Assembly (NCBI GenBank): GCA_013152355.1 | Contig: JAADGO010000079.1 | Span: 1 to 59,035 of the forward strand | Reading direction: 5' to 3' | DNA: 59,035 nt | Source: Chlorobiota bacterium | GTDB taxonomy: Bacteria; Bacteroidota; Bacteroidia; Bacteroidales; Prolixibacteraceae | Shown: positions 1 through 59,035 of the stretch, in pieces | How the letters are laid out: each line of letters begins with the position of its first letter | How positions within the stretch are numbered: the first letter of the stretch is position 1 | The notes under the pieces: model-generated | Databases searched by the model: none | The model's input: the letters and a program-made list of their open reading frames with translations, nothing else | What the model was told of the DNA's origin: nothing | Program-made: the position numbers and the translations under genes

Positions 1-1336
1 TCATTATTTCTTCGTACTCTGCGTGGAGTTTTTCCTGTTCAAGCCCTGTCAACTGCCTTAAGCGCATCTCTACGATAGCCTTTGCCTGTATCTCGCTTAG
101 TTCAAACCGCTCAATAAGCCTGCCCCTTGCTTCGTCAGGCGTTTTCGATGAACGTATAATTGCAATTACCTCATCAATATTGTCGCTGGCAATAATAAGG
201 CCTTCAAGGATATGTGCCCTTTTTTCTGCTTGTTCCAGTTCGTATTTGGTACGCCTGACAACCACTTCATGCCTGTGTTTCACAAAGTACACAATTAGGT
301 CCTTGAGGTTAAGCATTTTAGGGCGGCCATTTACAAGGGCGATATTATTTACATTGAAAGTAGTTTGTAGTGCAGTATATTTATAGAGTTTATTCAAAAC
401 TACATTACTCATTGCATCCCTTTTCAGGTCGTAAACAACCCGCATGCCATCCCTGTCGGATTCATCGTTTACATTCGATATTCCTTCTATTTTCTTTTCG
501 TTGATAAGGAAGGCTGTTTTTTGGATCATTTCGGCCCTGTTGACCAAATAAGGTATCTCCGTTATAACAATTTTTTCCCTGTTGCCATCATTTTCAATGT
601 GTACTTTCCCGCGAAGCACAATCCTCCCTTTACCGGTTTCAAAGGCATCTTTTACACCCTGGTACCCATAAATAATCCCCCCTGTTGGGAAATCAGGGGC
701 AATAATTATATTGCTTAATTCCTCAATAGTGATTTCGTTATTGTCAATATAAGCTATTATTGCATCAATTGCATCCGACAAATTATGAGGCGCCATGTTG
801 GTAGCCATCCCCACGGCAATCCCTGATGCCCCGTTTATTAACAAGTTTGGGATACGTGTGGGTAAAACTGTCGGCTCATTCAACGACTCATCAAAATTGG
901 GCTGGAAATCTACCGTATTCTTATCAAGGTCGGACAGGGTAAGCTCTGCAATTTTTGTTAACCGGGCTTCCGTATAACGCATAGCTGCCGGGCTGTCACC
1001 GTCAACAGACCCGTAATTCCCCTGCCCGTCTACCAAAGGGTATCTTAACGACCAGTTTTGTGCCATTCTGACCATGGTAAAATAGACGGACGAATCGCCA
1101 TGGGGGTGGTACTTACCAAGTACTTCTCCCACAATCCTTGCCGACTTTTTATAAGAGCGGTTAGAAGACACCCCTAATTCGCTCATACCGTATAATACCC
1201 TGCGGTGTACAGGCTTCAATCCATCTCTTACATCTGGCAATGCCCTTGACACAATTACTGACATTGAATAATCAATGTAAGCAGTTTTCATCTGCTCTTC
1301 AATATTGATCCTGATAATTTTTTCACCTTCAGTCAT
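1..1336 (-). CDS. gyrA: DNA gyrase subunit A, first ~445 codons (3' end runs off the window edge)
   Basis: Absent from the ORF track because it stays open to the window edge. Manual reverse-strand translation from the ATG at 1336-1334 gives [51 protein letters not shown]...[12 protein letters not shown]...[21 protein letters not shown] (catalytic Tyr motif). The frame is still open at base 2 (...[21 protein letters not shown]). GLKPVHRR rather than GLKPVQRR favours GyrA over ParC. Confidence 0.9.
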
Positions 1337-1374
1337 TTATATCTCCTTTCAATCATAAATATTTTCAATTTAAC

Positions 1375-1387
1375 TTTAAACAACTTT
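1375..1387 (-). repeat. Near copy (12/13) of the dispersed intergenic 13-mer; top strand TTTAAACAACTTt
   Basis: Read directly in the gyrA-clpC divergent intergenic region. Confidence 0.5.
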
Positions 1388-1625
1388 ATATTCAAAGACC
1401 TACAAAAATAGTAAAATACTCAATTATATTACTATAATTATGAGGTGTTTGTGTGTCGTAATTCCAGAAAATATCAACATATTAACTGACATTATTGCAG
1501 AAAAAAACAGTATGTTTAATAACTTCTTCCGAAATTTAGAAATAGCCTTTTATTTTTTACGTATTTTAGTGTTTTAACTTTTAGGAATAATATTTGTTAT
1601 TTGATAAGAAAATAATTAAAACAAT

Positions 1626-4172
1626 ATGGAATCTCAATTTTCACCAAGGATAAAAGATATAATAGCGTATAGCCGAGAAGAAGCTATAAGGCTTGGAAAC
1701 GACCACATTGGACCGGAGCATTTATTCTTAGGGATACTTAGAGACGGAGAAGGGATTGCTACGGATATCCTGGAAGCCCTGGGGATAAACCTGGGTGCTT
1801 TTAAAGTAGAATTGGAAAATAAGATACGGACGGACAAAGAAATTGCCCCACGGGCCGAATTGCATTTGTTAAAATCTACTGAAAAAGCATTGAAAATAAT
1901 TTACCTTGAGGCAAGGGCTTTTAAAAGTGCTACGGCCAACAGCGGGCACCTGCTGTTATCTATCCTAAAAGATAATGAATGCCTGGTTACGCACATGCTC
2001 AACGATTATGGGGTAAACTATTACATCGTGAAGTCGCAACTCCAGGATTACAAACACATTGAGGCTAAATCGGATTTCCCCGAGCAGGATGACGATGACC
2101 CTGAAGATTCATTTACCGGAAGCCATGGCACATCGTCATCAGGCAAGGTGTCTGCAGGAAAATCTGAAACGCCGGTATTGGATAACTTTGGCATGGATAT
2201 AACCAAGCTGGCGGAGGAAAATAGCCTGGACCCGATTGTTGGCAGGGAAAAAGAAATTGAACGCCTGGCACAAATTTTAAGCCGGAGGAAAAAGAATAAC
2301 CCTATATTGATAGGCGAACCGGGAGTAGGTAAATCGGCTATTGCCGAGGGGTTGGCTTTGCGTATAGTCCATAAAAAGGTATCGCGTATTTTGTTTGACA
2401 AACGGGTGATCAGCCTTGATATAGCATCAATTGTTGCCGGCACAAAATACAGAGGGCAATTTGAAGAGCGCATGAAAGCTATCCTGAATGAATTGTCGAA
2501 GGTTTCTAATGTTATCCTCTTCATTGACGAGATACATACGATAGTTGGCGCCGGAGGTGCTACCGGCTCGCTTGATGCTGCCAATATGCTGAAGCCTGCC
2601 CTGGCAAGAGGTGAAATACAGTGCATTGGGGCTACTACCCTTGATGAATACAGGCAGCATATTGAGAAGGATGGGGCATTGGAGCGCCGCTTCCAGAAAA
2701 TAATGATCGAACCAACTTCAATAGAGGAAACAATTGAAATCCTCAATAATATAAAAATACGTTACGAAGACCACCATAACGTTGCCTATACCAAAAAGGC
2801 AATTGAAGGGTGCGTAAAACTTACAAGCCGCTACATTACCGACCGTTATTTACCCGATAAAGCCATAGATGCACTTGACGAAGCCGGTTCCAGGGTACAT
2901 ATATCAAATATTAATGTCCCGGAAAAAATTGTCGAACTCGAAGAAAAAATTGAAGCTACCAAAGTAAAAAAGATAGCTGCAGTTAAAAGCCAGAATTTTG
3001 AATTGGCGGCAAATTTCCGCGACAAAGAGAAAAACCTCCTGGTGCTCCTCGACAAAGAAAAAGAAGAATGGGAAAAAGAACTGATAAACCACCGCGAAAC
3101 TGTTGACGAGCATAAAGTTGCTGAGGTAGTTGCCATGATGTCGGGTGTCCCGGTACAGCGGATTGCACAAGCTGAAGGCAAACGCCTGATGAATATGAAG
3201 GACGACCTCAGAGGCAAGGTTATCGGACAGGACGAGGCTATTCAAAAAATCGTGAAAGCCATCCAACGTAACCGGGCCGGGTTGAAAGACCCGAACCGCC
3301 CTATCGGCTCATTTATCTTCCTGGGCCCGACAGGTGTTGGGAAAACACAGCTTGCCAAAGTACTTGCCACCTACCTGTTCGACAGCGTAGACTCATTGAT
3401 CAGGATTGATATGAGCGAGTATATGGAGAAATTTTCTGTTTCAAGGCTTGTTGGGGCTCCTCCCGGATATGTTGGGTACGAAGAAGGCGGGCAATTGACA
3501 GAAAAAGTACGCCGGAAACCATATTGCGTTGTATTGCTTGATGAAATTGAAAAAGCCCATCCCGACATGTTCCACTTGCTGCTGCAATTGTTAGACGAAG
3601 GAAGGCTTACGGATAGCCTGGGAAGGAAGATCGATTTTAAAAATACAATCATCATTATGACTTCCAATATCGGAACACGCCAATTGAAAGACTTTGGAAG
3701 AGGCGTAGGTTTCTCAACCGGAAAGCATGAGGATGATAATGAACATGCAAAATATGTTATCCAGAAGGCCCTGAAAAAGGCGTTTGCCCCTGAATTTTTA
3801 AATAGGATTGATGATGTTGTTATGTTTAATGCCCTAAGTAAGAGCGATATATATAAGATTATTGATATTGAAATAAAAGATTTGTACGACAGGGTTGAAG
3901 CATTGAATTATAAATTAAAAATATCAACTGCCGCCAAAGATTTTATTTCAGAAAAAGGGTACGACCCGCAATTTGGGGCACGCCCGTTAAAAAGGGCTAT
4001 TCAGAAATACCTGGAAGACGAAATGGCAGAGATAATAATAAATGCTTCAATAACTGAAGGCGATACAATTTCGGTCGGGCTCGATAAAAAATCTGAGAAG
4101 TTACGTATCCGGATACTTTCTTCCAAAACAAATAAACAGGTAAAGGAAAGTAACAGGAAGGAAAAAATATAA
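1626..4172 (+). CDS. clpC: ATP-dependent Clp protease ATP-binding subunit ClpC (class I Clp/Hsp100, two AAA+ modules)
   Basis: 848-aa ORF with a Clp_N repeat (IGPEHLFLGILRDGEGIA), Walker A motifs GEPGVGKSAI and GPTGVGKTQLAK, and a short UVR-like linker (QNFELAANFRDKEKNL) rather than the long ClpB coiled coil. Confidence 0.9.
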   Translation: MESQFSPRIKDIIAYSREEAIRLGNDHIGPEHLFLGILRDGEGIATDILEALGINLGAFKVELENKIRTDKEIAPRAELHLLKSTEKALKIIYLEARAFKSATANSGHLLLSILKDNECLVTHMLNDYGVNYYIVKSQLQDYKHIEAKSDFPEQDDDDPEDSFTGSHGTSSSGKVSAGKSETPVLDNFGMDITKLAEENSLDPIVGREKEIERLAQILSRRKKNNPILIGEPGVGKSAIAEGLALRIVHKKVSRILFDKRVISLDIASIVAGTKYRGQFEERMKAILNELSKVSNVILFIDEIHTIVGAGGATGSLDAANMLKPALARGEIQCIGATTLDEYRQHIEKDGALERRFQKIMIEPTSIEETIEILNNIKIRYEDHHNVAYTKKAIEGCVKLTSRYITDRYLPDKAIDALDEAGSRVHISNINVPEKIVELEEKIEATKVKKIAAVKSQNFELAANFRDKEKNLLVLLDKEKEEWEKELINHRETVDEHKVAEVVAMMSGVPVQRIAQAEGKRLMNMKDDLRGKVIGQDEAIQKIVKAIQRNRAGLKDPNRPIGSFIFLGPTGVGKTQLAKVLATYLFDSVDSLIRIDMSEYMEKFSVSRLVGAPPGYVGYEEGGQLTEKVRRKPYCVVLLDEIEKAHPDMFHLLLQLLDEGRLTDSLGRKIDFKNTIIIMTSNIGTRQLKDFGRGVGFSTGKHEDDNEHAKYVIQKALKKAFAPEFLNRIDDVVMFNALSKSDIYKIIDIEIKDLYDRVEALNYKLKISTAAKDFISEKGYDPQFGARPLKRAIQKYLEDEMAEIIINASITEGDTISVGLDKKSEKLRIRILSSKTNKQVKESNRKEKI

Positions 4173-4179
4173 CAGGAAG

Positions 4180-4206
4180 GGCCACTTTATAAGTGGCCTT
4201 TTTTAT
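4180..4206 (+). terminator. Rho-independent terminator after clpC
   Basis: Stem GGCCACTT (4180-4187), loop TAT, stem AAGTGGCC (4191-4198), then a T run (4199-4204). It starts 8 nt after the clpC stop. Confidence 0.8.
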
Positions 4207-4208
4207 TT

Positions 4209-4221
4209 GAAGTTGTTTAAA
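4209..4221 (+). repeat. Dispersed intergenic 13-mer GAAGTTGTTTAAA (exact)
   Basis: Exact 13-mer between the convergent clpC and ftsY 3' ends, directly after the terminator hairpin. Confidence 0.8.
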
Positions 4222-4235
4222 TTTAAATTGGGATT

Positions 4236-5186
4236 CTACGAAAACAATGATTCTACAAATTCCTTCCTTCGGAATATTTGCAGGTCTTCTAATTTTTCGC
4301 CAATCCCAATGTATTTCACCGGAATTTTAAATTGGTCTGAAATACCTATCACAACACCGCCTTTGGCAGTACCATCAAGTTTTGTAAGTGCAAGCGCAGT
4401 AACATCGGTAGCTTTTGTAAAGTGTTTGGCTTGTTCAAAAGCATTTTGCCCGGTCGAGCCGTCCAGGATCAACAATACCTCATGGGGCGCATCAGGTATA
4501 ACCTTTTTCATCACCGATTTTATTTTCGTCAGCTCATTCATCAGGTTGACTTTATTATGCAACCGCCCGGCAGTGTCGATTATTACCACATCTGCCCCGT
4601 TTGATTTTGCCGAGGATAGTGCATCATAAGCAACAGATGCCGGGTCGGCTCCCATTTTTTGTTTGATAATGGGCACCCCTACCCTATCAGCCCATATTTG
4701 CAACTGGTCGATTGCCGCGGCCCTGAAGGTATCGGATGCCCCTAAAACAACTTTCTTCCCTGCCTCCTTAAAATTGTAGGCTAGTTTCCCAATAGTAGTG
4801 GTCTTTCCAACACCATTGACGCCTACAACCATTATAACATAAGGCTCACCTGTTTCAGGGAATTCAAACCCTGAGGCATCTTCAGCGTTATTCTCTTTGA
4901 GTAAAGCTGCTATCTCATCTTTTAGTATCCCTTTCAATTCATTAATACCCAGGTATTTATCTTGTGATACCCTTTTCTCAATACGTTCGATTATCCTGAG
5001 GGTCGTGTCAACGCCAACGTCAGATGAAATCAATACTTCCTCCAGGTTATCAAGTACTTCATCGTCAACTTTCGATTTCCCAACAACGGCACGGCTGAGC
5101 TTTTTAAAAACACTCTCCTTTGTTTTAGACAACCCCATATCGAGGCTTTCCTTCTTGTTTTTGGTGAAATTTCCGAATAAACCCAT
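4236..5186 (-). CDS. ftsY: Signal recognition particle receptor FtsY
   Basis: 316-aa ORF with SRP-GTPase motifs GVNGVGKTTTIGKLA, DTAGRLHNK and TKLDGTAKGG. Confidence 0.9.
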   Translation of the reverse strand: MGLFGNFTKNKKESLDMGLSKTKESVFKKLSRAVVGKSKVDDEVLDNLEEVLISSDVGVDTTLRIIERIEKRVSQDKYLGINELKGILKDEIAALLKENNAEDASGFEFPETGEPYVIMVVGVNGVGKTTTIGKLAYNFKEAGKKVVLGASDTFRAAAIDQLQIWADRVGVPIIKQKMGADPASVAYDALSSAKSNGADVVIIDTAGRLHNKVNLMNELTKIKSVMKKVIPDAPHEVLLILDGSTGQNAFEQAKHFTKATDVTALALTKLDGTAKGGVVIGISDQFKIPVKYIGIGEKLEDLQIFRRKEFVESLFS

Positions 5187-5250
5187 AATTTACTGAATAG
5201 CAGGATATAAAATTATAATTTTTCTCCTTTATGTTTGTATTTTGCTATTG

Positions 5251-5284
5251 AAAAAAAAAAGCCTTCATCAAACGATGAAAGCTT
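5251..5284 (-). terminator. Rho-independent terminator of the rpmB-rpmG-DUF4295 operon
   Basis: The minus-strand RNA reads AAGCUUUCAUC-GUUU-GAUGAAGGCUU followed by 10 U (top-strand A10 at 5251-5260). This is an 11-bp stem with one G-U pair. Confidence 0.8.
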
Positions 5285-5308
5285 TCTTGAATAGACCGTA
5301 CGTTCTTA

Positions 5309-5461
5309 TTATTTTTGAAAATAATTTTTTACTTCATCATTTGGAATAATATCCTCTTTAAAAGAATAAGCACCGGTTTTTGGCGACTTTATCATTTTAA
5401 TCACTTTTGCAAAACCTTTACCAGCACCTTTTTGTAATGTCGCAACTGCTTTCTTTGCCAT
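5309..5461 (-). CDS. Small DUF4295-type protein (50 aa), third gene of the L28-L33 operon
   Basis: Below the 60-aa cutoff of the ORF track. Manual translation gives MAKKAVATLQKGAGKGFAKVIKMIKSPKTGAYSFKEDIIPNDEVKNYFQK*. It lies 10 nt downstream of rpmG, the arrangement typical of Bacteroidota. Confidence 0.7.
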   Translation of the reverse strand: MAKKAVATLQKGAGKGFAKVIKMIKSPKTGAYSFKEDIIPNDEVKNYFQK

Positions 5462-5471
5462 AACTAAAAAA

Positions 5472-5654
5472 TTATTTAATTTCTTTATGAACTGTGACCT
5501 TTTTCAGAATTGGATTATATTTTTTCAATTCCATGCGGTCGGGTGTATTTTTCCTGTTTTTAGTCGAAATATATCTTGATGTCCCCGGCATACCACTGTT
5601 TTTATGCTCTGTGCATTCTAGGATTACCTGGACCCTGTTACCTTTCTTAGCCAT
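5472..5654 (-). CDS. rpmG: 50S ribosomal protein L33
   Basis: 60-aa [24 protein letters not shown]...[21 protein letters not shown], a typical L33. Confidence 0.95.
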
Positions 5655-5666
5655 CGTTTACGATAT

Positions 5667-5909
5667 TTAATATTTATCAATATACCCTTTTCCCTTTGCG
5701 TTAGCAAGTGCCGTTTTGATCCCGTTTTTAGTTATAGTACGGATCCCGGCAGCCGATACTACCAGTGAAACCCAACGGTCTTCTTCCGGCAAATAAAATT
5801 TCTTTTTGAACAGGTTTACTTCAAACCTTCTTTTGGTCCGCCTTTTTGAATGGGATACATTGTTTCCCACCATAGCCTTTTTCCCTGTTATCTGACAAAT
5901 TCTTGACAT
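5667..5909 (-). CDS. rpmB: 50S ribosomal protein L28
   Basis: 80-aa [36 protein letters not shown], a typical L28. Confidence 0.95.
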
Positions 5910-6063
5910 CTTTCGTAAAATTTCTTTTTCAATAAATTACATGTTCTCAAAACGGTTTGCAAAATAAGTACATTTTTACTAATATATCAAGTAGTTGTAT
6001 GAATTTTTTATGGAAGTTTAAACAAACAGGTGTTAATAACATAAATTCCCCAAGCCTGAAACT

Positions 6064-6076
6064 GAAGTTGTTTAAA
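6064..6076 (+). repeat. Dispersed intergenic 13-mer GAAGTTGTTTAAA (exact)
   Basis: Exact copy in the rpmB/TetR divergent intergenic region, about 35 nt upstream of the putative TetR -33 box. Confidence 0.8.
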
Positions 6077-6111
6077 TTTCAAAGGGTATTTACTGCAAAA
6101 ATGAAAAAAAG

Positions 6112-6142
6112 TTTGACATTACTAAGTAATTGCTTAGATTTG
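6112..6142 (+). promoter_or_regulatory. Candidate Bacteroidota sigma-A promoter for the TetR gene (-33 TTTG, -7 TAgaTTTG)
   Basis: TTTG at 6112-6115 and TAGATTTG at 6135-6142, with a 19-nt spacer. The ATG lies at 6157. Confidence 0.45.
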
Positions 6143-6156
6143 TGCAAAATGTATTT

Positions 6157-6723
6157 ATGCCGAGGAATAAAGCATATAGCGAAGACATGGTACTAGAGAA
6201 AGCCATGCATGTTTTTTGGGGGAAAGGTTATGAAGCTACTTCTCTGCGCCTGCTGGAAAAAGAAATGGGTATTAACCAGTTTTCCATATATTCTTCATTT
6301 ACGAATAAAAAAAATTTGTTTCTTGAGTCGATCAGGAAATACCGTGAATATGTGAGCCAGAATGTGTATCAAAGTTTGTTGAAAGAAGATGCCGGGCTAG
6401 CTGAGTTGAAAGCTTTTTTAATGGAAAAGCGGAAAAATATAAATCTTAGGGGGTGCCTTGTTGTAAATACGGCTGCAGAGGTTGGAGCCAGGGATCAGTC
6501 AATAGCCAAAGAAGTAAACCTGTATTATGACTTTATCAGGGATATGCTGAAAAATGTTTTGCTAAATGCAAAAAAGAAAGGGGAAATCTCCCCGGATGTT
6601 GATGTTGAAGCGTATGCCAACTTTTTCCTGGGGGTTATGCAGGGGCTTTCGATAGCAGCAAAAACACTTGACGAAAGCCAAATAAAAGACTTTATATCAA
6701 TTGCATTAATGAAGGTCAAATAA
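6157..6723 (+). CDS. TetR/AcrR family transcriptional regulator
   Basis: N-terminal HTH (MVLEKAMHVFWGKGYEATSLRLLEKEMGINQFSIYSSFTNKKNLF). The ATG at 6157 is preferred over the TTG at 6130 given in the track, because the TTG lies inside the predicted promoter. Confidence 0.85.
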   Translation: MPRNKAYSEDMVLEKAMHVFWGKGYEATSLRLLEKEMGINQFSIYSSFTNKKNLFLESIRKYREYVSQNVYQSLLKEDAGLAELKAFLMEKRKNINLRGCLVVNTAAEVGARDQSIAKEVNLYYDFIRDMLKNVLLNAKKKGEISPDVDVEAYANFFLGVMQGLSIAAKTLDESQIKDFISIALMKVK

Positions 6724-6798
6724 TTTTTTTGAATGAATACTAAACGAACGCTTTGAATTAATACAATACATAAATAAACGCTGATTAAAATCAAAAAA

Positions 6799-7227
6799 AT
6801 GAAAACAAAATTATTATTGGCACTTGTTGCCGGTTTATTCTTTTTTAATCCTTCGAAAATTATGGCACAACCCGGAAATTCTGAAAGCAACCCTGACAAA
6901 CTCGTGGTACTATGGACAAGTGGCGACCCTTATGTTGCAGAACGGGTTGCCCTGATGTACACCCATGCAGCCAAAACAGCCCATTGGTTTAGCAATGTAA
7001 CCCTCATTATCTGGGGGCCTTCGGCAAAACTGGTTGCCGAAAACATTAAAATACAGGAAAAGGTAAAACAAATGCAAAACGATGGGGTGGTAATTGAAGC
7101 CTGTGTAGTTTGCGCCAATTCTTATGGGATTGCCGATAACCTGAGAGAACTCGGGTTCGATGTTAGAGGCATGGGTAAGCCACTGACTGATTACCTGAAA
7201 AGCGGTGCAAAAGTTTTAACTTTTTGA
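6799..7227 (+). CDS. DsrE/DsrF-like family protein with an N-terminal signal peptide
   Basis: 142-aa ORF. It has a signal-like N-terminus (MKTKLLLALVAGLFFFNPSKIMAQ) followed by a DsrE-like core (VVLWTSGDP...LIIWGPS...EACVVCANSYG). Confidence 0.6.
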   Translation: MKTKLLLALVAGLFFFNPSKIMAQPGNSESNPDKLVVLWTSGDPYVAERVALMYTHAAKTAHWFSNVTLIIWGPSAKLVAENIKIQEKVKQMQNDGVVIEACVVCANSYGIADNLRELGFDVRGMGKPLTDYLKSGAKVLTF

Positions 7228-8109
7228 GGCTTCTTGCAACAGGCTTTTATAATAGCTATTCAGCCAGCTGCTGCCGGAGAGGTACCCTAATTTTTCAAGG
7301 AAAAGCTCTGTTTTACGCAGAGTTTTTTTAAAATACTTTGGGTTTTTATTAAAATTAAAAAATCCATGCACCTGGTTTTTATAACCCACCAATTTGCATT
7401 TATTGCCGAATTGTTTCATAATGCTTTTAAACCGTACAACATTTTCATACGGAACTGTTGTATCGTCCTTGCCATGCATAATTAAAGTAGGCGGAATGCC
7501 CTTTTTAATGTGGTGGACAGGGGATATCTCGAACTCACGGCCCTTAAGTTTTTCTTGCCCATAGCCCCTTTTCCCTGTATCTACAACCGGGTTAAACAGT
7601 ATTAGGGCATTAGGTACCGGAGAAACAGCCATATTGTCGCTACTTTCGTTAACCGTTTCAATAGTGGCAGTACAAGCCGCCAGGTGCCCCCCGGCCGAAC
7701 CTCCGGCTGCAACTATTTTATTTTTATCGACACCCAGCTCATTTGCATTTTCCCTGATATAACGCATGGCCGAGTTCGCATCTTTTACGCATTCAAACGG
7801 CGATGTATTATGCCTGCTTTTAACACGGTAGTCAACGCAAAAAGCAACCATACCCCTTGATGCTAAATACCTTGCCTGCAATTCGAAATGTTTGATGGTG
7901 CCACGTACCCAGCCTCCCCCAAAGAAAAAAACAATAGCCGGCAATTTAGCATTGCCTTGAAACGAAGGGCGGTAAACCTCCATCGTCAACTTAACCGTAT
8001 CAACTTGTTTATATACAAATGATTGGGTCTCCACTTCATAATGCTGGGCACTAACTCTTGTAAATAAGGCAATGAATGCCAATAATAAAAGCACCTGTGT
8101 CTTTCTCAT
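7216..8109 (-). CDS. Secreted alpha/beta-hydrolase (esterase/lipase, fold-3 type)
   Basis: Signal peptide, oxyanion-hole-like FFFGGGW and nucleophile elbow GGSAGGHLA (GxSxG). A distal HG is present in the C-terminal part. Confidence 0.8.
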   Translation of the reverse strand: MRKTQVLLLLAFIALFTRVSAQHYEVETQSFVYKQVDTVKLTMEVYRPSFQGNAKLPAIVFFFGGGWVRGTIKHFELQARYLASRGMVAFCVDYRVKSRHNTSPFECVKDANSAMRYIRENANELGVDKNKIVAAGGSAGGHLAACTATIETVNESSDNMAVSPVPNALILFNPVVDTGKRGYGQEKLKGREFEISPVHHIKKGIPPTLIMHGKDDTTVPYENVVRFKSIMKQFGNKCKLVGYKNQVHGFFNFNKNPKYFKKTLRKTELFLEKLGYLSGSSWLNSYYKSLLQEASKS

Positions 8110-8362
8110 TGTAACTCGCTGTTAGTCTATAGTTTAATTATCAGGTGGCATAAATAACCACGCCCTAAAAATAGTAAATTATAATTTATTACCCCATTAA
8201 TATCAACCAACCATCAATTCAGAGGCTGTTTTATTTTGAAGCTGTTAAAAAAATATTGCAGGTGCAAATGTGTTTGTAATAAAATATGTGTAATCAGCAC
8301 CAACAGCCATTATTTTCACAAGGAGTTACTATATTTACTCCGCAAAATTAAAAACGCAGATT

Positions 8363-10453
8363 TTGAAAATCTTATTCGATACGGAGCATTACCTTTTGTA
8401 TGTAATAGTTTGTTTAATCATTGCTGCAGGAATTACAGGTATTGTATACTACAGGAATAAAGAAACTGTTGAATTGGGGAAATGGCAAACAGGGCTGCTC
8501 CTTTTCCTCCGGTTCTCTTCTGTCTTCCTCCTGTCAGTTTTACTATTGTCGCCACTGGTAAAAACAATAAAACGTTTTGTGTATGCCCCGAAGGTTATCA
8601 TTGCATTTGATAATTCTTCGTCAATATTGGCGGTAAACGATTCAACAGGGCAAAAAGCAAAGGCCAACCAAATTTTAACTGAGCTAAACGCCGGGCTGAG
8701 GGAAAAATTCAGCCTTATAAATTATTCATTTGGAGAAGAGGCCAAATTAACCGGAAGCCTGCAATTGAATGAAAAAAAGTCGGATTACAGTGACTTAATC
8801 AATACCGTTTATAATAATCATTTTAATGAGAATGTTGGGGCACTGGTTGTTGTAGGCGATGGGATTTATAATAAAGGGGCTAATCCGTTGAACAGTATAC
8901 AAAAGCTTAATTTCCCGGTTTATACAGTTGGGCTGGGCGACACCAGTATCGTTAGTGATTCAAAAATCGCAGGGGTCCGCGTTAACCGGACAGCAATTTC
9001 GGGGAATCAGTTCCCCTTAGAAGTCGACCTTAGCTTTTCCAAGCCGGGTAACCGTAATGTAAGTTTTAAAATTTTCCATGGCAAGGAGCTTATAAAGAGC
9101 CGCATGATTAAACCAACCGGGGAAGATTATTTTACGACTGTAAAGATGGACATCCCGGCGGGGGAACCGGGATTACAGCATTATTCGGCAATTTTGGAAA
9201 GCCCTCCCGATGAACGGAATAAACAAAATAATATATCCCAGTTTGTAATAAATGTCCTTGAGGGCAAAGAACGGGTTTTGATCTTATCCGAAGGGCCGCA
9301 CCCCGATATGGGGGCTGTCAAAGAGGTACTTGAATCGCAGCATAATTACGATGTTTCACTTTTTACCAGTGAGCCTTACCCGGAAAATTTCAGCGATTTC
9401 AACCTGGTTATACTAAACCAGCTGCCATCATCGCAAAATACTACAGGCGAAATAATCAACGTCACAGCCAAAAGTAAAACCCCCCTGTTGTTTTTTACCG
9501 GGGGTAAAACGTACCTGCCCCAATTAAACCAACTGGGCCTGGGTGTGGAGATACTCCCTCAGGCGGGCAGTAAAGAGGAAGCTACGGCATTACTAAATAC
9601 AGGTTACGTTGCATTCAGGTATAGTGAAGAGTTAATCGAAATGGCCGGGAAATTCCCCCCTCTGCTGGTGCCATTTGCCAAATACGATATGGAGCCATCA
9701 TACAAAGTTTTATTTTACCAGGGCATTAAAAATATAGCAACCACCAGGCCTTTGTTTGCCACAGGCTTCCAGGGAGGGCGGAAAGTTGGTTTTGTATTTG
9801 GAGAGGGGATTTGGAGATGGAGGCTGTATAATTATTATTTCAATGAAAGCCACAGCCAGTTTAACGAGCTCATAAGCTCATTTATCCAATATTTGTCGTT
9901 ACGTGAAAATGAGGATAACTTTATTATTAACTATGAGCCAACCTATAATGAGACTGATTTAATTATTTTTAATGCAGAGGTTTATAATGAGTCATTTGAA
10001 CCTTTTAATGAACCTGAGGTTACTATTCAGATAAGAGACTCGGAAGGCAGCAATTATCAGTTTACCTTCGACAGGGCCGGGGAGTTTTACAGGCTTAATG
10101 CAGGCAACTGGCCGGTTGGCGACTACTCTTTCGAAGCGAAAGTAAAAATCGGGGAGGACGAATACACCGCAGACGGGAGTTTTTCTGTTGCCCCCTTAAA
10201 CATTGAAATGGCTGAAACCCGGGCTAATCACGGGCTGTTATATCAAATGGCTGTTCAAACCGGAGGTAATTTTTACCGTAATGATGAAATAAATACCCTG
10301 GTTGATGATATTATAAGTAATTCGAAGATTCATGCTGAAAGTTACTCACAGGCATCATTGAATGAAATAATAAACCTGAAATGGGCGTTCTACCTTTTAC
10401 TATTCCTTTTTGCATTGGAATGGTTTTTGAGAAAGCTCTGGGGAATTTATTAA
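8363..10453 (+). CDS. Large membrane protein with an N-terminal double-TM anchor, a VWA-like/amidotransferase-like ectodomain and a C-terminal TM (function unknown)
   Basis: 696-aa ORF with TM segments at both ends (LLYVIVCLIIAAGITGIVYY, LLLFLRFSSVFLLSVLLLSPL, ...AFYLLLFLFALEWFL). IIAFDNSSS and VVVGDGIYNKG resemble BatA-type VWA proteins. The start is a TTG in the track and no nearby ATG exists, so the start is uncertain. Confidence 0.6.
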   Translation: MKILFDTEHYLLYVIVCLIIAAGITGIVYYRNKETVELGKWQTGLLLFLRFSSVFLLSVLLLSPLVKTIKRFVYAPKVIIAFDNSSSILAVNDSTGQKAKANQILTELNAGLREKFSLINYSFGEEAKLTGSLQLNEKKSDYSDLINTVYNNHFNENVGALVVVGDGIYNKGANPLNSIQKLNFPVYTVGLGDTSIVSDSKIAGVRVNRTAISGNQFPLEVDLSFSKPGNRNVSFKIFHGKELIKSRMIKPTGEDYFTTVKMDIPAGEPGLQHYSAILESPPDERNKQNNISQFVINVLEGKERVLILSEGPHPDMGAVKEVLESQHNYDVSLFTSEPYPENFSDFNLVILNQLPSSQNTTGEIINVTAKSKTPLLFFTGGKTYLPQLNQLGLGVEILPQAGSKEEATALLNTGYVAFRYSEELIEMAGKFPPLLVPFAKYDMEPSYKVLFYQGIKNIATTRPLFATGFQGGRKVGFVFGEGIWRWRLYNYYFNESHSQFNELISSFIQYLSLRENEDNFIINYEPTYNETDLIIFNAEVYNESFEPFNEPEVTIQIRDSEGSNYQFTFDRAGEFYRLNAGNWPVGDYSFEAKVKIGEDEYTADGSFSVAPLNIEMAETRANHGLLYQMAVQTGGNFYRNDEINTLVDDIISNSKIHAESYSQASLNEIINLKWAFYLLLFLFALEWFLRKLWGIY

Positions 10454-10477
10454 GACGAAGAATATACAATTTTACTC

Positions 10478-11557
10478 ATGAAAACAAATAAAATTAAAAG
10501 TTTAACTTTTATCACTTTAAGCCTGCTTTTAATAATATTTGCAATATCCTGTACTTCAATATACAACGTCCAGGTTCAGGTTGCAGAACCGGCAAACGGT
10601 GAATTTTCAGATGATATTCAAAGCTTGTTACTGGTTAACCGTGCAGTTGACGGGCGTTTTATGGAATACAATGAAGATTCGCTTCAAAAAGTTTTTTACC
10701 TAAATAGATTCAATGTCGATACCACATTATACGATAGCATGTCGGCAGATACTTGTTTGCAAGCCCTGGGTGCACTGCTTTACGAATCGGGGAGGTACGA
10801 TATTATTATCCCTGAAGAAAGGTTTTTGCCTCATAAAAACAGTTTCTATTTCTCTGACGAGATGGATTGGGACGAGGTAACCCAGCTATGTACGGATTTT
10901 AATACCGATGTAGTTTTGTCGTTAGACTACTTTAATACACATGTAACTACCGAGTATAAAAAAGAAACATTGTTCGATAACATAGGGGAACGGTATTTCA
11001 AAGCTTATTATGCCAGTATGGCCATTGCTTACAATGCGCTGTTCAGGGTTTATGACCCCTTAAAGGAACAGGTAATAAAACGTTCTTTCATTAAAGACAC
11101 GTTGGTTTGGGAAGATGCTGATTTAAGCAACAGGGCTCTTTTCAGCCGGTTTACATCGGTTAAACAAGCCCTGGTAGAAGCCGGGATCTCGGTTGCACTG
11201 GATTATTCCGAACAAATTGCCCCTAAATGGTATACCCAATCGCGCAAATATTTTAATACCGGTGGGGAAAAGATGCTTCAGGCACATAAACTGGCATTAA
11301 AAAATGATTGGCAGGGGGCTATGAAAATCTGGAAAGAGGTTGCAGAAAGCCCGCCGTCAAAATCGTTAAAAAGCAAAGCTGAATTCAATATTGCATTGGC
11401 TTACGAATTAGAGGGCGACATTAACGAGGCTATAAGGTGGGGGCTAAAATCATACAGCACGCAGTACAGGAATATTACATATAATTATCTGAAGACACTG
11501 AAAAAAAGGAAAAGAGAGATAGAAAGCCGTAAACAGATAGTAAAGCGATATGAATAA
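10478..11557 (+). CDS. Lipoprotein with a C-terminal TPR-like module (paralog 1)
   Basis: Lipobox-like LLIIFAISC. The C-terminus W..A..IW.....KSKAEFNIALAYELEGDINEAIRW aligns with the next gene. Confidence 0.7.
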   Translation: MKTNKIKSLTFITLSLLLIIFAISCTSIYNVQVQVAEPANGEFSDDIQSLLLVNRAVDGRFMEYNEDSLQKVFYLNRFNVDTTLYDSMSADTCLQALGALLYESGRYDIIIPEERFLPHKNSFYFSDEMDWDEVTQLCTDFNTDVVLSLDYFNTHVTTEYKKETLFDNIGERYFKAYYASMAIAYNALFRVYDPLKEQVIKRSFIKDTLVWEDADLSNRALFSRFTSVKQALVEAGISVALDYSEQIAPKWYTQSRKYFNTGGEKMLQAHKLALKNDWQGAMKIWKEVAESPPSKSLKSKAEFNIALAYELEGDINEAIRWGLKSYSTQYRNITYNYLKTLKKRKREIESRKQIVKRYE

Positions 11558-12575
11558 GCTACTCCCCATACTGTTTTTGGTTTTAACCACTTTTTCCTGT
11601 ACGGTCTACAGGGAGTTTGCTATTGATGTGTACAAGCCCGGCCTTATCTCGTTGCCTTCGGATGTAAAAAATATCGCTATTCTAAGCCGTAACTTTAAAT
11701 TCGACAACGATACATTGCAGCATTATTACAAATCGGGGTATATATTAAGGAAAGACAAAAAGAATGCACATTTGAATATCGACAGTATTGCTGTTTCAAA
11801 TGCCCTACATGGGCTTGCTTCCGGGCTGGAAGAAAACGGTGCTTTCGAAAAAGTTGAATTGTTCCCTTATGGTTTAATAAAACCGCATCGCGGAGAAAGA
11901 ATGGCTCCATTCAGTAACAGTTTAATCAGGGAACTCTCAGATTTGGCGCAGGCCGATATTTTGATATCCCTTGAGGCTTTTTCTTATTTCTATTCTGAAT
12001 ACAACCTGCCTGACTTTGAAACACCCGGGAACGAGGTTATTACGGTAGGGATATGGAGTATTATAGACCCGGCAGAGATGAAAATCATTGAGCGTAAGTC
12101 GATGGTCGACACTGTATTTTGGGATGGTTATGGCGAAGGGGCGGACAACAAGAGGTATAAACTCCCACCAAGGATTACCAGCATAAAACTGGCTGCTGAA
12201 ATTGCAGGCGGGAATTATGCTAAAAGGCTTACGCCATCGTGGCATAAGGTATCGCGTATGTATGTGGTACCCCCGGTTGAGGACTTCCGCCTGGCAGCAG
12301 CATACCTCGAACAGGAGAAATGGGGGGATGCCATTCGTTATTGGGAAAAATATGCGCAAAAAAAATACGGCAAATTAGCAATAAATGCAAGCTACAACCT
12401 TGCCCTTGCATACGAAATGAAAGATGAGTTTGAAAAAGCACAGGAGTGGATTACTTATGCCTACCAGAGAGCCTTAGCACTTAAGAGCGGGGATGATTTG
12501 AAAATGATTATCCTGTATAAAAACATCCTGGATAAACGGCAGGAAGAACTGGAGAGCCTGAATCAGTCCGACTAA
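11550..12575 (+). CDS. Lipoprotein with a C-terminal TPR-like module (paralog 2)
   Basis: Lipobox-like LVLTTFSC. It overlaps the previous gene by 8 nt. The C-terminus WGDAIRYWEKYA...ASYNLALAYEMKDEFEKAQEW is homologous to paralog 1. Confidence 0.7.
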   Translation: MNKLLPILFLVLTTFSCTVYREFAIDVYKPGLISLPSDVKNIAILSRNFKFDNDTLQHYYKSGYILRKDKKNAHLNIDSIAVSNALHGLASGLEENGAFEKVELFPYGLIKPHRGERMAPFSNSLIRELSDLAQADILISLEAFSYFYSEYNLPDFETPGNEVITVGIWSIIDPAEMKIIERKSMVDTVFWDGYGEGADNKRYKLPPRITSIKLAAEIAGGNYAKRLTPSWHKVSRMYVVPPVEDFRLAAAYLEQEKWGDAIRYWEKYAQKKYGKLAINASYNLALAYEMKDEFEKAQEWITYAYQRALALKSGDDLKMIILYKNILDKRQEELESLNQSD

Positions 12576-12577
12576 AA

Positions 12578-13999
12578 TTACAGAAAGCCCTCCTGGCTTG
12601 ATTCCTGCACCAATGCCTCTATTTCTTCAGGTGTGATGGGTATCCGCTCCCCTAATATTTCACAGCCTTCCCCGGTAACCAGGAGGTTGTCTTCCAGCCT
12701 GACCCCGCCAAAATCGCGGTATTCGTTTACTTTACTGAAGTTTATAAAGCCGGTGTTTATTTTCTCTGACTGCCACTTGTCAATCAGTGCCGGGATAAAA
12801 TATATGCCCGGCTCATTTGTAATAACGAATCCCTCCTCCAGTTTCCTCCCTAACCTAAGGTAAGCGGTGCCAAACTGGCCTGCTGGCCGGGTTTCGTCAT
12901 CGTAGCCCACATAAATTTGCCCTAAATCCTCCATGTCGTGGACATCGAGCCCCATCATGTGGCCAAGCCCATGAGGGAAAAACATAGCATGTGCCCCGTT
13001 TCTAACAGCCTCTTTCACATCGCCTTTCATAAGCCCCAGCTCTTTCAGTCCCGAAGCAATTACCCCGGCTGCTGCCAAATGAACCGATAAATAAGTAACT
13101 CCAGGCTTTACCAGCTCCATTACTTTATTGTTGGCAGCTAGCACAATTTCATAAATTTCCTTTTGTTTTTGGGTGAATTTACCGCCAACCGGGGTTGTAC
13201 GGGTAAAATCTGAAGCATAATGCAGTGAGGTTTCAGCACCTGCATCGGTTAGCATCAGCCGCCCTTCCTGTAAAAAATTTGAATGGTCGTGGTTATGCAG
13301 TGTTTCACCATTTTGCGATAAGATTACCGGGAAAGAAACCATCCCTCCCCCCGCAACGGCAATACCTTCAACTACCCCTGCAATCTTTTGTTCCCAAACG
13401 CCTGGTTGTGCCATTTTCATAGCGGCTACATGCATGTCGTACCCTATTTTACAGGCTTTCCTTATTTCATTAACCTCAACAGGCTCCTTAACCGACCTCA
13501 GACTGACAATAGCTTTTATCAATTCAAGCGAAGCATACTCGGCAATACGAAAAGACGATATACCTAACAGCTCTTCCAGCAAAATTTTGTTTTCTGCACG
13601 GTAGGGCGGTAAAATATGGATCCTCCTTCCCTGCCCTATTGCCGATTTGACAAACTCAAATAGTTGTTTAAATGGCGCAGTATTGCTTATCCCGGCTTTA
13701 GCAGCTTTTTCGTGTAACGGCACCTGTGGCCCCATCCAGATAATATCCTCAATATCAACATCATCCCCAAATATATAATCTTTGCCTTCGTCAACATCAA
13801 TAACTCCCGCCATTCCGGGGTAGTCTAATCCGAAAAAATAGAGGAAATTACTATCCTGCCTGAAATGAAAAGTATTACCCGGGTAGTTCATTGGCGATTC
13901 GGTGTTTCCCAACAGAAGTACTACTCCACTTTTCAACTTCCTCATCAGTGCATTGCGCCTGTTTGTATAAGTACTTTCTTCGAACATATTGTGTGGCAT
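12578..13999 (-). CDS. pepP: Xaa-Pro aminopeptidase (M24B, aminopeptidase P family)
   Basis: 473-aa ORF with the M24 metal-ligand context (LTDAGAE...YASDFTRT, HGLGHMMGLDVHD, NEPGIY, VRLEDN). Confidence 0.85.
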   Translation of the reverse strand: MPHNMFEESTYTNRRNALMRKLKSGVVLLLGNTESPMNYPGNTFHFRQDSNFLYFFGLDYPGMAGVIDVDEGKDYIFGDDVDIEDIIWMGPQVPLHEKAAKAGISNTAPFKQLFEFVKSAIGQGRRIHILPPYRAENKILLEELLGISSFRIAEYASLELIKAIVSLRSVKEPVEVNEIRKACKIGYDMHVAAMKMAQPGVWEQKIAGVVEGIAVAGGGMVSFPVILSQNGETLHNHDHSNFLQEGRLMLTDAGAETSLHYASDFTRTTPVGGKFTQKQKEIYEIVLAANNKVMELVKPGVTYLSVHLAAAGVIASGLKELGLMKGDVKEAVRNGAHAMFFPHGLGHMMGLDVHDMEDLGQIYVGYDDETRPAGQFGTAYLRLGRKLEEGFVITNEPGIYFIPALIDKWQSEKINTGFINFSKVNEYRDFGGVRLEDNLLVTGEGCEILGERIPITPEEIEALVQESSQEGFL

Positions 14000-14015
14000 G
14001 ACTTTATTCTAAAAG

Positions 14016-14027
14016 ACTGTTTAAATA
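14016..14027 (+). repeat. AGACTGTTTAAA variant of the dispersed TGTTTAAA-type motif
   Basis: The same 12-mer recurs at 45208-45219 and 47972-47983. This copy lies just upstream of the pepP start. Confidence 0.5.
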
Positions 14028-14097
14028 CATTTTCTGATTTCATTTCAAATATAGGCCAAAGAAAAACGAAAAACAATTGAATAGTTTCCGTTTTTAC

Positions 14098-14110
14098 TTT
14101 AAACAACTTC
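14098..14110 (-). repeat. Dispersed intergenic 13-mer (top strand TTTAAACAACTTC, exact)
   Basis: Exact copy in the pepP/cytidylate-kinase-like divergent intergenic region. Confidence 0.8.
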
Positions 14111-14185
14111 CAAGAAAGGAAAAGCATGTTGCCCAAGGTATAACTTAACAGTACAAAAAAACGTATAAGGAGAAAACTGCCTGCC

Positions 14186-14902
14186 ATGGAAAATACATTA
14201 ATTGCATATATGAATAAACGCCTAACAAGAGAGGCTTCTTCCGGTAAAGGTGTTTATGAGCCCGGCCCTGTAATAACAATTTCCCGGGAAACCGGATGTA
14301 ATGGTTCAAACCTTGCCCGTAGCATTGCCAACCACCTTAACCAACGGAACCCATCAAAGCAATGGCGTGTATTAAGTAAAGAAATCTTCCATAAAAGTGC
14401 TGAAGAACTGAATGTTGACCTGGGTACAGTCACTAAGATATTCAAACAAACCGACAGGTATTTATTTGAAGAAATATTAAATGCATTTAGTAACAGGCAG
14501 TATAAAAGTGAAAAGATGATAATAAAAACCGTGGTTGACATACTCCGTACATTTGCGGAAGAGGGGAATTGTATCATTTTAGGGAGGGCGGGCCATATAA
14601 TTGCCAAAGATATTCAGCGGGCCTTGCATATCAGGGTAGTTGCTCCTTTCGAATACAGGTTAAAAGTAGTTATGAAGAAAAATAACTTAACCAGGGCCGA
14701 TGCTTTGATATTGATGCGCAAGATAGAGAATGAACGAATTGCGTTCAGGAAAGCCATCAACGAAGGCCTTTGCGAGGATAATTTTGACCTCACCCTGAAC
14801 AGGGCATCTTTTGACGACCATGCAATGATTGAACTGATAGATAAAGCGATAAGGGTAAAAAAAATATTGGTGTCGAAAAAACAAAAGTCCAAAATATCTT
14901 AA
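14186..14902 (+). CDS. Cytidylate kinase-like family protein (degenerate P-loop)
   Basis: 238-aa ORF. ITISRETGCNGSNLARSIA is the typical degenerate P-loop of the cytidylate-kinase-like family. Confidence 0.65.
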   Translation: MENTLIAYMNKRLTREASSGKGVYEPGPVITISRETGCNGSNLARSIANHLNQRNPSKQWRVLSKEIFHKSAEELNVDLGTVTKIFKQTDRYLFEEILNAFSNRQYKSEKMIIKTVVDILRTFAEEGNCIILGRAGHIIAKDIQRALHIRVVAPFEYRLKVVMKKNNLTRADALILMRKIENERIAFRKAINEGLCEDNFDLTLNRASFDDHAMIELIDKAIRVKKILVSKKQKSKIS

Positions 14903-15660
14903 AATAGTGTACGGGCAGGCTGAAAACCTTCTTTTAATGTATAGCCGGCCCAGTTAATTTGATGTTTATACTGTTCGAAACAATTTATCTCCCCATATAA
15001 GAAATCCGTTTCACGCCCCGGTTTATCGAAGCACATCATAGGGTGCATTGAGGCAACAGCCTTAATATTTTCCAGTTGCCTGGTATATTCAATTGCATGC
15101 GTGCCCCATAAAAACCAAACAATGCGATCGTTGAAGGTACTTATAAACCTGAAAAGCTGTAATGAGAAATCGCCCCATATAGATTTATGGCTCCCCGGTT
15201 TCCCTACTTCACACGTAAAATAGGTATTCAGCAGTAAAACACCCTGCCCTTCCCAGTTGCTGAATAACTTATCGGGAGGCAAAACAGGGAACTCATTATC
15301 GAACTTTGCTTTAAGCTCATTGTACTTAATTACCCTGCCAGAGTAAGCCTTGTATAACGACCGTAAGATATTTTTCAGTGAAATATTATTAAACGGTTCA
15401 TTCCACGATTTCAACGTCCCCACTTCGAACGCCCGCCCGGTAGCTACACCTTCCTGTGGGTATGGGTCCTGGCCCACTATGATAATTTTAACCGAACTAA
15501 GCGGGACCGATAAAAACCGCAGTACCTTTTCAGGAGCCGGCGTATATTTTGTTTTTGTTACTTCCTGTTCAATTTCTATAATCGCCCTCCTGATACCGCT
15601 GGTTAAAAAACCTTCCCAATCAGGGTTTATGCTTAACTCCTTCAGAAATAGTGGACTCAT
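14899..15660 (-). CDS. Uracil-DNA glycosylase superfamily protein (divergent UNG-like)
   Basis: IIIVGQDPYPQEGVATGRAFEV matches the UNG water-activating loop GQDPYH except for His to Pro. It overlaps the convergent upstream gene by 4 nt. Confidence 0.65.
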   Translation of the reverse strand: MSPLFLKELSINPDWEGFLTSGIRRAIIEIEQEVTKTKYTPAPEKVLRFLSVPLSSVKIIIVGQDPYPQEGVATGRAFEVGTLKSWNEPFNNISLKNILRSLYKAYSGRVIKYNELKAKFDNEFPVLPPDKLFSNWEGQGVLLLNTYFTCEVGKPGSHKSIWGDFSLQLFRFISTFNDRIVWFLWGTHAIEYTRQLENIKAVASMHPMMCFDKPGRETDFLYGEINCFEQYKHQINWAGYTLKEGFQPARTLF

Positions 15661-15686
15661 TCAAAGGTATTCTAATCATTATCAAA

Positions 15687-17156
15687 CTAACCTGTTATTT
15701 TCTTGGGGAGGCCGTTTAGCAGCACCTGTTTTTGGCTATGTGGTTTCGGCATAAACATATCCTGTGGTGTTAAACCGCATTCTTCAATCATTTGCAGGCA
15801 ATATTCAAGTTTCCCCAGTTCTCTTCCCGTATTATTTGTCCCGAAAGAAAATTTTACTCCAGCCTCTTTTGCCATTTTTATCATATCGGCTTTCGGGAGT
15901 TTGTAGCGGGCATTTATTTCCAGTGCAATATTATTTTCTGCCAATACCTTAATAACCCTTTCCTTACGGCTTTTGGTCCATAGCTGGTCGTAATCATCCT
16001 CGATTATGGCCGGCAAGACTGTGGGGTTCACATAAATATCAACCGGCTCCTGCGAAAAGATTGCCTCAATTTTACCAACCAGTTGCTCCATAAACTGCTC
16101 TTTGTCGTCAACCCAAACCTCTTCAGGAATCCAAATCCTGTTTCGGCGGCCTTTGTAGTCGGTAAATGTCATGGCATCGGTAAATACATAGTCGAACCGG
16201 GCAACAGCCTCCGGTGAGAATAATGTCACCCACTCACGCCCTTCGGCCTGCATCCCTTTATAAATTGGGAATCCATCGACACTCTCAATATAGGCAATCA
16301 ATGATGAATCGTTGGTGACAGGGAAGTGTAAACCGCAATTAGGGGCAATCCCGTAATTTATGCCTAATCTCTGAGAATTGCGTACCGCTTCTTCAATAGA
16401 CAAGCCTCCTTTTAAGTGGACGTGGTAGTCGATTAACGGAAACCCATTTGCCATCAATTTTGTAACTGTTGTATCCCAACCCTCATCAACCGGCATATCC
16501 TGCTTCTTGCCGGGTGGCAACCTCCTCACCTTGATATTTTTGAAATATACGGTACTGCTTCCTCCACTTGCCTGAAGTGCGAAACTCCCCTCGCCAAGCA
16601 AACGTTTCCCTTCGCCTTCGGCCCTCCATGGATGGTCCGGCTGAATATAATCAACTACTTTTGTGCCATTTACAAAAACCTCCACCTGATTCTCCACCAC
16701 TTTTATACGTATGTTAAACCATTCATTATCTTTCACAAACGGGTAATACACATTCCTGACCAGGCTAAGGCTGCCGGTTTTCCATAACTCACAATTATGG
16801 GCAGAATCTTTATATGAATTATTTATTTTTACCTCATAACCTGTTTCAGGCTTCCCCTGGTTTTGGACTTTCGTATGGAAGTAGATCCCTGAACCTGCCC
16901 CCGGTGCAGTTTTAACATCGGTATCCAGTTCAAAATTCTTGAACTGCCCGGCTTTGCCTGTATAATACAAAAAAGCCTGAGGGCCATGGGCAACAATCTG
17001 CCCTTCGTTGACTGTAAAACTAGCGGGGTTCTCAACAGCTTCCCACCCCGAAAGGGTTTCCCCATCAAAAAGTGTAGCCCATTTGTTATCTGCTGTTTGG
17101 CATGAGTTTAGGAAAATGCACAATACAGCAACTGATGATAGTTTAATAATTCCCAT
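15687..17156 (-). CDS. Exported fusion protein: N-terminal DUF1080 (3-keto-disaccharide hydrolase/LamG-like) plus a C-terminal metal-dependent hydrolase-like (PHP/amidohydrolase-like) domain
   Basis: Lipoprotein-like N-terminus (LCIFLNSC). WATLFDGETLSGWE...FKNFELDTDVK...YFKNIKVRRL is typical of DUF1080. The C-terminal half begins LIDYHVHLKGG. Confidence 0.6.
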   Translation of the reverse strand: MGIIKLSSVAVLCIFLNSCQTADNKWATLFDGETLSGWEAVENPASFTVNEGQIVAHGPQAFLYYTGKAGQFKNFELDTDVKTAPGAGSGIYFHTKVQNQGKPETGYEVKINNSYKDSAHNCELWKTGSLSLVRNVYYPFVKDNEWFNIRIKVVENQVEVFVNGTKVVDYIQPDHPWRAEGEGKRLLGEGSFALQASGGSSTVYFKNIKVRRLPPGKKQDMPVDEGWDTTVTKLMANGFPLIDYHVHLKGGLSIEEAVRNSQRLGINYGIAPNCGLHFPVTNDSSLIAYIESVDGFPIYKGMQAEGREWVTLFSPEAVARFDYVFTDAMTFTDYKGRRNRIWIPEEVWVDDKEQFMEQLVGKIEAIFSQEPVDIYVNPTVLPAIIEDDYDQLWTKSRKERVIKVLAENNIALEINARYKLPKADMIKMAKEAGVKFSFGTNNTGRELGKLEYCLQMIEECGLTPQDMFMPKPHSQKQVLLNGLPKKITG

Positions 17157-17222
17157 AAATACCGGTATTTTAGGGTTGCATGTTTTTGCAGCCCGCTATT
17201 TTCTCTCAAATCTAGTAATTTC

Positions 17223-18554
17223 TTATTTACTGGCGAATTTATCTTGTGGGTTATCTGCTTTTAATGCCCCCACGAACAACACAGCCGACACCAATAAAAG
17301 AATATAATTGGCCAATGAATAACTTCCTGAATATGAAAAAGAGGTACTGTAGAGCAATGGCCCTAAAGCACTTAAAAAGACGATAATTGACATTACAAAA
17401 CCTGTGACGGCACCCAGGTTATCACGCCCGTAGAACCTTGGCCAGGTAACAGCCATTAAAACATTGTAGGTGCCGCTTGCAATCCCGACACCAATAATTA
17501 CCCCTATTTTAAACACCCCGTTATCCAGGTGGGCTAAACAGATAAAGGCCAATACTTCGCCTATTATCAGTAGGTAAAGCAGGTATTTCAATTTTAATTT
17601 GTCACTTATCCAACCACCAATTAAAGAAACAGAGACGGAAATAAAAGATACCGGCACAAAAATAGCCAGTGCCGAATCACGGCTTAATCCGGCCTCGTCA
17701 AAAATTGAAACAATATTAAATGTCACCCCGGTTATATATAACGCATTTATCCCCAGAGGGATAGCAAACAGCCAGAATGTTGTAGTTTTGCGTGCCTCTT
17801 TCAGGGTAAACTGTTTTAATGCTTTTACAATAATATCTTTTCCTTTATTCCGGTATACTTCGCCATCAGGCACTAACCCCAGGTCTTCGGGGTTGTCGCG
17901 GAAAAATATAAATGCAAAAGCTGTGAAAAATACACCAATAACCCCTCCTAAGATCATCCAGGCCACACGCCACGAATATTCCTGGATAAGCCAATCGAAT
18001 GTTAACGGGGCCAGAGAAAACCCAAAAGCAACAAAAATGGCTGAAATACCGTTAACCAGCCCTCGTCTTGCAATGAACCACTTCATCATCATATTCCTGG
18101 AGACCATGGTAAGTACCCCCTGCCCGGAGAACCTGAGGAAGAAAAAGCCCAGAACCATAACGATGATAGCAATTATGTTATAAGCACTATGGCTTTTATT
18201 ACAGATAAGGGTAATTAATAAATCGGACTGGCTTAAAATAAGCAATACCGAAGCCAGCATAATTGAAGCTCCCATGCTTATCCACCGGGCCCCGTACTTA
18301 TCGTATAGTTTGCCGGCATACGTTAAAGCAAATGAGCTTAAGATAGTCCCTGCGAGGTAGGCAATGCTTAGTTCATCGCGATTAATACCTATCGCGTCAA
18401 TCAGGTAATCGGTAAATGTTGAAACCCCGGTTGTTTGTCCGGGTGCACTTGCCAAAACACCTACTGTCCCGGCAAAAATAATTACCCATCCGTAAAAGAA
18501 AGGGGTGCCATTCGGGGTAAAGGGGAAGTTATTCCAGCGTTGCTTATATCTCAT
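17223..18554 (-). CDS. MFS transporter
   Basis: Multi-TM ORF. The start is set at MRYKQRWNNFPF (ATG 18554-18552) because the longer track ORF (to 18641) runs into the intergenic repeat at 18637-18649. Confidence 0.8.
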   Translation of the reverse strand: MRYKQRWNNFPFTPNGTPFFYGWVIIFAGTVGVLASAPGQTTGVSTFTDYLIDAIGINRDELSIAYLAGTILSSFALTYAGKLYDKYGARWISMGASIMLASVLLILSQSDLLITLICNKSHSAYNIIAIIVMVLGFFFLRFSGQGVLTMVSRNMMMKWFIARRGLVNGISAIFVAFGFSLAPLTFDWLIQEYSWRVAWMILGGVIGVFFTAFAFIFFRDNPEDLGLVPDGEVYRNKGKDIIVKALKQFTLKEARKTTTFWLFAIPLGINALYITGVTFNIVSIFDEAGLSRDSALAIFVPVSFISVSVSLIGGWISDKLKLKYLLYLLIIGEVLAFICLAHLDNGVFKIGVIIGVGIASGTYNVLMAVTWPRFYGRDNLGAVTGFVMSIIVFLSALGPLLYSTSFSYSGSYSLANYILLLVSAVLFVGALKADNPQDKFASK

Positions 18555-18636
18555 TTTGCAAATGTATGGGCAGTGTGCCTTAAAAAAAGAGGGGGGAAGA
18601 GTTAAATTGTAGAATTTAACAATTAGTTTATGCAAT

Positions 18637-18649
18637 TTCAAACAACTTC
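18637..18649 (-). repeat. Near copy (12/13) of the dispersed 13-mer; top strand TTcAAACAACTTC
   Basis: Read directly between the MFS transporter start and the stop of the M49-like gene. Confidence 0.5.
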
Positions 18650-18676
18650 AGTGCCTACTCCTGGCAGGATAAACCT

Positions 18677-20332
18677 TTACTGAAGCCCAAGCACTTCAGC
18701 CCCTTGTTCAAATACAATATCCCTGGGTATCCCGGCCTGGGTAATCCTATCCAGGTCTTTTTGTAGTTGCCCGCGGATAGCCCCTTTTTCCTGTAGCAAC
18801 CGTTTAGCCGCTTCAAAATCGCCATCGCCCTGTATTTTCAGGATCATTTCGGAAAGGCTCAACATAGCATCCTTCATTTTGCCATAATTAACCCTGTATG
18901 TGCCTGTTGCATCATCGCGTTCAAATGCCCCTTTTTCCTGGAAATAATAAAACCTGACCATATTTGCTTTTCCATGTGCGCTGGCAGCGCCAAACCGTAC
19001 CGACCTGAAAATACCAGCCATAAAAGTGACAAAATTATCCATCATGTCTTTATCAGTAAACTCGCCCATTTCGTTGAGTTTATAAATACACCACAACCCC
19101 AATATGTCGGCTTTACCCTCCTCAATTGCAGAATAGGTGTTCTTTAATGCCCCTCTGACTGTTGAACTTTTATCGGAAGTATTCCCCAGCCCCAGTCCGT
19201 GTGCTACTTCATGAAACATTGTATTCTCAAAAAAAGCATCAAATTTTACGTATTTTTGTTGTTCTTTAGCTATCAATAACCTGGAAATCGGAATCAGGAT
19301 CTTATCAAATTTTGCCTGCATTGAGTTTTTTAACTGCAACTTCCTGCTGCCTTTTATTTCCCTGACTTTTTCATCGTTAGGCAGGTTTATGGCAATTGTT
19401 TTACTTCCTGCATTACAATCGCCGGCATAATAAATTGCATCATACACATTTATATCGGTATCAATACCGGGGGTTTCATCTTTATATTTTAATTCGCATG
19501 GCAGGGACTTTTGCAGGGTGGGCAGTACAGCTGTATATTTTTCCAGTTTTTTACTCCAATCTTTATCTTTAATCAGGATAAACGATTCGTGTGCTGCTTT
19601 GTAACCAAACAACTGGTCTTCATAATTCTCAATTGGCCCGATTATAAACTCAATTGTATTATTTTGCATGTCAAGCCAGGCAATATCACTATCGTAATAA
19701 TCATCGGTCAACAATGCAGCTGCCCTTTTCTCCAGGTATACTTTTAGCCCTTTATCTTCTGCTAAACCGGCTGCCTGCCTAATCAAACCAGCTGCTTCTG
19801 AAATCTGCCTTTTAAAAAATTCATGGTATGGTATTGCAGTCAACTTACCCTCCCCGTCACGCCGGATGATGGTATACAAGCTCAATTTTAACGGTTCATC
19901 CCATGCCTCAAATTCTTCTTTTGCCATATCGTGGGGATAAAAATTAGCCCCTGCGGGTTTTGCCCCGAATCCTTTCAGGAAAGGCTTATTATTATTTAAC
20001 CTTTCCCATGGGCCGTAGTTAATCTCTAAGATTTTTTTAACGTATTCATCTGTATTTGATTCAAATAATGCACCTTTGTCCCCATACGCTTCCTGCCAGA
20101 AAATATCATCCATTATTTTTGCCGCACCTAAAAGGAGAGGTAACATTTCTCTTTCCTTTTCTGAAAGCACACTTAAATCGGTTGTCAGCTTAAATGTTGC
20201 AAACTCTTCAACTTTTTGTTTTAACATATTGTTTATGGCCTTATGAGATTCAGTTTTCCCCTGTTTTTCTTTAAAACCACAGCCAGGCAGGCCCAGTAGG
20301 GCAATGATAACGAGCATAAATAGTTTTTTCAT
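18677..20332 (-). CDS. Zn-dependent peptidase/hydrolase of the M49 (DPP III)-like family, lipoprotein
   Basis: 551-aa ORF with lipobox LLGLPGC and metal motifs HEVAHGLG and EEGKADILG. Confidence 0.65.
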   Translation of the reverse strand: MKKLFMLVIIALLGLPGCGFKEKQGKTESHKAINNMLKQKVEEFATFKLTTDLSVLSEKEREMLPLLLGAAKIMDDIFWQEAYGDKGALFESNTDEYVKKILEINYGPWERLNNNKPFLKGFGAKPAGANFYPHDMAKEEFEAWDEPLKLSLYTIIRRDGEGKLTAIPYHEFFKRQISEAAGLIRQAAGLAEDKGLKVYLEKRAAALLTDDYYDSDIAWLDMQNNTIEFIIGPIENYEDQLFGYKAAHESFILIKDKDWSKKLEKYTAVLPTLQKSLPCELKYKDETPGIDTDINVYDAIYYAGDCNAGSKTIAINLPNDEKVREIKGSRKLQLKNSMQAKFDKILIPISRLLIAKEQQKYVKFDAFFENTMFHEVAHGLGLGNTSDKSSTVRGALKNTYSAIEEGKADILGLWCIYKLNEMGEFTDKDMMDNFVTFMAGIFRSVRFGAASAHGKANMVRFYYFQEKGAFERDDATGTYRVNYGKMKDAMLSLSEMILKIQGDGDFEAAKRLLQEKGAIRGQLQKDLDRITQAGIPRDIVFEQGAEVLGLQ

Positions 20333-20354
20333 GAGATTATTTTTGAGTTTACAT

Positions 20355-20362
20355 CAAAACTA
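20355..20362 (-). promoter_or_regulatory. Candidate -7 box (TAGTTTTG on the minus strand) for the M49-like gene
   Basis: Top strand CAAAACTA, 23 nt upstream of the ATG at 20332. No clean -33 TTTG was found. Confidence 0.3.
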
Positions 20363-20486
20363 CAAAAAGAAAGGAATAAAAATGATAACAGATGTCATTT
20401 AGAAGCGGCTATTTAAACTAGGGACATTTCATAAAGTTGTAGACTAAGCATAAACCTTAGAAGCGGTCTAAATTTTAGGGTGCCTC

Positions 20487-20520
20487 AATAAAAAACCCCG
20501 GAGGGAACTCCGGGGTTTTT
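20487..20520 (-). terminator. Rho-independent (bidirectional-looking) terminator after the TPR gene
   Basis: CCCCGGAG-GGAA-CTCCGGGG, an 8-bp GC-rich stem flanked by an A run and a T run. It lies 20 nt downstream of the stop at 20540. Confidence 0.85.
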
Positions 20521-20539
20521 GTATAGGATAAACCTTATT

Positions 20540-21406
20540 TTATAAATTCATATTCCGGTTGCAGGCATCCAACAACTTCTGTGCATTTTTATTCGATGCA
20601 TCAAGTGCTTTAGCTTTCTTCAATACTTCGGCAGCTTTTTTAAATTCAGCCTTAGCTTTTTCCACTTCAGCAGCATAAGCAGCAGCATCTGTTTTTAAAG
20701 CCCCTTCGCTTACCTTCTTATTAGCTACATTCAAAATTTCAACGCCTTGTTTGTATAAGCTGTTGCCTTCAGATACATATAATTTTGCAAGTGCAGACCT
20801 GATTTTACTGTCAGAAGGGAATTTTTCCGCACCTTCAATCAATGTTTGCTTGTACTCATCGTCTTTATTCATTTTTTTCAAAACAACCGCTTTGTAGTAC
20901 AGTGCATTTGCCGCTTTATAACCGGCATCTACCGCTTTTTGGAATAAAACGGCAGCCTTATCATAAATTTTACCTTTATAAGCAGCAATTGCCGCATTAT
21001 AAAAAAGGCTTTTCCCCCCACTTTTGTCGGTTTCGATAGCCTTCTCATAACTTGCAACAGCATTTTTGTACTGCTTTAGTTTTGTATAAGCATTAGCTAT
21101 AAATTCGTGCGACTTAGATATATTGGCGGATGCTTCAATAGCTTTGTTGAAATACTCAATCGCCTCTTGATACTTATTCGCCTGGTAAGCCGCAAAACCA
21201 ACATTATAATTAATTGACGCATCAACCTCAACATCGCCTAAATTATTTAATGCCGATTTGTACAACTCAAACGCTTTTGCATATTCTTTGTTTTTTAAAG
21301 CATCGTTTGCATCGTTAATTTTTTGTGCCGCATCCTGTGCCGATAATGTAAAAACCGACATTACCAGGACACAAATAGCCAAAATCTTTTTCATACCTAA
21401 CTCCAT
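20540..21406 (-). CDS. Secreted tetratricopeptide-repeat protein
   Basis: Repeated TPR-like Y..A...Y.KA motifs. The signal peptide MKKILAICVLVMSVFTLSAQD suggests the true start is the internal ATG at 21394. Confidence 0.8.
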   Translation of the reverse strand: MELGMKKILAICVLVMSVFTLSAQDAAQKINDANDALKNKEYAKAFELYKSALNNLGDVEVDASINYNVGFAAYQANKYQEAIEYFNKAIEASANISKSHEFIANAYTKLKQYKNAVASYEKAIETDKSGGKSLFYNAAIAAYKGKIYDKAAVLFQKAVDAGYKAANALYYKAVVLKKMNKDDEYKQTLIEGAEKFPSDSKIRSALAKLYVSEGNSLYKQGVEILNVANKKVSEGALKTDAAAYAAEVEKAKAEFKKAAEVLKKAKALDASNKNAQKLLDACNRNMNL

Positions 21407-21554
21407 TTTTTATTAATATACTATTCTAATTATTTATATATGTATACGATAGAAGAACTTCAAAAGTAACAATAATGAATTAAAATCCTAAAATAAAAGT
21501 GCATGTTTAAAGGTTTTCAATAAAATTCTTCGCCAAGCCATCGTACGTTATACT

Positions 21555-21567
21555 GAAGTTGTTTAAA
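21555..21567 (+). repeat. Dispersed intergenic 13-mer GAAGTTGTTTAAA (exact)
   Basis: Exact copy between the TPR gene start and the stop of the small TPR gene. Confidence 0.8.
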
Positions 21568-21603
21568 GTCTAAATCACCTTTATTTGCATTGAATATACC
21601 TGC

Positions 21604-21873
21604 CTATGGATTAAACATCTCCGGATTCCAGAAGTTCAATATGTTTTTAATAAATTCAAGTTGTACTTTTGCTTCTTTGTTTTCAGGGTCCAATTCAAGT
21701 ACTTTCTGGCAGGAATTCATTGCTTCGCCCCACAACTGTTTTTTTTGCTTAATTGTGGCATCCAACTGCCAATACAGGCTTGTAGGCTTATCGGAGAAAG
21801 AGCGGAGTAATTCTTCTGCTTCTAAAACCTTACCCTCCTGTATTAGTCCCTTGACCCGTATCAGTATACCCAT
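21604..21873 (-). CDS. Small TPR-like protein (89 aa)
   Basis: A single TPR-like unit (WGEAMNSCQKVLELDPENKEAK). It begins 5 nt downstream of the glycerate kinase stop. Confidence 0.6.
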   Translation of the reverse strand: MGILIRVKGLIQEGKVLEAEELLRSFSDKPTSLYWQLDATIKQKKQLWGEAMNSCQKVLELDPENKEAKVQLEFIKNILNFWNPEMFNP

Positions 21874-21877
21874 CGCC

Positions 21878-22990
21878 CTATTTATTATTAATTTTATTCA
21901 TCAGTAAAGCAATTTGCCCGGCAACCTGGCCAACCAGGGTTTTGGCATCTTTCATTGCAGTTTCAACAGGCATGGGTTTATTGGCGATGGAAAAAATACC
22001 ATCGAATGCAGTGGATGCTTCCATTTCGTATGCCCCGCCAATAGCAATAACCGTTTTCCCCATTTCCCTTGCCCTTTTTGCTACTGCATAAGGGGCTTTG
22101 TTTCCCAGGGTCTGCCCATCAATTTTCCCTTCGCCGGTAACAACCAGGTCGGCCCATTTGATAGCGTCATCAATTTTTAATATATCAAGGATAAAGTCGG
22201 CACCAGGGACTACCCTGGCATTCAAACAGGCAACCAGGCCGGTAGCAATACCGCCTGCGGCACCTGCTCCCGGCATGTTTTGAATATCTTTATCTGAAAA
22301 CTCTTTCAACAAACGCGACCAGTTAGTTAACCCTTTTTCCAGTTCATCGGCCATTTCAGGGGTTGCGCCTTTCTGAGGGCCAAATACGCGGGCTGCGCCG
22401 TTTTCCCCGAGCAACGGGTTCTCTACATCAGAAATAATATTTATACTGATGTTGTGGGCCAGGGGAGTAAACCGGATACTTGAAATCTGCGAAAGAACCT
22501 CTCCATTCCCGGGCAATTCATCTCCGCCAGAGTTAAAGTATTTCGCCCCTAACGCCTGCAACATGCCTGAACCACCGTCAACAGTAGCACTTCCGCCAAC
22601 CCCTAATAAAATATTGGTGCAACCCCTGGAAGCGGCATCCAGGATCAATTCCCCGGTTCCATAACTACTTGCCACCATCGGGTTTAGTTCTTTCTCATCC
22701 AATAACTTCATTCCCGAAACATTTGCCATTTCGATAATTGCGGTGTTGCCTGAAACAGCATACTGCACTGTAATCTCTCTTCCCAGCGGGTCGCGGGCAA
22801 CGGTTTGGATAGTTTCGGCATTTAGGGCCTTGCACAATATCTCCCCTGTTAAATCGCCTCCATCGGCTACAGGGACTTTTTTTACCCTGAATGAACCTGA
22901 AACATCCAGGAAAGCCTTTTCAATTGCATCGGAAAAATCGAATGCATTAAGGCTGCCTTTCATTGAATTTGGAGCGGCCAGTATATTCAT
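21878..22990 (-). CDS. glxK: Glycerate kinase
   Basis: 370-aa ORF with family hallmarks (APNSMKGSL, VADGGDLTGE, GVGGSATVDGGSGMLQALG, LVVTGEGKIDGQT). Confidence 0.85.
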   Translation of the reverse strand: MNILAAPNSMKGSLNAFDFSDAIEKAFLDVSGSFRVKKVPVADGGDLTGEILCKALNAETIQTVARDPLGREITVQYAVSGNTAIIEMANVSGMKLLDEKELNPMVASSYGTGELILDAASRGCTNILLGVGGSATVDGGSGMLQALGAKYFNSGGDELPGNGEVLSQISSIRFTPLAHNISINIISDVENPLLGENGAARVFGPQKGATPEMADELEKGLTNWSRLLKEFSDKDIQNMPGAGAAGGIATGLVACLNARVVPGADFILDILKIDDAIKWADLVVTGEGKIDGQTLGNKAPYAVAKRAREMGKTVIAIGGAYEMEASTAFDGIFSIANKPMPVETAMKDAKTLVGQVAGQIALLMNKINNK

Positions 22991-23049
22991 GCTAATGGTA
23001 TTTCCGTTGTTGCCATGGTTGTCGTTGTTATCATAGTATGTATGTTTTT

Positions 23050-25236
23050 TTAATCGCCTCTGGTAACCGAAGTTACCCCCTTAATATTTCTCAATTTACT
23101 TATTAAAAAATCAAGGTGTTCGAGGTCATGCACAAAAATATTCAGGTTTCCTTCAAATGCCCCATTTTCCGACCGTATATTTATTGTCTGCATCTGAACC
23201 CCTATATCTTTTGCAATCACACTTGATATGTCGGAAATAACCCTGGCTTGGTCAGTCCCTGATATATATAATGATGCAAGGAATGCGTTTTTGTGGGTTG
23301 TTTGTTTCCATTTTGCATTGATTACCCTATATGGGAAACGGTCGATTAACTGATGGGCATTTGGGCAGTTCTTACGGTGGATTTTAATCCCTTCCCCTAC
23401 TGTTACAAAGCCAAAAATCTCATCGCCAAAAACCGGTTTGCAGCATTGCGCCAACTTATAATTTATATCTTTAAGGTTATTGTCGATGTACAAATAGTCT
23501 TCGCTACTTTCAAAAGATAGTTTTTTAATATCATCGCCGGGGAGCAGCTCTTCAACCTTCACTTTTGTCGATTCCTTCTTTTTCTCTACAAAAAGGGCTT
23601 TTATTTCCAACGGTTCAATTTTACCGATAGAAATATTATAATAAAGGTCGACAGCCAGTTTAAATCCGAAATGCCTGAGCATTAGCCTTATAGCCTCATC
23701 GTCAAGTGTAATTTTCCAATTCTTAAACTTCCGGGTAATTATCTCTTTGCCGTTTGCAGCTTCTCGTTTTTTATCTTCGTTCAGGCTGGTCCTGATTTTA
23801 TTTTTTGCCTTTGAAGTAACAACATAATCGAGCCAGTCAATTTTAGGTTTCTGGTTATTGGATATTTCAACCGAAACGTAGTCGCCGTTATTCAGTTTGT
23901 GCTTTAACGTTACTTTTTTGTTGTTGACCATGCCCCCAATGCATTTGTCGCCTAAATCGGAGTGGATATCATAAGCAAAGTCCAGGATTGTGGCTCCTGC
24001 CGATAATTTTTTCAGGTCGCCTTTGGGCGTAAAAACAAAGATCTCGTCTTTATAGGCATTCATTTTGAAATCGTCAATAAAATCAACAATATTCATTTCC
24101 GGGTTTTCCAGGATATCCCTGATCCCGGCCAGCCATTCATCCAATTCTTTACTTTCGTTGCCGCCTTTGTACCTCCAATGGGCAGCAAGTCCTTTTTCAG
24201 CTATTTCGTTCATGCGTTGCGTGCGTATCTGTACTTCTACCCACTTCCCTTGTGGCCCCATTACAGTGGTATGCAGCGACTCGTAACCGTTCGATTTGGG
24301 GATAGTAATCCAGTCGCGCAAGCGTTCGGGGTTAGCCTGGTATTCATCGGTAACTATTGAGTAGACCGACCAGCAATCTGATTTTTCATTCTCAGGAGAT
24401 GAATTTAAAATGACCCTGATGGCAAAAATATCCATCACCTCATCAAACGAAACCTTTTTATTTTTCATTTTATTCCATATAGAAAAGATAGATTTTGTGC
24501 GGGCCTTCATATCAAAATCAAATCCTTTTGAACGGAGTTTCTCTTCGATGGGTTTTACAAATTCAGCAACAAAATTAGCACGTTCGGTTTCGGTTTCGGC
24601 TAAACGCCTGACTACATAATTATAATCATCAGGTTTTTGAAACCGCAGGCATAAATCCTGTAATTCAGAGTTCGCCTTATACAATCCTAACCGGTGTGCC
24701 AGAGGTGCATATAAATGAGAAGTTTCGTTTACCAGGTGTTTCCGATTTTCGGGGTTGTACATATCGAGGTTGCGCATCACTTGCAGGCGGTCGGCAATTT
24801 TAATAATAATAACACGCATATCGCCGGCTAATGCCAGTAAGAGTTTCCTGTAATTTTCAGAATGTAAATCTACAGTATCGGTACCTAAGGCATTTATTTT
24901 AGCCATACCTTCGAGGATTACTGTAACCGGCTCTCCAAACTCCTTCTTAATCACTTCAGGGTCGCCCTTCTGTTCAAGCCCGTAGTACATTACATTGTGC
25001 AGCAACCCTGTAATTACCGAACTTGCCCCCAGCCCTATTTCAGTCGCTATAATATGTGCGACATCTAATGAATGATTAATAATAACCTCGCCATGCGGGA
25101 ATTTTTTATTGCCTAATATTGATTTGCAGTATTCAAATGCTTTTCGAATAGCTGGGATTGCCCCTTTTTCACAAGAGCCCTTGCAATGTTCAATCAACTC
25201 CTCAAATTTCCCTTCTATGCTTTCTTCTGTTTCCAT
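23050..25236 (-). CDS. relA: RelA/SpoT-homolog (p)ppGpp synthetase with a degenerate hydrolase (HD) motif
   Basis: 728-aa ORF. The synthetase motifs are present (DIFAIRVIL, GYESLHTTV, VEVQIRTQRMNEIAEKGLAAHWRYK), as are TGS and ACT-like C-terminal domains. The HD signature reads LLHNVMYYG instead of LLHDVvEDT. Confidence 0.85.
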   Translation of the reverse strand: METEESIEGKFEELIEHCKGSCEKGAIPAIRKAFEYCKSILGNKKFPHGEVIINHSLDVAHIIATEIGLGASSVITGLLHNVMYYGLEQKGDPEVIKKEFGEPVTVILEGMAKINALGTDTVDLHSENYRKLLLALAGDMRVIIIKIADRLQVMRNLDMYNPENRKHLVNETSHLYAPLAHRLGLYKANSELQDLCLRFQKPDDYNYVVRRLAETETERANFVAEFVKPIEEKLRSKGFDFDMKARTKSIFSIWNKMKNKKVSFDEVMDIFAIRVILNSSPENEKSDCWSVYSIVTDEYQANPERLRDWITIPKSNGYESLHTTVMGPQGKWVEVQIRTQRMNEIAEKGLAAHWRYKGGNESKELDEWLAGIRDILENPEMNIVDFIDDFKMNAYKDEIFVFTPKGDLKKLSAGATILDFAYDIHSDLGDKCIGGMVNNKKVTLKHKLNNGDYVSVEISNNQKPKIDWLDYVVTSKAKNKIRTSLNEDKKREAANGKEIITRKFKNWKITLDDEAIRLMLRHFGFKLAVDLYYNISIGKIEPLEIKALFVEKKKESTKVKVEELLPGDDIKKLSFESSEDYLYIDNNLKDINYKLAQCCKPVFGDEIFGFVTVGEGIKIHRKNCPNAHQLIDRFPYRVINAKWKQTTHKNAFLASLYISGTDQARVISDISSVIAKDIGVQMQTINIRSENGAFEGNLNIFVHDLEHLDFLISKLRNIKGVTSVTRGD

Positions 25237-25253
25237 TTAGTAATATTAATATA

Positions 25254-25282
25254 AAAGGCCACCTTTACAGGCAGCCTTTTAT
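25254..25282 (-). terminator. Possible terminator after ferritin
   Basis: The minus-strand RNA AAAAGGCUGCC-UGUAAA-GGUGGCCUUUU forms a stem with two G-U pairs, followed by AU-rich sequence. Confidence 0.35.
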
Positions 25283-25301
25283 AAATATCTTTAAATATAA
25301 A

Positions 25302-25817
25302 TTAACCGGCTGCTGTTGGGTCATTGACAAATACCCGCTGCCTCATTTCGCGGTCGAGCATAAAAATGCCATTTGCCTGGCCGTCAATAAGTTTCAGCGT
25401 ATCTAAAATCTCAGTTACAGTTGCTTCTTCCTCAACCTGCTCATCGATAAACCATTGCAAGAAACTTTTAGTTGCATGGTCGTTTTCTTCAATTGCCACA
25501 TCCATTATCCCGTTAATCATTTCTGTTACCATCTGCTCGTGTTCCAGGGTTTTTTCCCACACCGACAAGGTGCTTTCAAAATCGGAAGGCACCTGTTCAA
25601 TTGCCTTCAACACTACCCTGCTCCCCCTTTCATTAACATAGTTGAAAAATTTTATACTGTGCGCCAGCTCTTCCTGGTATTGGACGAACATCCAGTTGGC
25701 AAACCCGTTTAACCCTTTATTATTAAAATAGGCTGACATTGACAAGTATAAATATGCTGAATAAATTTCAGCATTGATCTGGTTGTTTATTGCATCTAAC
25801 ACTTTTTCTTTCAACAT
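25302..25817 (-). CDS. ftnA: Non-haem ferritin
   Basis: 171-aa ORF with ferroxidase-centre context (EIYSAYLYLSM, QEELAHSIKF, LEHEQMVT). Confidence 0.85.
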   Translation of the reverse strand: MLKEKVLDAINNQINAEIYSAYLYLSMSAYFNNKGLNGFANWMFVQYQEELAHSIKFFNYVNERGSRVVLKAIEQVPSDFESTLSVWEKTLEHEQMVTEMINGIMDVAIEENDHATKSFLQWFIDEQVEEEATVTEILDTLKLIDGQANGIFMLDREMRQRVFVNDPTAAG

Positions 25818-25931
25818 AATCTTGTTTTTTTATGCCCGTTCAAAAATAGGAAATATTGAATAAAATTAAAACTTTGAAACAAACAATATTGGTATAATAT
25901 TTTAGCTTTAAACTTCAGCCGGCAGGGCCGG

Positions 25932-27527
25932 TTATCTTTTTTCAAAATCGGAAGGGTTCACCCACCCGGCATTCATTTTCTCGCCCCGCATGTACCTTTC
26001 ATAAAAATGCCGGCCTGTTTTGTCTGCATACTCGTATTCATCGAAAATATGGCCATGGCCAAACATCCTGGGGTCGCCCTGTTCTTTTAATTCTTTGAAA
26101 AGTTGGGTTTTAAGTTGTTCTTTTAGGCTGGAGTACTCCGGGTCGTTGGCAATGTTATTCATACATTCCCGGTCGGTTTTAATATTGTACAACTCTTCTT
26201 CGGGCCTTTTATCAAACGATAATTCCCATAAATGATGGGTAGCAGGATTATTTCTCCCATTCAGGATAACAGTTTTGGTAGGGCTTCCATCGCAGTTTAA
26301 ATAACCTGTTTCCGGGTTGCCTGCCGGCCACCTGTCGGTTTTGAAATTCTTCACATATAGGAAACCTCCTTTCACAATACCCCTTATTGGGTAGCCCTGG
26401 TCGTGCGGGCGGCCCACATCATGGCGTTCTTTGCCAATTAAAACATGGTCTCTGGCCGAATCTACAACCCCCGGTTCCCCGGCAAACAGGATGTCTGTTA
26501 AGCTCTTCCCCTGAATAGGTTGCATCCCACTTGCCTCACGGGTAACTCCGGCTAGTTCTAAAAAGGTTGGTGCAAAATCAATAAAACTAACCAGGTCGTC
26601 AACAACCCTGCCCGGGTTTTTTATCCCGTCTTTCCACATAATAGCCAGGGGCAGGTGGTTGGAGAGTTCATACTCCTGCCCTTTTATCCTTGGGAAAGGC
26701 ATGCCATTATCAGCGGTTACCACCACCAATGTATTATTCAGCTCCCCTCTTTCTTCAAGTACCTTCAGCATATTTTGCAAATGCTTGTCAAAATATTCTA
26801 TTTCATAGGCATAATCCAACAAGTCGGTTTTAACCGTATCGTTGTTTGGGAAAAATGAGTATACGGAATCGATTTCAGCTATTGATTTGCCACCTTTTTC
26901 AATCCCCGACCTATATTCATAAGCCCTGTGGGGTTCCCTTGAACCGTACCAAAAACAAAAAGGCTCCCCCTGTGGTTTTGAGTCTAAGAAGTCAACAAAA
27001 TTGGCTGTGTAATCATTTATCGACATTTTGTTGGTAGGCGGGGTTGTATTATACTTATTGTAAGGCCTACCCACCAACTGCCTCTTTTTACCATTAATTT
27101 CCCCGGGGACACCAGGAGCCCAGCCTTTGGCAGTGTACCCCACATGATATCCATTCTCGCCCAGTGTTTCGGCGTAGGTTTTAAATTTCTGAGGGAAGTA
27201 ACACCAATGGTTGGCTGCTTCCTCCAACTGCCACGAGTTACGCCCGGTTATAATGCAGGCGCGCGAAGGGGCACACTTAGCATTTGGCGTATAGGCATTT
27301 TTGAACAAAATCCCTTCTTTTGCAACTCTATCAAATGCCGGTGTTTTGACCCAACTGCATCCATAAGCCCCCATATGAGGGAATGATGCGTCATCGGCAA
27401 TACAAAATAAGATATTCGGCCTTTTAGGTGAAGGCTTCCTTTTAATATTGCTATTACACGAAACCAGGGTAGCAAAAATTAATGATGAAACCAATAAACC
27501 AATTAACAACCTTGCATTCTTAGCCAT
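25932..27527 (-). CDS. Sulfatase (S1 family, Cys-type formylglycine), lipoprotein
   Basis: Lipobox [22 protein letters not shown], the C-x-P-S-R motif in [14 protein letters not shown], and ADNG. Confidence 0.85.
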
Positions 27528-27942
27528 AATCCTGATGTTTTTTAAGGAAACTTCTAATTGTTTTTATACAAAACTATACTTTATTCTAAATTTTTAAAGG
27601 AAAACACAATAATAATGCTTTGCCTATATAATTTTAACCGGGTTTTTGTGAAAAATCTTTTTTTTTGCCTGCCGATTCAGTATTTTATTAAAAATTAAAT
27701 TAAAAGAAATTCTTAAATAGAAGGGAATCAATAATTTATAATACTTAGGAAAAGACAAAAATACCCAATTGTAGAATTCATATCCGGGAATCATTTTCCC
27801 AAAATGAGAAATTCCCCACCCTAAAAGCAATGTCAAAAACAACTGTATATCAACACATTAAACTTTACGGAATAATTATGGTAGTTAGGAAGTGCTAAAT
27901 TAGAGTTAAAATAAACATCTCTATTGAGGAAATTGTTCTTTT

Positions 27943-27975
27943 TTCTAAATTTAATTAGAAAAATTCTAATTAGAA
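27943..27975. promoter_or_regulatory. Cluster of overlapping palindromes built from the TTCTAA/TTAGAA half-site
   Basis: AATTAGAA-AAA-TTCTAATT (27953-27971) has perfect 8-bp arms. It overlaps the perfect 12-bp palindrome TTCTAATTAGAA (27964-27975). A further TTCTAAAT half-site lies at 27943. Confidence 0.5.
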
Positions 27976-28254
27976 ACAGAGGCTTTATTGAAGGTACAGG
28001 GAACTAAATTTATCCTTTAGAATGTTTATCTAAATCGATTTTTTTGATTGCTCACATCTAAAAACTATGTGAGTGACCGTAGGACTTACTTTATCCAAAT
28101 TAAAATCAACAAACAAAACAAGGCGTGCCAAACGCTTCATTAATAAGAGTTTATGCTCTTTAGGAATGTCAAGGCCCTTATGCTACTAATGCATGCTCTT
28201 TTTACATCGGAAACAACAACTTCTATGTAAATAAAAAACAATCACAAAAAAACA

Positions 28255-28274
28255 AATTAGAATTTTTTCTAATT
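28255..28274. promoter_or_regulatory. Second copy of the AATTAGAA/TTCTAATT palindrome
   Basis: AATTAGAA-TTTT-TTCTAATT has the same 8-bp arms as 27953-27971 with a 4-nt spacer. It lies about 300 bp from the first copy and about 195 bp upstream of the first gene of the polysaccharide locus. Confidence 0.5.
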
Positions 28275-28467
28275 TAAAACATTTACAGTAAAAGGATTTT
28301 CGAATTATTAAATCAGGGTAATCCTTATGTCTTTACAAGTTATAGTCAACTAAATTTGTAACGTAATCTGAAGGCAGTTTATAATACCTTCTATTTGTTC
28401 ATTGACAGTTTTAGCCTGAATCGAAAAATCCAATGATAATAACCAATAATTAAATAATCTAAATGTT

Positions 28468-28746
28468 ATGATTAGTAAAAGGTTTAGCGAACCCCAGATT
28501 TACAGGATACTTAAAGAAAACGATGAAGGCGCTTCTGTTTCTGAACTTATTAAGAAATACAAAATAAGTCAGGCAACTTTTTATAACTGGAAGAAGAAAT
28601 ACAAAGGTTTAATGATTTCAGAAATCAGCCGGTTAAATAAGCTTGAAGAGGAGAATGATAAGTTAAAACGCATGTTTGCGGAACTGAGCCTGGAAAATTT
28701 GTCGTTAAAAAGGATTCTGGAGAAATTTGAAATGAACAGGTATTAA
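28468..28746 (+). CDS. Orphan IS3-family OrfA-like HTH/leucine-zipper protein (no OrfB)
   Basis: 92-aa ORF. FSEPQIYRILKENDEGASVSELIKKYKISQATFYNWKKKY (HTH) plus LEEENDKLKRMFAELSLENLSLKRIL (zipper) is the classic IS3/IS911 OrfA architecture. No integrase-fold OrfB, frameshift heptamer or terminal inverted repeats follow. Confidence 0.75.
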   Translation: MISKRFSEPQIYRILKENDEGASVSELIKKYKISQATFYNWKKKYKGLMISEISRLNKLEEENDKLKRMFAELSLENLSLKRILEKFEMNRY

Positions 28747-28813
28747 ATTACAAATGGAAGGGGATCTTTTCGTTATAAAGGGATTAAAAACTGCCTAAAA
28801 AATATGATAGGAT

Positions 28814-29386
28814 ATGTTTAATGAAGACCAAAATAATATAGCCCTGAGAAAGCCGGTATACAACTGGTATGTAATTTACACTAAAGCGAATGCGGAAAAA
28901 AAGCTTTATGCAAATTTACTTGAGAAACAAATTGAATGTTATTTGCCGCTCAGAAAAGTGTTAAAACACTGGAGCGACCGGAAAAAATGGGTTGAAGAGC
29001 CACTATTCCGCGGATACATTTTTGTAAAAGTCAGTTACAAAGAATTTTTCAATGCCCTGAATACCCAAGGTGCTGTAAGCTTTGTAAGTTTTGGCGGACA
29101 GGCACAAGCCATTCCTGAGGTTCAAATTAACAACATCAAAAAATTTGTTGAACAAACCGAACAGGAAGTTACCCTTACCTACAAAAAAATCAGGAAAGGA
29201 ATAAAAGCAGAGGTAATTTATGGTTCGCTAAAAGGTGTGCAGGGCGAAGTGATACAAATTTTCGGGCAGTCAAGGATACTAATAAGGATTGAAACAATGA
29301 AATGTTGCCTTTATGCAAATGTTTCAAACGATGAGATTAAAATACTTCAGGATCCTAAACCGCTGAAGAAAAACAAGTCGATATAA
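28814..29386 (+). CDS. upxY: UpxY-family (NusG-like) transcription antiterminator
   Basis: 190-aa ORF with an NGN-like N-terminus (NWYVIYTKANAEKKLYANLLEKQIECYLPL...EEPLFRGYIFVKV) and a KOW-like C-terminus (IKAEVIYGSLKGVQGEVIQI). It is the first biosynthesis-locus gene, as in Bacteroides capsule loci. Confidence 0.85.
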   Translation: MFNEDQNNIALRKPVYNWYVIYTKANAEKKLYANLLEKQIECYLPLRKVLKHWSDRKKWVEEPLFRGYIFVKVSYKEFFNALNTQGAVSFVSFGGQAQAIPEVQINNIKKFVEQTEQEVTLTYKKIRKGIKAEVIYGSLKGVQGEVIQIFGQSRILIRIETMKCCLYANVSNDEIKILQDPKPLKKNKSI

Positions 29387-29428
29387 AATTCCTATTCCCC
29401 TGAGAACTAACAACTGTAACATATTTTA

Positions 29429-30799
29429 ATGAGAACGGTAATTTTAAGGGCCAGGGGGCTTATAACTGACTTTTTCACCCGTGGGCACACGAGAAGCCTT
29501 GAAGCTAAGAAAAATATACTGGCCACGTTTTTAGTAAAGGGGATAAGCATTGCCATTAGCCTTGTTTTAGTGCCTTTGACTATAAACTACGTCAACCCTT
29601 CGCAATATGGAATATGGCTGACGCTTAGCTCTATAGTTGCCTGGTTTAGTTTTTTCGACATTGGTTTTGGGAACGGGCTACGGAACAAATTTGCAGAATC
29701 AAAGGCAAAAGGTAGTTTAAATAAAGCACGGATATACATCAGTACAACCTATGCTGCATTAGTTGTTATTTTTAGCGGAATATGGTTGCTGTTTTTTATA
29801 GCTAATTTTTTCATTAACTGGAGTAAAGTATTAAATGCACCCGGGGAAATGGCCCGGGAATTGTCGACACTGGCACTTATTGTGTTCAGCTTCTTTTGCC
29901 TGCAAATAATTTTAAAGACAATTAACACAATTTTCATAGCCGACCAGAAACCGGCAAAGGCCTCATTACTTGATATGCTGGGCCAGTTGATAGCCTTGGT
30001 TATTATTGCCATTTTAACAATAACGACAAAAGGCTCTTTACTTTTACTCGGTATAACACTGGGGTTTGCCCCAATCCTCGTCCTGATTATTTCGAACATC
30101 TGGTTTTTCCGGGGGAAGTTCAGGCAATTTGCCCCATCGCTGAAATATGTACGCTTTTCGTATGCGAAAGACCTTATGAAGCTTGGCGTAAAATTTTTTA
30201 TCCTGCAAATAGCATATATTATAATCTATGAAGCCAGCAACATTATTATAGCCCAGGTATGTGGCCCCAAAGATGTAACCATATATAATATTGCATTCAA
30301 ATATTTTGGGATTGCAACAATGGCTTTTAGTATCATAATGACACCATTCTGGTCGGCTTTTACCGATGCGTTTGCAGTTAAAGATTACAACTGGATGAAG
30401 CGTACATACAAACATTTGCAGAAAGTGACATTTTTATTAATGGCCGGGGTATTGGTTATGCTCCTGGCTTCAGGCACAGCATACCATCTCTGGATAGGCG
30501 ATGTTGTTACTGTAAAAACTTCTATTTCGGTTGCGGTGGCATTATATGTAATTGTTAACATCTGGAACTCGCTTCATTCAGCATTGTTAAACGGGATGGG
30601 GAAAATCAGGCTACAGTTATATATCTCTATGCTTGGGACAGCTTTTAATATCCCATTAGCAATAGTGCTGGGCCGTAAATTTGGGGTTGAAGGGGTAGTT
30701 ATGGCGGCAGTACTGCTAAACTTAATCAGCATGGTTTATTCCCCTATCCAGGTTATACGGTTATTAAATAATAAAGCAAAAGGTATTTGGAATGCATAA
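29429..30799 (+). CDS. wzx: Polysaccharide flippase (Wzx, MOP superfamily)
   Basis: 456-aa ORF with about 12-14 TM segments and the usual position in the locus. Confidence 0.75.
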   Translation: MRTVILRARGLITDFFTRGHTRSLEAKKNILATFLVKGISIAISLVLVPLTINYVNPSQYGIWLTLSSIVAWFSFFDIGFGNGLRNKFAESKAKGSLNKARIYISTTYAALVVIFSGIWLLFFIANFFINWSKVLNAPGEMARELSTLALIVFSFFCLQIILKTINTIFIADQKPAKASLLDMLGQLIALVIIAILTITTKGSLLLLGITLGFAPILVLIISNIWFFRGKFRQFAPSLKYVRFSYAKDLMKLGVKFFILQIAYIIIYEASNIIIAQVCGPKDVTIYNIAFKYFGIATMAFSIIMTPFWSAFTDAFAVKDYNWMKRTYKHLQKVTFLLMAGVLVMLLASGTAYHLWIGDVVTVKTSISVAVALYVIVNIWNSLHSALLNGMGKIRLQLYISMLGTAFNIPLAIVLGRKFGVEGVVMAAVLLNLISMVYSPIQVIRLLNNKAKGIWNA

Positions 30800-32075
30800 A
30801 CAGTTGAAAATAGCGGTATTAACAGCACCAAGCCCTTTTTATGCAGCAGGCATTTTGGCGTATGACCTAAAAAACCTGTTGCAGAAAGCAGGGCATGACT
30901 GTATAATAATGACTAATACCTATTTCGAAAATAATGAAAAAGACATAATCGTCCTCCCTTCAAAATTTGGCAATTTTATAAAACGTATTGACGAAGCGGT
31001 AAAAAGAAGGATAAATAAAGAGGGTTCAACAGACGATAATTACTATATGTTTGGGCTTAAACAAAGGGCGTATAAACCAATGCACAATCGTATTATTTCC
31101 AGGTTGCCCTTTAAGCCGGATTATTTTATTTACCTATTCCCTCAATACTTTTTAAATGCAAAAGACCTGTACTTACTGAATAAAAAAACAGGGGTGCCAA
31201 TACTATGGTTTATGATGGATATGGCACCAATGACCGGAGGCTGCCATTATGCCTGGGATTGTGAAGGATATACAAAGTCGTGCGGCTGTTGCCCGGGGAT
31301 ATACTCTAAAAACCCTAAAGACAAAACTCATATTAATATTAATTTTAAGAAAAAGTATATCGAAAAGACTGACATCACCCCCATTGCTGCTTCAAAGTGG
31401 CAATACGAACAATTGAAAAAAAGCAACATATTTAAGAATAAGAAAAAATATAAGGTATTTGAACCAATTAATGAGGCCCATTATAAGCCGGCCAATAAAA
31501 GTACTGTCAGGAAAGAACTGAATTTACCCTTAGAGAAAAAGATACTGTTTTTTGGGGCAACATCTGTAAATGATAAAAGGAAAGGGTATAGTCTATTACT
31601 GAAAGCCCTTTCGTTGCTCGACAAAAAACTTAACCGGGAAGAAAAGCAGGGCATCCACCTTGCCATTGCCGGAGTAGCCGACAATGATTTTGATTTCGAC
31701 CTTCCGTTTACATACACCCACATGGGGTATTTTGCACATGAAGAGCTGCCCAAGGCTTATCAGGCTGCCGATATTTTCGTATGCCCTTCCATTCAGGACT
31801 CAGGGCCATTAATGGTCAACCATTCTATTATGTGCGGAACTCCGGTTGTTGCTTTCGAGATGGGGGTTGCAACCGATATTGTGCGCAGTGGCAGTACAGG
31901 TTACAGGGCTAAACTAAATGACACCAAAGATTTGTGTAACGGAATAGAAAGTATATTAAAACTAGACGGGGATGCATACCTGCAAATGTCGAAGGCATGT
32001 ATTGAGGCCGGGAAAAAATATATAAGTAATGAATCAATACTTAACCAGCTAAACGAAGTGTTTCATGGCGTTTAA
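30792..32075 (+). CDS. Glycosyltransferase (GT-B, GT4-like) with a Cys-rich insert
   Basis: C-terminal GT1-family signature (ADIFVCPSIQDSGPLMVNHSIMCGTPVVAF) and the insert GGCHYAWDCEGYTKSCGCCPG. It overlaps wzx by 8 nt. Confidence 0.7.
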   Translation: MHKQLKIAVLTAPSPFYAAGILAYDLKNLLQKAGHDCIIMTNTYFENNEKDIIVLPSKFGNFIKRIDEAVKRRINKEGSTDDNYYMFGLKQRAYKPMHNRIISRLPFKPDYFIYLFPQYFLNAKDLYLLNKKTGVPILWFMMDMAPMTGGCHYAWDCEGYTKSCGCCPGIYSKNPKDKTHININFKKKYIEKTDITPIAASKWQYEQLKKSNIFKNKKKYKVFEPINEAHYKPANKSTVRKELNLPLEKKILFFGATSVNDKRKGYSLLLKALSLLDKKLNREEKQGIHLAIAGVADNDFDFDLPFTYTHMGYFAHEELPKAYQAADIFVCPSIQDSGPLMVNHSIMCGTPVVAFEMGVATDIVRSGSTGYRAKLNDTKDLCNGIESILKLDGDAYLQMSKACIEAGKKYISNESILNQLNEVFHGV

Positions 32076-32775
32076 CATCAAAACACTGGAATTCGACACA
32101 CATCTGTTTGGTTACAAGGTAGGAAGGATTGAATTACACAATTTTGTAAAAAAAGATTTGGAATTACTGAAAGGGCAAGTGGAGAATGAAGCATTCCGGT
32201 TGGTTTATATCTTCGCCAGCGATGAAAGGAGTAAAAATACGTTAAATGCAGCAGGGATTACTTTTGTTGGCGAAACCCGGATTTATGTAAATGAAAGCTT
32301 GAAGGCATATCATATAAATAACAACAGCATAGTGCTTTATGAAAAGGGCTTTGTATCACCCTCATTGTTAGAACTGGCATACGCCAGCGGAGCTTTTTCA
32401 AGATTTTTCAATGACCCGCATTTTACAAACAATGAGAATTTTAAAATTTTTAAAACATGGATTGAAAAATCAGTCCGGAAAGAAATTGCATCTCACATAG
32501 TGGTTTACAAAGCAGGTAGCAGGGAAGTCGGGCTTGTTACATGTAATCTAATCAATGATTGTTGCAAAATAGGGCTTATGTCAGTCCACGAAAACTTCAG
32601 GAACAAAAATATTGCACGGGAACTTATGCAGTCCCTGGCAGGCCTGATGGCCAGACAGGGAGCTAAAACGATTACAGTAACCACGCAATCGGAGAATACA
32701 GCAGCTTGCAGGCTTTATGAATCACTGGGGTTTCATACCCGGGCAACAGAATCAATTTTTCATTTATGGATTTAA
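32065..32775 (+). CDS. wecD: GNAT acetyltransferase, WecD-like (dTDP-4-amino-4,6-dideoxygalactose N-acetyltransferase)
   Basis: 236-aa ORF. The N-terminus LEFDTHLFGYKVGRI and C-terminus IGLMSVHENFRNKNIARELMQ...VTTQSENTAACRLYESLGF match WecD-type architecture. It is immediately followed by wecE. Confidence 0.65.
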   Translation: MAFNIKTLEFDTHLFGYKVGRIELHNFVKKDLELLKGQVENEAFRLVYIFASDERSKNTLNAAGITFVGETRIYVNESLKAYHINNNSIVLYEKGFVSPSLLELAYASGAFSRFFNDPHFTNNENFKIFKTWIEKSVRKEIASHIVVYKAGSREVGLVTCNLINDCCKIGLMSVHENFRNKNIARELMQSLAGLMARQGAKTITVTTQSENTAACRLYESLGFHTRATESIFHLWI

Positions 32776-33907
32776 CAAATATAAATATCCCTTTTAACAA
32801 GCCTTACCTTACCGGCAAAGAGATGCACTACATATACCTGGCGGTATATTCCGGGAAGATTTCCGGGAACGGGGTATATACCCATAAATGCCAGGAATTT
32901 TTTGAGCATCGTTATGGGTTTAAAAAAGCACTGCTGACGACCTCATGCACTGATGCATTGGAGATGTGCGCAATTTTAGCCGGTATCGGGCCCGGCGATG
33001 AGGTAATCGTACCGTCATATACATTTGTCTCTACAGCATTAGCTTTTGGCAGGGTGCAAAAATAGTCTTTGCCGATAGCCGTGAAGGCCACCCGGGGATA
33101 GATGAAGATTTGATTGAAGGCTTGGTTACTGCTAAAACAAAAGCAATTGTCCCCGTGCATTATGCGGGTGTGGCGTGCGACATGGACAAGATAATGGCAA
33201 TTGCCGGGGCACACAACCTGTTGGTTATTGAAGACGCTGCCCAGGCGGTAGACTCTTATTATAAAGGGAAACCGCTGGGAAGTATCGGGCACCTGGCTGC
33301 ATTTTCTTTTCACGAAACAAAAAATATCAATGCAGGCGAAGGCGGGTTGCTTGCTATCAATGATGAAAAATTTATCCGCCGTGCTGAAATAATTTGGGAA
33401 AAAGGGACAAACCGCGCAGAATTCTTCCGGGGCGAAGTGGATAAATACGGTTGGAAAGATACCGGCTCTTCATTCTTACCTTCAGAAATAATTGCTGCAT
33501 ACTTATGGGCACAAATTGAAAACCTGGATGAAATTCAGGAAAAAAGGAAAATGATTTGGGAAGGATATTATACAGGGCTGAAAGAATGGGCTGAAGAGAA
33601 ACAAATACGGTTACCCCAAATCCCCGGCTATGCAACAAACAACGGGCACATGTTTTACCTGGTTTGCAACAACCGGGAACAAAGGGATACATTAATTGCA
33701 CATTTTAAGGAGAATGGGGTACTTGCTGTTTTCCATTATCTAAGCCTCCATAAAAGCGAATATTATACAAACCGGTACCGCAGCACTGTACCAGGCCTAA
33801 CACATTGTGAAAAATATACAGATTGCCTCGTCAGGTTGCCTTTCTATTATGAGTTAACCGATGAAAACCTTAAATCTGTTATTTCAATTGCCAAATCTGC
33901 GTTTTAA
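32766..33907 (+). pseudogene. wecE: dTDP-4-amino-4,6-dideoxygalactose transaminase (WecE/DegT family) split by a 1-nt frameshift
   Basis: Two ORFs (32766-33065 and 33110-33907) together cover a full WecE. The first ends ...PSYTFVSTALAFGR-VQK*. The second frame reads G-AKIVFADSREGHPGIDEDLIEGLVTAKTKAIVPVHYAGVACDMD from 33053 onward. One extra G in the GGG run at 33052-33054 would restore ...AFGRGAKIVF... Confidence 0.8.
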
Positions 33908-35196
33908 TGGACTTAGAAAAAGAGCTAAACAGGGTAAATACTATTTTTTTTTATGCCTTATACCCATGGTTCCCGCTATGGGCATTTATATCGGTATATT
34001 TTCTAAAACTCCCTTTTAACAAGGTTTTGGTTTTACCGGCGATATGTTTAAGCATTTTAATATTGGTTTTCAAAGACAATAAAAGGCTTCCGGCTTATCT
34101 GTTTTTCCTTTTCCTGTTTAATATTTACCATATAGTCGAGTCCTTCTATTTTGAGACGATACCGGGCAACACGAACAAAATATTCTATATTTTATCGAAT
34201 TATTTATTTTTAGCATCGCTGCTTTTATTTATTGTTGAAAACACGAAATTCGATTATAAATTTATAAAACGGCAAAACAAATATATTTTTATCATCATCA
34301 TATTGTCATTGTGTGTTAGTTTGATACAGACCCAGGTTAAACACTTTTTTTTCAGCCCGGAGATTTTAAACTATAAAGTGTTGATGAATGAAAACCGGAT
34401 ACCTTCTATCTTTAGTTGGTACGACCCGAATACGTTAGGCATTACATTCCCGTTAATCGTGTCAATAGCAATATCCGGGATAAAAAAAGGAGAGAACCTA
34501 AAACTATTTGCAATTATTATGAGCGTGGTCATCGTTGCATTCCTTACTAAAACGAGGTATGTAATGCTGTCTTCGATAATTGTACTAAGCCAGATATTTT
34601 TCTCATCTGAGCTTTCTAAAGGCTTAAAGATAAAATACCTGCTTACAATTTTAATATCCGTATTGATAGCTTTTACCGTTGCAAAGGCTATACATATCGA
34701 CATTCAACAAACTATCGATGAAAGAATACTGGAAAAGGATACAAAAATGGCATCGGCAAATGCAAGGATTGACTCATACTACATATTTCTTTTAAAATTC
34801 CCTGAGTACCCATGGTTTGGGGTTGGGCCGAAAACACGTTATGATGTTATCCGTTTGCTTAAAGGAGTGCCGCTAATCCATGTCGGGTATTTGTCTTACC
34901 TGTACTGGTATGGCATTGTTGGCGCATCGTTGCTCTTTATTTCAATTTTCCTGTTTATCCGTAAATTATACCGTGCGGGGAAGGATTTTGGCTTCTGGGG
35001 AGGTTTTTATGGGCTACTGGCATTTGTAGTAGCCAACACAACAATGGTTTATTTTAATTTAAGTGAAATGGGCATTATAATTTCGGCAATTTACCTTAAA
35101 TTCTATAACGACAAACCAGGGTTGAAATACCTGCATTTGTTAAAAAGGTATAACCTTTTGGAATATACTTCTTTCTCTCAAAAAAAAGGGGATTGA
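33907..35196 (+). CDS. wzy: O-antigen/capsule repeat-unit polymerase (Wzy-like, O-antigen ligase family membrane protein)
   Basis: 429-aa, very AT-rich ORF with about 10 TM segments and one large loop. Its ATG overlaps the wecE stop (TAATG). Confidence 0.6.
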   Translation: MDLEKELNRVNTIFFYALYPWFPLWAFISVYFLKLPFNKVLVLPAICLSILILVFKDNKRLPAYLFFLFLFNIYHIVESFYFETIPGNTNKIFYILSNYLFLASLLLFIVENTKFDYKFIKRQNKYIFIIIILSLCVSLIQTQVKHFFFSPEILNYKVLMNENRIPSIFSWYDPNTLGITFPLIVSIAISGIKKGENLKLFAIIMSVVIVAFLTKTRYVMLSSIIVLSQIFFSSELSKGLKIKYLLTILISVLIAFTVAKAIHIDIQQTIDERILEKDTKMASANARIDSYYIFLLKFPEYPWFGVGPKTRYDVIRLLKGVPLIHVGYLSYLYWYGIVGASLLFISIFLFIRKLYRAGKDFGFWGGFYGLLAFVVANTTMVYFNLSEMGIIISAIYLKFYNDKPGLKYLHLLKRYNLLEYTSFSQKKGD

Positions 35197-35247
35197 GTTA
35201 CTGATGTGAATAAGATTAAAATTATCCAATTAAAACCCTAAAAGATT

Positions 35248-36624
35248 GTGAAGAAATATCCTAAAGTACTTATAATCGGCGAACCATTTGATAAAGTATC
35301 AGGTTATGGAATAACAATATCAAACCTGTTCCATGGCTGGCCGAAAGACAAAATTGCGGTAGCTTCGAAGTCGAACCTGCGGGAAAATGCCGACTCTTCG
35401 GTTTGTGATTCTTATTACCAGTTGGGGTACAATAATAAATTACACCCCTTCCCTTTCAATATATTATTGAATAAGGTTGAATGCGGCCCGGTCAAAATAA
35501 GCGGTAACAAAAACGATATGGAGCCGGCTTCACCCCGGGGGGCTAAAAAGAAATTCAGGAAAATGTATGTAATCATAAATGCCCTTCTAAGTTTCTTTGG
35601 CATCCATCCGTTTTTTTATAAACTGAAGTTAAACCAGGATTTCAAAGACTGGTTAAATAATTATAACCCCGATATTATTTATTCCCATCTGATGACATTG
35701 GAAATGATACGGTTTGTTGACAAAGTCCAGAAATATACTCAGAAGCCCCTGGCCATCCATATCGCTGACGAATGGACAAAATTTATTTATAATTCAAGTT
35801 TATTCTACCCCTACTGGCAAAAGGTAATTGATAAAGAACTACGTAGCCTTTTCGGCAGGTCAACGGTTTTAATGAGCATCTGCCAGGCCATGAGCGATGA
35901 ATATAAAACCAGGTACAAAAAAGATTTCCTGCCATTCCATAACCCAATCATCATTGACAACTGGCTGCCTTATTCAAAAAACAGCTGGGAAATAAAGGAT
36001 ACGTTTAAGATACTGTATGCCGGGAGGTTAGGCTTAGGAAACCGTAAAACGATTTTGGATATAGCTGCCATTATTGAAAAGTTAAATAAAAATAATTACA
36101 ATATAAAATTCAATATTTTTACACGGGACATTGATTCAACGAATTTGGGATTGTTTGGAGAATTTAAAAATACCTGCCTGGAATATAATAAGCCACATTA
36201 TGAAATGTCCCGGGTATTGCCAAAATATGATTTGCTTATTTTACCCCTTGATTTTGATAAAAAGGAATTGCAATACTCTCGTCTTTCAATGCCAACTAAA
36301 ATGTCGGAATACATGATTTCGGGCATCCCTGTTTTGGTTTATGCAGATAAAAGTTCAGCTCTTGCAAAATTTGCATTACAGGAACAATGTGCATATACTG
36401 TAACCGAAAACAACCATTATATGTTGCATGATGCTATTGTGGAGCTATATGAAAATCAGAACCTTAGGGAGAGGTTAGGCAGCCGGGCTAAAGAAATTGC
36501 TATCAACAATAATGATGCGAAGGTTGTCCGTGAAGATTTCCGCAAAGCCCTGGAATCAGGGCATACGGCATACGCTAAAAATAATAAATACAAATCAGGC
36601 AGGGTAATACGGCTGGTCTCCTGA
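35248..36624 (+). CDS. Glycosyltransferase-like protein (GT-B fold, family uncertain)
   Basis: 458-aa ORF with a GTG start. The C-terminal part (FKILYAGRLG...LSMPTKMSEYMISGIPVLVYA) resembles GT1-family nucleotide-sugar-binding domains. Confidence 0.55.
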   Translation: MKKYPKVLIIGEPFDKVSGYGITISNLFHGWPKDKIAVASKSNLRENADSSVCDSYYQLGYNNKLHPFPFNILLNKVECGPVKISGNKNDMEPASPRGAKKKFRKMYVIINALLSFFGIHPFFYKLKLNQDFKDWLNNYNPDIIYSHLMTLEMIRFVDKVQKYTQKPLAIHIADEWTKFIYNSSLFYPYWQKVIDKELRSLFGRSTVLMSICQAMSDEYKTRYKKDFLPFHNPIIIDNWLPYSKNSWEIKDTFKILYAGRLGLGNRKTILDIAAIIEKLNKNNYNIKFNIFTRDIDSTNLGLFGEFKNTCLEYNKPHYEMSRVLPKYDLLILPLDFDKKELQYSRLSMPTKMSEYMISGIPVLVYADKSSALAKFALQEQCAYTVTENNHYMLHDAIVELYENQNLRERLGSRAKEIAINNNDAKVVREDFRKALESGHTAYAKNNKYKSGRVIRLVS

Positions 36625-36720
36625 TTAATCATGAGTATCTGCTCCGTGTTGCCAGGCTAAAACCTGTTAAAACAGTTATATCGGCTATGGCTGCTAACCG
36701 CCTGCACTGATTTTCTAAAT

Positions 36721-36733
36721 TTTAAATAACTTC
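36721..36733 (-). repeat. Near copy (12/13) of the dispersed 13-mer; top strand TTTAAAtAACTTC
   Basis: It lies 17 nt upstream of the fnlA ATG. The extended match TTTTAAAyAACTTCATAAT is shared with 57962-57980. Confidence 0.5.
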
Positions 36734-36749
36734 ATAATAAATATACCCC

Positions 36750-37760
36750 ATGGATAATAAGACAATTTTAATTACTGGCGGGACAGGTTCTTTTGGGAAT
36801 GCTGTGTTGAGAAGGTTTTTAAAGACCAGTATAAAAGAGATACGGATTTTCAGCCGCGATGAAAAGAAACAGGACGATATGCGTTTGTTGTACAAAAATG
36901 ATAAAATCAAATTCTATATCGGCGATGTACGCGACAGGTTAAGTGTTGACAGTGCTATGAAAGGTGTCGATTATATTTTTCATGCGGCAGCATTAAAACA
37001 GGTGCCATCGTGTGAGTTTTTCCCTGTTGAAGCAGTTAAAACCAATGTACTCGGAGCAGAAAATGTAATTGATTCGGCAATCGCCAATGGCATAAAAAAA
37101 TTAATAGTCCTCAGCACCGATAAAGCAGTATACCCTATAAATGCAATGGGGCTGTCGAAAGCACTGATGGAAAAGGTAATGATTGCCAAATCGCGTAACC
37201 TGAATGGCGGCGGGCCTATGCTTTGTGGCACCCGTTACGGAAATGTTATGGCATCGCGTGGTTCGGTAATCCCCCTCTTTACCAACCAAATAAAAAAGGG
37301 GAACCCTATTACTATTACCGACCCGAACATGACCCGCTTTATGATGACCCTTGAAGATGCTGTAGAACTGGTAATGTTTGCATTTGACAATGCCACCCAT
37401 GGCGATATTTTTGTCCAAAAGGCTCCGGCTGCCACAATCGAAGTACTTGCCCTGGCATTAAAAGAGCTGTACCATTCGGGTTCGGAAATTAAAATAATTG
37501 GGACAAGGCATGGCGAAAAATTATATGAAACACTGGTCAACCGTGAAGAAATTGCACGGGCCGACGACTTAGGGGATTATTTTAGGATTAGTGCCGATAC
37601 GCGCGACCTTAACTATGCAAAATATTTTAGCGAAGGGAAATCGAATATTTCTTCACTGGTAGATTATACCTCACACAATACCGAAAGGCTGGATGTAGAA
37701 GGGATGAAGAAATTATTATTAAAATTGGATTTCATTAAAAATGATTTGCCTAACTTGTAG
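36750..37760 (+). CDS. fnlA: UDP-GlcNAc 4,6-dehydratase/5-epimerase (FnlA/CapE/WbjB)
   Basis: 336-aa ORF. ILITGGTGSFGNAVLRRFL, IRIFSRDEKKQDDMR, FHAAALKQVPSCEFFPVEAVKTNVLG and CGTRYGNVMASRGSVIPLF are near-identical to CapE/FnlA signatures. Confidence 0.9.
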   Translation: MDNKTILITGGTGSFGNAVLRRFLKTSIKEIRIFSRDEKKQDDMRLLYKNDKIKFYIGDVRDRLSVDSAMKGVDYIFHAAALKQVPSCEFFPVEAVKTNVLGAENVIDSAIANGIKKLIVLSTDKAVYPINAMGLSKALMEKVMIAKSRNLNGGGPMLCGTRYGNVMASRGSVIPLFTNQIKKGNPITITDPNMTRFMMTLEDAVELVMFAFDNATHGDIFVQKAPAATIEVLALALKELYHSGSEIKIIGTRHGEKLYETLVNREEIARADDLGDYFRISADTRDLNYAKYFSEGKSNISSLVDYTSHNTERLDVEGMKKLLLKLDFIKNDLPNL

Positions 37761-37765
37761 CATTT

Positions 37766-38899
37766 ATGATAAGAGTAGGAATTACCGGGCAATCGGGTTT
37801 TATAGGGGCACACCTGTCCAACCTCCTAAACCTTGAGAAAGCAACGATAAGCCTTGTACCATTTCAAGACGATTATTTCGAAAGCATGGAGGAGTTGTCG
37901 GGGTTTGTTAAACAATGTGATACAATTGTACACCTTGCGGCCATGAACCGCCATGAAGAGCCTAAGGTAATGTACGACACGAATATCAGGCTTGTAAAGA
38001 ACCTGGTAAAGTCATGCGAGAGCACCAATAGCAAGCCTCATATTATTTTTTCATCATCCATACAGGAAAGCTTAGGCAACCTTTATGGGAAGTCGAAATA
38101 TGTCGGGCGGATGCTTTTCGAGGAATGGGCAGCAAGAAATGGGGCAAAATTCACCGGGCTGGTTATTCCGAATGTATTCGGCCCATTCGGGATGCCTTAT
38201 TTTAATTCGGTTGTAGCTACTTTCTGCCATCAACTGACACATGGCGAACAACCGCAGATACAAATTGATAAAAAATTGCAACTGATTTACATCAACGACC
38301 TTTGCAATGTCTTCATCAAAGCAATTAAGCAGCAATTACCCGGGCAAAAAGAGGAGGGCTCAAAATACCTGGTACAACATACGTCAGAAAAAAATGTATC
38401 GGAGATATTAGAAATATTAGTTTCATTTAAAAAGGGCTATTTCAACCAGGGGGTTATCCCAAATATTGATAACCCGTTTAAGCGGGATTTATTCAATACA
38501 TTCCTTTGCTATATCAATTTGGAAGAATATTTCCCTGTACCTTTGAAAATAAATACCGACAGCCGCGGGGACTTTGTGGAAACAATAAAATCGGCTTCAG
38601 GAGGGCAGGTATCATTTTCTACAACAAAGCCGGGCATAACCAGGGGGAATCATTTCCACACCCGCAAAGTGGAAAGGTTTGCAGTAATAAAAGGGAAAGC
38701 CAGGATTGAACTAAGGAAAATAGGCACAAAAACCCGCTACAGCTTCGAAATCGATGGCTTACAACCTGCATATATAGACATACCGGTATGGCACACACAC
38801 AATATTACCAATGTCGGCAATGATGATTTATATACCATATTCTGGATCAATGAGGTTTATAAACAAAACGACCCTGACTCATATTTTGAAGAAGTATAA
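37766..38899 (+). CDS. fnlB: UDP-2-acetamido-2,6-dideoxy-hexulose reductase (FnlB/CapF/WbjC; SDR plus C-terminal cupin)
   Basis: 377-aa ORF with an N-terminal Rossmann motif (GITGQSGFIGAHL) and a C-terminal cupin-like region (DSRGDFVE...GITRGNHFHTRKVERF). This is the two-domain CapF architecture. Confidence 0.85.
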   Translation: MIRVGITGQSGFIGAHLSNLLNLEKATISLVPFQDDYFESMEELSGFVKQCDTIVHLAAMNRHEEPKVMYDTNIRLVKNLVKSCESTNSKPHIIFSSSIQESLGNLYGKSKYVGRMLFEEWAARNGAKFTGLVIPNVFGPFGMPYFNSVVATFCHQLTHGEQPQIQIDKKLQLIYINDLCNVFIKAIKQQLPGQKEEGSKYLVQHTSEKNVSEILEILVSFKKGYFNQGVIPNIDNPFKRDLFNTFLCYINLEEYFPVPLKINTDSRGDFVETIKSASGGQVSFSTTKPGITRGNHFHTRKVERFAVIKGKARIELRKIGTKTRYSFEIDGLQPAYIDIPVWHTHNITNVGNDDLYTIFWINEVYKQNDPDSYFEEV

Positions 38900-38914
38900 T
38901 TTAAATATTTTAAT

Positions 38915-39634
38915 ATGGACCTGGAAATAAACCCAAAAACAGTATTTAATAAATTATTATTGGTCATCTTATTTCTATTGTTTGCAAATATTCTTGGTAT
39001 TATCTCCAAATTCTATTTTCATCATGATACTGTTTTTGGTTTAGTACAGGCATTCAATTTCGATACCGAATATAATATACCAACTTTATTTTCATTCTTA
39101 GAGTTAATCCTTAGTACAGTGTTGTTATTCATTATAGCCAAAAAGCATAAGGAGATTGGCTCTGGTTATATATATTGGCTTGTGTTGATGGTTATTTTCC
39201 TTTTTTTGTCATTTGACGAAATATTATCAATCCATGAACGGTTAATTGGCCCGGTAAGTGAGTTGTTGAATACATCAGGAATACTGGCTTTTGCATGGGT
39301 GGTACCTTATGGGGTTTTATTACTGATTTTTGTTGTGGCCTATTCACGTTTCTTAATAAAGCTTCCCAGGGGTATCGCAGCCTTGCTTATTATTTCCGGT
39401 ATTATTTATGTCTCCGGTGCTTTAGGGTTTGAACTAGTGGGAGGTAAATACGTTGAACAATACGGCAACGACTCGATAATTTATGCAATTTGTTACACCT
39501 CCGAAGAATTTCTAGAAATGCTGGGGATTGCAGCTTTTATTTATACCCTGCTTTATAATATTACAATTGAGTTTAATTCTTTTTCCTTAACTTTAATAAA
39601 AAAGAATATTGACGCCCCTCATTTTGCACAATGA
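38915..39634 (+). CDS. Multi-pass membrane protein of unknown function inserted between fnlB and fnlC
   Basis: 239-aa ORF with about 6-7 hydrophobic segments and no recognisable catalytic motif. Confidence 0.6.
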   Translation: MDLEINPKTVFNKLLLVILFLLFANILGIISKFYFHHDTVFGLVQAFNFDTEYNIPTLFSFLELILSTVLLFIIAKKHKEIGSGYIYWLVLMVIFLFLSFDEILSIHERLIGPVSELLNTSGILAFAWVVPYGVLLLIFVVAYSRFLIKLPRGIAALLIISGIIYVSGALGFELVGGKYVEQYGNDSIIYAICYTSEEFLEMLGIAAFIYTLLYNITIEFNSFSLTLIKKNIDAPHFAQ

Positions 39635-39665
39635 CCATATACTGGGTTAAAACATTTATTGAATT

Positions 39666-40808
39666 ATGGCAAAATCAAGATTAAAAGTAATAACATTTGT
39701 AGGTACGCGCCCCGAAATTATCCGGTTGTCCAGGGTCATGCCACTCCTTGATGGGCACTTAAACCATATAATTGCACACACAGGGCAAAACTACGATTAC
39801 GAGTTAAATGAAATATTCTTCAACGGGCTGGAAATAAGGAAACCCGATTATTTTTTAGGTGTAGGCACATCGTCACTTGGAGCTGTTGTTGGCGATATAA
39901 TAAAAAAATCGGAAGAAATATTAAAAAAGGAACAACCCGATGCAGTACTGGTTTTAGGCGACACCAACTCATGCCTTTCGGCCTATATGGCTAAGCGGAT
40001 GAAAATCCCTATTTTCCATTTGGAAGCCGGCAACCGTTGCTTCGACTTTAATGTCCCCGAAGAGATCAACCGCAGGATTATCGACCATATTGCTGATTTT
40101 AACCTGGTTTACACAGAACATGCACGCCGGCATTTGATATCCGAAGGTTTGCCACATAGAAGAATATATTTAATTGGGTCGCCAATGTTTGAAGTATTAG
40201 ATCATTATAAAGTCAAGATAGGAGATTCTAAAATACTCGATGAATTATCGTTAAAAAATAAACGTTATTTTTTGGTGAGTATGCACCGTGAAGAAAATGT
40301 TGACAACCCCCGGAACCTGCGGAAGGTGATTAATATTTTAAATGTATTAATGAGCAAATATCAGTTACCAATAATTGTTTCAACCCATCCCCGTACAAGG
40401 AAAAAACTGGAGGGGCTTAACGAGGCTGCAATTGACCCAGGTATCCGGTTTTTAAAGCCATTTGGTTTTACCGATTATATTTTCCTTCAGATGAATGCCC
40501 TTTGTACAATCTCCGACAGCGGGACAATCAGCGAAGAATCGGCAATCCTTTCGTTCCCTGCAATTTCGTTGCGCAATTCGATGGAACGCCCCGAAGCACA
40601 GGATACGGGAACCATTATCCTGACAGGGTTCGATACTGATACGGTACTTGATTCCATAAGGCTTTCAATTGAAGAACATAAAAACGGTAGCTATAGCCAT
40701 ATCCCTGATGGGTACAAAATAACAAATACCTCGTGGAGGGTACTTAAGCTGATTATGGGGTTAGCAAAACTAAGCAACAACTGGAGTGGGGTAAAAACAT
40801 ATCAATAA
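39666..40808 (+). CDS. fnlC: UDP-N-acetylglucosamine 2-epimerase, non-hydrolysing type (FnlC/CapG/WbjD)
   Basis: 380-aa ORF with VGTRPEIIRLS, VLGDTNS, HLEAGNRCFD...PEEINRRIIDH and SDSGTISEE. Confidence 0.9.
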   Translation: MAKSRLKVITFVGTRPEIIRLSRVMPLLDGHLNHIIAHTGQNYDYELNEIFFNGLEIRKPDYFLGVGTSSLGAVVGDIIKKSEEILKKEQPDAVLVLGDTNSCLSAYMAKRMKIPIFHLEAGNRCFDFNVPEEINRRIIDHIADFNLVYTEHARRHLISEGLPHRRIYLIGSPMFEVLDHYKVKIGDSKILDELSLKNKRYFLVSMHREENVDNPRNLRKVINILNVLMSKYQLPIIVSTHPRTRKKLEGLNEAAIDPGIRFLKPFGFTDYIFLQMNALCTISDSGTISEESAILSFPAISLRNSMERPEAQDTGTIILTGFDTDTVLDSIRLSIEEHKNGSYSHIPDGYKITNTSWRVLKLIMGLAKLSNNWSGVKTYQ

Positions 40809-40863
40809 ATAACTATACCTTACTATTAATTACCATTGCGCCGACAACTGAGAATCAACCCAA

Positions 40864-41970
40864 ATGAAAAAAATAGCCTGGATTACAGAAGAAAACTTCA
40901 TTGATGTCGACCTCCCGATAGTTGCCAAAATCAATGAGGTATTTGAGGTACACTGGTTTGTGGTATTCCCAAAAAATACAATAACTGATTACGACGAGGA
41001 TTTTATATCTTCTTATTCAAAGGAACATAAAATCGCTAATCATAATTTTAGACTAAAATACAGGCTGAGGAATATCCATTCAGTCAAGGACTATTACAAC
41101 CTTATCAGGCAGGTAAATTCATTAAACCCGGATATTATTTATATTGATTTTTTTGGGATACCCTACTTCTTTTTAATGGCATCGGTATTGTTTAAACGCT
41201 CCAGGGTAATCTATGCAGCACACGATGTGGTTGAGCATAAAAATATTAAGAAACGAAATAGTTTTAGGTTGTACCAGCGGCTTATCTTTAACCGTTTTCA
41301 GAATTTCCATATCTTCTCGAAAACACAACAGGAATATTTTTTGAATAAATACCCCGACAAAAAAACATTTGTAGCCCCTTTGTTCCTTAAAAGTTTTGGC
41401 AAAACGGAACGAACTCCCGGCAACGGAGAGGTTGTATTCCTTTTTTTTGGGATAATAAGGGGTAATAAGGGGCTGGAATTCCTGATTGAAGCAGCCAACG
41501 AGTTATGCAGGCATTATAAAAATAAATTTAAAGTAATAATTGCCGGCAGTTGTGATAATTGGGAGTATTATAAACAAAAAATAACCTGCCCTGAGGTATT
41601 TGACCTGCGAATAGGCATGGTGCCCAACAATAAAATCCCCGACTTGTTTGGGGAGTCGCACTACCTGGTACTCCCCTACCTGGATGTTACGCAAAGCGGG
41701 CCTCTTTTAATTGCATTCAACTACAATGTGCCGGCAATTGCAGCCGACCATGCAGGGTTCAGGGAATATATAAAACATGGGCAAAATGGGTATTTATTTA
41801 AATCGGGAAGCAGCGGGGAACTGTATTCTTTAATGAAGGGGATTATTGAAAATAACAACCAGGATTATGCTATGTTAAGGCATAATGTAAAAGAATTTAC
41901 CAGGGAGAATATTGCCCTGGAGCCAATAATACAGAAATACATTGATTTTTTGCACCTGGTTAGTGCCTAG
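40864..41970 (+). CDS. Glycosyltransferase family 4 (position suggests an L-FucNAc transferase)
   Basis: 368-aa ORF with the GT1-family C-terminal signature (FFGIIRGNKGLEFLI...LVLPYLDVTQSGPLLIAFNYNVPAIAADHAGFREYI). Confidence 0.75.
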   Translation: MKKIAWITEENFIDVDLPIVAKINEVFEVHWFVVFPKNTITDYDEDFISSYSKEHKIANHNFRLKYRLRNIHSVKDYYNLIRQVNSLNPDIIYIDFFGIPYFFLMASVLFKRSRVIYAAHDVVEHKNIKKRNSFRLYQRLIFNRFQNFHIFSKTQQEYFLNKYPDKKTFVAPLFLKSFGKTERTPGNGEVVFLFFGIIRGNKGLEFLIEAANELCRHYKNKFKVIIAGSCDNWEYYKQKITCPEVFDLRIGMVPNNKIPDLFGESHYLVLPYLDVTQSGPLLIAFNYNVPAIAADHAGFREYIKHGQNGYLFKSGSSGELYSLMKGIIENNNQDYAMLRHNVKEFTRENIALEPIIQKYIDFLHLVSA

Positions 41971-42169
41971 TGGGCTAAAGTTATTAAAGATGGATAATAA
42001 GGAATTTAGAAAGCAATTAGAAAGCACAATTAATTTTGGCTGAAGCAAATGAAATCCTTGCTATTTTTACTTCAATTGGTAAAAAGTTAAAACTTTAGGC
42101 ACTGAGTAGTTTCCGATTCTTTTAACAGCCTCTTAACCTGAGTCATAATAAACATGCAAACCATTATTT

Positions 42170-42652
42170 ATGCTTATGAAAGCAGATAAAATAAAATTGC
42201 AGGCATTTTTTCTTACTGTTGCAATATTCGGCACAATCATTTTCTCATTACTGAGGATTAGTAACACCCGTAACAATATTGATATACTGGAGGATACCCT
42301 CGAAGGAGTTAAAACAATAGTACCCGATACATCGGAGGTTTACCTGTTTTCAAACTACCGGGTACCTTTGTCAAAAAACAAAATATATTTTTATACCCAG
42401 TTTGCCCTGGCTCCAAGAATCATTATAAAAGAAGATAACCAAAATGCAGAGGAAAGCTTTAATAAAGTCCCCAATAATGGTTTAATCTTATTAATTGAAG
42501 ATAAAATAAGTGATTCAACATTTTTCCCAAATATCGAATCATCAAATGAGTATAAAATATTGTATGTTAAAAATAACGATATGTACGGTATAAAGCTTCT
42601 AAGTAAAAAACCTTCCTCCCCTGTATCGCTGTTTTCCAAAACGGAGGAATAA
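42170..42652 (+). CDS. Membrane-anchored hypothetical protein (160 aa)
   Basis: Single N-terminal TM (FFLTVAIFGTIIFSLL). The gene is AT-rich and ends 14 nt before the next membrane-protein gene. Confidence 0.5.
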   Translation: MLMKADKIKLQAFFLTVAIFGTIIFSLLRISNTRNNIDILEDTLEGVKTIVPDTSEVYLFSNYRVPLSKNKIYFYTQFALAPRIIIKEDNQNAEESFNKVPNNGLILLIEDKISDSTFFPNIESSNEYKILYVKNNDMYGIKLLSKKPSSPVSLFSKTEE

Positions 42653-42666
42653 AAGTAAGGAATACA

Positions 42667-43980
42667 ATGATTTTAATTGCTTTGCTTTTTTGGACACTTT
42701 CCGTCTTTTTCCTAATTGACAATAAATTGAAAATTAGGAATAAGCCATTAAAGATTATCATCTCTTTCTTTTTTACGTTGGCGGTGATTTCAATAATCTT
42801 TTTTGCTGCACTTCTAACAAAGGTTAATTATACGCTACTGGTAACCGTTTGCATTGCACTTCCGGCTCTTTTTTTAGTGTATAAATGGGGGCAGCTTAAA
42901 GAGTTTGCCATGGGTATTGATTTTAAGGTTACTAAAACTACCATAGTCGTTTTAGTATCTATATTAATTTACTCGTTGCTGTTTTTTGCAACCACAAGCC
43001 GGTGGGGCAATTGGGATGCCTGGGCAATATGGACGCTACATGCTAAATTCCTTACATACGATGCCGGGTATATTAACTTGTTTACAGATGCGACAGCCTG
43101 GACTCATGCTGATTACCCTTTAATGCTGCCATCAATCATTGCTATTACCTGGAAATCCTTCGGTAATTCTTCACCATTGGTACCGGTTATGGCCTCATAT
43201 ATTATTGGGATTGCTGTCCCACTAACAATATATTTTGCATTTAAAGAAAAAAACAATGTGGTTACAGGGCAGGTAATACTTATTTTGCTTACGTGTTCAA
43301 TAATTTTTATCCCGTATGCCAGTTCACAATTATCTGATTCCCTGCTTGGTTTATTTATTTTATTCCCATTTGTTTTAATATACCTCATGCCAAAGGAAAA
43401 GCCTTTTCACTGCCTGTTCCTTATTGGTTTTTTTGCAGCTGCATCTGGCTGGGTAAAAAATGAAGGGTTATTATTTTTTGCCATCTTCTCTTTTTATTAC
43501 CTGGCACGGAACTTTAGGGATTTGAACAATATTAAAATATATGCCCTTGGCACTATTTTACCACTGCTGGTTTTGTTTGTATTCAAATTCTTTTACACTC
43601 CGCCTAATGACCTTATAGACGGGCAAAATAGTGCCACATTGTATAAAGTTATGGATATTGGCAGGTATTTAACCATTGGCAGGTATTTTATATCAACCAT
43701 GCTAAATGAATTTGGCTTACTGTCTGCCTTGCTTGTTTTGATATTCTTTGTCGATTATAAATATTATTTCTCTTTTAATTTTATAATAATTTTAACATTG
43801 CTGGTTGGTTATTTTTTCATTTATGTGGTAACACCTAATGATTTAGAATGGCACTTAAGCACATCTTTTAGCAGGCTGTTGCACCAGGTATTGCCGGTAT
43901 TCCTTTTCACTGCAGGGGTAGCAATAAGCAAAAGAATTGACAGTGGCACCTATAAACATATCTCAGGTATTTACATCTGA
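42667..43980 (+). CDS. Polytopic membrane protein, GT-C/ArnT-like or second polymerase-like (uncertain)
   Basis: 437-aa ORF with at least 10 TM segments and aromatic-rich loops (TSRWGNWDAWAIWTLHAKF). The family cannot be assigned without an HMM search. Confidence 0.5.
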   Translation: MILIALLFWTLSVFFLIDNKLKIRNKPLKIIISFFFTLAVISIIFFAALLTKVNYTLLVTVCIALPALFLVYKWGQLKEFAMGIDFKVTKTTIVVLVSILIYSLLFFATTSRWGNWDAWAIWTLHAKFLTYDAGYINLFTDATAWTHADYPLMLPSIIAITWKSFGNSSPLVPVMASYIIGIAVPLTIYFAFKEKNNVVTGQVILILLTCSIIFIPYASSQLSDSLLGLFILFPFVLIYLMPKEKPFHCLFLIGFFAAASGWVKNEGLLFFAIFSFYYLARNFRDLNNIKIYALGTILPLLVLFVFKFFYTPPNDLIDGQNSATLYKVMDIGRYLTIGRYFISTMLNEFGLLSALLVLIFFVDYKYYFSFNFIIILTLLVGYFFIYVVTPNDLEWHLSTSFSRLLHQVLPVFLFTAGVAISKRIDSGTYKHISGIYI

Positions 43981-44016
43981 GGGAAACGGCTTCAACTATC
44001 CAATATACATAAATAT

Positions 44017-45207
44017 ATGAATATCCTCCTGGCTAACAAGTTCTTTTACCCACGCGGGGGCGATTGTATCCATACAATCGGGCTTAAAAAATTGTTGGAA
44101 GGGAATGGGCATAAGGTTGCAATATTCAGTATGCAGCACCCCGAAAACCTAGCCAATGAATATGAAAGTTATTGGCCTTCGAACCTTGATTATGGGGTGC
44201 CGGCAATTAAAAATGCCAAAGAAGCAATATGCCGGCCTGTTTATTCAGGCGAAGTGAAACGGAAATGGAATGCTTTGCTGGATGATTTCAAACCAGATGT
44301 TGTTCATCTGCACAACATCCACACGCAACTTTCGCCCATAATTGCAAAAGAGGCGTACGATAAAAAGATACCGGTATTCTGGACTTTACACGACTATAAA
44401 CTGATTTGCCCCTCCTATTCATTGTTACGGAACGGGGAACCATGTGAAAAATGCCTGGCTGATAAAACGAATGTAATTAAATACCGTTGTATCAAAAATA
44501 GTTTAACGGGTAGTTTAATTGGTTACCTTGAAGCAATGAGGTGGTCGCGCAAAAAATTGGAGACGTATACAACCTGTTTTATTGCCCCATCGCAATTTTT
44601 AAGAAACAAAATGATTGAAGCGGGGTTTTCCCCTGAAAAGATTAAACAGTTATACAATTTTACCGGGCAGGATAAGTTCCGGCCTAACCTTCATAAAAAG
44701 GGCTATTACGTTTACCTGGGGAGGATATCCCGCGAAAAGGGGTTGGAAACTCTATTAAGGGCGGCCTCGGGCCTGCCTGGCTTCAATTTAAAAATAATAG
44801 GCGATGGGCCTCTCAGGGAAAAATTAGAACAAAAATATAATTACAAACATATTGAATTCCTTGGACACCAGCCCTGGGAAACAATCAAAACCATTCTGGG
44901 GGAAGCCAGGTTTATGGTTTTACCTTCAGAATGGTATGAAAATAATCCGTTAAGTATAATAGAATCATTTGCCCTGGGCACCCCTGTTTTGGGGTCTGCA
45001 ATAGGAGGTATTCCCGAACTGGTGTCGCCTAATGAAAACGGCATGTTGTTCCAGCCTCTTGATCAATCCGGACTGGCCGTGAAGGTAAGTGAAATGATGA
45101 AGTCCCGGGATTGGGATTACGCTCAGATTTCGAAAAAAGCAAAAGGTAAATTTGACATGAATAAGTACTACCAAAGTTTATTGGAGCTCTATCAGGCTAC
45201 TAATTAG
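44017..45207 (+). CDS. Glycosyltransferase family 4
   Basis: 396-aa ORF with N-terminus ILLANKFFYPRGG and the C-terminal E-x7-E region (LPSEWYENNPLSIIESFALGTPVLGSAIGGIPELV). Confidence 0.8.
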   Translation: MNILLANKFFYPRGGDCIHTIGLKKLLEGNGHKVAIFSMQHPENLANEYESYWPSNLDYGVPAIKNAKEAICRPVYSGEVKRKWNALLDDFKPDVVHLHNIHTQLSPIIAKEAYDKKIPVFWTLHDYKLICPSYSLLRNGEPCEKCLADKTNVIKYRCIKNSLTGSLIGYLEAMRWSRKKLETYTTCFIAPSQFLRNKMIEAGFSPEKIKQLYNFTGQDKFRPNLHKKGYYVYLGRISREKGLETLLRAASGLPGFNLKIIGDGPLREKLEQKYNYKHIEFLGHQPWETIKTILGEARFMVLPSEWYENNPLSIIESFALGTPVLGSAIGGIPELVSPNENGMLFQPLDQSGLAVKVSEMMKSRDWDYAQISKKAKGKFDMNKYYQSLLELYQATN

Positions 45208-45219
45208 AGACTGTTTAAA
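45204..45219 (+). repeat. 16-mer TTAGAGACTGTTTAAA (copy 1 of 2)
   Basis: Overlaps the TAG stop (45205-45207) of the GT4 gene. It is identical to 47968-47983. Confidence 0.8.
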
Positions 45220-45254
45220 TTATCCTTTACTTTTATTTTAATTCCACAAACAAG

Positions 45255-46460
45255 ATGAAAAACATTATTAAATCAGGGTCAACAGCCCTATACCGCAATA
45301 CGCCGCAATATAATATGGGTACAATCAGGCATGAATCATCTCCTCTGGACGGTGTTGCCCGCCCCGAGTTAAAGACAAAAAAGAAAAGGATTCATATTGT
45401 AGGCATCCATGGTGTCCCTGCAAAATACGGAGGTTTGGAAACTTTCGCCGACTTTTTATGCCAGAACCTGGGGGATGAGTTCGACATCACCGTTTATTGC
45501 AATGCGCACAAATACCCGGAAAAAGCTAAAACGTATTTTGGGGCGAAACTTAAATACATACCCCTTGATGCAAGTGGTTTCAGAGGGATATTATACGATG
45601 TGCTTACGTATATCGATGCGCTGGCTAAATCAGATGTGGTACTTTACCTCAGCCCTGTGGGCTCCGGATTTATGACGCCGTTAAAAAAGTTGTCACGGGC
45701 AAAGGTTATCATAAACCACGGCGGGCTGAACGAATGGGAACGCGAAAAGTTAAGCTGGCTGCAACAAAAATGGGCGAAGTTTAACCATCGTATCGCCGCA
45801 AAATTCGCAGATATCAACATTGTAGACAATGAACTCTACAAAGAAAGCCTGAAGCAAAATTTCAATGCTGAATCGACCGTAATACGGTATGGAGGCGACC
45901 ATGTAAGTAAAATTGCACCCACTGGTGAGCCCCTCGTAAAAAAATACCCGTTTGTAAAAGAAAAATATGCCATCAGTATTTCAAGGGCCCAGGTCGACAA
46001 CAATTTACACATGGTACTTGAGGCATTTGAGGATTTTAAGGAGTATAAAATAGTTTTACTCTCAAACTGGGATATTTCCACATACGGTAAAAAGCTCAGG
46101 CAAAAATATACGGGGCACCCAAATATGATATTAATTGACAATATATACGATAAACGGGAATTGGATTTTGTTCGTGGGAATGCGTATTTATATATTCATT
46201 CGCATTCGCGTTGTGGCACTGCCCCAACGCTGGTAGAAGCAATGAACCTGAATTTACCGGTTATTGCATTTGATGTCCCTACAAACCGGGAAGCCACCAA
46301 AAACAAAGCAGCATTCTTTACAGATTCTGCTTCTTTAATCGAATTATTGGAACATATCCCGGACGAAACGATTAAAACCAACAGGGACGATATGTACGCA
46401 ATAGCATCAACCCATTATACATGGGAGAAAATTTCTGCTCAATATAAAGCTTTATTCTAA
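45255..46460 (+). CDS. DUF1972-type glycosyltransferase (rhamnosyltransferase-like, GT4)
   Basis: IHIVGIHGVPAKYGGLETFADFL is the DUF1972 signature, and the C-terminal domain is GT1-family. The N-terminal ~45 aa look like an extension, so the true start may be the ATG at 45315. Confidence 0.75.
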   Translation: MKNIIKSGSTALYRNTPQYNMGTIRHESSPLDGVARPELKTKKKRIHIVGIHGVPAKYGGLETFADFLCQNLGDEFDITVYCNAHKYPEKAKTYFGAKLKYIPLDASGFRGILYDVLTYIDALAKSDVVLYLSPVGSGFMTPLKKLSRAKVIINHGGLNEWEREKLSWLQQKWAKFNHRIAAKFADINIVDNELYKESLKQNFNAESTVIRYGGDHVSKIAPTGEPLVKKYPFVKEKYAISISRAQVDNNLHMVLEAFEDFKEYKIVLLSNWDISTYGKKLRQKYTGHPNMILIDNIYDKRELDFVRGNAYLYIHSHSRCGTAPTLVEAMNLNLPVIAFDVPTNREATKNKAAFFTDSASLIELLEHIPDETIKTNRDDMYAIASTHYTWEKISAQYKALF

Positions 46461-46556
46461 ACCAATCTGTTGAGTATCAATTAACAAACCTCTATTTCAA
46501 ATCCAACCATTGGATTATTACTCTAAAAACAACTTACAATATTTAAATAAGTAGTT

Positions 46557-47960
46557 ATGATTAAAGAAAGTGAACCGGTACTGGAAAGGCTAATCGTTTT
46601 TTTCCAGGTATTGTTAACGTTGGCATGTTTCTTTTTCTCAATATGGCTTTCAGAATACTTTGGCAATACGTTGTCAATCGGCAATAAAGAATATTATGTA
46701 ATGGCATTCCTGATTGCACCTATATGGTTTGTATTGCTTGAATTATTTGAGCTGGGGGCAATGGCCAGGATACAACGCTTCAGGCATTTAATCAAGAAAT
46801 ACATTGGTGTTGTTGCAATAGGAATAACACTTCTGTTTGCTTTAACATTTTTACTTGATTACGACTCGTTGCCACGGTCAGTTTTTATTGTTTTTGCAAT
46901 TATAAATTTTATTGTTTTGTTCTCCCAAAAGGTACTGGGGCGGACTATCATGAAGTATTTCCGCAACCGTGGCTATAATACCAGGATGATTTTAATAATT
47001 GCCGATGACAGTTCTGTCAATTTTATTGAACAACTCAGGCAATCTCCTTATTGGGGCTACCTGATAGGTGGTATAATCACAAACTCTACCGTAATCAGTG
47101 AAAAATATAAAAACTTATACACAATAATTCCTGAGGATGAAGATTTTTCAAAGGTTATTGACGAGAAAGTTATTGATGAAGTTTTTTTCTGTAAAAATAA
47201 TTTTAAAACAAGCGAGGTTATAAAATTTGTTTCGATGTGCCGTGAGGTTGGCGTAATCTTCCATTTACACTCCGATGTTTTTAGTTTTAGCGGCTTACAC
47301 CCCCATTTAACATTCTTAAACCATCAATTCTTCCTGTCGTTCAGGAATACTCCGGAAAATTACCTTGCTTTTAAATTAAAGAGGGGTATTGATTACCTGC
47401 TGGCAATCATCGTGTTAATCCTGTTCTCGCCATTTATGCTGTTAATCTCTGTTTTAATAAAACTTGGCGATAGCGGGCCTGTATTTTTCAGGCAAACAAG
47501 AGTAGGTAAGCACGGCCGCCATTTTACCTGCCTGAAGTTCAGGACAATGGTTGTAAATGCTGAAGAGCTGAAAGGACAACTAATGAGCCAGAATGAGCAG
47601 GACGGGCCGGTATTCAAGATAAAAAAGGACCCGAGGGTCACAAAGATTGGCAAGTTCCTGCGAAAAACTTCTTTAGATGAAATGCCCCAATTCGTCAATG
47701 TTTTAATGGGCGATATGTCGATAGTAGGGCCTCGCCCGCCAATCCCGGAAGAGGTAAAACAATATAAGAGGAGTTTGAACCGCCGGTTAAGCGTCCCCCC
47801 GGGGATTACCTGTATATGGCAAATTTCGGGGCGTAATAATATCCCATTCAATAAATGGATGGAAATGGATATGCAATACATCGACAACTGGTCGTTAAAG
47901 CTTGATTTTATTATCATAGCGAAAACTTTCAGGCTTCTTTTTAATGGCAATGGCCAATAA
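46557..47960 (+). CDS. Initiating polyprenyl-phosphate glycosyl-1-phosphate transferase (WbaP/EpsB-type, Bac_transf domain)
   Basis: 467-aa ORF with N-terminal TM segments and the C-terminal motifs KRGIDYLLAI, GPVFFRQTRVG, FKFRTM-like (LKFRTM), DPRVTKIGKFLRKTSLDEMPQ and MSIVGPRP. Confidence 0.9.
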   Translation: MIKESEPVLERLIVFFQVLLTLACFFFSIWLSEYFGNTLSIGNKEYYVMAFLIAPIWFVLLELFELGAMARIQRFRHLIKKYIGVVAIGITLLFALTFLLDYDSLPRSVFIVFAIINFIVLFSQKVLGRTIMKYFRNRGYNTRMILIIADDSSVNFIEQLRQSPYWGYLIGGIITNSTVISEKYKNLYTIIPEDEDFSKVIDEKVIDEVFFCKNNFKTSEVIKFVSMCREVGVIFHLHSDVFSFSGLHPHLTFLNHQFFLSFRNTPENYLAFKLKRGIDYLLAIIVLILFSPFMLLISVLIKLGDSGPVFFRQTRVGKHGRHFTCLKFRTMVVNAEELKGQLMSQNEQDGPVFKIKKDPRVTKIGKFLRKTSLDEMPQFVNVLMGDMSIVGPRPPIPEEVKQYKRSLNRRLSVPPGITCIWQISGRNNIPFNKWMEMDMQYIDNWSLKLDFIIIAKTFRLLFNGNGQ

Positions 47961-47967
47961 AAAGAAT

Positions 47968-47983
47968 TTAGAGACTGTTTAAA
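47968..47983 (+). repeat. 16-mer TTAGAGACTGTTTAAA (copy 2 of 2)
   Basis: Begins 8 nt after the stop of the sugar transferase gene. It is identical to 45204-45219. Confidence 0.8.
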
Positions 47984-48029
47984 AATTCATAAATTAATTC
48001 CAGCCAAATGGTTATTAATAATAGATAAA

Positions 48030-48422
48030 ATGAAGGGCATAGTAAATATGGAGTCGCACACCAGGTTCCACCCATGCTTGCCAAAATGTAAACCGGCAGA
48101 AGCAAAAAAGGAGATTCTTGAATCAAAAACGATACTTGAAAAAGAGTTTAATTTGGGTATCAATGCTATTTCATACCCCAACGGCGATTACTCCGAGCGC
48201 GAAATAGCTTATTCTAAAGAGGCTGGCTACAAATGTGGCTTAACGGTTGATTTTGGGTTTAATTCAATCAAATCAGACTTGTTCAGGTTAAAGAGGCTCT
48301 GTGTTAACGATGCTGACGACATCAATGAGTTAATAGTGAAAGCCAGTGGCGTTTGGGACTTTTTCAAAACACTGAATGGGAAAAGGCAAAAGTTTGGCTG
48401 GACAGATAATATTGTACAATAA
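48030..48422 (+). CDS. Polysaccharide deacetylase (CE4) C-terminal fragment lacking the N-terminal catalytic motif
   Basis: 130-aa ORF that begins at the CE4 H-S/T-x-x-H motif (MESHTRFHP) and continues with ISYPNGDY. The TFDDG-type motif 1 region is absent and only 69 nt separate it from the upstream gene. Confidence 0.6.
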   Translation: MKGIVNMESHTRFHPCLPKCKPAEAKKEILESKTILEKEFNLGINAISYPNGDYSEREIAYSKEAGYKCGLTVDFGFNSIKSDLFRLKRLCVNDADDINELIVKASGVWDFFKTLNGKRQKFGWTDNIVQ

Positions 48423-48449
48423 TGAATAAAAAAACATAAAACTTATACA

Positions 48450-49238
48450 ATGAAAAAAACAACTTTTTTCCCGATTATACTTCTTGGGGTGCTTTTACTC
48501 TCCTCATGTAAGTTGCCAAGAGACCTGGTATATTTCCAGGATTTAGCGAATAACCAAACGCTGTTTGGGTCGTCCGTAAAAGTACCTTACTACAAAATCA
48601 GGCCTTTTGATAATTTGTATATCAATATCCAGACATTGGATACTGATGTAAACCAGCTTTTTAACCCAAGCCAGGGGAACAATTTCTTTTCGGGCACCCA
48701 GCAAATGTATGGCGATTTGTCATCGCAATACATCAATGGCTACCTGGTTGAAGCTGACGGAACCATATCATTCCCTATCATTGGCATAATCACCGTTTCA
48801 GGGTTAACGCTGATCGAAGCCCAAAATCGTATTAAAGCCAGGGCAATGGAATATTTAAAAGAACCCATGGTAAAAGTGAAAATTTTAAGTTTCAAGGTTA
48901 ACGTAACCGGCGAAGTGCGTAACCCGGGGCTTTACTACAATTACCAGGGCAAAATAAATGTATTAGAGGCTATTAGCATGGCAGGCGGAATCACCGACTT
49001 TGCTAAGATTGATAATGTAGTGGTCATAAGGCAGGGTAAATTCAACACTCATACACATACCCTTGATTTTACCAGTAAACGTGTATTTGAGTCGGATGCC
49101 TTCTATTTGCAGCCTAATGATTTAGTTTATATCCCTCCACGCCCGAGTAAAAACACACAGATTAATGCATCAACCTATTCTCTTGGGCTTTCTGCAATTT
49201 CTACAATCTTAATTGTATTTGGATTTATTGGTTTATAG
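48450..49238 (+). CDS. wza: Polysaccharide export outer-membrane protein (Wza family)
   Basis: Lipobox LLLSSC, Poly_export motif (YKIRPFDNLYINI) and SLBB-like region (VTGEVRNPGLY...VLEAISMAGGIT). Confidence 0.85.
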   Translation: MKKTTFFPIILLGVLLLSSCKLPRDLVYFQDLANNQTLFGSSVKVPYYKIRPFDNLYINIQTLDTDVNQLFNPSQGNNFFSGTQQMYGDLSSQYINGYLVEADGTISFPIIGIITVSGLTLIEAQNRIKARAMEYLKEPMVKVKILSFKVNVTGEVRNPGLYYNYQGKINVLEAISMAGGITDFAKIDNVVVIRQGKFNTHTHTLDFTSKRVFESDAFYLQPNDLVYIPPRPSKNTQINASTYSLGLSAISTILIVFGFIGL

Positions 49239-49275
49239 GACTTCATAGAATGGTATATTTTAAAACCCGTTTATA

Positions 49276-51618
49276 ATGGAAAAATTTGAAGATTTTATTT
49301 ATTCTCTTGAAACAATGGAGAAAGAGAACCTGCGGAAAGGATATATGAAATACCTGAAAAGGTGGCCATGGTTTGCAGTATTTTGTTTTGCAGGGCTGGC
49401 AGTGAGCCTGCTGGCTTACAAAACTACGCCGCCTACATATAAACTGGAAAGCCGCCTTCTGATCTACGGGGAGAATAACTCCCTCAGTTCGGAAGTAACT
49501 TTCGATGACCACCCCTATTACGAAAAAGGGAATATTGACGACCAGGTCGGAATTTTGCATTCATATTCAATATTCAGGAAAACAGTAGAAAACCTGGGCT
49601 GGCAAATAACATGGTACCAAAATAACCTGCTGTCAAAAAAAGAGTTATACAAAAACGACCCCTTTGAAGTTATTCCCCTGGAAGGAGCTGAGAATTATAA
49701 AAATATTTTGCTGTATATCACGGCACTGAACAGTGAGGAATATATAATCTCTGCCGATACAGAAATAAAAATCAATGGTAAAAAGGAGAAAATAAAATTT
49801 GAACAGAAGTGTAAATTTAATTCACCCTTTGAGCATCCTTTTTTCCACTTTACAGTCAAATATATAAATGGGAAGCCCGGGGAGAAATACTCTTTTAAAT
49901 TTAACCAGCCGAGCCAAATAGCCTTGACTTATTTGAAAAAGGTCAAAATTGATATTAAAAATGAGAAATCGAATTTAGTTTACTTAAAATCAGAGGGGGA
50001 GATCCCGCAAAAAGAAGCAGATTTCCTGAATGAACTGAATAAAGTATTCATTCAGTTCAAAATGGAAAAGAAAAGCCAGAGTTCAAAGAAATCGGTTGAC
50101 TTCATTGAGGCGCAATCAAAAGAAGTAAAAAAATCATTGCAAGCTGCCGAAGAGAGGGTTAATAACTACCGCAAGCATAATAAAGCGATGAATGTGAGCC
50201 AGGAGGCTAATTTAATATATGAAAAACTGGCTGATATAGAGAATGAACAATTTTTAGCCAGCCAGCGGTTAAGTTTTTATAAAAACCTACAGGACAACCT
50301 GGACGATTCGCAAATGATAGGGCAACTGGGCAACCCATCGGCAGTCGGTATTAATGATGACGGCTTAAATACTTTGCTGAACAAACTCATTGAACTATAC
50401 AACAAACGTGAGATACTGTCATTAACCGTCCAGAAAAAGAGCCCTAATTATATCCATCTGGAAAAAGAAATTGAGTTGACGGTCAATAGTTTGAAAAAAA
50501 GCCTGCATAACCTGATCCGGGATGCCGAAAGGGATACGCAAAGCATCAACAACCGTTTTAACACCATACAGGCCAGGTTAGCAAAATTACCTGAAACCGA
50601 AAAGAGGCTGGTCGACATACAGAGGGATTTTGAAGTTAAGAATGAGCTGTACAATTTCCTGATAAAGAAAAAAGCAGAAGCTTCAATCTTACAGGCATCT
50701 ATTGCCCCGCAAGCAAAAGTTATTGACCCGGCCCTGGTTGAAACCGCAGTCAGGGTAGGCCCTGTGCTGATTTTTTATTTATTCGGCGGGATTGTATTGG
50801 GATTCCTGATCCCTTTTATTTTCATCACGGTAATCGGATTTTTCGACAACAGTATTGCATCGCTGGAAGAAATTGAGAAAGAAAGTAAGATACCTGTATT
50901 AGATGGTATAATCCACCATAAATACAAGGTAAAACTGCCTGTGATAGAACATCCGCGCTCAGGGATCGCCGAATCGTTCCGCGGGCTAAAAGTAAACCTG
51001 CAAGAAGTCCTAAACCAACCTGGCAGCAAGGTTATTTCAATAAATTCACTACTCCCCAAAGAGGGGAAGTCTTTCATTTCTACAAACTTTGCAGCCATTT
51101 TAGCAATGTACAATAAAAAAGTGCTACTGGTTGGTGCAGATTTGCATAAACCCAGCATCCATTTGTTTATCGGAGAAAAATCGGATACCGGGCTTAGCTC
51201 TTTCCTGGATAACCAAACCAGTTTTGAGGAGATTATCCAGCCAACCCAGGTAACGAATTTATCCCTCATACAGGCCGGGGCGTCCCGGTCAAACCCTTCC
51301 GGGCTTTTCGACAACGGGCGGCTGGAAGAATTCTTTAACAGGGCACGCGCAGCATTCGACTATATTGTTTTAGACAATGCCCCGGTCTTATTGATTCCTA
51401 ATGCAATTGTTATCAACCAGTTTGCAGATGTTAATTTATTCATTTTACGGTTAAACCAAAGCCATAAAGACCAGATAAAACAAATTAATAAGATAGTAGA
51501 ATTTAACAAGATTAAGCAGGCTTCAATCTTAGTAAATGATGTGCCGCACAAGGGGTATGGTTATGCACACAAGTACTGGAAACAAGGCTATGGGGATGTA
51601 GGAAGCGATAATAAATAG
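49276..51618 (+). CDS. wzc: Polysaccharide co-polymerase/tyrosine autokinase (Wzc/GumC type)
   Basis: 780-aa ORF with a Wzz domain, coiled coils, a second TM, a Walker A-like motif (SLLPKEGKSFIS), Walker B-like VLDNAPV, and a Tyr-rich tail (HKGYGYAHKYWKQGYG). Confidence 0.85.
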   Translation: MEKFEDFIYSLETMEKENLRKGYMKYLKRWPWFAVFCFAGLAVSLLAYKTTPPTYKLESRLLIYGENNSLSSEVTFDDHPYYEKGNIDDQVGILHSYSIFRKTVENLGWQITWYQNNLLSKKELYKNDPFEVIPLEGAENYKNILLYITALNSEEYIISADTEIKINGKKEKIKFEQKCKFNSPFEHPFFHFTVKYINGKPGEKYSFKFNQPSQIALTYLKKVKIDIKNEKSNLVYLKSEGEIPQKEADFLNELNKVFIQFKMEKKSQSSKKSVDFIEAQSKEVKKSLQAAEERVNNYRKHNKAMNVSQEANLIYEKLADIENEQFLASQRLSFYKNLQDNLDDSQMIGQLGNPSAVGINDDGLNTLLNKLIELYNKREILSLTVQKKSPNYIHLEKEIELTVNSLKKSLHNLIRDAERDTQSINNRFNTIQARLAKLPETEKRLVDIQRDFEVKNELYNFLIKKKAEASILQASIAPQAKVIDPALVETAVRVGPVLIFYLFGGIVLGFLIPFIFITVIGFFDNSIASLEEIEKESKIPVLDGIIHHKYKVKLPVIEHPRSGIAESFRGLKVNLQEVLNQPGSKVISINSLLPKEGKSFISTNFAAILAMYNKKVLLVGADLHKPSIHLFIGEKSDTGLSSFLDNQTSFEEIIQPTQVTNLSLIQAGASRSNPSGLFDNGRLEEFFNRARAAFDYIVLDNAPVLLIPNAIVINQFADVNLFILRLNQSHKDQIKQINKIVEFNKIKQASILVNDVPHKGYGYAHKYWKQGYGDVGSDNK

Positions 51619-51702
51619 CCCGGGCTTGCAATAAAATGAAATATAGCATACATTGCGGTTGAATAGTATCCCCGGCAACGGGGTAATAAATATTTTTCTT
51701 CG

Positions 51703-52068
51703 ATGATGGATTCTGATAAATTAGTAATTGCTGTTGATTTTGATGGTACGATAGTAGAACATAAATACCCCAAGATTGGGGCTGAGATCCCTCATGCCCT
51801 CGACACATTGAAAATGTTGAAAGAGCAGGGGCACACGCTGATCCTATGGACCTTCCGTTCGGGGAAAGAACTGGAGAAAGCAATTAAATTCTGTAAAAAA
51901 AGAGGGTTTGAATTCCATGCCGTAAACAACAATTCGCCTGGCGAAACCTATGACCATACTTATAGCAGGAAAATATACGCCGACCTGTATATTGACGACC
52001 GCAATATCCTTGGCATACCTGATTGGGCAACAATATATGAAATAGTAAATTCCAAGGTTAAACCATAA
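51703..52068 (+). CDS. Small HAD-superfamily-like hydrolase (121 aa)
   Basis: The DxDGT motif in VIAVDFDGTIVEH, and a later acidic motif (LYIDDRN). Confidence 0.55.
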   Translation: MMDSDKLVIAVDFDGTIVEHKYPKIGAEIPHALDTLKMLKEQGHTLILWTFRSGKELEKAIKFCKKRGFEFHAVNNNSPGETYDHTYSRKIYADLYIDDRNILGIPDWATIYEIVNSKVKP

Positions 52069-52097
52069 TCATTCAATAATATAAAAATATCAAACCA

Positions 52098-53078
52098 GTG
52101 AACACACAAAAATTCTCAGAAGATATCCTTGTTATCAAAGATATCGAATCGGAAGTGGATTCGGTAACAAGGAAATTAAAGGAAGGCATATTAACAGTCC
52201 TTAGGCGGAAGGGTGCCATTATTGGCATTAGCGGTGGGATTGATTCATCGGTAACACTGGCTTTAGCTGTAAAGGCTTTAGGCCCCGAACGGGTAATAGG
52301 GGTAATGCTCCCCGAAAAGGACTCAAGTGAAGACAGCAAGCTATTGGCCCAGGGCCTGGCACAAAAATTTGGAGTTCAAACAATTGAAGAAGATATAACA
52401 AAAGCCCTTGACGGGTTTGGGTGTTACAATCGCAGAGACGAGGCTGTAGCCGCGGTATTCCCCGAGTACAACCCTGCCGAATACAAAATGAAGATAGGTG
52501 TTAGCCAAAAGGGGATCAACCAAAACCTCCCTCCTCTTTTTTCACTGACGATTGTCGATAAAAATGGGCAGGGGAAAAGTAAACTACTCCCATTAAAGGA
52601 ATACCTGCAGATTGTAGCAGCATCTAACTTTAAGCAGCGATGCCGTATGTCGATGCTTTATTACCATGCCGAACGGATGCATTATGCAGTAGTTGGCACA
52701 CCAAACAAGCACGAAGTAGAACAAGGTTTTTTTGTGAAGCATGGGGATGGCGGTGCCGATATAATGCCTATTGCCCATTTATATAAATCCCAGGTTTACC
52801 AGATGGCTGATTACCTGGGGATCCCCGGGGAGATTATCGAACGTACCCCAACCACCGATACGTATTCAGCCGAGCAAACCCAGGAAGAGTTTTTCTTCCA
52901 GTTGCCCTTCAACGAAATGGATATGATCTGGTATGGGTATGAGAATGGTTATGAACCTGCTGAAATAGCCAGGGTATTGAAGATGGGAGAGGATGAAATT
53001 AAATCGGCCTATAAGAATTTCAACCGTAAACAGAAAACAACTGAATACCTTAGAATGCCACCTATTAAAGATTTTTAA
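52098..53078 (+). CDS. NadE-like PP-loop ATP pyrophosphatase (NAD+ synthetase family, single domain, with an internal insertion)
   Basis: 326-aa ORF with a GTG start. It carries the PP-loop GISGGIDSS and a NadE-like C-terminal half (NFKQRCRMSMLYYHAE...VVGTPNKHEVEQGFFVKHGDGGADIMPI..LYKSQVY). An extra segment of about 45 aa (EYKMKIG...LPLKEY) is present. Confidence 0.7.
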   Translation: MNTQKFSEDILVIKDIESEVDSVTRKLKEGILTVLRRKGAIIGISGGIDSSVTLALAVKALGPERVIGVMLPEKDSSEDSKLLAQGLAQKFGVQTIEEDITKALDGFGCYNRRDEAVAAVFPEYNPAEYKMKIGVSQKGINQNLPPLFSLTIVDKNGQGKSKLLPLKEYLQIVAASNFKQRCRMSMLYYHAERMHYAVVGTPNKHEVEQGFFVKHGDGGADIMPIAHLYKSQVYQMADYLGIPGEIIERTPTTDTYSAEQTQEEFFFQLPFNEMDMIWYGYENGYEPAEIARVLKMGEDEIKSAYKNFNRKQKTTEYLRMPPIKDF

Positions 53079-53089
53079 ATAGTATCCAG

Positions 53090-54655
53090 ATGATTCAAAT
53101 ACCTCAACGTTTACTGGGAGAAGCATTGTTGCGTTCGGCCGGGAAGAACCCGTCAAAGGCAGCAATAATCTTTAAAGGCAAGGAATATTCATATTCCCTA
53201 CTGAAAGAAAGCTCTGAGAAACTTGCCTGCCATATTGCCGCTGCCGGGATAAAAAAGGGAGACCGGGTAGCTATTTATATGAATAATTCATGGCAATGCA
53301 TTGTTTCAATATACGGGGCTATTTTAGCAGGTGCTGTTTTCCTTGTTATCAACCCGCAAACAAAAGCAAAAAAATTACAATATATTTTAAATGATAGCGG
53401 TGCAAAGGTGCTGATCTCAGAAATCCTGCTTAAACAGGAGTTCTCTAATGCTTTAGAAGGCACAGAATCTGTCAGGGAAGTCATCATTACCGGTGTAACA
53501 GGTGAAATCATTCAAAAGCCGGATTACAATTTGTCGGCTTTTGAGACTATTATCCAGGGCAATTGCACCAATGCGGGCCTTCCGGATATCATTCCCAACG
53601 ACCTTGCTGCTTTGATATATACTTCGGGCAGCACGGGGTTTCCAAAAGGGGTTATGATGACACACCAATCAATGGTTTTTATTTCGTGGAGCCTTATACA
53701 GTATTTAAGGCTGACAGAAGATGAGCGTATAATGTTGCTTTTGCCACTGGCATTTGATTACGGGCTATACCAGCTATTTATGGCAATAACTGTGGGAGGT
53801 ACGCTAATTGTTGAGCAATCATTCACATTCCCTGCCACCATATACAATCATATTGAGCAATTCAAGCCAACCGTATTTCCGGCAGTACCTACTATTTACG
53901 CAATGATGATAGCCTCCAACAAAGAAACAGGGATTTCATTCGACAGCATAAAAAAAATAACAAATACTGCCGCAGCATTGCCGGCAGAGGTTATTCCCGA
54001 CTTAAAAAAATTATTCCCCAATGCACTGATTTTTAAGATGTATGGATTAACAGAATGCAAAAGGGTTTGCTACCTCGAACCTGAACTGATTGATTTAAAA
54101 CCGGCATCTGTTGGCAAAGCAATCCCCGGCACCGAGGTATTCCTCTTATCACCCGAAGGAGGGCCGGTGCCAACAGGCAAACCGGGGATTTTACATATCC
54201 GTGGGCCTCACGTTATGGCGGGGTATTGGAATAACCATAAAGCAACAGCGGAGATGCTTAAACCGGGCAAGATCCCCGGCGAAAGAATACTATGTTCCAA
54301 CGACTGGTTTAAAATGGACGAAGAGGGATTCCTGTATTTCCAGGGGAGGAATGATGATATTATTAAAACCAGGGGGGAGAAAGTAAGCCCGATTGAGATT
54401 GAAAATATTATTTATAAAGTAAAAGGCATAAAAGAGGTGGCAGTAATTGGTGTCAGGGATAATATCCTGGGGGAATCAATAGCGGCTTTTGTTACTACCC
54501 ATGATTATGCGCAACCGGACGAGAAAGTAATTCAAAAACAATGTATAACCCACCTGGAACTGTTTATGGTTCCTCAAAAAATTATTTTTTTAAAAGAAAT
54601 GCCCAAAAGCACAAACGGGAAAATTGATAAGAAAGAATTGTATAACTACCTCTAA
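53090..54655 (+). CDS. Adenylate-forming enzyme (AMP-binding superfamily; acyl/aminoacyl-carrier ligase, DltA-like role)
   Basis: 521-aa ORF with core motifs LIYTSGSTGFPKGV, YGLTE, WFKMDEEGFLYFQGRNDDIIKTRGEKVSPIEIE and STNGKIDKKEL. Confidence 0.85.
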   Translation: MIQIPQRLLGEALLRSAGKNPSKAAIIFKGKEYSYSLLKESSEKLACHIAAAGIKKGDRVAIYMNNSWQCIVSIYGAILAGAVFLVINPQTKAKKLQYILNDSGAKVLISEILLKQEFSNALEGTESVREVIITGVTGEIIQKPDYNLSAFETIIQGNCTNAGLPDIIPNDLAALIYTSGSTGFPKGVMMTHQSMVFISWSLIQYLRLTEDERIMLLLPLAFDYGLYQLFMAITVGGTLIVEQSFTFPATIYNHIEQFKPTVFPAVPTIYAMMIASNKETGISFDSIKKITNTAAALPAEVIPDLKKLFPNALIFKMYGLTECKRVCYLEPELIDLKPASVGKAIPGTEVFLLSPEGGPVPTGKPGILHIRGPHVMAGYWNNHKATAEMLKPGKIPGERILCSNDWFKMDEEGFLYFQGRNDDIIKTRGEKVSPIEIENIIYKVKGIKEVAVIGVRDNILGESIAAFVTTHDYAQPDEKVIQKQCITHLELFMVPQKIIFLKEMPKSTNGKIDKKELYNYL

Positions 54656-54659
54656 AACT

Positions 54660-55559
54660 ATGTTTAAAGAAGAAATTTTCAACAAAATAAAAGGTGGCCT
54701 GGCAACAAAACTCCAGCTTCCTGAAGATAAACCGGAAGAAACCATAGACTCTAATTTAAAAGCACTTTGGTTTACTGCTGCCGGGCAACCCAAGTCGGCC
54801 GAAAAAGCTGCCGGATTGCCACTCCCTGACATAACAGAACAGCAGATAAAAGTATTTCACCAACTAGTTGAAAAAAGGCTAAATAATACACCGCTTGCCT
54901 ACATTACAGGGCGGCAATGTTTTATGGATATTGAATTATTAGCTGACAACAGGGCATTAATCCCCAGGAAAGAAACCGAAATATTAGGCAGGAAAGCTGT
55001 AGACGTATGCACCCGGGCAGCCCTGTTAAAACAAGAAGTCAAGGTTATTGATGTCTGCTGTGGAGCCGGGAACCTGGCATTAGCCCTGGCGCATTATACC
55101 CCGGCTACTATTGTTAATGCAAGCGACCTGTCACAAGAAGCAGTTGACCTTACACAGGAGAATATTGCTAAATTAAACTTCGGGCACCGTGTACAGGTTA
55201 CACAGGGCGATTTATTCTCGGCTTTTGAAACAGACGGGTTTTATGAGAAAACAGATTTGATTGTTTGCAACCCTCCATATATTTCAAGTGCGAAAGTTGG
55301 GAAGATACATGCCGAGATTTCAGCAAACGAGCCCACTTTAGCTTTTGATGGGGGTATGTTAGGGATAAACCTAATTCAAAACCTGATCAGGGAAGCTTCG
55401 AAATTTTTAACAAAAACAGGATGGTTATTGTTTGAGGTTGGAGTCGGGCAAGGTAGGTTTATTATGAATATATGCGAAAACATGCAGGAATACGATAAAA
55501 TTGAATCAGTATCCGATAATTTAGGCAATATCAGGGTGATATGCGCAAGGAAGAAATAA
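54660..55559 (+). CDS. HemK/PrmC-like N5-glutamine (amide-N) methyltransferase homolog with an NPPY motif
   Basis: PLAYITGRQCFMDIELLADNRALIPRKETE, SAM motif VIDVCCGAGNLAL, and catalytic VCNPPYISS. The ATG at 54660 lies 4 nt after the ligase stop, whereas the track's TTG start at 54624 would overlap the ligase. Confidence 0.75.
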   Translation: MFKEEIFNKIKGGLATKLQLPEDKPEETIDSNLKALWFTAAGQPKSAEKAAGLPLPDITEQQIKVFHQLVEKRLNNTPLAYITGRQCFMDIELLADNRALIPRKETEILGRKAVDVCTRAALLKQEVKVIDVCCGAGNLALALAHYTPATIVNASDLSQEAVDLTQENIAKLNFGHRVQVTQGDLFSAFETDGFYEKTDLIVCNPPYISSAKVGKIHAEISANEPTLAFDGGMLGINLIQNLIREASKFLTKTGWLLFEVGVGQGRFIMNICENMQEYDKIESVSDNLGNIRVICARKK

Positions 55560-55626
55560 CCTTCCAAAAATAGATTTCAAACAGCTTTTAAGACTATTTT
55601 TATAAATTATTTCTTTTGAAATTCTT

Positions 55627-57069
55627 ATGTTGCCTTATTTATTATATTACCTTATTTTTTTAACAGTTGTATCCCTGCTCTATTACTCTGTAAATAAAAA
55701 GTGCAGGCATTATGTGCTATTTGCGGCAAGCCTGCTGTTTATCGCCGGCTTTTCATTGCCGGTAGCGTTATTTTCCTTAGCACTTACAACGTTAAACTAT
55801 TTCCTGGGGCTTCTGCTTGACAGGTTTAAAGATAGGCCAGCCCTTAAAAGCAAAGTATTCTGGCTGGGCATTGTAGCCGATGTGGGGATTCTTGCATTCT
55901 TCAAGTATATCAATATATTCTTTGAAAATATTAATGCGCCCATTTCGTTAACGATTTTTGACGTTAAAATGCCATATTTAACGTTGCTCATACCTTTAGG
56001 GATTTCCTATTATACATTCCAGGCTCTTGGGTATTTGATACTGATAAACAGGGGAAGTGAACAAGCTGAAAGAAATTATGCACGGTTTGCAACCTTCCTG
56101 TTATTTTTCCCAAAATTCCTTTCGGGGCCTGTAGAGCGTTCGGGGCATTTCTTCCCACAAATAAAAAACCCTGGTGTTTTCGACCGGGACAAAGCCGCCA
56201 GTGGTTTAAGGTTGTTATTGTGGGGGGCATTCAAGAAAATCGTTATTGCCAATAATCTTTATGGGCCTGTCTCAAATGTTTATAATGATATTTATAGTTA
56301 TACCGGGGCCTCGCTGATTATTGTTTTATTTATCCAGGTCATATACATCTATTTTGATTTTTCAGGGTACACAGATATGGCTTTAGGCTCTGCAAAAATC
56401 TTTGGGATTGACCTGGTTGATAATTTCAAACGCCCATTCCTGGCTAAAAATGTATCAGAATTCTGGAAACGGTGGCACATCTCATTATCTTCGTGGTGCA
56501 ATGATTTTATTTTTATCCCTTTCATTGTCAAATTCAGGAGGTGGGGGAATACGGCTGCTGTTGCAGGAATATTTTTAACCTTTTTCATTATTGGGGTCTG
56601 GCATGGTGCAAACCTGACATTTGTTGTGCTGGGGATACTTCAGGGCATAGCTGTTGTATATGAGTTTTATACAAAAAAGATAAGGTTTAATATAGCTGCC
56701 AGGCTTCCCAAATATATGGTAAATACATTAGGCCGTTTTTTTGTTTTCTTATTCATGGCCGTATCTATGGTGTTCTTTTACGCCAATTCTTTGACTGAAG
56801 CCTTATACTTCATATCCCATTTATTTTCAGATATAAAATCAGGGATAAATGTGCATGGGCTTATTGCTAACAGTCCGGCATTCCTCCTGGCCCTTGCATG
56901 TTTTATTTTGTTATTTATTGTGGAAATGCTCAATGAAAAAGGAAAAGATATAATGTCATTTTATATGAAACAACCACTGTGGGTCCGTTGGGCGGGTTAC
57001 TTTATTGCTATTGCCCTTATCTATTTTTCGGGCACCGGAATCGAATCATTCTATTATATGAGGTTTTAA
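55627..57069 (+). CDS. MBOAT family membrane O-acyltransferase (DltB/AlgI-like)
   Basis: 480-aa polytopic ORF. FWKRWHISLSSW and the invariant-His region IIGVWHGAN are typical of MBOAT. Confidence 0.85.
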   Translation: MLPYLLYYLIFLTVVSLLYYSVNKKCRHYVLFAASLLFIAGFSLPVALFSLALTTLNYFLGLLLDRFKDRPALKSKVFWLGIVADVGILAFFKYINIFFENINAPISLTIFDVKMPYLTLLIPLGISYYTFQALGYLILINRGSEQAERNYARFATFLLFFPKFLSGPVERSGHFFPQIKNPGVFDRDKAASGLRLLLWGAFKKIVIANNLYGPVSNVYNDIYSYTGASLIIVLFIQVIYIYFDFSGYTDMALGSAKIFGIDLVDNFKRPFLAKNVSEFWKRWHISLSSWCNDFIFIPFIVKFRRWGNTAAVAGIFLTFFIIGVWHGANLTFVVLGILQGIAVVYEFYTKKIRFNIAARLPKYMVNTLGRFFVFLFMAVSMVFFYANSLTEALYFISHLFSDIKSGINVHGLIANSPAFLLALACFILLFIVEMLNEKGKDIMSFYMKQPLWVRWAGYFIAIALIYFSGTGIESFYYMRF

Positions 57070-57077
57070 ACAACTTC
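57065..57077 (-). repeat. Dispersed 13-mer (top strand TTTAAACAACTTC, exact), overlapping the MBOAT stop codon
   Basis: Exact copy; the TAA stop (57067-57069) lies inside it. Confidence 0.8.
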
Positions 57078-57104
57078 TATAGTAACACTATAAAATTAAC
57101 AGCT

Positions 57105-57944
57105 ATGAATATTTTAAAAACAAGTTTTTTTATTTCTATTGCAATTATAACTGCAATAATAATATTTCAATGTTCAAAAAACAATGCCTCCTCTACCGGC
57201 AAAGAGTGCAAGATCCTTTTCTTACACCACAGTACCGGTGCAATAATTTACAAAGGGGGAAGCAGTGGTATCCTTGCTCAACAGGAAGTCCCCAAATGGT
57301 TTAATAATTACAACAAAAAGAATGGTACTTCATACAAAATAACTGAACAGGAATTCCCCAAAAGCCAACCGTACGGATGGAACAACTACCCTTATGATTA
57401 TTATAATATTTGGGTGAAACATGCTGGAAACCAGCCATATCTTGAAGAACCGACACTGGAAATGCTGACGAAGGAGTATAATGTCATAATCTTTAAACAT
57501 TGTTTCCCGGGTAGTAATATACTGGAAGATTTGGATAATGCCGATATTGATTCGCCGGAGAAACGGCTGGGAAACTACAAACTTCAATACCAGGCTTTAA
57601 AACAGAAATTAACCCAATTCCCGGAGGTAAAGTTTATTGTATGGACCGGTGCGGCACTGATCGAAGCACAAACAACCCCGGAAAATGCTGCCCGGGCAAG
57701 AGAATTTTCCGAATGGGTTAAGAATGAGTGGGATACAGACGGCGATAATATTTACGTATGGGACTTCCGCGAACTTGAAACAGAAGGCGGGCTATACCTC
57801 AAGAAGGAATATGCCAGCTCGTCAGGCGATTCGCACCCGGGGAAGGATTTTGCAAAAACTGTAGCCCCGCTACTTTGCCAAAGGATTGTAGATGTGATTG
57901 AGAATAATGGGGCGAAAACAACTCTGACAGGCAAGCCACTTTAA
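57105..57944 (+). CDS. Exported/lipoprotein partner of the MBOAT (occupies the DltD/AlgJ/AlgX position; fold unassigned)
   Basis: The start is set at MNILKTSFFISIAIITAIIIFQCSKNN (signal plus lipobox-like Cys). The track's 56979 start would overlap the MBOAT by 91 nt. LFLHHSTG and SSGDSHPG are loosely reminiscent of SGNH blocks I and V but do not match exactly. Confidence 0.6.
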   Translation: MNILKTSFFISIAIITAIIIFQCSKNNASSTGKECKILFLHHSTGAIIYKGGSSGILAQQEVPKWFNNYNKKNGTSYKITEQEFPKSQPYGWNNYPYDYYNIWVKHAGNQPYLEEPTLEMLTKEYNVIIFKHCFPGSNILEDLDNADIDSPEKRLGNYKLQYQALKQKLTQFPEVKFIVWTGAALIEAQTTPENAARAREFSEWVKNEWDTDGDNIYVWDFRELETEGGLYLKKEYASSSGDSHPGKDFAKTVAPLLCQRIVDVIENNGAKTTLTGKPL

Positions 57945-57945
57945 C

Positions 57946-57975
57946 TTTAAACAACTTCTAATTTTAAACAACTTC
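57946..57975 (-). repeat. Two tandem exact copies of the dispersed 13-mer (57946-57958 and 57963-57975)
   Basis: Top strand TTTAAACAACTTC-taat-TTTAAACAACTTC, starting 2 nt after the stop at 57944. Confidence 0.85.
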
Positions 57976-58041
57976 ATAATTATATTTGAAACCATAATTA
58001 ATAACTTTTAGATAATCTCTGAATATTTAATTTTTTATTTC

Positions 58042-58293
58042 ATGAAAAATTCAACTGATATTAAAGAAGAAGTAAGGCAATTCATTATCGAAACAACATT
58101 TGCCCCTGCAGAACAGGTAAAAAACGACACATTAATTTTCGAACAGGGTATATTCGACTCTATGGGTTTTATTTCATTAATTGTTTTTATTGAAAACACT
58201 TTTAATTTAAACCCAAAAGATTCGGAACTGTTAGAAGAGAACTTTAAGTCGGTCAATGCAATTGCCAATTTTATCGAACGTAAACTTAATTAA
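58042..58293 (+). CDS. Acyl/aminoacyl carrier protein (DltC-like)
   Basis: 83-aa ORF. FEQGIFDSMGFISLIVFIENTF contains the phosphopantetheine-attachment DS motif in a context close to the D-alanyl carrier protein pattern (FE.G..DS.G...L...IE..F). Confidence 0.8.
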   Translation: MKNSTDIKEEVRQFIIETTFAPAEQVKNDTLIFEQGIFDSMGFISLIVFIENTFNLNPKDSELLEENFKSVNAIANFIERKLN

Positions 58294-58304
58294 ACCAGTG
58301 TTAT

Positions 58305-59035
58305 ATGTGCGGAATTGCCGGAATATATAATTACTCTTCGCAACAAAATAGTTCACCCGGACAGAATGTAAAGAGAATGCTTTCGGCAATCAGGCACCGG
58401 GGCCCGGATGAAAGCGGCATGTACCTGGGGAAGGGCGTGGGGCTTGGAAGCGTGCGGTTGAGCATCATCGACCTGGCATCGGGGCAGCAACCCATATCGG
58501 ATGATTCGGAGAATTACTGGATCGTTTATAATGGCGAAATATTTAATTACCGCGAGTTAAGGAGCAGCATTGAGAAAAAAGGCATCAGGCTTAAAACACA
58601 CAGCGACACCGAGGTGGTTGTGCAGATGTATGCTATTTATGGTGCTGGTTGCCTGAAGCATTTCAATGGGCAGTTTGCTTTTTGTATATGGGATAAGAGG
58701 AAACAGGAATTGTTCCTTGCACGCGACCGTGTAGGTATCAGGCCCCTGTTCTACTGGGCAAAGAATGGCTCTTTTGCCTTTTGCTCCGAAATAAAGGGGT
58801 TATTTACCCTTGGGCAGGTTAATAAAGCCATCCGCCCTGAAAGTTTAGCACAGGTTTTTACTTTCTGGTCGACACTTTCGCCCAATACCCCGTTTGAAGA
58901 TATTTATGAACTGCCGCCAGGGCACCAGATGGTTGTGAGTTCTTCAAAAATCCATATTGAGAAATACTGGAGTATGGATTTCCCGGACAAAGGGAATATT
59001 CGCCCCCGCAGTTTACCCGATGCTGTTGAAGAATT
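58305..59035 (+). CDS. Asparagine synthase (glutamine-hydrolysing) family amidotransferase, first ~243 codons (3' end beyond the window)
   Basis: Not in the ORF track because it is open to the window edge. Manual translation from the ATG at 58305 gives MCGIAGIYNYSS...RHRGPDESGMY...RLSIIDLASGQQPI...YNGEIFNYRELR...HSDTEVV...FAFCIWDK...LARDRVGIRPLFY, which has the Ntn Cys2 and the class-II GATase motifs. Confidence 0.85.
   Translation, partial: MCGIAGIYNYSSQQNSSPGQNVKRMLSAIRHRGPDESGMYLGKGVGLGSVRLSIIDLASGQQPISDDSENYWIVYNGEIFNYRELRSSIEKKGIRLKTHSDTEVVVQMYAIYGAGCLKHFNGQFAFCIWDKRKQELFLARDRVGIRPLFYWAKNGSFAFCSEIKGLFTLGQVNKAIRPESLAQVFTFWSTLSPNTPFEDIYELPPGHQMVVSSSKIHIEKYWSMDFPDKGNIRPRSLPDAVEE

Follow-up and report, generated by a model that had tools for sequence, protein, structure and literature searches.

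A dispersed intergenic 13-mer in a Prolixibacteraceae contig as the TIR tip of an IS5-family element and its MITEs

Why should one 13-mer, GAAGTTGTTTAAA, recur between the genes of a Prolixibacteraceae contig? In the window, by which we mean the whole stretch of 59,035 nt that was analyzed, seven exact copies are found (4209+, 6064+, 14098-, 21555+, 57065-, 57946- and 57963-), against 0.01 expected from dinucleotide shuffles, and none of 100 shuffles got to seven. Three more copies differ at one position (1375, 18637 and 36721, all on the minus strand). All ten of these good copies are noncoding or overlap a stop codon, in a window with a coding fraction of ~87%, and neither their orientation nor their distance to genes is constant; those at 57946 and 57963 lie in tandem, separated by 4 nt. 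An earlier, sequence-only reading had listed the same copies, the strands of the exact ones, the tandem pair, the placement outside coding sequence and an enrichment beyond chance, and on all these points our analysis agrees with it. As to what the motif is, we consider it very probable that GAAGTTGTTTAAA is the outer tip of the TIR of an ISBf6-like, IS5-family IS and of its MITEs, and that the copies in the window are leftovers of such elements, referred to here as stubs.

The window was scanned without gaps using the 15-mer GAAGTTGTTTAAAGT, with the reversed sequence serving as control. At up to two mismatches, 10 sites were found, compared with none in the control, and at three mismatches, 13 compared with 3. 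One two-mismatch match is intragenic (13660) and probably due to chance. The looser relatives that had been listed at 25908, 28211, 46524 and 55574 fared less well: by inspection these sites contain indels, which a gap-free scan does not permit, and none is among the 13 three-mismatch matches, so that they are not demonstrable above chance by this test. Three copies had also been said to extend to ACTGAAGTTGTTTAAA; this holds for the exact copies at 6064 and 21555, the third being the one-mismatch copy at 18637. A search for longer repeats in the window yielded only 23-31-nt extensions of the motif and no full element, and neither internal MITE sequence nor transposase is present in the window. 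Each window copy comprises 13-30 nt of a single end, with no inverted partner at any site (Table 1). The seven stubs with the exact 13-mer, accompanied by few clearly degenerate copies, form a tidier set than a simple neutral decay series. Several other readings of the window were tried and rejected. Distant inverted stubs (e.g. 4209+/14098- and 21555+/36721-), considered as a composite transposon, lack matching 3-bp flanks. Nor do the stubs look like promoters: their distance from starts is 16-240 nt, both orientations are represented, and the TTG/TAnnTTTG geometry is not matched. A replication origin at the strand switch near 28 kb was considered as well, and DnaA boxes are not enriched; a tRNA scan of the window found none.

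Table 1. Coordinates of the stubs and of one empty target site in the window.
Feature	Coordinates	Strand	Remarks
Single-end stub, ~26 nt, left-type TIR	1362..1387	-	Core 13-mer with one mismatch, AAAGTTGTTTAAA
Single-end stub, ~24 nt	4209..4232	+	Between clpC-like terminator hairpin and ftsY stop
Empty target site TAC/GTA	4237..4239	.	Window uninterrupted, TTTTCGTAGAATCCC; L001 has a 164-bp MITE here
Single-end stub	6064..6093	+	13 exact bases, then ~17 nt like the right-type TIR arm
Degenerate stub, two mismatches	8238..8250	+	GAAGCTGTTAAAA
Single-end stub, 15 exact bases	14096..14110	-	Divergent pepP / cytidylate-kinase-like intergenic region
Single-end stub, one mismatch	18637..18649	-	GAAGTTGTTTGAA; one minus-strand gene on either side
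Single-end stub, 16 exact bases	21555..21570	+	
Single-end stub, one mismatch	36721..36733	-	GAAGTTATTTAAA; ATG at 36750 begins 16 nt downstream
Single-end stub	57065..57077	-	Includes TAA stop of MBOAT gene 55627-57069
Single-end stub, 23 nt	57936..57958	-	Identical to right-type TIR; includes stop of gene 57105-57944
Second stub copy	57959..57975	-	17-nt tandem duplication, window-specific

Full elements are found in L001, a relative ~97% identical to the window, which has three (164, 168 and 179 bp). These start with GAAGTTGTTTAAAGT and end with ACTTTAAACAACTTC, with the 13-mer at both tips of a palindrome, and are flanked by 3-bp target duplications (GTA, ATA and ATT). Folded as DNA, the MITE gives a strong hairpin of -37.5 kcal/mol (z = -8). 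Two of the three L001 insertions have their counterpart sites within the window, which is without both. Filled and empty sites can be compared directly at window positions 4237-4239, filled in L001, and at site 1375, filled in L001 and empty in L117. As expected of MITEs, the L001 elements are noncoding, shorter than ~500 bp and bounded by TIRs. The window's own copies are not complete, two-ended elements and do not count as MITEs themselves; they are pieces of MITEs or ISs. With only short single-end stubs in the window, the finding is therefore real but ordinary. High-copy repeats tend to interrupt the contigs of MAGs, which makes full elements less likely to be found in one of 59 kb.

The same ends are found well beyond this lineage. 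An exact scan of species-representative genomes with the 15-mer returned at least 114 tiles, and among the matches listed, most tiles are Bacteroidota, from many orders. Of 92 Bacteroidota ends among these matches, 39 are in MITE-size inverted pairs and 4 in IS-size pairs, and the length of the inverted pairs peaks at 160-180 bp. Some 30 further Bacteroidota pairs among the matches listed, mostly of 138-230 bp and with strong hairpin folds, are also noncoding, TIR-bounded and below ~500 bp. The 27 non-Bacteroidota matches listed include no pairs and 19 lie inside long ORFs, and we therefore attribute them to chance. The 3-bp target duplication is constant, being seen in L001 and in at least 15 copies in different genomes, with ATT the commonest outside L001. 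The family has a 15-nt tip conserved phylum-wide, a modal length of ~163 bp and unrelated internal sequences. Single ends make up all ten window copies; elsewhere in Bacteroidota, among the matches listed, pairs predominate.

An IS5-family DDE transposase is encoded by elements of 885-916 bp that are bounded by the same 15-mer and show the same 3-bp duplication; transposase homologues adjoin the 15-mer at 9 loci. One example, from a genome other than that of the window, is a 916-bp IS in L056 (6548-7463) with an ATT duplication, encoding DUF4096 and DDE_Tnp_1, whose ends have the same 16-19 nt as the MITE tips. The L056 element encodes the DDE transposase of IS5 type by which the IS5 family is recognized: Pfam matches are PF01609 (2.3e-12) and PF13340 (1.2e-13), and the best NCBIfam match is NF033580 (transpos_IS5_3), for which the split ORFs score 68.5 and 51.5 bits against a whole-protein cut-off of 110. 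A Bernardetia IS5 element has the ends GAAcTTGTTTAAG and a TTT duplication. The nearest named IS is ISBf6 of Bacteroides fragilis, known from nimE plasmids. Its DDE part shows 49% amino-acid identity, and its tip, GAAGTGATTTAAACTT, agrees with GAAGTTGTTTAAAGTT in 13 positions out of 16. ISBf6 is likewise a short (~0.9 kb), two-ORF IS5 element with DUF4096 and DDE_Tnp_1. It differs in that the copy examined shows no direct repeat, whereas the L056 element has a 3-bp duplication, and ISBf6 is a full IS, whereas the window has end fragments only. The IS/MITE family itself appears to be undescribed and unannotated so far. Searching a plasmid collection with the MITE (blastn) gave no match, and literature strings matching the 13-mer (both strands), an overlapping 14-mer or the ISBf6 tip were unrelated primers only. 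The 13-mer is thus no free-standing signal but the tip of an IS5-family TIR, the kind of IS terminus or longer repeat that the sequence-only reading had set against its own proposal. That reading was right to see a dispersed repetitive extragenic element; the mechanisms it offered (host-factor site, REP-like element, processing or termination signal) are unsupported.

These elements suggest how the stubs may have arisen. The autonomous IS is an element of ~0.9 kb with DUF4096 and DDE ORFs and a TIR of ~16-25 bp in which GAAGTTGTTTAAA is outermost, and the same TIR ends non-autonomous, palindromic MITEs of ~160-180 bp, widespread in Bacteroidota. The predicted transposase would recognize two inverted ends and insert with a 3-bp duplication, oftenest at ATT and mainly in AT-rich intergenic DNA. 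Insertions within genes would be purged, which would explain why the copies, whichever way they point, are confined to intergenic DNA and stop codons. A stub is then most likely what remains once most of the palindrome and the other end have been deleted and, having one end only, it would not transpose. One stub (57946) was later duplicated locally.

Orthologous sites in relatives were reached via homologous proteins and their encoding contigs, and the comparison covers the stubs at 1375, 4209, 6064, 8238, 14098, 57065, 57946 and 57963; for the product of gene 20540-21406, an exact-protein look-up found no identical protein on record. Site 1375 is empty in the outgroup L117 (CTTTGAATATTAAAAATATTT), while L001 has the full 168-bp MITE with its ATA duplication. 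In the window and L002, all that is left of the element is ~26 nt from the start of the left TIR, joined to the flank at ATTGAAAA/ATTAAAAA. As the outgroup is empty and L001 full, the stub of ~26 nt in the window is a deletion remnant; its junction resembles a microhomology deletion. At 8238, L117 and L118 have an oppositely oriented end, AAAGTTGTTTAAAATTAAACTGC, at the same intergenic spot, and this orientation suggests that two lineages have retained different ends of one old element. A deletion origin is thus supported directly at one site (1375) and suggested at one more (8238); we infer that all window stubs arose by deletion and that they are functionless. The 4209 13-mer is exact in the window, L001, L002, L117 and L118, with variable bases on either side, which leaves some room for weak selection or gene conversion there. 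In L001, the 164-bp MITE (3676-3839, GTA on both flanks) lies 18 nt from this shared stub, and its first G completes the ftsY stop codon. The 6064 stub sits in a 66-nt segment that is present in the window and L001 and missing from L117 and L118. At 14098, the L118 copy has one mismatch (GAAGTTATTTAAA) and adjacent indels. The 57065 stub is identical in L123, L124 and L125. The two copies at 57946/57963 correspond to one in L124 and L125 and to a degraded copy in L123, which is 99% identical overall to the window.

Conservation in related genomes had been proposed as a check on the motif. The main idea of the sequence-only reading was that a host factor, such as a global regulator or nucleoid protein, binds the 13-mer in DNA or RNA, or that the 13-mer signals processing or termination; selection would then keep it in intergenic DNA. 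We consider this very unlikely. Such a site would account for strictly noncoding copies, for the exactness of seven of them and for the unchanged 4209 copy in five related genomes despite its variable neighbors. However, the stubs differ between genomes that are 92-99% identical, some being missing, some degraded and some duplicated, and no copies are found in 21 kb around ftsY of each of two 86-87% relatives, which have the same conserved genes; this variability and absence argue against a host regulatory site. The sequence, moreover, is that of transposable-element ends with target duplications and empty sites. Nor do the window copies keep the conserved orthologous positions and fixed gene geometry of a regulatory motif, as they point either way and stand at varying distances from starts, stops and terminators, and Rfam has no family for the window (gathering thresholds) or for ten MITE-bearing loci (E<=0.1). 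We see hardly any likelihood in a REP/BIME-type element mobilized by a RAYT tyrosine transposase, or in a DNA-uptake sequence. REPs and BIMEs are likewise short, abundant, extragenic repeats, and dispersal in both orientations would suit either reading. But REPs are individual imperfect palindromes, moved by a Y1 enzyme with no target duplication, whereas the 13-mer is neither palindromic nor self-complementary, is flanked by 3-bp duplications and is the TIR tip of a DDE (IS5) element. Uptake sequences are also frequent in genes and common to close relatives, whereas none of the ten copies is coding and the copies are lineage-restricted.

The stubs might instead be landing pads, where a lone end, once occupied by transposase, guides new insertions to ~30 nt from its tip, and nested insertion followed by composite excision could itself make stubs. 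The L001 MITE beyond the 4209 stub fits this layout (31 nt start-to-start, direct orientation), as do two unrelated genomes (29 nt in L004 and 32 nt in L013), and the window stubs, at 13-30 nt, are under that distance. Yet there are only three cases and no statistics, insertions favor AT-rich intergenic DNA in any event, the tandem pair in the window is a simple 17-nt duplication and the 1375 junction looks like a deletion at microhomology, and we thus consider this reading unlikely. A broader version, in which lone ends capture transposase and steer insertions to ~30 nt, as the 29-32-nt spacing of the three independent cases would have it, nested insertion and excision regularly make stubs, and some (4209) are maintained, is slightly less improbable, though still unlikely; stubs such as 4209 might be maintained for a landing-pad role or for host use. 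Deletion remnants of IS and MITE ends remain our preferred reading.

Remnants of this kind have precedents. In Porphyromonas gingivalis, both TIRs are intact in only 4 of 19 BrickBuilt copies (PMC4596501). The MITEs of that species (BrickBuilt, MITE464/PgRS and MITE239/700) are, as here, non-autonomous, have TIRs that match resident IS5-family elements and include many copies with one intact TIR only. They differ in their TIRs (GAGACC... and ACGTCA...), in size and internal repeats, and in having variable target duplications where ours are a regular 3 bp. Correia (CREE) and ATR elements of Neisseria are hairpin-forming and polymorphic between strains. Their history is parallel, as what had first been seen as a short dispersed repeat turned out to be the TIR of an intergenic MITE of 100-155 bp, although phylum, TIR and target duplication (TA) are different. 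In Correia ends, promoters and IHF sites have also been documented, and RNase III acts on these ends, with no equivalent shown for the present stubs.

A candidate regulatory motif is in this way explained away as transposon debris. The stubs mark past and ongoing insertion sites in this Prolixibacteraceae lineage, and insertions supply or rebuild stop codons, as for ftsY in L001 and for two polysaccharide-locus genes in the window. In Bacteroidota MAGs, the IS/MITE family is likely to make contigs break, and a model of it would help annotation and strain typing.

Exact matching found seven copies of GAAGTTGTTTAAA in the window, where dinucleotide-preserving shuffles lead one to expect 0.01; all seven lie at the positions and on the strands given by the sequence-only reading, and the enrichment beyond chance that it claimed is thus real and was rightly observed. 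When the longer form GAAGTTGTTTAAAGT was used in a gap-free scan, 10 sites were found at two mismatches or fewer as against none in a reversed-sequence control, and 13 as against 3 at three mismatches. The four looser relatives that had also been proposed, near 25908, 28211, 46524 and 55574, contain indels on inspection and, as none of them is among these 13 matches, are inseparable from chance in the gap-free test. About 87% of the window is coding by a greedy ORF map, and each of the 10 good copies either lies outside coding sequence or overlaps a stop codon, in agreement with the placement described before; some overlap a stop because those of two genes in the polysaccharide locus (55627-57069 and 57105-57944) fall inside sequence derived from a terminal inverted repeat (TIR).

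By its Pfam content the window is ordinary chromosome: a ClpB/C-type ATPase, FtsY, RelA/SpoT and peptidases come first, and the long polysaccharide-synthesis locus after them. This single-strand polysaccharide/lipid-modification locus encodes glycosyltransferases, Wzx/Wza/Wzc-like export, MBOAT, ACP, AMP-ligase and asparagine-synthase-like proteins. The 940-bp gene-free, AT-rich region before it (~35% GC) marks the change from minus-strand to plus-strand genes and coincides with the minimum of the cumulative GC skew; it shows no enrichment of DnaA boxes and probably controls the locus from upstream. The window FtsY is 84-86% identical to FtsY of Sunxiuqinia, Mariniphaga and Maribellus, and by its relatives the organism belongs to Prolixibacteraceae (Marinilabiliales, Bacteroidota). 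Protein P0001 (449 aa, encoded on a 26.6-kb contig) outscores the query's own 316-aa sequence against FtsY, 757 versus 668 bits, and may be an FtsY with an N-terminal extension or a fusion partner.

An identical FtsY protein is encoded on two further MAG contigs, and identity to the window is 99.6% for L002 and ~97% for L001 (L-numbers denote loci of other genomes compared with the window). L001 holds eight copies of the 13-mer, six of which are the paired, inverted ends of three elements (164, 168 and 179 bp). These elements are mutually 84-90% identical and fold as long imperfect palindromes (-37.5 kcal/mol as DNA, z = -8); direct repeats of 3 bp (GTA, ATA and ATT) lie on either side of them, as in miniature non-autonomous derivatives (MITEs) of an insertion sequence (IS). 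For two of the three, the window includes the corresponding site but not the element. At window 4237-4239, TTTTCGTAGAATCCC runs uninterrupted where the L001 element lies between two GTA copies; the ftsY stop codon was the target of this MITE (L001 3674-3676, window 4236-4238), whose first G restores TAG. The 1375 site is empty in the more distant L117 (92-95% identical), which reads CTTTGAATATTAAAAATATTT, and is cleanly filled in L001, with ATA duplicated, while all that the window and L002 have is AAAGTTGTTTAAAGTTAAATTGAAAA, ~26 nt from the tip of the left end. The remnant joins the flank at a point where the TIR sequence ATTGAAAA is similar to ATTAAAAA of the flank; the simplest reading is one insertion followed by microhomology deletion in the window's lineage. 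Transposition of the element duplicates 3 bp of target, and it is still going on, or was until recently, in a sister lineage.

By BLAST, the L001 elements match the window by their first or last 13-25 nt only, with no internal MITE sequence, and tblastn with the transposase of a full element (L056, see below) found none in the window. Every window copy is a one-ended fragment of an IS or MITE, or stub, and these vary among close relatives, as collected in the table. The differences at 8238 suggest that two lineages may have retained different ends of one old element. No copy occurs in the 21 kb compared from each of two relatives with 86-87% FtsY identity. A patch of ~60 nt between a 279-aa gene and the acyl-carrier-protein gene differs from L123 by indels and many substitutions in genomes otherwise 99.2% identical, which suggests local recombination or rapid turnover. 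It should be noted that high-copy repeats exceeding the assembler's k-mer tend to be missing from a MAG contig such as this one of 59 kb, and full elements may therefore exist elsewhere in the genome.

Copies of the 13-mer in the window, with other features of the window and of compared loci
Sequence	Position (strand)	Match to GAAGTTGTTTAAA	Observation
Window	1375 (-)	one mismatch
Window	4209 (+)	exact	unchanged in every relative compared
Window	6064 (+)	exact	within 66-nt segment missing from L117 and L118
Window	8238 (+)	degenerate	good copy in opposite orientation in L117 and L118
Window	14098 (-)	exact	one mismatch in L118
Window	18637 (-)	one mismatch
Window	21555 (+)	exact
Window	36721 (-)	one mismatch
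Window	57065 (-)	exact	unchanged in every relative compared
Window	57946/57963 (-)	exact	tandem pair, 17-nt duplication private to window; single copy in L124 and L125, degraded in L123
Window	27528-28467		gene-free region
Window	28468-58293		polysaccharide/lipid-modification locus
Window/L123	57936-58000/9920-9960		divergent patch
L056	6548-7463		916-bp IS
L081	4598-4666		69-bp mini-element
L001	3827-3870		two adjacent ends
L004	5711-5752		two adjacent ends
L013	2503-2547		two adjacent ends

The L056 element has the same ends, an ATT duplication and two overlapping ORFs, with PF13340 (DUF4096) and PF01609 (DDE_Tnp_1), for which transpos_IS5_3 is the best NCBIfam model. Homologues of its transposase lie directly inside the 15-mer at nine loci (tblastn), several of them broken off at contig ends, as repeats are expected to break MAG assemblies. 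In the plasmid collection the closest element with a name is ISBf6, beside nimE in Bacteroides fragilis (49% identity), whose ends read GAAGTGATTTAAACTT; a Bernardetia IS5 element has ends GAAcTTGTTTAAG and a TTT duplication.

Searching one genome per species for exact matches to GAAGTTGTTTAAAGT gave at least 114 tiles, most of them from Bacteroidota of many orders; the matches listed include Bacteroidales, Marinilabiliales, Lentimicrobiaceae, Saprospiraceae, Chitinophagales, Flavobacteriales and Cytophagales. An end was scored as lone only where at least 1.4 kb was searched. Among the matches listed, the 92 Bacteroidota ends comprise 39 in MITE-size inverted pairs, 4 in IS-size and 3 in other pairs, 20 lone ends (9 in long ORFs) and 26 near a tile or contig edge, left unclassified. 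The 27 ends from outside Bacteroidota, among the same matches, include none in pairs of any class, 21 lone and 6 left unclassified near an edge; these look like chance, as 19 of the 27 fall in long ORFs. Pair lengths among the matches listed cluster tightly at 160-180 bp (mode ~163), internal sequence differs from genome to genome despite this constant length, and at least 15 copies, taken from different genomes, show a 3-bp duplication, most commonly ATT. MITEs of different orders (L015, L020, L028, L032, L053, L073, L074, L084, L098, L099, L104 and others) have only their ~15-nt tips in common, yet keep a length of 160-165 bp and the hairpin fold; several carry a TGAAAATCAG-like box ~45-55 nt from one end. 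The mini-element of L081, a Prolixibacteraceae MAG, joins a 16-nt tip to ~53 nt of the opposite arm of an L001-type MITE and by its sequence appears to be an internal-deletion derivative retaining both ends.

The ends shared by the L001 elements, the Bacteroidota pairs, the L056 IS, ISBf6 and the Bernardetia element show that the 13-mer is the conserved TIR tip of IS5-family elements of an ISBf6-like branch and of the MITEs that descend from them. A host binding, processing or termination signal, as proposed from the sequence at first, is disfavoured, since the copies are polymorphic among relatives, their geometry relative to genes is not conserved and their sequence is identical to a transposon end. 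The REP-like element also suggested then, in the form of a REP/RAYT system, and a DNA-uptake sequence both fail, as the defining features of either are lacking here. A minor proposal, compatible with IS/MITE debris, is that lone ends attract new insertions. In three unrelated genomes (L001, L004 and L013) a second end lies in direct orientation 29-32 nt, start to start, from the first, and in L001 the first demonstrably pre-existed as the stub shared with the window at 4209. This spacing may indicate end-targeted insertion, although three cases are too few for a statistic.

Returning to IS/MITE debris, genic insertions would be purged and, together with a preference for AT-rich targets, this would leave copies in intergenic positions only, while deletion of the unstable palindrome would leave stubs. 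Evidence for such an origin by deletion is direct at one site and suggestive at one more; the seven exact tips, with the unchanging copy at 4209, form a neater set than simple decay would give. Porphyromonas gingivalis has IS5-derived MITEs with different TIRs, most copies of which, as in the window, have one intact TIR left (PMC4596501). The present sequence has no entry in Rfam and was not found in the searchable literature, and this particular IS/MITE family seems undescribed. The enrichment is explained by an already known kind of element, and the stubs that it left would be without function.

Follow-up and report, generated by a model that had tools for sequence, protein, structure and literature searches.

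A carrier-linked MBOAT gene module beside Wza/Wzc genes in Bacteroidota that may decorate an exported polysaccharide

To our knowledge, Dlt-like load-and-transfer logic has so far been described only for the D-alanylation of teichoic acids. The locus reported here resembles Dlt in having a stand-alone adenylating enzyme, a carrier of roughly 80 aa, an MBOAT, a putative extracytoplasmic SGNH-type protein and an acyl-Tyr FxYxxF shuttle. PatA/PatB, AlgI/AlgJ/AlgX and WssH/WssI are involved in the O-acetylation of peptidoglycan, alginate and cellulose, respectively, and AlmE/AlmF/AlmG, a Gram-negative case of DltA/DltC-type, carrier-dependent aminoacyl esterification, add glycine to the lipid A of Vibrio cholerae. 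The substrate that VinN attaches to a free ACP is 3-methylaspartate. Proteobacterial exosortase systems include the families TIGR03098 (ligase) and TIGR03108 (AsnB-type); these XrtA/PEP-CTERM families are, like the genes described below, uncharacterised members of EPS loci. A further Gram-negative system for carrier-dependent aminoacyl esterification of the envelope is the dra locus of Bordetella pertussis, a locus mentioned in PMC4448142. In bacterial MBOATs that acylate polymers together with SGNH partners, the FxYxxF motif with its invariant Tyr is an experimentally established acyl shuttle to these partners; DltB lacks this C-terminal motif, which the microprotein DltX supplies in trans, while MBOATs with a fused motif are reported to use acyl-CoA and no carriers (PMC12148441).

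The window, i.e. the whole stretch of DNA analysed, covers 59,035 nucleotides of contig JAADGO010000079.1 from a member of the Prolixibacteraceae. Directly downstream of its Wza/Wzc genes lies a co-directional operon with intergenic gaps of 4-97 nt (Table 1). The first-pass annotation had described four genes in this region, for a ligase, an MBOAT, an exported lipoprotein of 279 aa and a carrier of 83 aa, and analysis of the ORFs showed that they are real, co-directional and correctly placed. The Pfam family matches of the ligase, the MBOAT and the carrier are far beyond chance. The operon is nevertheless longer than had been proposed, since it starts earlier, with the HAD phosphatase and NadE-like genes, and runs past position 58293 into an AsnB-like gene. 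The HAD phosphatase gene is kept in window-type loci only (L164 and L170, with tblastn identities of 93% and 66%, respectively).

Table 1. Genes of the module and its upstream context in the window.
Feature	Coordinates	Strand	Evidence and remarks
Wza-type exporter	48450-49238	+	Pfam Poly_export and SLBB; context gene upstream of the module
Wzc-type chain-length regulator/kinase	49276-51618	+	syntenic L164 and L170 genes match GNVR and AAA_31
Small HAD phosphatase, BT0820 family	51703-52068	+	NCBIfam NF046079, 173 bits (cut-off 165)
NadE-like PP-loop ATP-pyrophosphatase/amidotransferase paralogue	52098-53078	+	NF002048, 440 bits (cut-off 313)
Stand-alone adenylating enzyme (ligase), 521 aa	53090-54655	+	Pfam AMP-binding, 299 bits; AMP-binding_C, 61 bits
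HemK/PrmC-like NPPY methyltransferase	54660-55559	+	TIGR03534, 200.1 bits (cut-off 199.1); Pfam MTS
MBOAT, 480 aa	55627-57069	+	Pfam MBOAT PF03062, 73.6 bits (cut-off 27)
Lipoprotein C1, 279 aa	57105-57944	+	putative divergent SGNH-like fold (AF2 and Foldseek)
Type II carrier protein, 83 aa	58042-58293	+	PP-binding, 27 bits (cut-off 20.8)
AsnB-like glutamine amidotransferase, N-terminal 243 aa	58305-59035	+	GATase_7, 155 bits; cut by the window end

The ligase is an adenylate-forming enzyme, as had been proposed, and all four motifs quoted in support of that assignment were found. Its top NCBIfam model is TIGR03098 (442.8 bits, below the cut-off of 592), and no DltA model is among its 25 best NCBIfam matches. 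In the PDB, it is closest to the LgrA A domain, to VinN (233 bits), which is the best single-domain solved relative, and to DltA (141 bits). With NRPS A domains and VinN as its nearest solved relatives, and with the Asp of the A4 motif (LPLAFDYG) retained, the enzyme does not group with the carrier-independent fatty-acyl-CoA ligases, and it probably acts as an aminoacyl/acyl-carrier-protein ligase. In the carrier, the predicted phosphopantetheine Ser sits in FDSMG. The first-pass annotation had compared this Ser context with D-alanyl carrier proteins. DltC is among the best PDB matches (PltL, 7e-8; DltC, 6e-6; FAS ACPs, about 0.1), but the protein falls below the DltC models (36.7 bits against a PRK05087 cut-off of 68, and 27.7 against a TIGR01688 cut-off of 52). 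By sequence, it resembles both DltC and those type II PCPs, such as PltL, that hold a cargo during tailoring. Together with an Sfp-type PPTase (HetI/AusB-like), which in the syntenic locus L164 is encoded three genes after the carrier, the type II carrier and the ANL-superfamily enzyme make up a stand-alone adenylation/carrier pair. Close parallels are PltF/PltL and VinN/VinL, in which a cargo is tailored while tethered, as is proposed here. Those proteins feed polyketide/NRPS lines, whereas the module has no C or KS domain and its downstream partner is apparently a membrane acyltransferase.

The MBOAT contains the VWHGAN motif noted earlier and also RWHISLS. Two His residues, H284 and H326, do not vary in the homologue alignment and line up with those of DltB. 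Its C-terminus, ...ESFYYMRF, is a fused FxYxxF (residues 475-480), in which Y477 and F480 do not vary among 44 MBOAT homologues and F475 shows at least 90% conservation. DltB (6bug, E = 6.5e-29) is the only solved structure matched by sequence and covers residues 119-355 only; two hydrophobic segments (368-389 and 417-435) follow the aligned part, and another such stretch immediately precedes FYYMRF. Assignment as DltB was rejected because of the TIGR04091 score (170.4 bits against a cut-off of 375) and the fused motif, which in Dlt is provided by DltX. The catalytic His and a C-terminal FxYxxF on extra TM helices instead place the protein with PatA/AlgI-type MBOATs. The resemblance to PatA/PatB, AlgI/AlgJ/AlgX and WssH/WssI may extend to an adjacent gene for a putative SGNH-type partner and to an exported glycan as probable target (PMC12148441). 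The MBOAT, the carrier and the ligase of the window all remain under the Dlt equivalog cut-offs. The Dlt analogy drawn in the first-pass annotation therefore holds for the component logic (adenylating enzyme, type II carrier, MBOAT and SGNH-like protein) but fails for membership of the DltB, DltC and DltD families.

HemK/PrmC-like NPPY methyltransferases N-methylate amide or amine nitrogens. The one encoded here most likely starts at ATG 54660 (299 aa), as called in L164, and the overlapping TTG at 54624 is a less likely start. The N-terminal part of the AsnB-like protein matches TIGR01536 best and TIGR03108 second; its L164 homologue is full length (670 aa) and has an Asn_synthase domain. In comparison with the XrtA/PEP-CTERM systems, the ligase score falls short (443 bits versus 592), the AsnB fragment is truncated and no exosortase was seen here. 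Locus L164, which is syntenic with the window and 93–99% identical, also encodes a PCP-thioesterase and the Sfp-type PPTase beyond the position of the window end. The AsnB-like gene is directly downstream of the carrier gene in 21 of 23 loci, and the NadE-like gene is directly upstream of the ligase gene in 16 of 17. These are the tightest gene pairs. What had been regarded as extra enzymes embedded in the locus are core components. The methyltransferase occurs in all eight loci with the window-type ligase and in none of the eight with the other ligase class. The conserved unit is larger than four genes and comprises the NadE-like–ligase pair, the HemK-like methyltransferase, the MBOAT, the SGNH-like protein and the carrier–AsnB-like pair. 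The amidotransferases, the methyltransferase, the PCP-thioesterase and the PPTase are additions with respect to Dlt, which moreover belongs to Firmicutes, while the module has a diderm host and a probable Wza/Wzc polysaccharide target. The module also differs from Alm, in which AlmG is an LPLAT-family enzyme instead of an MBOAT, and from dra, which is a straightforward set of dltABCD homologues; neither has amidotransferase/methyltransferase tailoring or lies in a capsule locus.

The module recurs outside this genome, as had been anticipated: it was found in hydrothermal-vent Bacteroidota, Lentimicrobium, Hanamia caeni, MBOAT-sampled loci and many metagenomic contigs, and among the close MBOAT homologues some carry the label Ginsengibacter, Hanamia or Prolixibacteraceae. 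Loci were sampled from the MBOAT or the 279-aa protein, not from the carrier. All five independently sampled loci of close MBOAT homologues (L166-L170, 56-62% identity) contain the module, four of them with the methyltransferase. In these loci, and equally in L164 and L165, which share synteny with the window, orthologues of the carrier, AsnB-like, NadE-like and ligase genes lie within about 5 kb. Neither a carrier of this type nor the 279-aa protein was encoded in any of 80 generic MBOAT loci (31-38% identity). NJ analysis places the MBOATs of the module in one clade apart from the generic ones, and those of seven further type A loci cluster with the L166-L170 proteins. Throughout the sampled loci of this clade, no more than about 1 kb separates the carrier gene from the MBOAT gene. 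The constant company of carrier, ligase and tailoring genes separates the clade from PatA, AlgI and WssH, which use acetyl-CoA and are stated to work without carriers.

Taken together, these features suggest that the region is the core of a Bacteroidota module that loads, tailors, exports and attaches an acyl group, thereby decorating the Wza/Wzc polysaccharide; we give this reading about even odds (roughly 0.5). From domain identities, motifs, synteny and co-occurrence, we infer a donor–acceptor chain in which the cargo is tailored on the carrier and the polysaccharide is the target. The stand-alone enzyme would adenylate an acid bearing an amino group, which could, at a guess, be dicarboxylic as for VinN, and would thioesterify it onto the 83-aa holo-carrier, primed by the dedicated PPTase that the near-identical locus places just past the window end. 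While tethered, the cargo could then have a carboxylate converted to a carboxamide by the AsnB-like or the NadE-like amidotransferase, or by both, and could be N-methylated by the HemK-like enzyme. At the cytoplasmic face, the MBOAT would move the acyl group from the carrier thioester to its own Tyr477, and an extracytoplasmic SGNH-type protein would take it onto its Ser and form an ester on the polymer or on a lipid-linked intermediate. The only candidate for this last step in the window, as in L164, is the 279-aa lipoprotein.

The 279-aa protein carries an export signal of the lipoprotein type, as predicted at first sight, with a single hydrophobic helix at the N-terminus and then Cys23 in the lipobox IFQC, a residue that is at least 90% conserved. 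It has no Pfam or NCBIfam match even at E = 10, so that it differs from the partners of PatA, AlgI and WssH in being a lipoprotein of a family without a Pfam model. Its AF2 model (pLDDT 90) retrieved SGNH esterases, PatB, OafB and OatA with Foldseek (E = 2e-4 to 4e-2, weak TM of 0.4-0.47), the top matches being PVA esterase and CE2. LHHSTG (Ser43) and SH (His244) are invariant in the family, and the Asp is not conserved. Identity with DltD, a TM-anchored SGNH protein with a Ser-His-Asp triad, was rejected, since there is no detectable homology, the anchor is of the lipoprotein type, and the SGNH match is weak and general; AlgX/AlgJ was rejected on sequence. The model thus points to a candidate periplasmic acyl-transferase or esterase with a divergent SGNH-like fold.

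It is quite conceivable, if on the less probable side, that this lipoprotein acts as a carbohydrate esterase, editing, trimming or de-protecting the glycan, with the MBOAT using another protein or transferring directly, an explanation that fits either source of the acyl donor. Besides the esterases at the head of the structural matches, this is favoured by the distribution of the family, the loosest member of the module: of the 25 informative loci, about 11 contain the module and 11-14 lack it, and PUL-like clusters that include GH95, GH88, fucosidases and esterases, but no module gene, encode homologues with 58-65% identity. The protein is also present in module loci devoid of an MBOAT and missing from L166-L168, and in type A loci the MBOAT adjoins its own TM-anchored SGNH protein while the 279-aa gene is co-transcribed with the carrier–AsnB pair. 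Most of these observations, together with TM scores of at most 0.47, count against the lipoprotein as the MBOAT partner. In favour of a partner role, the transferase domains of PatB, OafB and OatA are also among the structural matches, and L170, whose gene order is the same, has a TM-anchored GDS...DxxH SGNH protein of a different family in place of the 279-aa protein. In addition, module-linked and stand-alone members fall largely into different parts of the family tree, so that the activities of the two groups could differ.

An alternative that we regard as rather unlikely is that the locus combines two independent functions. The MBOAT and the SGNH protein would O-acetylate from acetyl-CoA, as PatA/PatB or AlgI/AlgJ/AlgX do, while the ligase, the carrier and the AsnB-like, NadE-like and methyltransferase proteins would build another substituent in the cytoplasm, for example by giving a nucleotide sugar or a lipid-linked repeat unit an amide-linked or N-acyl group. 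AsnB homologues of polysaccharide loci classically amidate uronic acids, but no UDP-glucose dehydrogenase was seen in the window locus, which leaves no obvious uronic-acid target. The carrier is linked most tightly to the AsnB-like gene and not to the MBOAT gene, which is often on the opposite strand. At least seven loci have the module without an MBOAT (L109, L111, L112, L113, L127, L132 and L146); the last two encode a cytoplasmic hexapeptide acyltransferase at the MBOAT position. The fused FxYxxF is, furthermore, the architecture of the MBOATs reported as acyl-CoA users without carriers (PMC12148441), which argues against transfer from carrier to MBOAT. Against two separate functions, the clade MBOATs were accompanied by the module in all sampled cases, and no module-less EPS locus had one; that the module sometimes occurs alone fits an MBOAT consuming the module product. 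The split inside the clade follows the ligase class, and the sister group in the NJ tree is mainly a second MBOAT set, each member with an 80-85-aa carrier directly upstream. Other MBOAT loci, such as L028, also have carriers. Carriers beside these MBOATs would be hard to explain if they were irrelevant to them.

We consider it very unlikely that the product of the module is a small NRPS-like metabolite or a membrane aminolipid, with the MBOAT acylating a lipid or exporting this product and the polysaccharide uninvolved. The PCP-thioesterase, Sfp-type PPTase, type II PCP and NRPS-like A enzyme would suit such a pathway, the carrier weakly matches the NCBIfam ornithine-lipid ACP model, and type A loci (e.g. 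L001 and L169) lie outside any obvious Wza/Wzc locus. Neither a condensation domain nor the N-acyltransferase of known aminolipid pathways is present, however, and FxYxxF MBOATs with SGNH partners are polymer acylators. Moreover, in the window, L164, L170, L166-L168, L132 and L146 the module is embedded among Wza/Wzc, initiating transferase, glycosyltransferase or sugar-nucleotide genes. A chance cluster of housekeeping genes (NAD synthase, PrmC, asparagine synthase, fatty-acyl-CoA ligase and ACP) beside an O-acetylation pair is scarcely credible: the NadE-like protein and the methyltransferase would be named NAD synthase and PrmC because both score over NCBIfam cut-offs, but the latter does so by 1 bit only and strictly tracks one ligase class, and the same gene set with conserved adjacency occurs in distant Bacteroidota lineages.

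The literature search found no description of such a carrier-linked MBOAT system, in agreement with the first-pass annotation, which was aware of no characterised one in Bacteroidota capsule/EPS loci. Tentatively, and with less confidence than for the locus itself, we propose that Bacteroidota, and probably other FCB-group bacteria, possess an unrecognised carrier-dependent class of MBOATs, for which an amino-type acid would be loaded on a type II PCP, tailored by AsnB-like, NadE-like and, in one sub-class, HemK-like enzymes, exported via the Tyr-shuttle MBOAT and esterified to capsule/EPS. Such a load-and-tailor pathway would represent a new form of MBOAT–SGNH polymer acylation and, if true, would mean that Gram-negative polysaccharides bear non-acetyl esters, e.g. 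amidated or N-methylated aminoacyl groups.

At its 3' end the window holds a close-set series of co-directional genes on the + strand, separated by gaps of 84, 29, 11, 4, 67, 35, 97 and 11 nt (see table). The first-pass annotation had picked out of this series a quartet of ligase, MBOAT, exported protein and carrier. The quartet is real, since it has Pfam/NCBIfam support and every motif quoted was found. The four genes lie at the positions assigned to them, but the unit extends past those limits on both sides.

Features of the module, of the capsule locus upstream of it, and of the operon continuation in the syntenic locus L164
Feature	Coordinates	Strand	Remark
UpxY/NusG-like gene	28814		upstream capsule locus
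FnlA/B/C-like genes	36750-40808		upstream capsule locus
Initiating transferase	46557-47960		upstream capsule locus
Wzc	49276-51618	+	
HAD phosphatase	51703-52068	+	
NadE-like gene	52098-53078	+	above NAD synthase cut-off
AMP-ligase	53090-54655	+	AMP-binding 299 bits (Pfam)
HemK-like methyltransferase	54660-55559	+	1 bit above PrmC cut-off
MBOAT	55627-57069	+	MBOAT 73.6 bits (Pfam)
C1, 279-aa protein	57105-57944	+	signal helix, lipobox Cys23
83-aa carrier	58042-58293	+	PP-binding 27 bits (Pfam)
AsnB-like gene	58305 to window end	+	
L164 extension (PCP-thioesterase, PPTase, hydrolase)	14680-17355		past window 3' end

Upstream of the module lies a capsule locus of the typical Bacteroidota kind, which also holds Wzx, Wzy, glycosyltransferases, one GNAT, Wza and Wzc. 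Its FnlA/B/C-like genes suggest an L-FucNAc-type sugar in the polysaccharide. No UDP-glucose dehydrogenase was seen in this locus, which makes amidation of a uronic acid by the AsnB-like enzyme less likely there. Four ORFs inside this locus (35248-36624, 38915-39634, 42170-42652 and 42667-43980) had no Pfam match at E <= 1e-8. A polysaccharide deacetylase is present as a C-terminal remnant alone (48030-48422, 130 aa). In L164 and in L170, another comparison locus, the deacetylase gene is full-length (303-305 aa) and separates the initiating transferase from Wza; this interval is about 540 nt shorter in the window, indicating a deletion or pseudogene. In a DegT/DnrJ/EryC1 aminotransferase gene (32763-33907), a frameshift near 33050-33110 separates an N-terminal piece of about 100 aa in one frame from a 265-aa ORF (33110-33907, TTG start) that aligns to profile positions 105-357 only; the gene is a pseudogene or contains a sequencing error.

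The best solved relatives of the carrier are the type II PCP PltL (7e-8) and DltC (6e-6), with fatty-acid ACPs at about 0.1. For the ligase, all NCBIfam scores were under their cut-offs (best TIGR03098, 443 vs 592), and the PDB ranking placed NRPS A domains (LgrA) first. VinN, an aminoacyl-ACP ligase, came next at 233 bits, then malonyl-CoA synthetase at 182 bits and DltA at 141 bits. Its A4 motif, LPLAFDYG, lines up with the FDxS of LgrA and retains the Asp, which in A domains binds the amino group of the substrate. A fatty-acyl-CoA ligase, as the top NCBIfam names would have it, was rejected on these sub-cut-off scores, and both the A4 Asp and the order of the PDB matches favour an aminoacyl type. 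The same evidence disposes of the carrier-independent fatty-acyl-CoA ligase that the first-pass annotation had named as fatal to its proposal. Two ligase classes occur among the module loci. The window-type ligase (518-528 aa) has the A4 Asp and is accompanied by the HemK-like methyltransferase in 8/8 loci; the type A ligase (484-490 aa) has PFYYCYG, from which the Asp is absent, and the methyltransferase occurs in 0/8 loci. Two or more different acids thus seem to serve as cargo of the module, and the methyltransferase, found solely with the window-type ligase, seems specific to amino-type cargo. The text of Haft 2006 does not mention the ligase and carrier families (PMC1569441).

DltB (6bug, E = 6.5e-29) is the sole sequence relative of the MBOAT with a solved structure in the PDB, and both His motifs, RWHISLS and VWHGAN, match in the alignment. 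The sole NCBIfam match is also DltB, at 170 bits, below the cut-off of 375. The C-terminal end of the protein reads FYYMRF, with Y477 and F480 invariant and F475 nearly so among 44 homologues, and an F-x-Y-x-x-F terminus was present in every related MBOAT inspected. The hexapeptide FxYxxF is an acyl-Tyr shuttle, which is fused on extra TM helices in PatA/AlgI-type MBOATs and is given in trans to DltB by DltX (PMC12148441). With FYYMRF fused to its terminus, the window MBOAT is therefore of PatA/AlgI architecture and not of that of DltB.

In a neighbour-joining tree the module MBOATs formed one clade, apart from generic MBOATs, and the split inside this clade tracks the ligase class. Their sister group, likewise separate from generic MBOATs, consists of the carrier-adjacent "second" MBOATs from the triads described below and the MBOAT of locus L117, beside which no carrier was detected. 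As a negative control, 80 generic MBOAT loci (31-38% identity) were taken from the matches listed in a genome scan with the MBOAT alignment. Window-type carrier and C1 were found in 0/80 of these listed loci, a figure valid just for these two proteins, because a carrier of another type, marked by a WDSL motif, lay within 10 kb in 7/80 and makes the control imperfect. In one of the loci, L028, the WDSL carrier is immediately upstream of the MBOAT. Three comparison loci sampled through the MBOAT, one from Hanamia caeni (L166) and two on metagenomic contigs (L167 and L168), carry extra co-directional triads beside their main module (L166 19202-20963, L167 16464-18240 and L168 15668-18412). In each triad an 80-85-aa carrier with the WDSL motif is joined by an MBOAT whose sequence ends in FIYxxF/Y and by an SGNH-like protein of 319-333 aa with a TM anchor; no triad has a ligase of its own.

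Comparison loci were anchored on two genes, MBOAT and C1. Module genes recur outside the window genome in both sets, a recurrence on which the first-pass annotation had staked its proposal. Around five independently picked MBOAT homologues (56-62% identity; Hanamia caeni L166 and loci L167-L170), all five loci hold orthologues of the carrier (58-72%), the AsnB-like protein (62-74%) and the NadE-like protein (64-77%), plus a ligase, and four also hold the HemK-like methyltransferase. C1 was not found in L166-L168. L170 keeps the gene order of the window, but its C1 slot is filled by a C7-type protein (TM anchor, GDSQG, DYFH), a member of a TM-anchored SGNH family without Pfam, NCBIfam or PDB sequence match. 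ORF clustering of the C1-anchored loci gave three layouts. Type A (for example Lentimicrobium, L001) runs NadE-like, ligase, then C7 and MBOAT on the opposite strand, and closes with C1, carrier and AsnB-like. Type B is without MBOAT, as is type C (L132 and L146), which runs carrier, AsnB-like, NadE-like, ligase, methyltransferase, hexapeptide acyltransferase, C1, Wza and Wzc. In type B loci L109-L112 (for example L111 6923-8290), a secreted Big_2 protein of 455-483 aa is encoded between the carrier and C1 genes; its C-terminal region resembles, by eye, a T9SS sorting domain, and its N-terminal domain matched no family and was not similar to C1. The tightest pairs were carrier-AsnB, adjacent in 21/23 loci with gaps of 3-15 nt where both coordinates were called, and NadE-ligase, adjacent in 16/17. 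Automatic annotation would call the HemK/PrmC-like and NadE-like genes housekeeping, yet both are conserved members of a polysaccharide-locus module.

An exact look-up of the window's own C1 and MBOAT sequences gave no match, and the sequence past the window end was taken from L164/L165, a hydrothermal-vent metagenome contig that keeps the window gene order (proteins 93-99% identical, MBOAT 93%). In L164 the full-length AsnB-like protein has 670 aa and is followed by a PCP-thioesterase fusion (349 aa), an Sfp/HetI-type PPTase (260 aa) and an alpha/beta-hydrolase (286 aa) that is secreted and PHB-depolymerase-like, where the operon ends. In this lineage, a dedicated phosphopantetheinyl transferase is thus part of the same operon. 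The remaining module loci showed none of these last three genes.

C1 matched no Pfam or NCBIfam family, even at E = 10. Behind a signal helix lies the lipobox Cys23, which is conserved at 90% or above, and its invariant residues include LHHSTG (Ser43) and S243-H244; the Asp before the latter is not conserved. Foldseek matches of the AlphaFold model (pLDDT 90) were almost all of SGNH/GDSL type, either esterases or O-acetyltransferase domains (PVA esterase, CE2, PatB, OafB and OatA-C), although weak (E = 2e-4 to 4e-2, TM 0.4-0.47). By its predicted structure C1 probably has a divergent SGNH-like fold; it could not be recognised as DltD, AlgX or AlgJ. Homology of C1 to C7 or to C11 was rejected (hhalign probability 1.5%, BLASTP E = 91). 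The family counts 4028 database homologues, all annotated hypothetical. In 80 metagenomic loci with C1 at 50-66% identity, module genes were present in 32; where at least 2.5 kb was available on both sides (n=25), the module was present in about 11 and absent in 11-14. Homologues at 58-65% identity (L002 10001-10804; L003 10001-10858) lie within PUL-like glycan-degradation clusters, next to GH95, GH88, fucosidases, pectate-lyase-like proteins and several esterases. Such contexts suggest that the C1 family includes carbohydrate esterases. An obligate MBOAT partner was rejected for C1, given the glycan-degradation contexts, its absence from L166-L168 and the roughly half of its loci that are module-free. 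It is possible that C1 of the window is itself an esterase and not a transferase, which would be compatible with the other readings; module-linked and stand-alone members fall mostly apart in a rough tree.

Domain identities, motifs and co-occurrence are directly observed; beyond this gene content we infer a hand-off chain with tailoring on the carrier. The best supported reading, with a probability of about 0.5, has five steps. The ligase would load an amino-type acid onto the holo-carrier, and the AsnB-like and/or NadE-like enzymes, both of families that catalyse ATP-dependent conversion of carboxylate to carboxamide, would turn a carboxylate into an amide. The HemK-like enzyme, whose family has the NPPY motif and methylates amide and amine nitrogens, may then N-methylate the tethered cargo on amide or amine. 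The MBOAT would move the acyl group onto its own Tyr477, and an SGNH-type protein, C1 in the window, would esterify the polysaccharide. In the sampled loci the MBOAT clade always occurs with the module and the module sometimes without MBOAT, an asymmetry expected if the MBOAT consumes the module product and other transferases can replace it. In the main rival reading, which we consider less likely, the MBOAT and an SGNH protein form an acetyl-CoA-dependent O-acetylation pair that merely coexists with a cytoplasmic carrier pathway. Such a pair would fit the second of the two kinds of bacterial MBOAT-SGNH polymer acylation in current models, which are Dlt, with a carrier donor and a trans shuttle, and all others, with an acyl-CoA donor, a fused shuttle and no carrier.

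The module is alike to Dlt in component logic, and to this extent the analogy drawn in the first-pass annotation stands; membership tests for DltB, DltC and DltD were negative. By architecture the module probably belongs to the MBOAT-SGNH polymer-acylation class, from which it differs by its constant carrier, ligase and tailoring genes. AlmEFG and the Bordetella dra locus are known Gram-negative analogues, but differ from it in enzyme type or in being without tailoring. No described equivalent was found in the literature searched.

If the load, tailoring and transfer steps proposed here are true, a carrier-linked, fused-shuttle MBOAT clade would blur the two-kind division, a surprise to specialists in envelope-polymer acylation, and Dlt-like chemistry would reach diderm capsule/EPS loci. 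An AsnB-family enzyme might work on a carrier-tethered substrate, and a pathway context would be provided for more than 4000 "hypothetical" lipoproteins and for NadE, PrmC and AsnB paralogues mislabelled as housekeeping by automatic annotation. New ester substituents would be predicted on environmental Bacteroidota polysaccharides, and these could alter surface charge, phage or predator recognition and the ease of glycan degradation.

What the first reader, a model, noticed from the sequence alone, without database searches (positions are those of the whole stretch)
54660..55559. HemK/PrmC-like NPPY methyltransferase embedded between the adenylating enzyme and the MBOAT
Seen in sequence: a 299-aa protein carries the full PrmC-type signature (PLAYITGRQCF...ALIPRKETE, VIDVCCGAGNLAL, VCNPPYISS). 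It starts 4 nt after the ligase stop, so the two genes are probably translationally coupled.

Established knowledge: HemK/PrmC enzymes methylate the side-chain amide nitrogen of Gln in release factors, and NPPY enzymes in general methylate amide or amino nitrogens.

Inference: inside a polysaccharide-modification operon that also has two carboxylate-amidating enzymes (NadE-like and AsnB-like), a plausible role is N-methylation of an amide or amine on the transferred substituent or on a sugar, not release-factor methylation. The N-terminal ~60 aa differ from the usual PrmC N-domain.
Basis: partly seen in the sequence, partly recalled or inferred. Interest (0 to 1): 0.6.

Follow-up and report, generated by a model that had tools for sequence, protein, structure and literature searches.

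The report
PrmC-like methyltransferase of a carrier-protein cassette
This gene is a spare copy of the enzyme that normally methylates translation release factors. It has been recruited into a rare, horizontally spread gene cassette that builds a small amidated amino-acid decoration on a carrier protein for a surface polysaccharide, and databases mislabel it as the housekeeping enzyme.

Summary
Window 54660-55559 (+) encodes a 299-aa HemK/PrmC-fold protein with every quoted motif, and it starts 4 nt after the ligase stop.

It is not the housekeeping PrmC. A better-scoring copy lies elsewhere in the genome (260.5 vs 200.3 bits, cut-off 199.1), and the two share 29% identity. The window protein belongs to a separate clade. 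That clade stays 52-66% identical across Bacteroidota and Methylococcaceae, with single loci labelled Balneolota and Ignavibacteriota.

In 71 of 74 informative loci it sits directly downstream of a VinN-type adenylating ligase. The surrounding cassette is carrier protein, AsnB-like, NadE-like, ligase and methyltransferase. In an unselected sample of 401 genomes of the order, methyltransferase and ligase co-occur in 7 of 7.

Natural fusions exist to the ligase, a carrier domain, an NRPS module (T-C-A-T-MT), the NadE-like enzyme and a GNAT-like domain. The PrmC catalytic residues are kept, and the N-terminal domain carries its own invariant DKPEE signature.

Best reading (inferred): it N-methylates a nitrogen, most likely the new carboxamide, of an aspartate-derived unit tethered to the carrier protein. 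That unit is then handed to the polysaccharide by an MBOAT/SGNH pair.

I found no paper describing it. The scan met the same cassette earlier on other DNA (e1-2324624, e1-4360387).

The parts
54660..55559 (+). PrmC/HemK-fold SAM-dependent N-methyltransferase, 299 aa. It belongs to the cassette-specific subfamily, with signature DKPEE (res 23-27), DVCCGAGN and CNPPY.
   Evidence: ORF, HMMs; alignment; tree; fold; group-specific residues.
53090..54655 (+). Stand-alone adenylating enzyme of the VinN type (beta-amino-acid/aspartate-recognising A domain). It lies directly upstream; the stop is 4 nt before the methyltransferase start.
   Evidence: Whole-protein PDB hits are NRPS A domains. In the pocket region the only PDB hit is VinN, E 2e-19, sharing FD[YF]GLY, TN[TS]AAALP and MYGxTECKR. 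The VinN determinants D230, F231, S299, K330 and R331 come from PMC11253843.
52098..53078 (+). NadE-like PP-loop ATP-pyrophosphatase (GISGGIDSS), an extra paralogue. The housekeeping 550-aa NadE is on another contig.
   Evidence: It is a core cassette member in 67 of 81 loci. An MT-NadE fusion, P0123, exists.
55627..57069 (+). MBOAT (DltB-like) membrane acyltransferase. It is a variable cassette accessory, present in 31 of 81 loci.
   Evidence: (PF03062; TIGR04091 170 bits, below the cut-off).
57102..57944 (+). Exported ~280-aa protein with no Pfam match. It is predicted to have an SGNH-like fold and is the probable partner of the MBOAT.
   Evidence: no family; AF2 pLDDT 86.9; top Foldseek hit PatB, TM 0.45/0.54; a weak match.
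58042..58293 (+). 83-aa stand-alone carrier protein (PP-binding, FDSMG serine).
   Evidence: Core cassette member in 61 of 81 loci.
58305..59035 (+). N-terminal part of an AsnB-type glutamine amidotransferase (MCGIAG, Cys2). The gene continues beyond the window, after a run of N.
   Evidence: Core cassette member in 70 of 81 loci.

Best explanation
The gene encodes a PrmC-derived SAM-dependent N-methyltransferase that no longer serves release factors. It is a fixed tailoring enzyme of a mobile five-gene cassette: carrier protein, AsnB-like amidotransferase, NadE-like PP-loop enzyme, VinN-type ligase and methyltransferase.

Proposed sequence of events:
1. The ligase adenylates aspartate, or a close analogue, through its side-chain carboxyl and loads it on the phosphopantetheinyl carrier protein. 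This leaves the alpha-carboxylate free.
2. An ATP-dependent amidating enzyme (AsnB-like and/or NadE-like) turns that carboxylate into a primary carboxamide.
3. The methyltransferase keeps PrmC's glutamine-amide active site. It uses its re-purposed N-terminal helical domain to dock on the carrier protein instead of on RF1/RF2, and methylates the amide nitrogen.
4. In this genome the MBOAT and its SGNH-like partner then move the finished acyl unit onto the Wza/Wzc-exported polysaccharide. Other genomes use hexapeptide or GNAT acyltransferases instead.

Shown here: paralogy, clade, synteny, co-occurrence, fusions, retained catalytic residues, and VinN-like pocket residues. Inferred: the substrate identity, the order of steps, and that the amide rather than the amine nitrogen is methylated.
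For: **Paralogy**
- The own genome has a canonical PrmC at 260.5 bits, against 200.3 for this gene. The two share 29% identity.
- 4 of 5 other carrier genomes also have a canonical copy.
- 30 of 31 relatives have one canonical copy, while the paralogue is sporadic.

**Separate clade**
- The subfamily plus a sister paralogue form a clade with SH-aLRT 98 on a branch of 1.04.
- The canonical PrmCs of Bacteroidota, Ignavibacteriota and Gammaproteobacteria, E. coli's included, group apart (SH-aLRT 94).

**Constraint**
- The subfamily is 52-66% identical across phyla.
- Canonical PrmCs of the same genus or family are only 45-54% identical.

**Synteny**
- Of 81 loci, the ligase is present in 77, AsnB in 70, NadE in 67 and the carrier protein in 61.
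- The ligase lies directly upstream and co-directional in 71 of 74 informative loci.

**Co-occurrence without selection on the methyltransferase**
- In 401 genomes of the order, the methyltransferase is in 7 and the ligase in the same 7.
- One further genome has the ligase cut by a contig end.

**Fusions (Rosetta stone)**
- Lig-MT: P0121 (4 members), P0122, P0125, P0136, P0223.
- T-MT: P0176.
- NRPS T-C-A-T-MT: P0124, P0169.
- MT-NadE: P0123.
- MT-GNAT-like: P0134, P0140, P0170.
- The fusion sequences that were read (P0121, P0123, P0124, P0134, P0140, P0176) keep the DKP[ED]ET signature; P0170 begins after that point.

**Active site**
- NPPY, Leu100 (= E. coli Leu89, which stacks on the substrate Gln; PMC3152332), IPRxETE and the SAM motifs are invariant.

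**N-domain**
- It is much more conserved than in PrmC: mean column conservation 0.62 vs 0.37 over residues 1-56.
- In PrmC this domain supplies 13 of the 29 RF1 contacts (PMC9060474).

**Ligase**
- VinN is the only PDB hit for the pocket region. Asp, the aromatic residue, Ser/Thr and the Lys-Arg pair are identical or conservative.

**Carrier-system context**
- An Sfp-type PPTase and a T-TE protein lie just downstream on the contig.
Against: - No biochemical data exist, and no paper was found.
- NPPY/HemK-fold enzymes also methylate amines. Examples are the apramycin N-methyltransferase 23lq and PsiM. The free amino group of the tethered unit is therefore an equally accessible target.
- The role of two different amidating enzymes is unexplained.
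- One Ignavibacteria genome carries a 54%-identical copy with no cassette within 10 kb and no ligase orthologue found.
- One locus (L036) has no AsnB or NadE within 10 kb.
- Net charge and pI do not distinguish the subfamily from PrmC.
- The A domains of the NRPS fusions are too diverged to read a substrate.
Confidence: 0.55

Rival explanations
1. Same cassette role and same tethered substrate, but the enzyme methylates the free amino group of the carrier-bound aspartyl unit and not a carboxamide. The product would be an N-methyl-amino-acyl decoration.
For: HemK-fold/NPPY relatives that methylate amines exist: the apramycin N-methyltransferase 23lq, and PsiM and KMT9 among the Foldseek hits. 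The VinN-type loading mode leaves a free amino group.
Against: The active-site residues that PrmC uses for a glutamine amide, including the stacking Leu, are invariant. The enzyme is fused to, and always accompanied by, amide-forming enzymes.
Confidence: 0.2
2. It methylates a nitrogen on the sugar side: an amino sugar, a uronamide or a nucleotide-sugar precursor of the polysaccharide. This is close to one of the first reader's options.
For: The window locus is a Wza/Wzc polysaccharide locus with amino-sugar genes. Some related loci carry a second AsnB next to a UDP-sugar dehydrogenase, a pairing that suggests uronamide formation.
Against: The gene's constant partner is the ligase, not any sugar gene. 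The cassette also occurs as a five-gene unit without Wza/Wzc (Methylococcaceae loci). Fusions are to A, T, NRPS, NadE and GNAT domains, and none is to a sugar enzyme.
Confidence: 0.08
3. It is still a protein glutamine methyltransferase. It would be either a back-up PrmC for RF1/RF2 or a modifier of a Gln in a cassette protein.
For: It passes the TIGR03534 equivalog cut-off by 1.2 bits. Its fold and catalytic residues are those of PrmC. Databases name it as a release-factor methyltransferase.
Against: A canonical PrmC is present in the same genomes. The N-domain that binds RF1 is replaced in sequence by a different invariant signature. The gene is found in about 0.2% of species (393 matched stretches among 185,579 species genomes). 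In the genome samples it was found with the cassette ligase in all but one case (G022). No release-factor gene is linked to it.
Confidence: 0.1

Closest known systems
PrmC/HemK, release-factor N5-glutamine methyltransferase (E. coli, PDB 2B3T/1T43; T. maritima 1NV8)
   Same: Two-domain architecture: an N-terminal helical bundle, a beta-hairpin and a class I MTase domain. NPPY, the Leu that stacks on the substrate Gln, IPRxETE and the SAM motifs are shared. It is the best structural match (TM 0.75/0.81) and the best HMM match.
   Different: It is a separate clade, 26-29% identical. It has its own N-domain signature (DKPEE, R73, R85-Q86). It has CNPPY and DVCCGAGN where PrmC has SNPPY and DxGTGSG. 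It is a rare accessory gene, always paired with a carrier-protein ligase. It co-exists with a canonical PrmC.
VinN/VinL (and VinO) beta-amino-acid starter-unit pathway of vicenistatin
   Same: A stand-alone A-domain enzyme with the VinN pocket residues (Asp, aromatic, Ser/Thr, Lys-Arg on a shortened loop) works with a stand-alone carrier protein.
   Different: No PLP decarboxylase is present. Instead there are two ATP-dependent amidating enzymes and an N-methyltransferase. The product goes to a polysaccharide, not to a polyketide synthase.
Dlt system (DltA-D) and other MBOAT-SGNH polymer acylation systems (PatA/PatB)
   Same: An adenylating enzyme, a small carrier protein, an MBOAT and an extracytoplasmic SGNH-like protein lie in one operon next to polymer export genes (PMC12148441).
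   Different: The Dlt system has no methyltransferase or amidotransferase. The MBOAT here scores below the DltB cut-off (170 vs 375). In many related loci the MBOAT is replaced by hexapeptide or GNAT transferases.
Amide N-methyltransferases of natural-product pathways: AerE/PoyE (Asn side chains of proteusin peptides) and the carbamoyl N-methyltransferase Asc-Orf2 (PDB 9L4Q)
   Same: They carry out SAM-dependent methylation of a carboxamide or carbamoyl nitrogen outside translation. Asc-Orf2 is among the Foldseek and HMM hits. AerE is structurally related to PrmC (PMC9060474).
   Different: AerE has a different N-terminal subdomain and acts on a ribosomal peptide. Asc-Orf2 lacks the PrmC N-domain. 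Neither is linked to a carrier-protein cassette.
HemK-like aminoglycoside N-methyltransferase of apramycin biosynthesis (PDB 23LQ)
   Same: It is a HemK-family enzyme recruited to a small-molecule nitrogen.
   Different: It is a weak match (E 6.5e-06). Its substrate is a sugar amine, and it has no carrier-protein partners.

Membership tests
PrmC, release-factor N5-glutamine methyltransferase (TIGR03534 equivalog) | HMM score above the curated cut-off over the full model | tested here: inconclusive
   200.3 bits against a cut-off of 199.1, and only model positions 24-252 of 253 are matched. The genome's other copy scores 260.5 over positions 3-252. Other subfamily members fall below the cut-off at 193-198 bits.
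PrmC, release-factor N5-glutamine methyltransferase (TIGR03534 equivalog) | Being the orthologue: it groups with bona fide PrmC and follows the species distribution (near-universal, one per genome) | tested here: not met
   It forms a separate clade (SH-aLRT 98). It was found in 7 of 401 genomes of the order and in none of 400 further genomes sampled from the phylum, whereas canonical PrmC was found in 30 of 31 relatives.
PrmC, release-factor N5-glutamine methyltransferase (TIGR03534 equivalog) | Catalytic apparatus: NPPY, the hydrophobic residue stacking on Gln, and the SAM-binding motifs | tested here: met
   N204-P-P-Y207, L100, I101-P-R and E105-T-E, D131xGxGxG, D156 and D184 are invariant and shared with PrmC.
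PrmC, release-factor N5-glutamine methyltransferase (TIGR03534 equivalog) | Methylates Gln of the GGQ motif of RF1/RF2 | not testable with these tools
   This needs an in vitro assay or complementation of a prmC mutant.
HemK family (TIGR00536 subfamily; fold level) | HMM above the cut-off and the PrmC two-domain fold | tested here: met
   194.4 bits against a cut-off of 115.5. The AF2 model (pLDDT 84.5) aligns to 2b3t_A over 295 columns.
PrmB (L3 Gln methyltransferase, TIGR03533) | HMM above the cut-off | tested here: not met
   150.2 bits against a cut-off of 229.7. PrmB sequences serve as the outgroup in the tree.
Cassette-linked HemK subfamily (defined here) | DKP[ED]E N-terminal signature, CNPPY, and adjacency to the VinN-type ligase | tested here: met
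   D23-K24-P25-E26-E27 and CNPPY are present. The ligase stop lies 4 nt upstream. The same arrangement is seen in 71 of 74 loci.
VinN-type beta-amino-acid adenylation enzymes (for the partner ligase) | Asp235-equivalent, bulky residue at 236, Ser/Thr at 301, and a Lys-Arg pair on a one-residue-shorter beta13-beta14 loop | tested here: met
   Gap-free alignment to VinN: FDYGLY vs WDFGLY, TNTAAALP vs TNSAAALP, MYGLTECKR vs MYGQTECKR. The determinants are taken from PMC11253843. The substrate itself was not tested.
Dlt-type polymer acylation system | DltA-, DltC-, DltB- and DltD-equivalents in one operon | tested here: inconclusive
   A ligase, a carrier protein and an MBOAT are present, but all score below the Dlt equivalog cut-offs. 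The fourth protein is only weakly SGNH-like.

The most novel reading that the evidence does not exclude
A PrmC-derived family has switched its macromolecular partner from release factors to phosphopantetheinyl carrier proteins. It would then perform glutamine-type amide N-methylation on a carrier-tethered isoasparagine-like unit. That would make N-methyl-carboxamide a previously unrecognised decoration of bacterial exopolysaccharides and, through the NRPS-fused forms, of non-ribosomal peptides.
Probability: 0.4. Interest if true: 0.7.

Novelty: new variant of a known kind. Interest (0 to 1): 0.6.

Why it matters
- **Annotation.** The protein scores 1.2 bits above the PrmC equivalog cut-off. 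NCBI and JGI records name members of the family "release factor glutamine methyltransferase". The NadE-like and AsnB-like partners also pass or approach housekeeping models. Three genes of the cassette are therefore systematically mislabelled.
- **Enzyme evolution.** It is a clean case of a translation-factor-modifying enzyme recruited to secondary or surface-polymer chemistry. The catalytic site is kept and the substrate-docking domain is rewritten.
- **Chemistry.** It predicts a defined, testable modification: an amidated, N-methylated aspartate-derived acyl group on an exopolysaccharide. It also predicts a new type of in-cis tailoring domain in NRPS modules.

Tried and rejected
Genomic context came from the search for related loci and the genome search instead, and the context of the fusion proteins P0121-P0125, P0169 and P0176 could not be read.
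- **Literature.** Five searches on this system found no description: HemK + MBOAT + ACP + asparagine synthase; PrmC paralogue + polysaccharide; exosortase ligase + ACP; DltB/MBOAT + carrier protein; HemK + NRPS.
- **Net charge and pI** of the subfamily against PrmC gave no discrimination, so they say nothing about the partner.
- **Cluster look-up** of the fusion proteins gave no names or accessions.
- **Sequencing runs.** No RNA holder is listed, so expression and co-transcription were not examined and read laying was not used.
- **Stachelhaus-code reading** through E. coli EntF gave DYYFTTM(K)RVK-like residues that match no code I could name. The direct VinN alignment was more informative.
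- **Apparent AsnB frameshift** beyond the window edge is an N run in the contig, not a demonstrated frameshift.
- **Ruled out:** the idea that this NadE-like gene is the genome's only NAD synthase. A 550-aa NadE lies on contig C231.
Full report
**1. Observation**

The ORF runs from ATG 54660 to TAA 55557-55559 on the + strand and encodes 299 aa. It contains PLAYITGRQCF, ALIPRKETE, VIDVCCGAGNLAL and VCNPPYISS. The upstream AMP-ligase ends with TAA at 54653-54655, and four bases (AACT) separate it from the ATG.

Pfam finds the MTS/class I methyltransferase domain and only the last third of PrmC_N (residues 58-84). NCBIfam gives TIGR03534 (PrmC equivalog) at 200.3 bits against a cut-off of 199.1, matched from model position 24 onwards. 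It also gives hemK_fam at 194.4 bits against a cut-off of 115.5.

**2. It is a paralogue, not the housekeeping PrmC**

- The same genome (98% complete, 242 contigs) has a second gene on contig C111 that scores 260.5 bits over the whole model. It lies divergently next to a ribD-like (riboflavin deaminase/reductase-type) ORF named from its sequence. The two proteins are 29% identical.
- In four of five other genomes that carry a close homologue of the window protein, a higher-scoring canonical PrmC (236-292 bits) is also present.
- Among 30 relatives, 29 have one canonical copy each (the exception is 82% complete). The second copy is sporadic: four of eight congeners, one further family member and one further order member.
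- A maximum-likelihood tree of 105 HemK-family proteins was rooted on PrmB. It places the 79 close homologues plus seven copies of a sister paralogue on one side of a long, well-supported branch (length 1.04, SH-aLRT 98). The 17 canonical PrmCs, including those of E. coli and Methylobacter, lie on the other side (SH-aLRT 94).
- The subfamily is more conserved across phyla (52-66% identity) than canonical PrmC is within the genus or family (45-54%).

**3. Conserved context**

A scan of one genome per species found 393 matched stretches. The 80 best come mainly from Bacteroidales, Chitinophagaceae, Prolixibacteraceae, Lentimicrobiaceae and Methylococcaceae, with single Balneolaceae and Ignavibacteria genomes. 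One "Alphaproteobacteria" MAG nests inside Chitinophagaceae and is probably mislabelled.

ORFs in these loci plus the window were clustered. Counts out of 81 loci are lower bounds, because many contigs are short:

| Cluster | Loci |
|---|---|
| Methyltransferase | 81 |
| Ligase | 77 |
| AsnB-like | 70 |
| NadE-like | 67 |
| Small carrier protein | 61 |
| MBOAT | 31 |
| SnoaL-like 139-aa protein | 31 |
| SGNH-like protein (c8) | 19 |
| Homologue of the window's 280-aa exported protein | 19 |

- The ligase lies directly upstream and co-directional in 71 of 74 loci with enough upstream DNA.
- The estimated gap is 30 nt or less in 45 of these. It is about 276-570 nt in 21, a gap that in the Chitinophagaceae-type loci holds the SnoaL-like gene, and 1349 nt in one.
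- Loci without an MBOAT carry hexapeptide-repeat acyltransferases instead.
- The invariant unit is therefore the five-gene cassette, and the transferase that delivers the product is interchangeable.

**4. Co-occurrence without selection on the methyltransferase**

In 401 genomes drawn evenly from the order, the methyltransferase was found in 7 at E <= 1e-50. The ligase orthologue was found at E <= 1e-90 in the same 7, plus one 58%-complete genome in which the ligase is cut by a contig end.

None of 400 further genomes sampled from the phylum has the methyltransferase. Among the 31 relatives, the ligase occurs in the genomes that have the paralogue, with one exception (G022).

One true orphan exists. 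An Ignavibacteria genome has a 54%-identical copy between a GH18 gene and an efflux operon, and no ligase orthologue was found there.

**5. Fusions**

A search among longer proteins and among 1.84 billion representatives found natural fusions:

| Architecture | Examples |
|---|---|
| Ligase-MT | P0121 (four members from JGI and ENA), P0122, P0125, P0136, P0223 |
| Carrier domain-MT | P0176 |
| NRPS T-C-A-T-MT | P0124, P0169 |
| MT-NadE-like | P0123 |
| MT plus a C-terminal GNAT-like domain (weak Pfam support, 22.8 bits) | P0134, P0140, P0170 |

The fusion sequences that I read (P0121, P0123, P0124, P0134, P0140, P0176) keep the N-terminal DKP[ED]ET...ALW signature. P0170 begins after that point. 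By Rosetta-stone logic the methyltransferase acts together with the adenylation/carrier machinery and the PP-loop enzyme.

In the representative search, roughly 60 clusters at 50% identity match the profile from its first residues. Canonical PrmCs match only from about position 56 and score about 200 bits or less.

**6. The enzyme itself**

- The AlphaFold model (pLDDT 84.5) has an N-terminal helical domain, a beta-hairpin and a class I MTase domain. The loop after NPPY (207-231) is of low confidence.
- Foldseek's best hits are E. coli and T. maritima PrmC over the full length (TM 0.71-0.82). More distant hits include the carbamoyl N-methyltransferase Asc-Orf2 and PsiM.
- A profile search of PDB sequences also picks up a HemK-like apramycin N-methyltransferase.
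- Residues invariant in the subfamily and shared with PrmC:
  - NPPY;
  - Leu100, which equals E. coli Leu89, the residue that stacks on SAM and the substrate Gln (PMC3152332);
  - IPRxETE;
  - the DxGxGxG SAM loop;
  - D156, D184, E224-P225 and E259.
- Subfamily-specific invariants:
  - D23-K24-P25-E26-E27, partly in an insertion absent from E. coli PrmC;
  - R73, R85-Q86, D96 and R98;
  - C133-C134 and C203, giving CNPPY in 79/79 against SNPPY in 17/17 canonical PrmCs;
  - D230-G-G and G261xGQG.
- The first 56 residues are far more conserved than in PrmC (0.62 against 0.37 mean column conservation).
- In PrmC the N-domain provides 13 of the 29 residues that contact RF1 (PMC9060474). A rewritten but strongly constrained N-domain therefore points to a different, conserved macromolecular partner.

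**7. What the cassette probably makes**

- The ligase's best whole-length PDB hits are NRPS adenylation domains (LgrA module 2 at 285 bits, VinN at 233 bits). Fatty-acyl ligases score lower.
- When only the specificity-pocket region is used, VinN is the sole PDB hit (E 2e-19). The alignment has a single one-residue gap, away from the pocket motifs. It shows FDYGLY against WDFGLY, TNTAAALP against TNSAAALP and MYGLTECKR against MYGQTECKR.
- According to PMC11253843, VinN binds 3-methylaspartate or aspartate as a beta-amino acid. It uses D230, F231, S299 and the K330-R331 pair on a shortened loop. All are identical or conservatively replaced here, and they are conserved in 90% or more of the cassette ligases.
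- The likely product is a beta-linked aspartyl thioester on the carrier protein, with a free alpha-carboxylate.
- The cassette has no decarboxylase. It does have an AsnB-type amidotransferase with Cys2 and a NadE-like PP-loop enzyme. Both families convert carboxylates to carboxamides by adenylation. The genome's housekeeping NadE is elsewhere.
- A primary carboxamide next to an amino group is chemically the same kind of target as the glutamine side chain that PrmC methylates. My preferred mechanism is therefore amide N-methylation of the tethered unit, followed by transfer to the polymer.
- In the window, transfer would be carried out by the MBOAT (55627-57069) and the exported 280-aa protein. 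That protein's model (pLDDT 86.9) most resembles PatB, the SGNH partner of an MBOAT, though only weakly (TM 0.45/0.54).
- Just beyond the window the contig encodes the rest of AsnB, a carrier-thioesterase didomain, an Sfp-type phosphopantetheinyl transferase and a hydrolase.

**8. What is shown and what is inferred**

Shown by computation:
- paralogy and a separate clade;
- cross-phylum conservation;
- cassette synteny and co-occurrence;
- domain fusions;
- retained catalytic residues;
- VinN-type pocket residues;
- the presence of a PPTase, an MBOAT and an SGNH-like partner.

Inferred:
- the identity of the loaded acid;
- that amidation precedes methylation;
- that the amide rather than the amine nitrogen is methylated;
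- that the N-domain docks on the carrier protein.

Why two amidating enzymes are needed is not explained. One might convert an amide to an amidine or a nitrile, as other PP-loop enzymes do. That last point rests on my own knowledge and was not tested.

**9. Comparison with what is known, and novelty**

At the fold and family level the protein is a HemK-family member. It fails the orthology criterion for PrmC and the score criterion for PrmB.

HemK-like or PrmC-related enzymes acting on non-translational nitrogens are known. Examples are an apramycin N-methyltransferase, the carbamoyl N-methyltransferase Asc-Orf2, and AerE/PoyE on Asn side chains. The kind is therefore not new.

The subfamily, its obligatory link to a VinN-type ligase/carrier-protein/amidotransferase cassette and its NRPS-fused forms were not found in seven full-text searches. 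I class it as a new variant of a known kind.

The scan noted the same cassette earlier on other DNA (e1-2324624, with a follow-up report, and e1-4360387). That earlier reading was an amidated, sometimes N-methylated, aspartate-like acid on a carrier protein, with VinN/VinL as the closest known system. It agrees with mine.

I tested the VinN link and the cassette conservation independently here. In the order sample, the methyltransferase was found in every genome in which the ligase's flank could be read (7 of 7).

**10. Verdict**

The refinement is that the likely methyl acceptor is the carrier-tethered substituent, not a sugar. Interest is 0.6.

Noticed in passing
L019:3299-4192, L032:11122-12015(-), L042:7995-8807, L046:11386-12258, L051:3632-4504, L054:11696-12586, L064:12940-13833(-): Seven loci carry a second, sister methyltransferase, 36-39% identical to the window protein, next to the cassette and usually with the SnoaL-like gene. 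In all seven the catalytic Asn of NPPY is replaced (SAPPY) and the Gln-stacking Leu becomes Tyr, while the DK.EE signature is kept. It may be an inactive partner or have an altered specificity.
   Followed up: partly
G000 contig C36 beyond the window: L122:1037-1066 (= C36 59037-59066): The window ends just before a run of about 30 N inside the AsnB gene. The contig continues to 63767. The split of AsnB into two frames there is not evidence of a pseudogene.
   Followed up: yes
L122:2317-3369, 3356-4138, 4135-4995 (= C36 60316-62994): Downstream of AsnB lie a carrier-domain/thioesterase didomain protein, an Sfp-type 4'-phosphopantetheinyl transferase and an alpha/beta-hydrolase. The cassette therefore brings its own carrier-priming enzyme.
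   Followed up: partly
L061:9489-9908 and 30 other loci (between ligase and methyltransferase in Chitinophagaceae-type loci): A 139-aa SnoaL/NTF2-like protein is inserted between ligase and methyltransferase in 31 loci. It is absent from the window. Its role in the pathway is unknown.
   Followed up: no
L063:10001-10900 (Ignavibacteria MAG): An orphan copy of the subfamily methyltransferase, 54% identical, lies between a GH18 glycosidase and a MacB/TolC-type efflux operon. No cassette ligase was found in that genome with this query.
   Followed up: partly
L034 (MAG labelled Alphaproteobacteria): Its methyltransferase and whole locus nest within Chitinophagaceae, next to Hanamia caeni at branch length 0.05. 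The genome search found no canonical PrmC. The taxonomic label or the binning is probably wrong.
   Followed up: no
L006, L014, L019, L020, L029, L052, L053 and others (downstream of the cassette AsnB): A second, 40%-identical AsnB paralogue is followed by a UDP-glucose/GDP-mannose dehydrogenase-family gene, a flavin amine oxidase and a polysaccharide deacetylase. This suggests a separate uronamide-forming sugar module beside the cassette.
   Followed up: no
window 52098-53078 and 54660-55559: The methyltransferase (200.3 vs 199.1 bits for PrmC) and the NadE-like gene (439.6 vs 313 bits for the NAD synthase subfamily model NF002048) both pass curated cut-offs of housekeeping families. Automatic annotation will therefore misname them.
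   Followed up: yes
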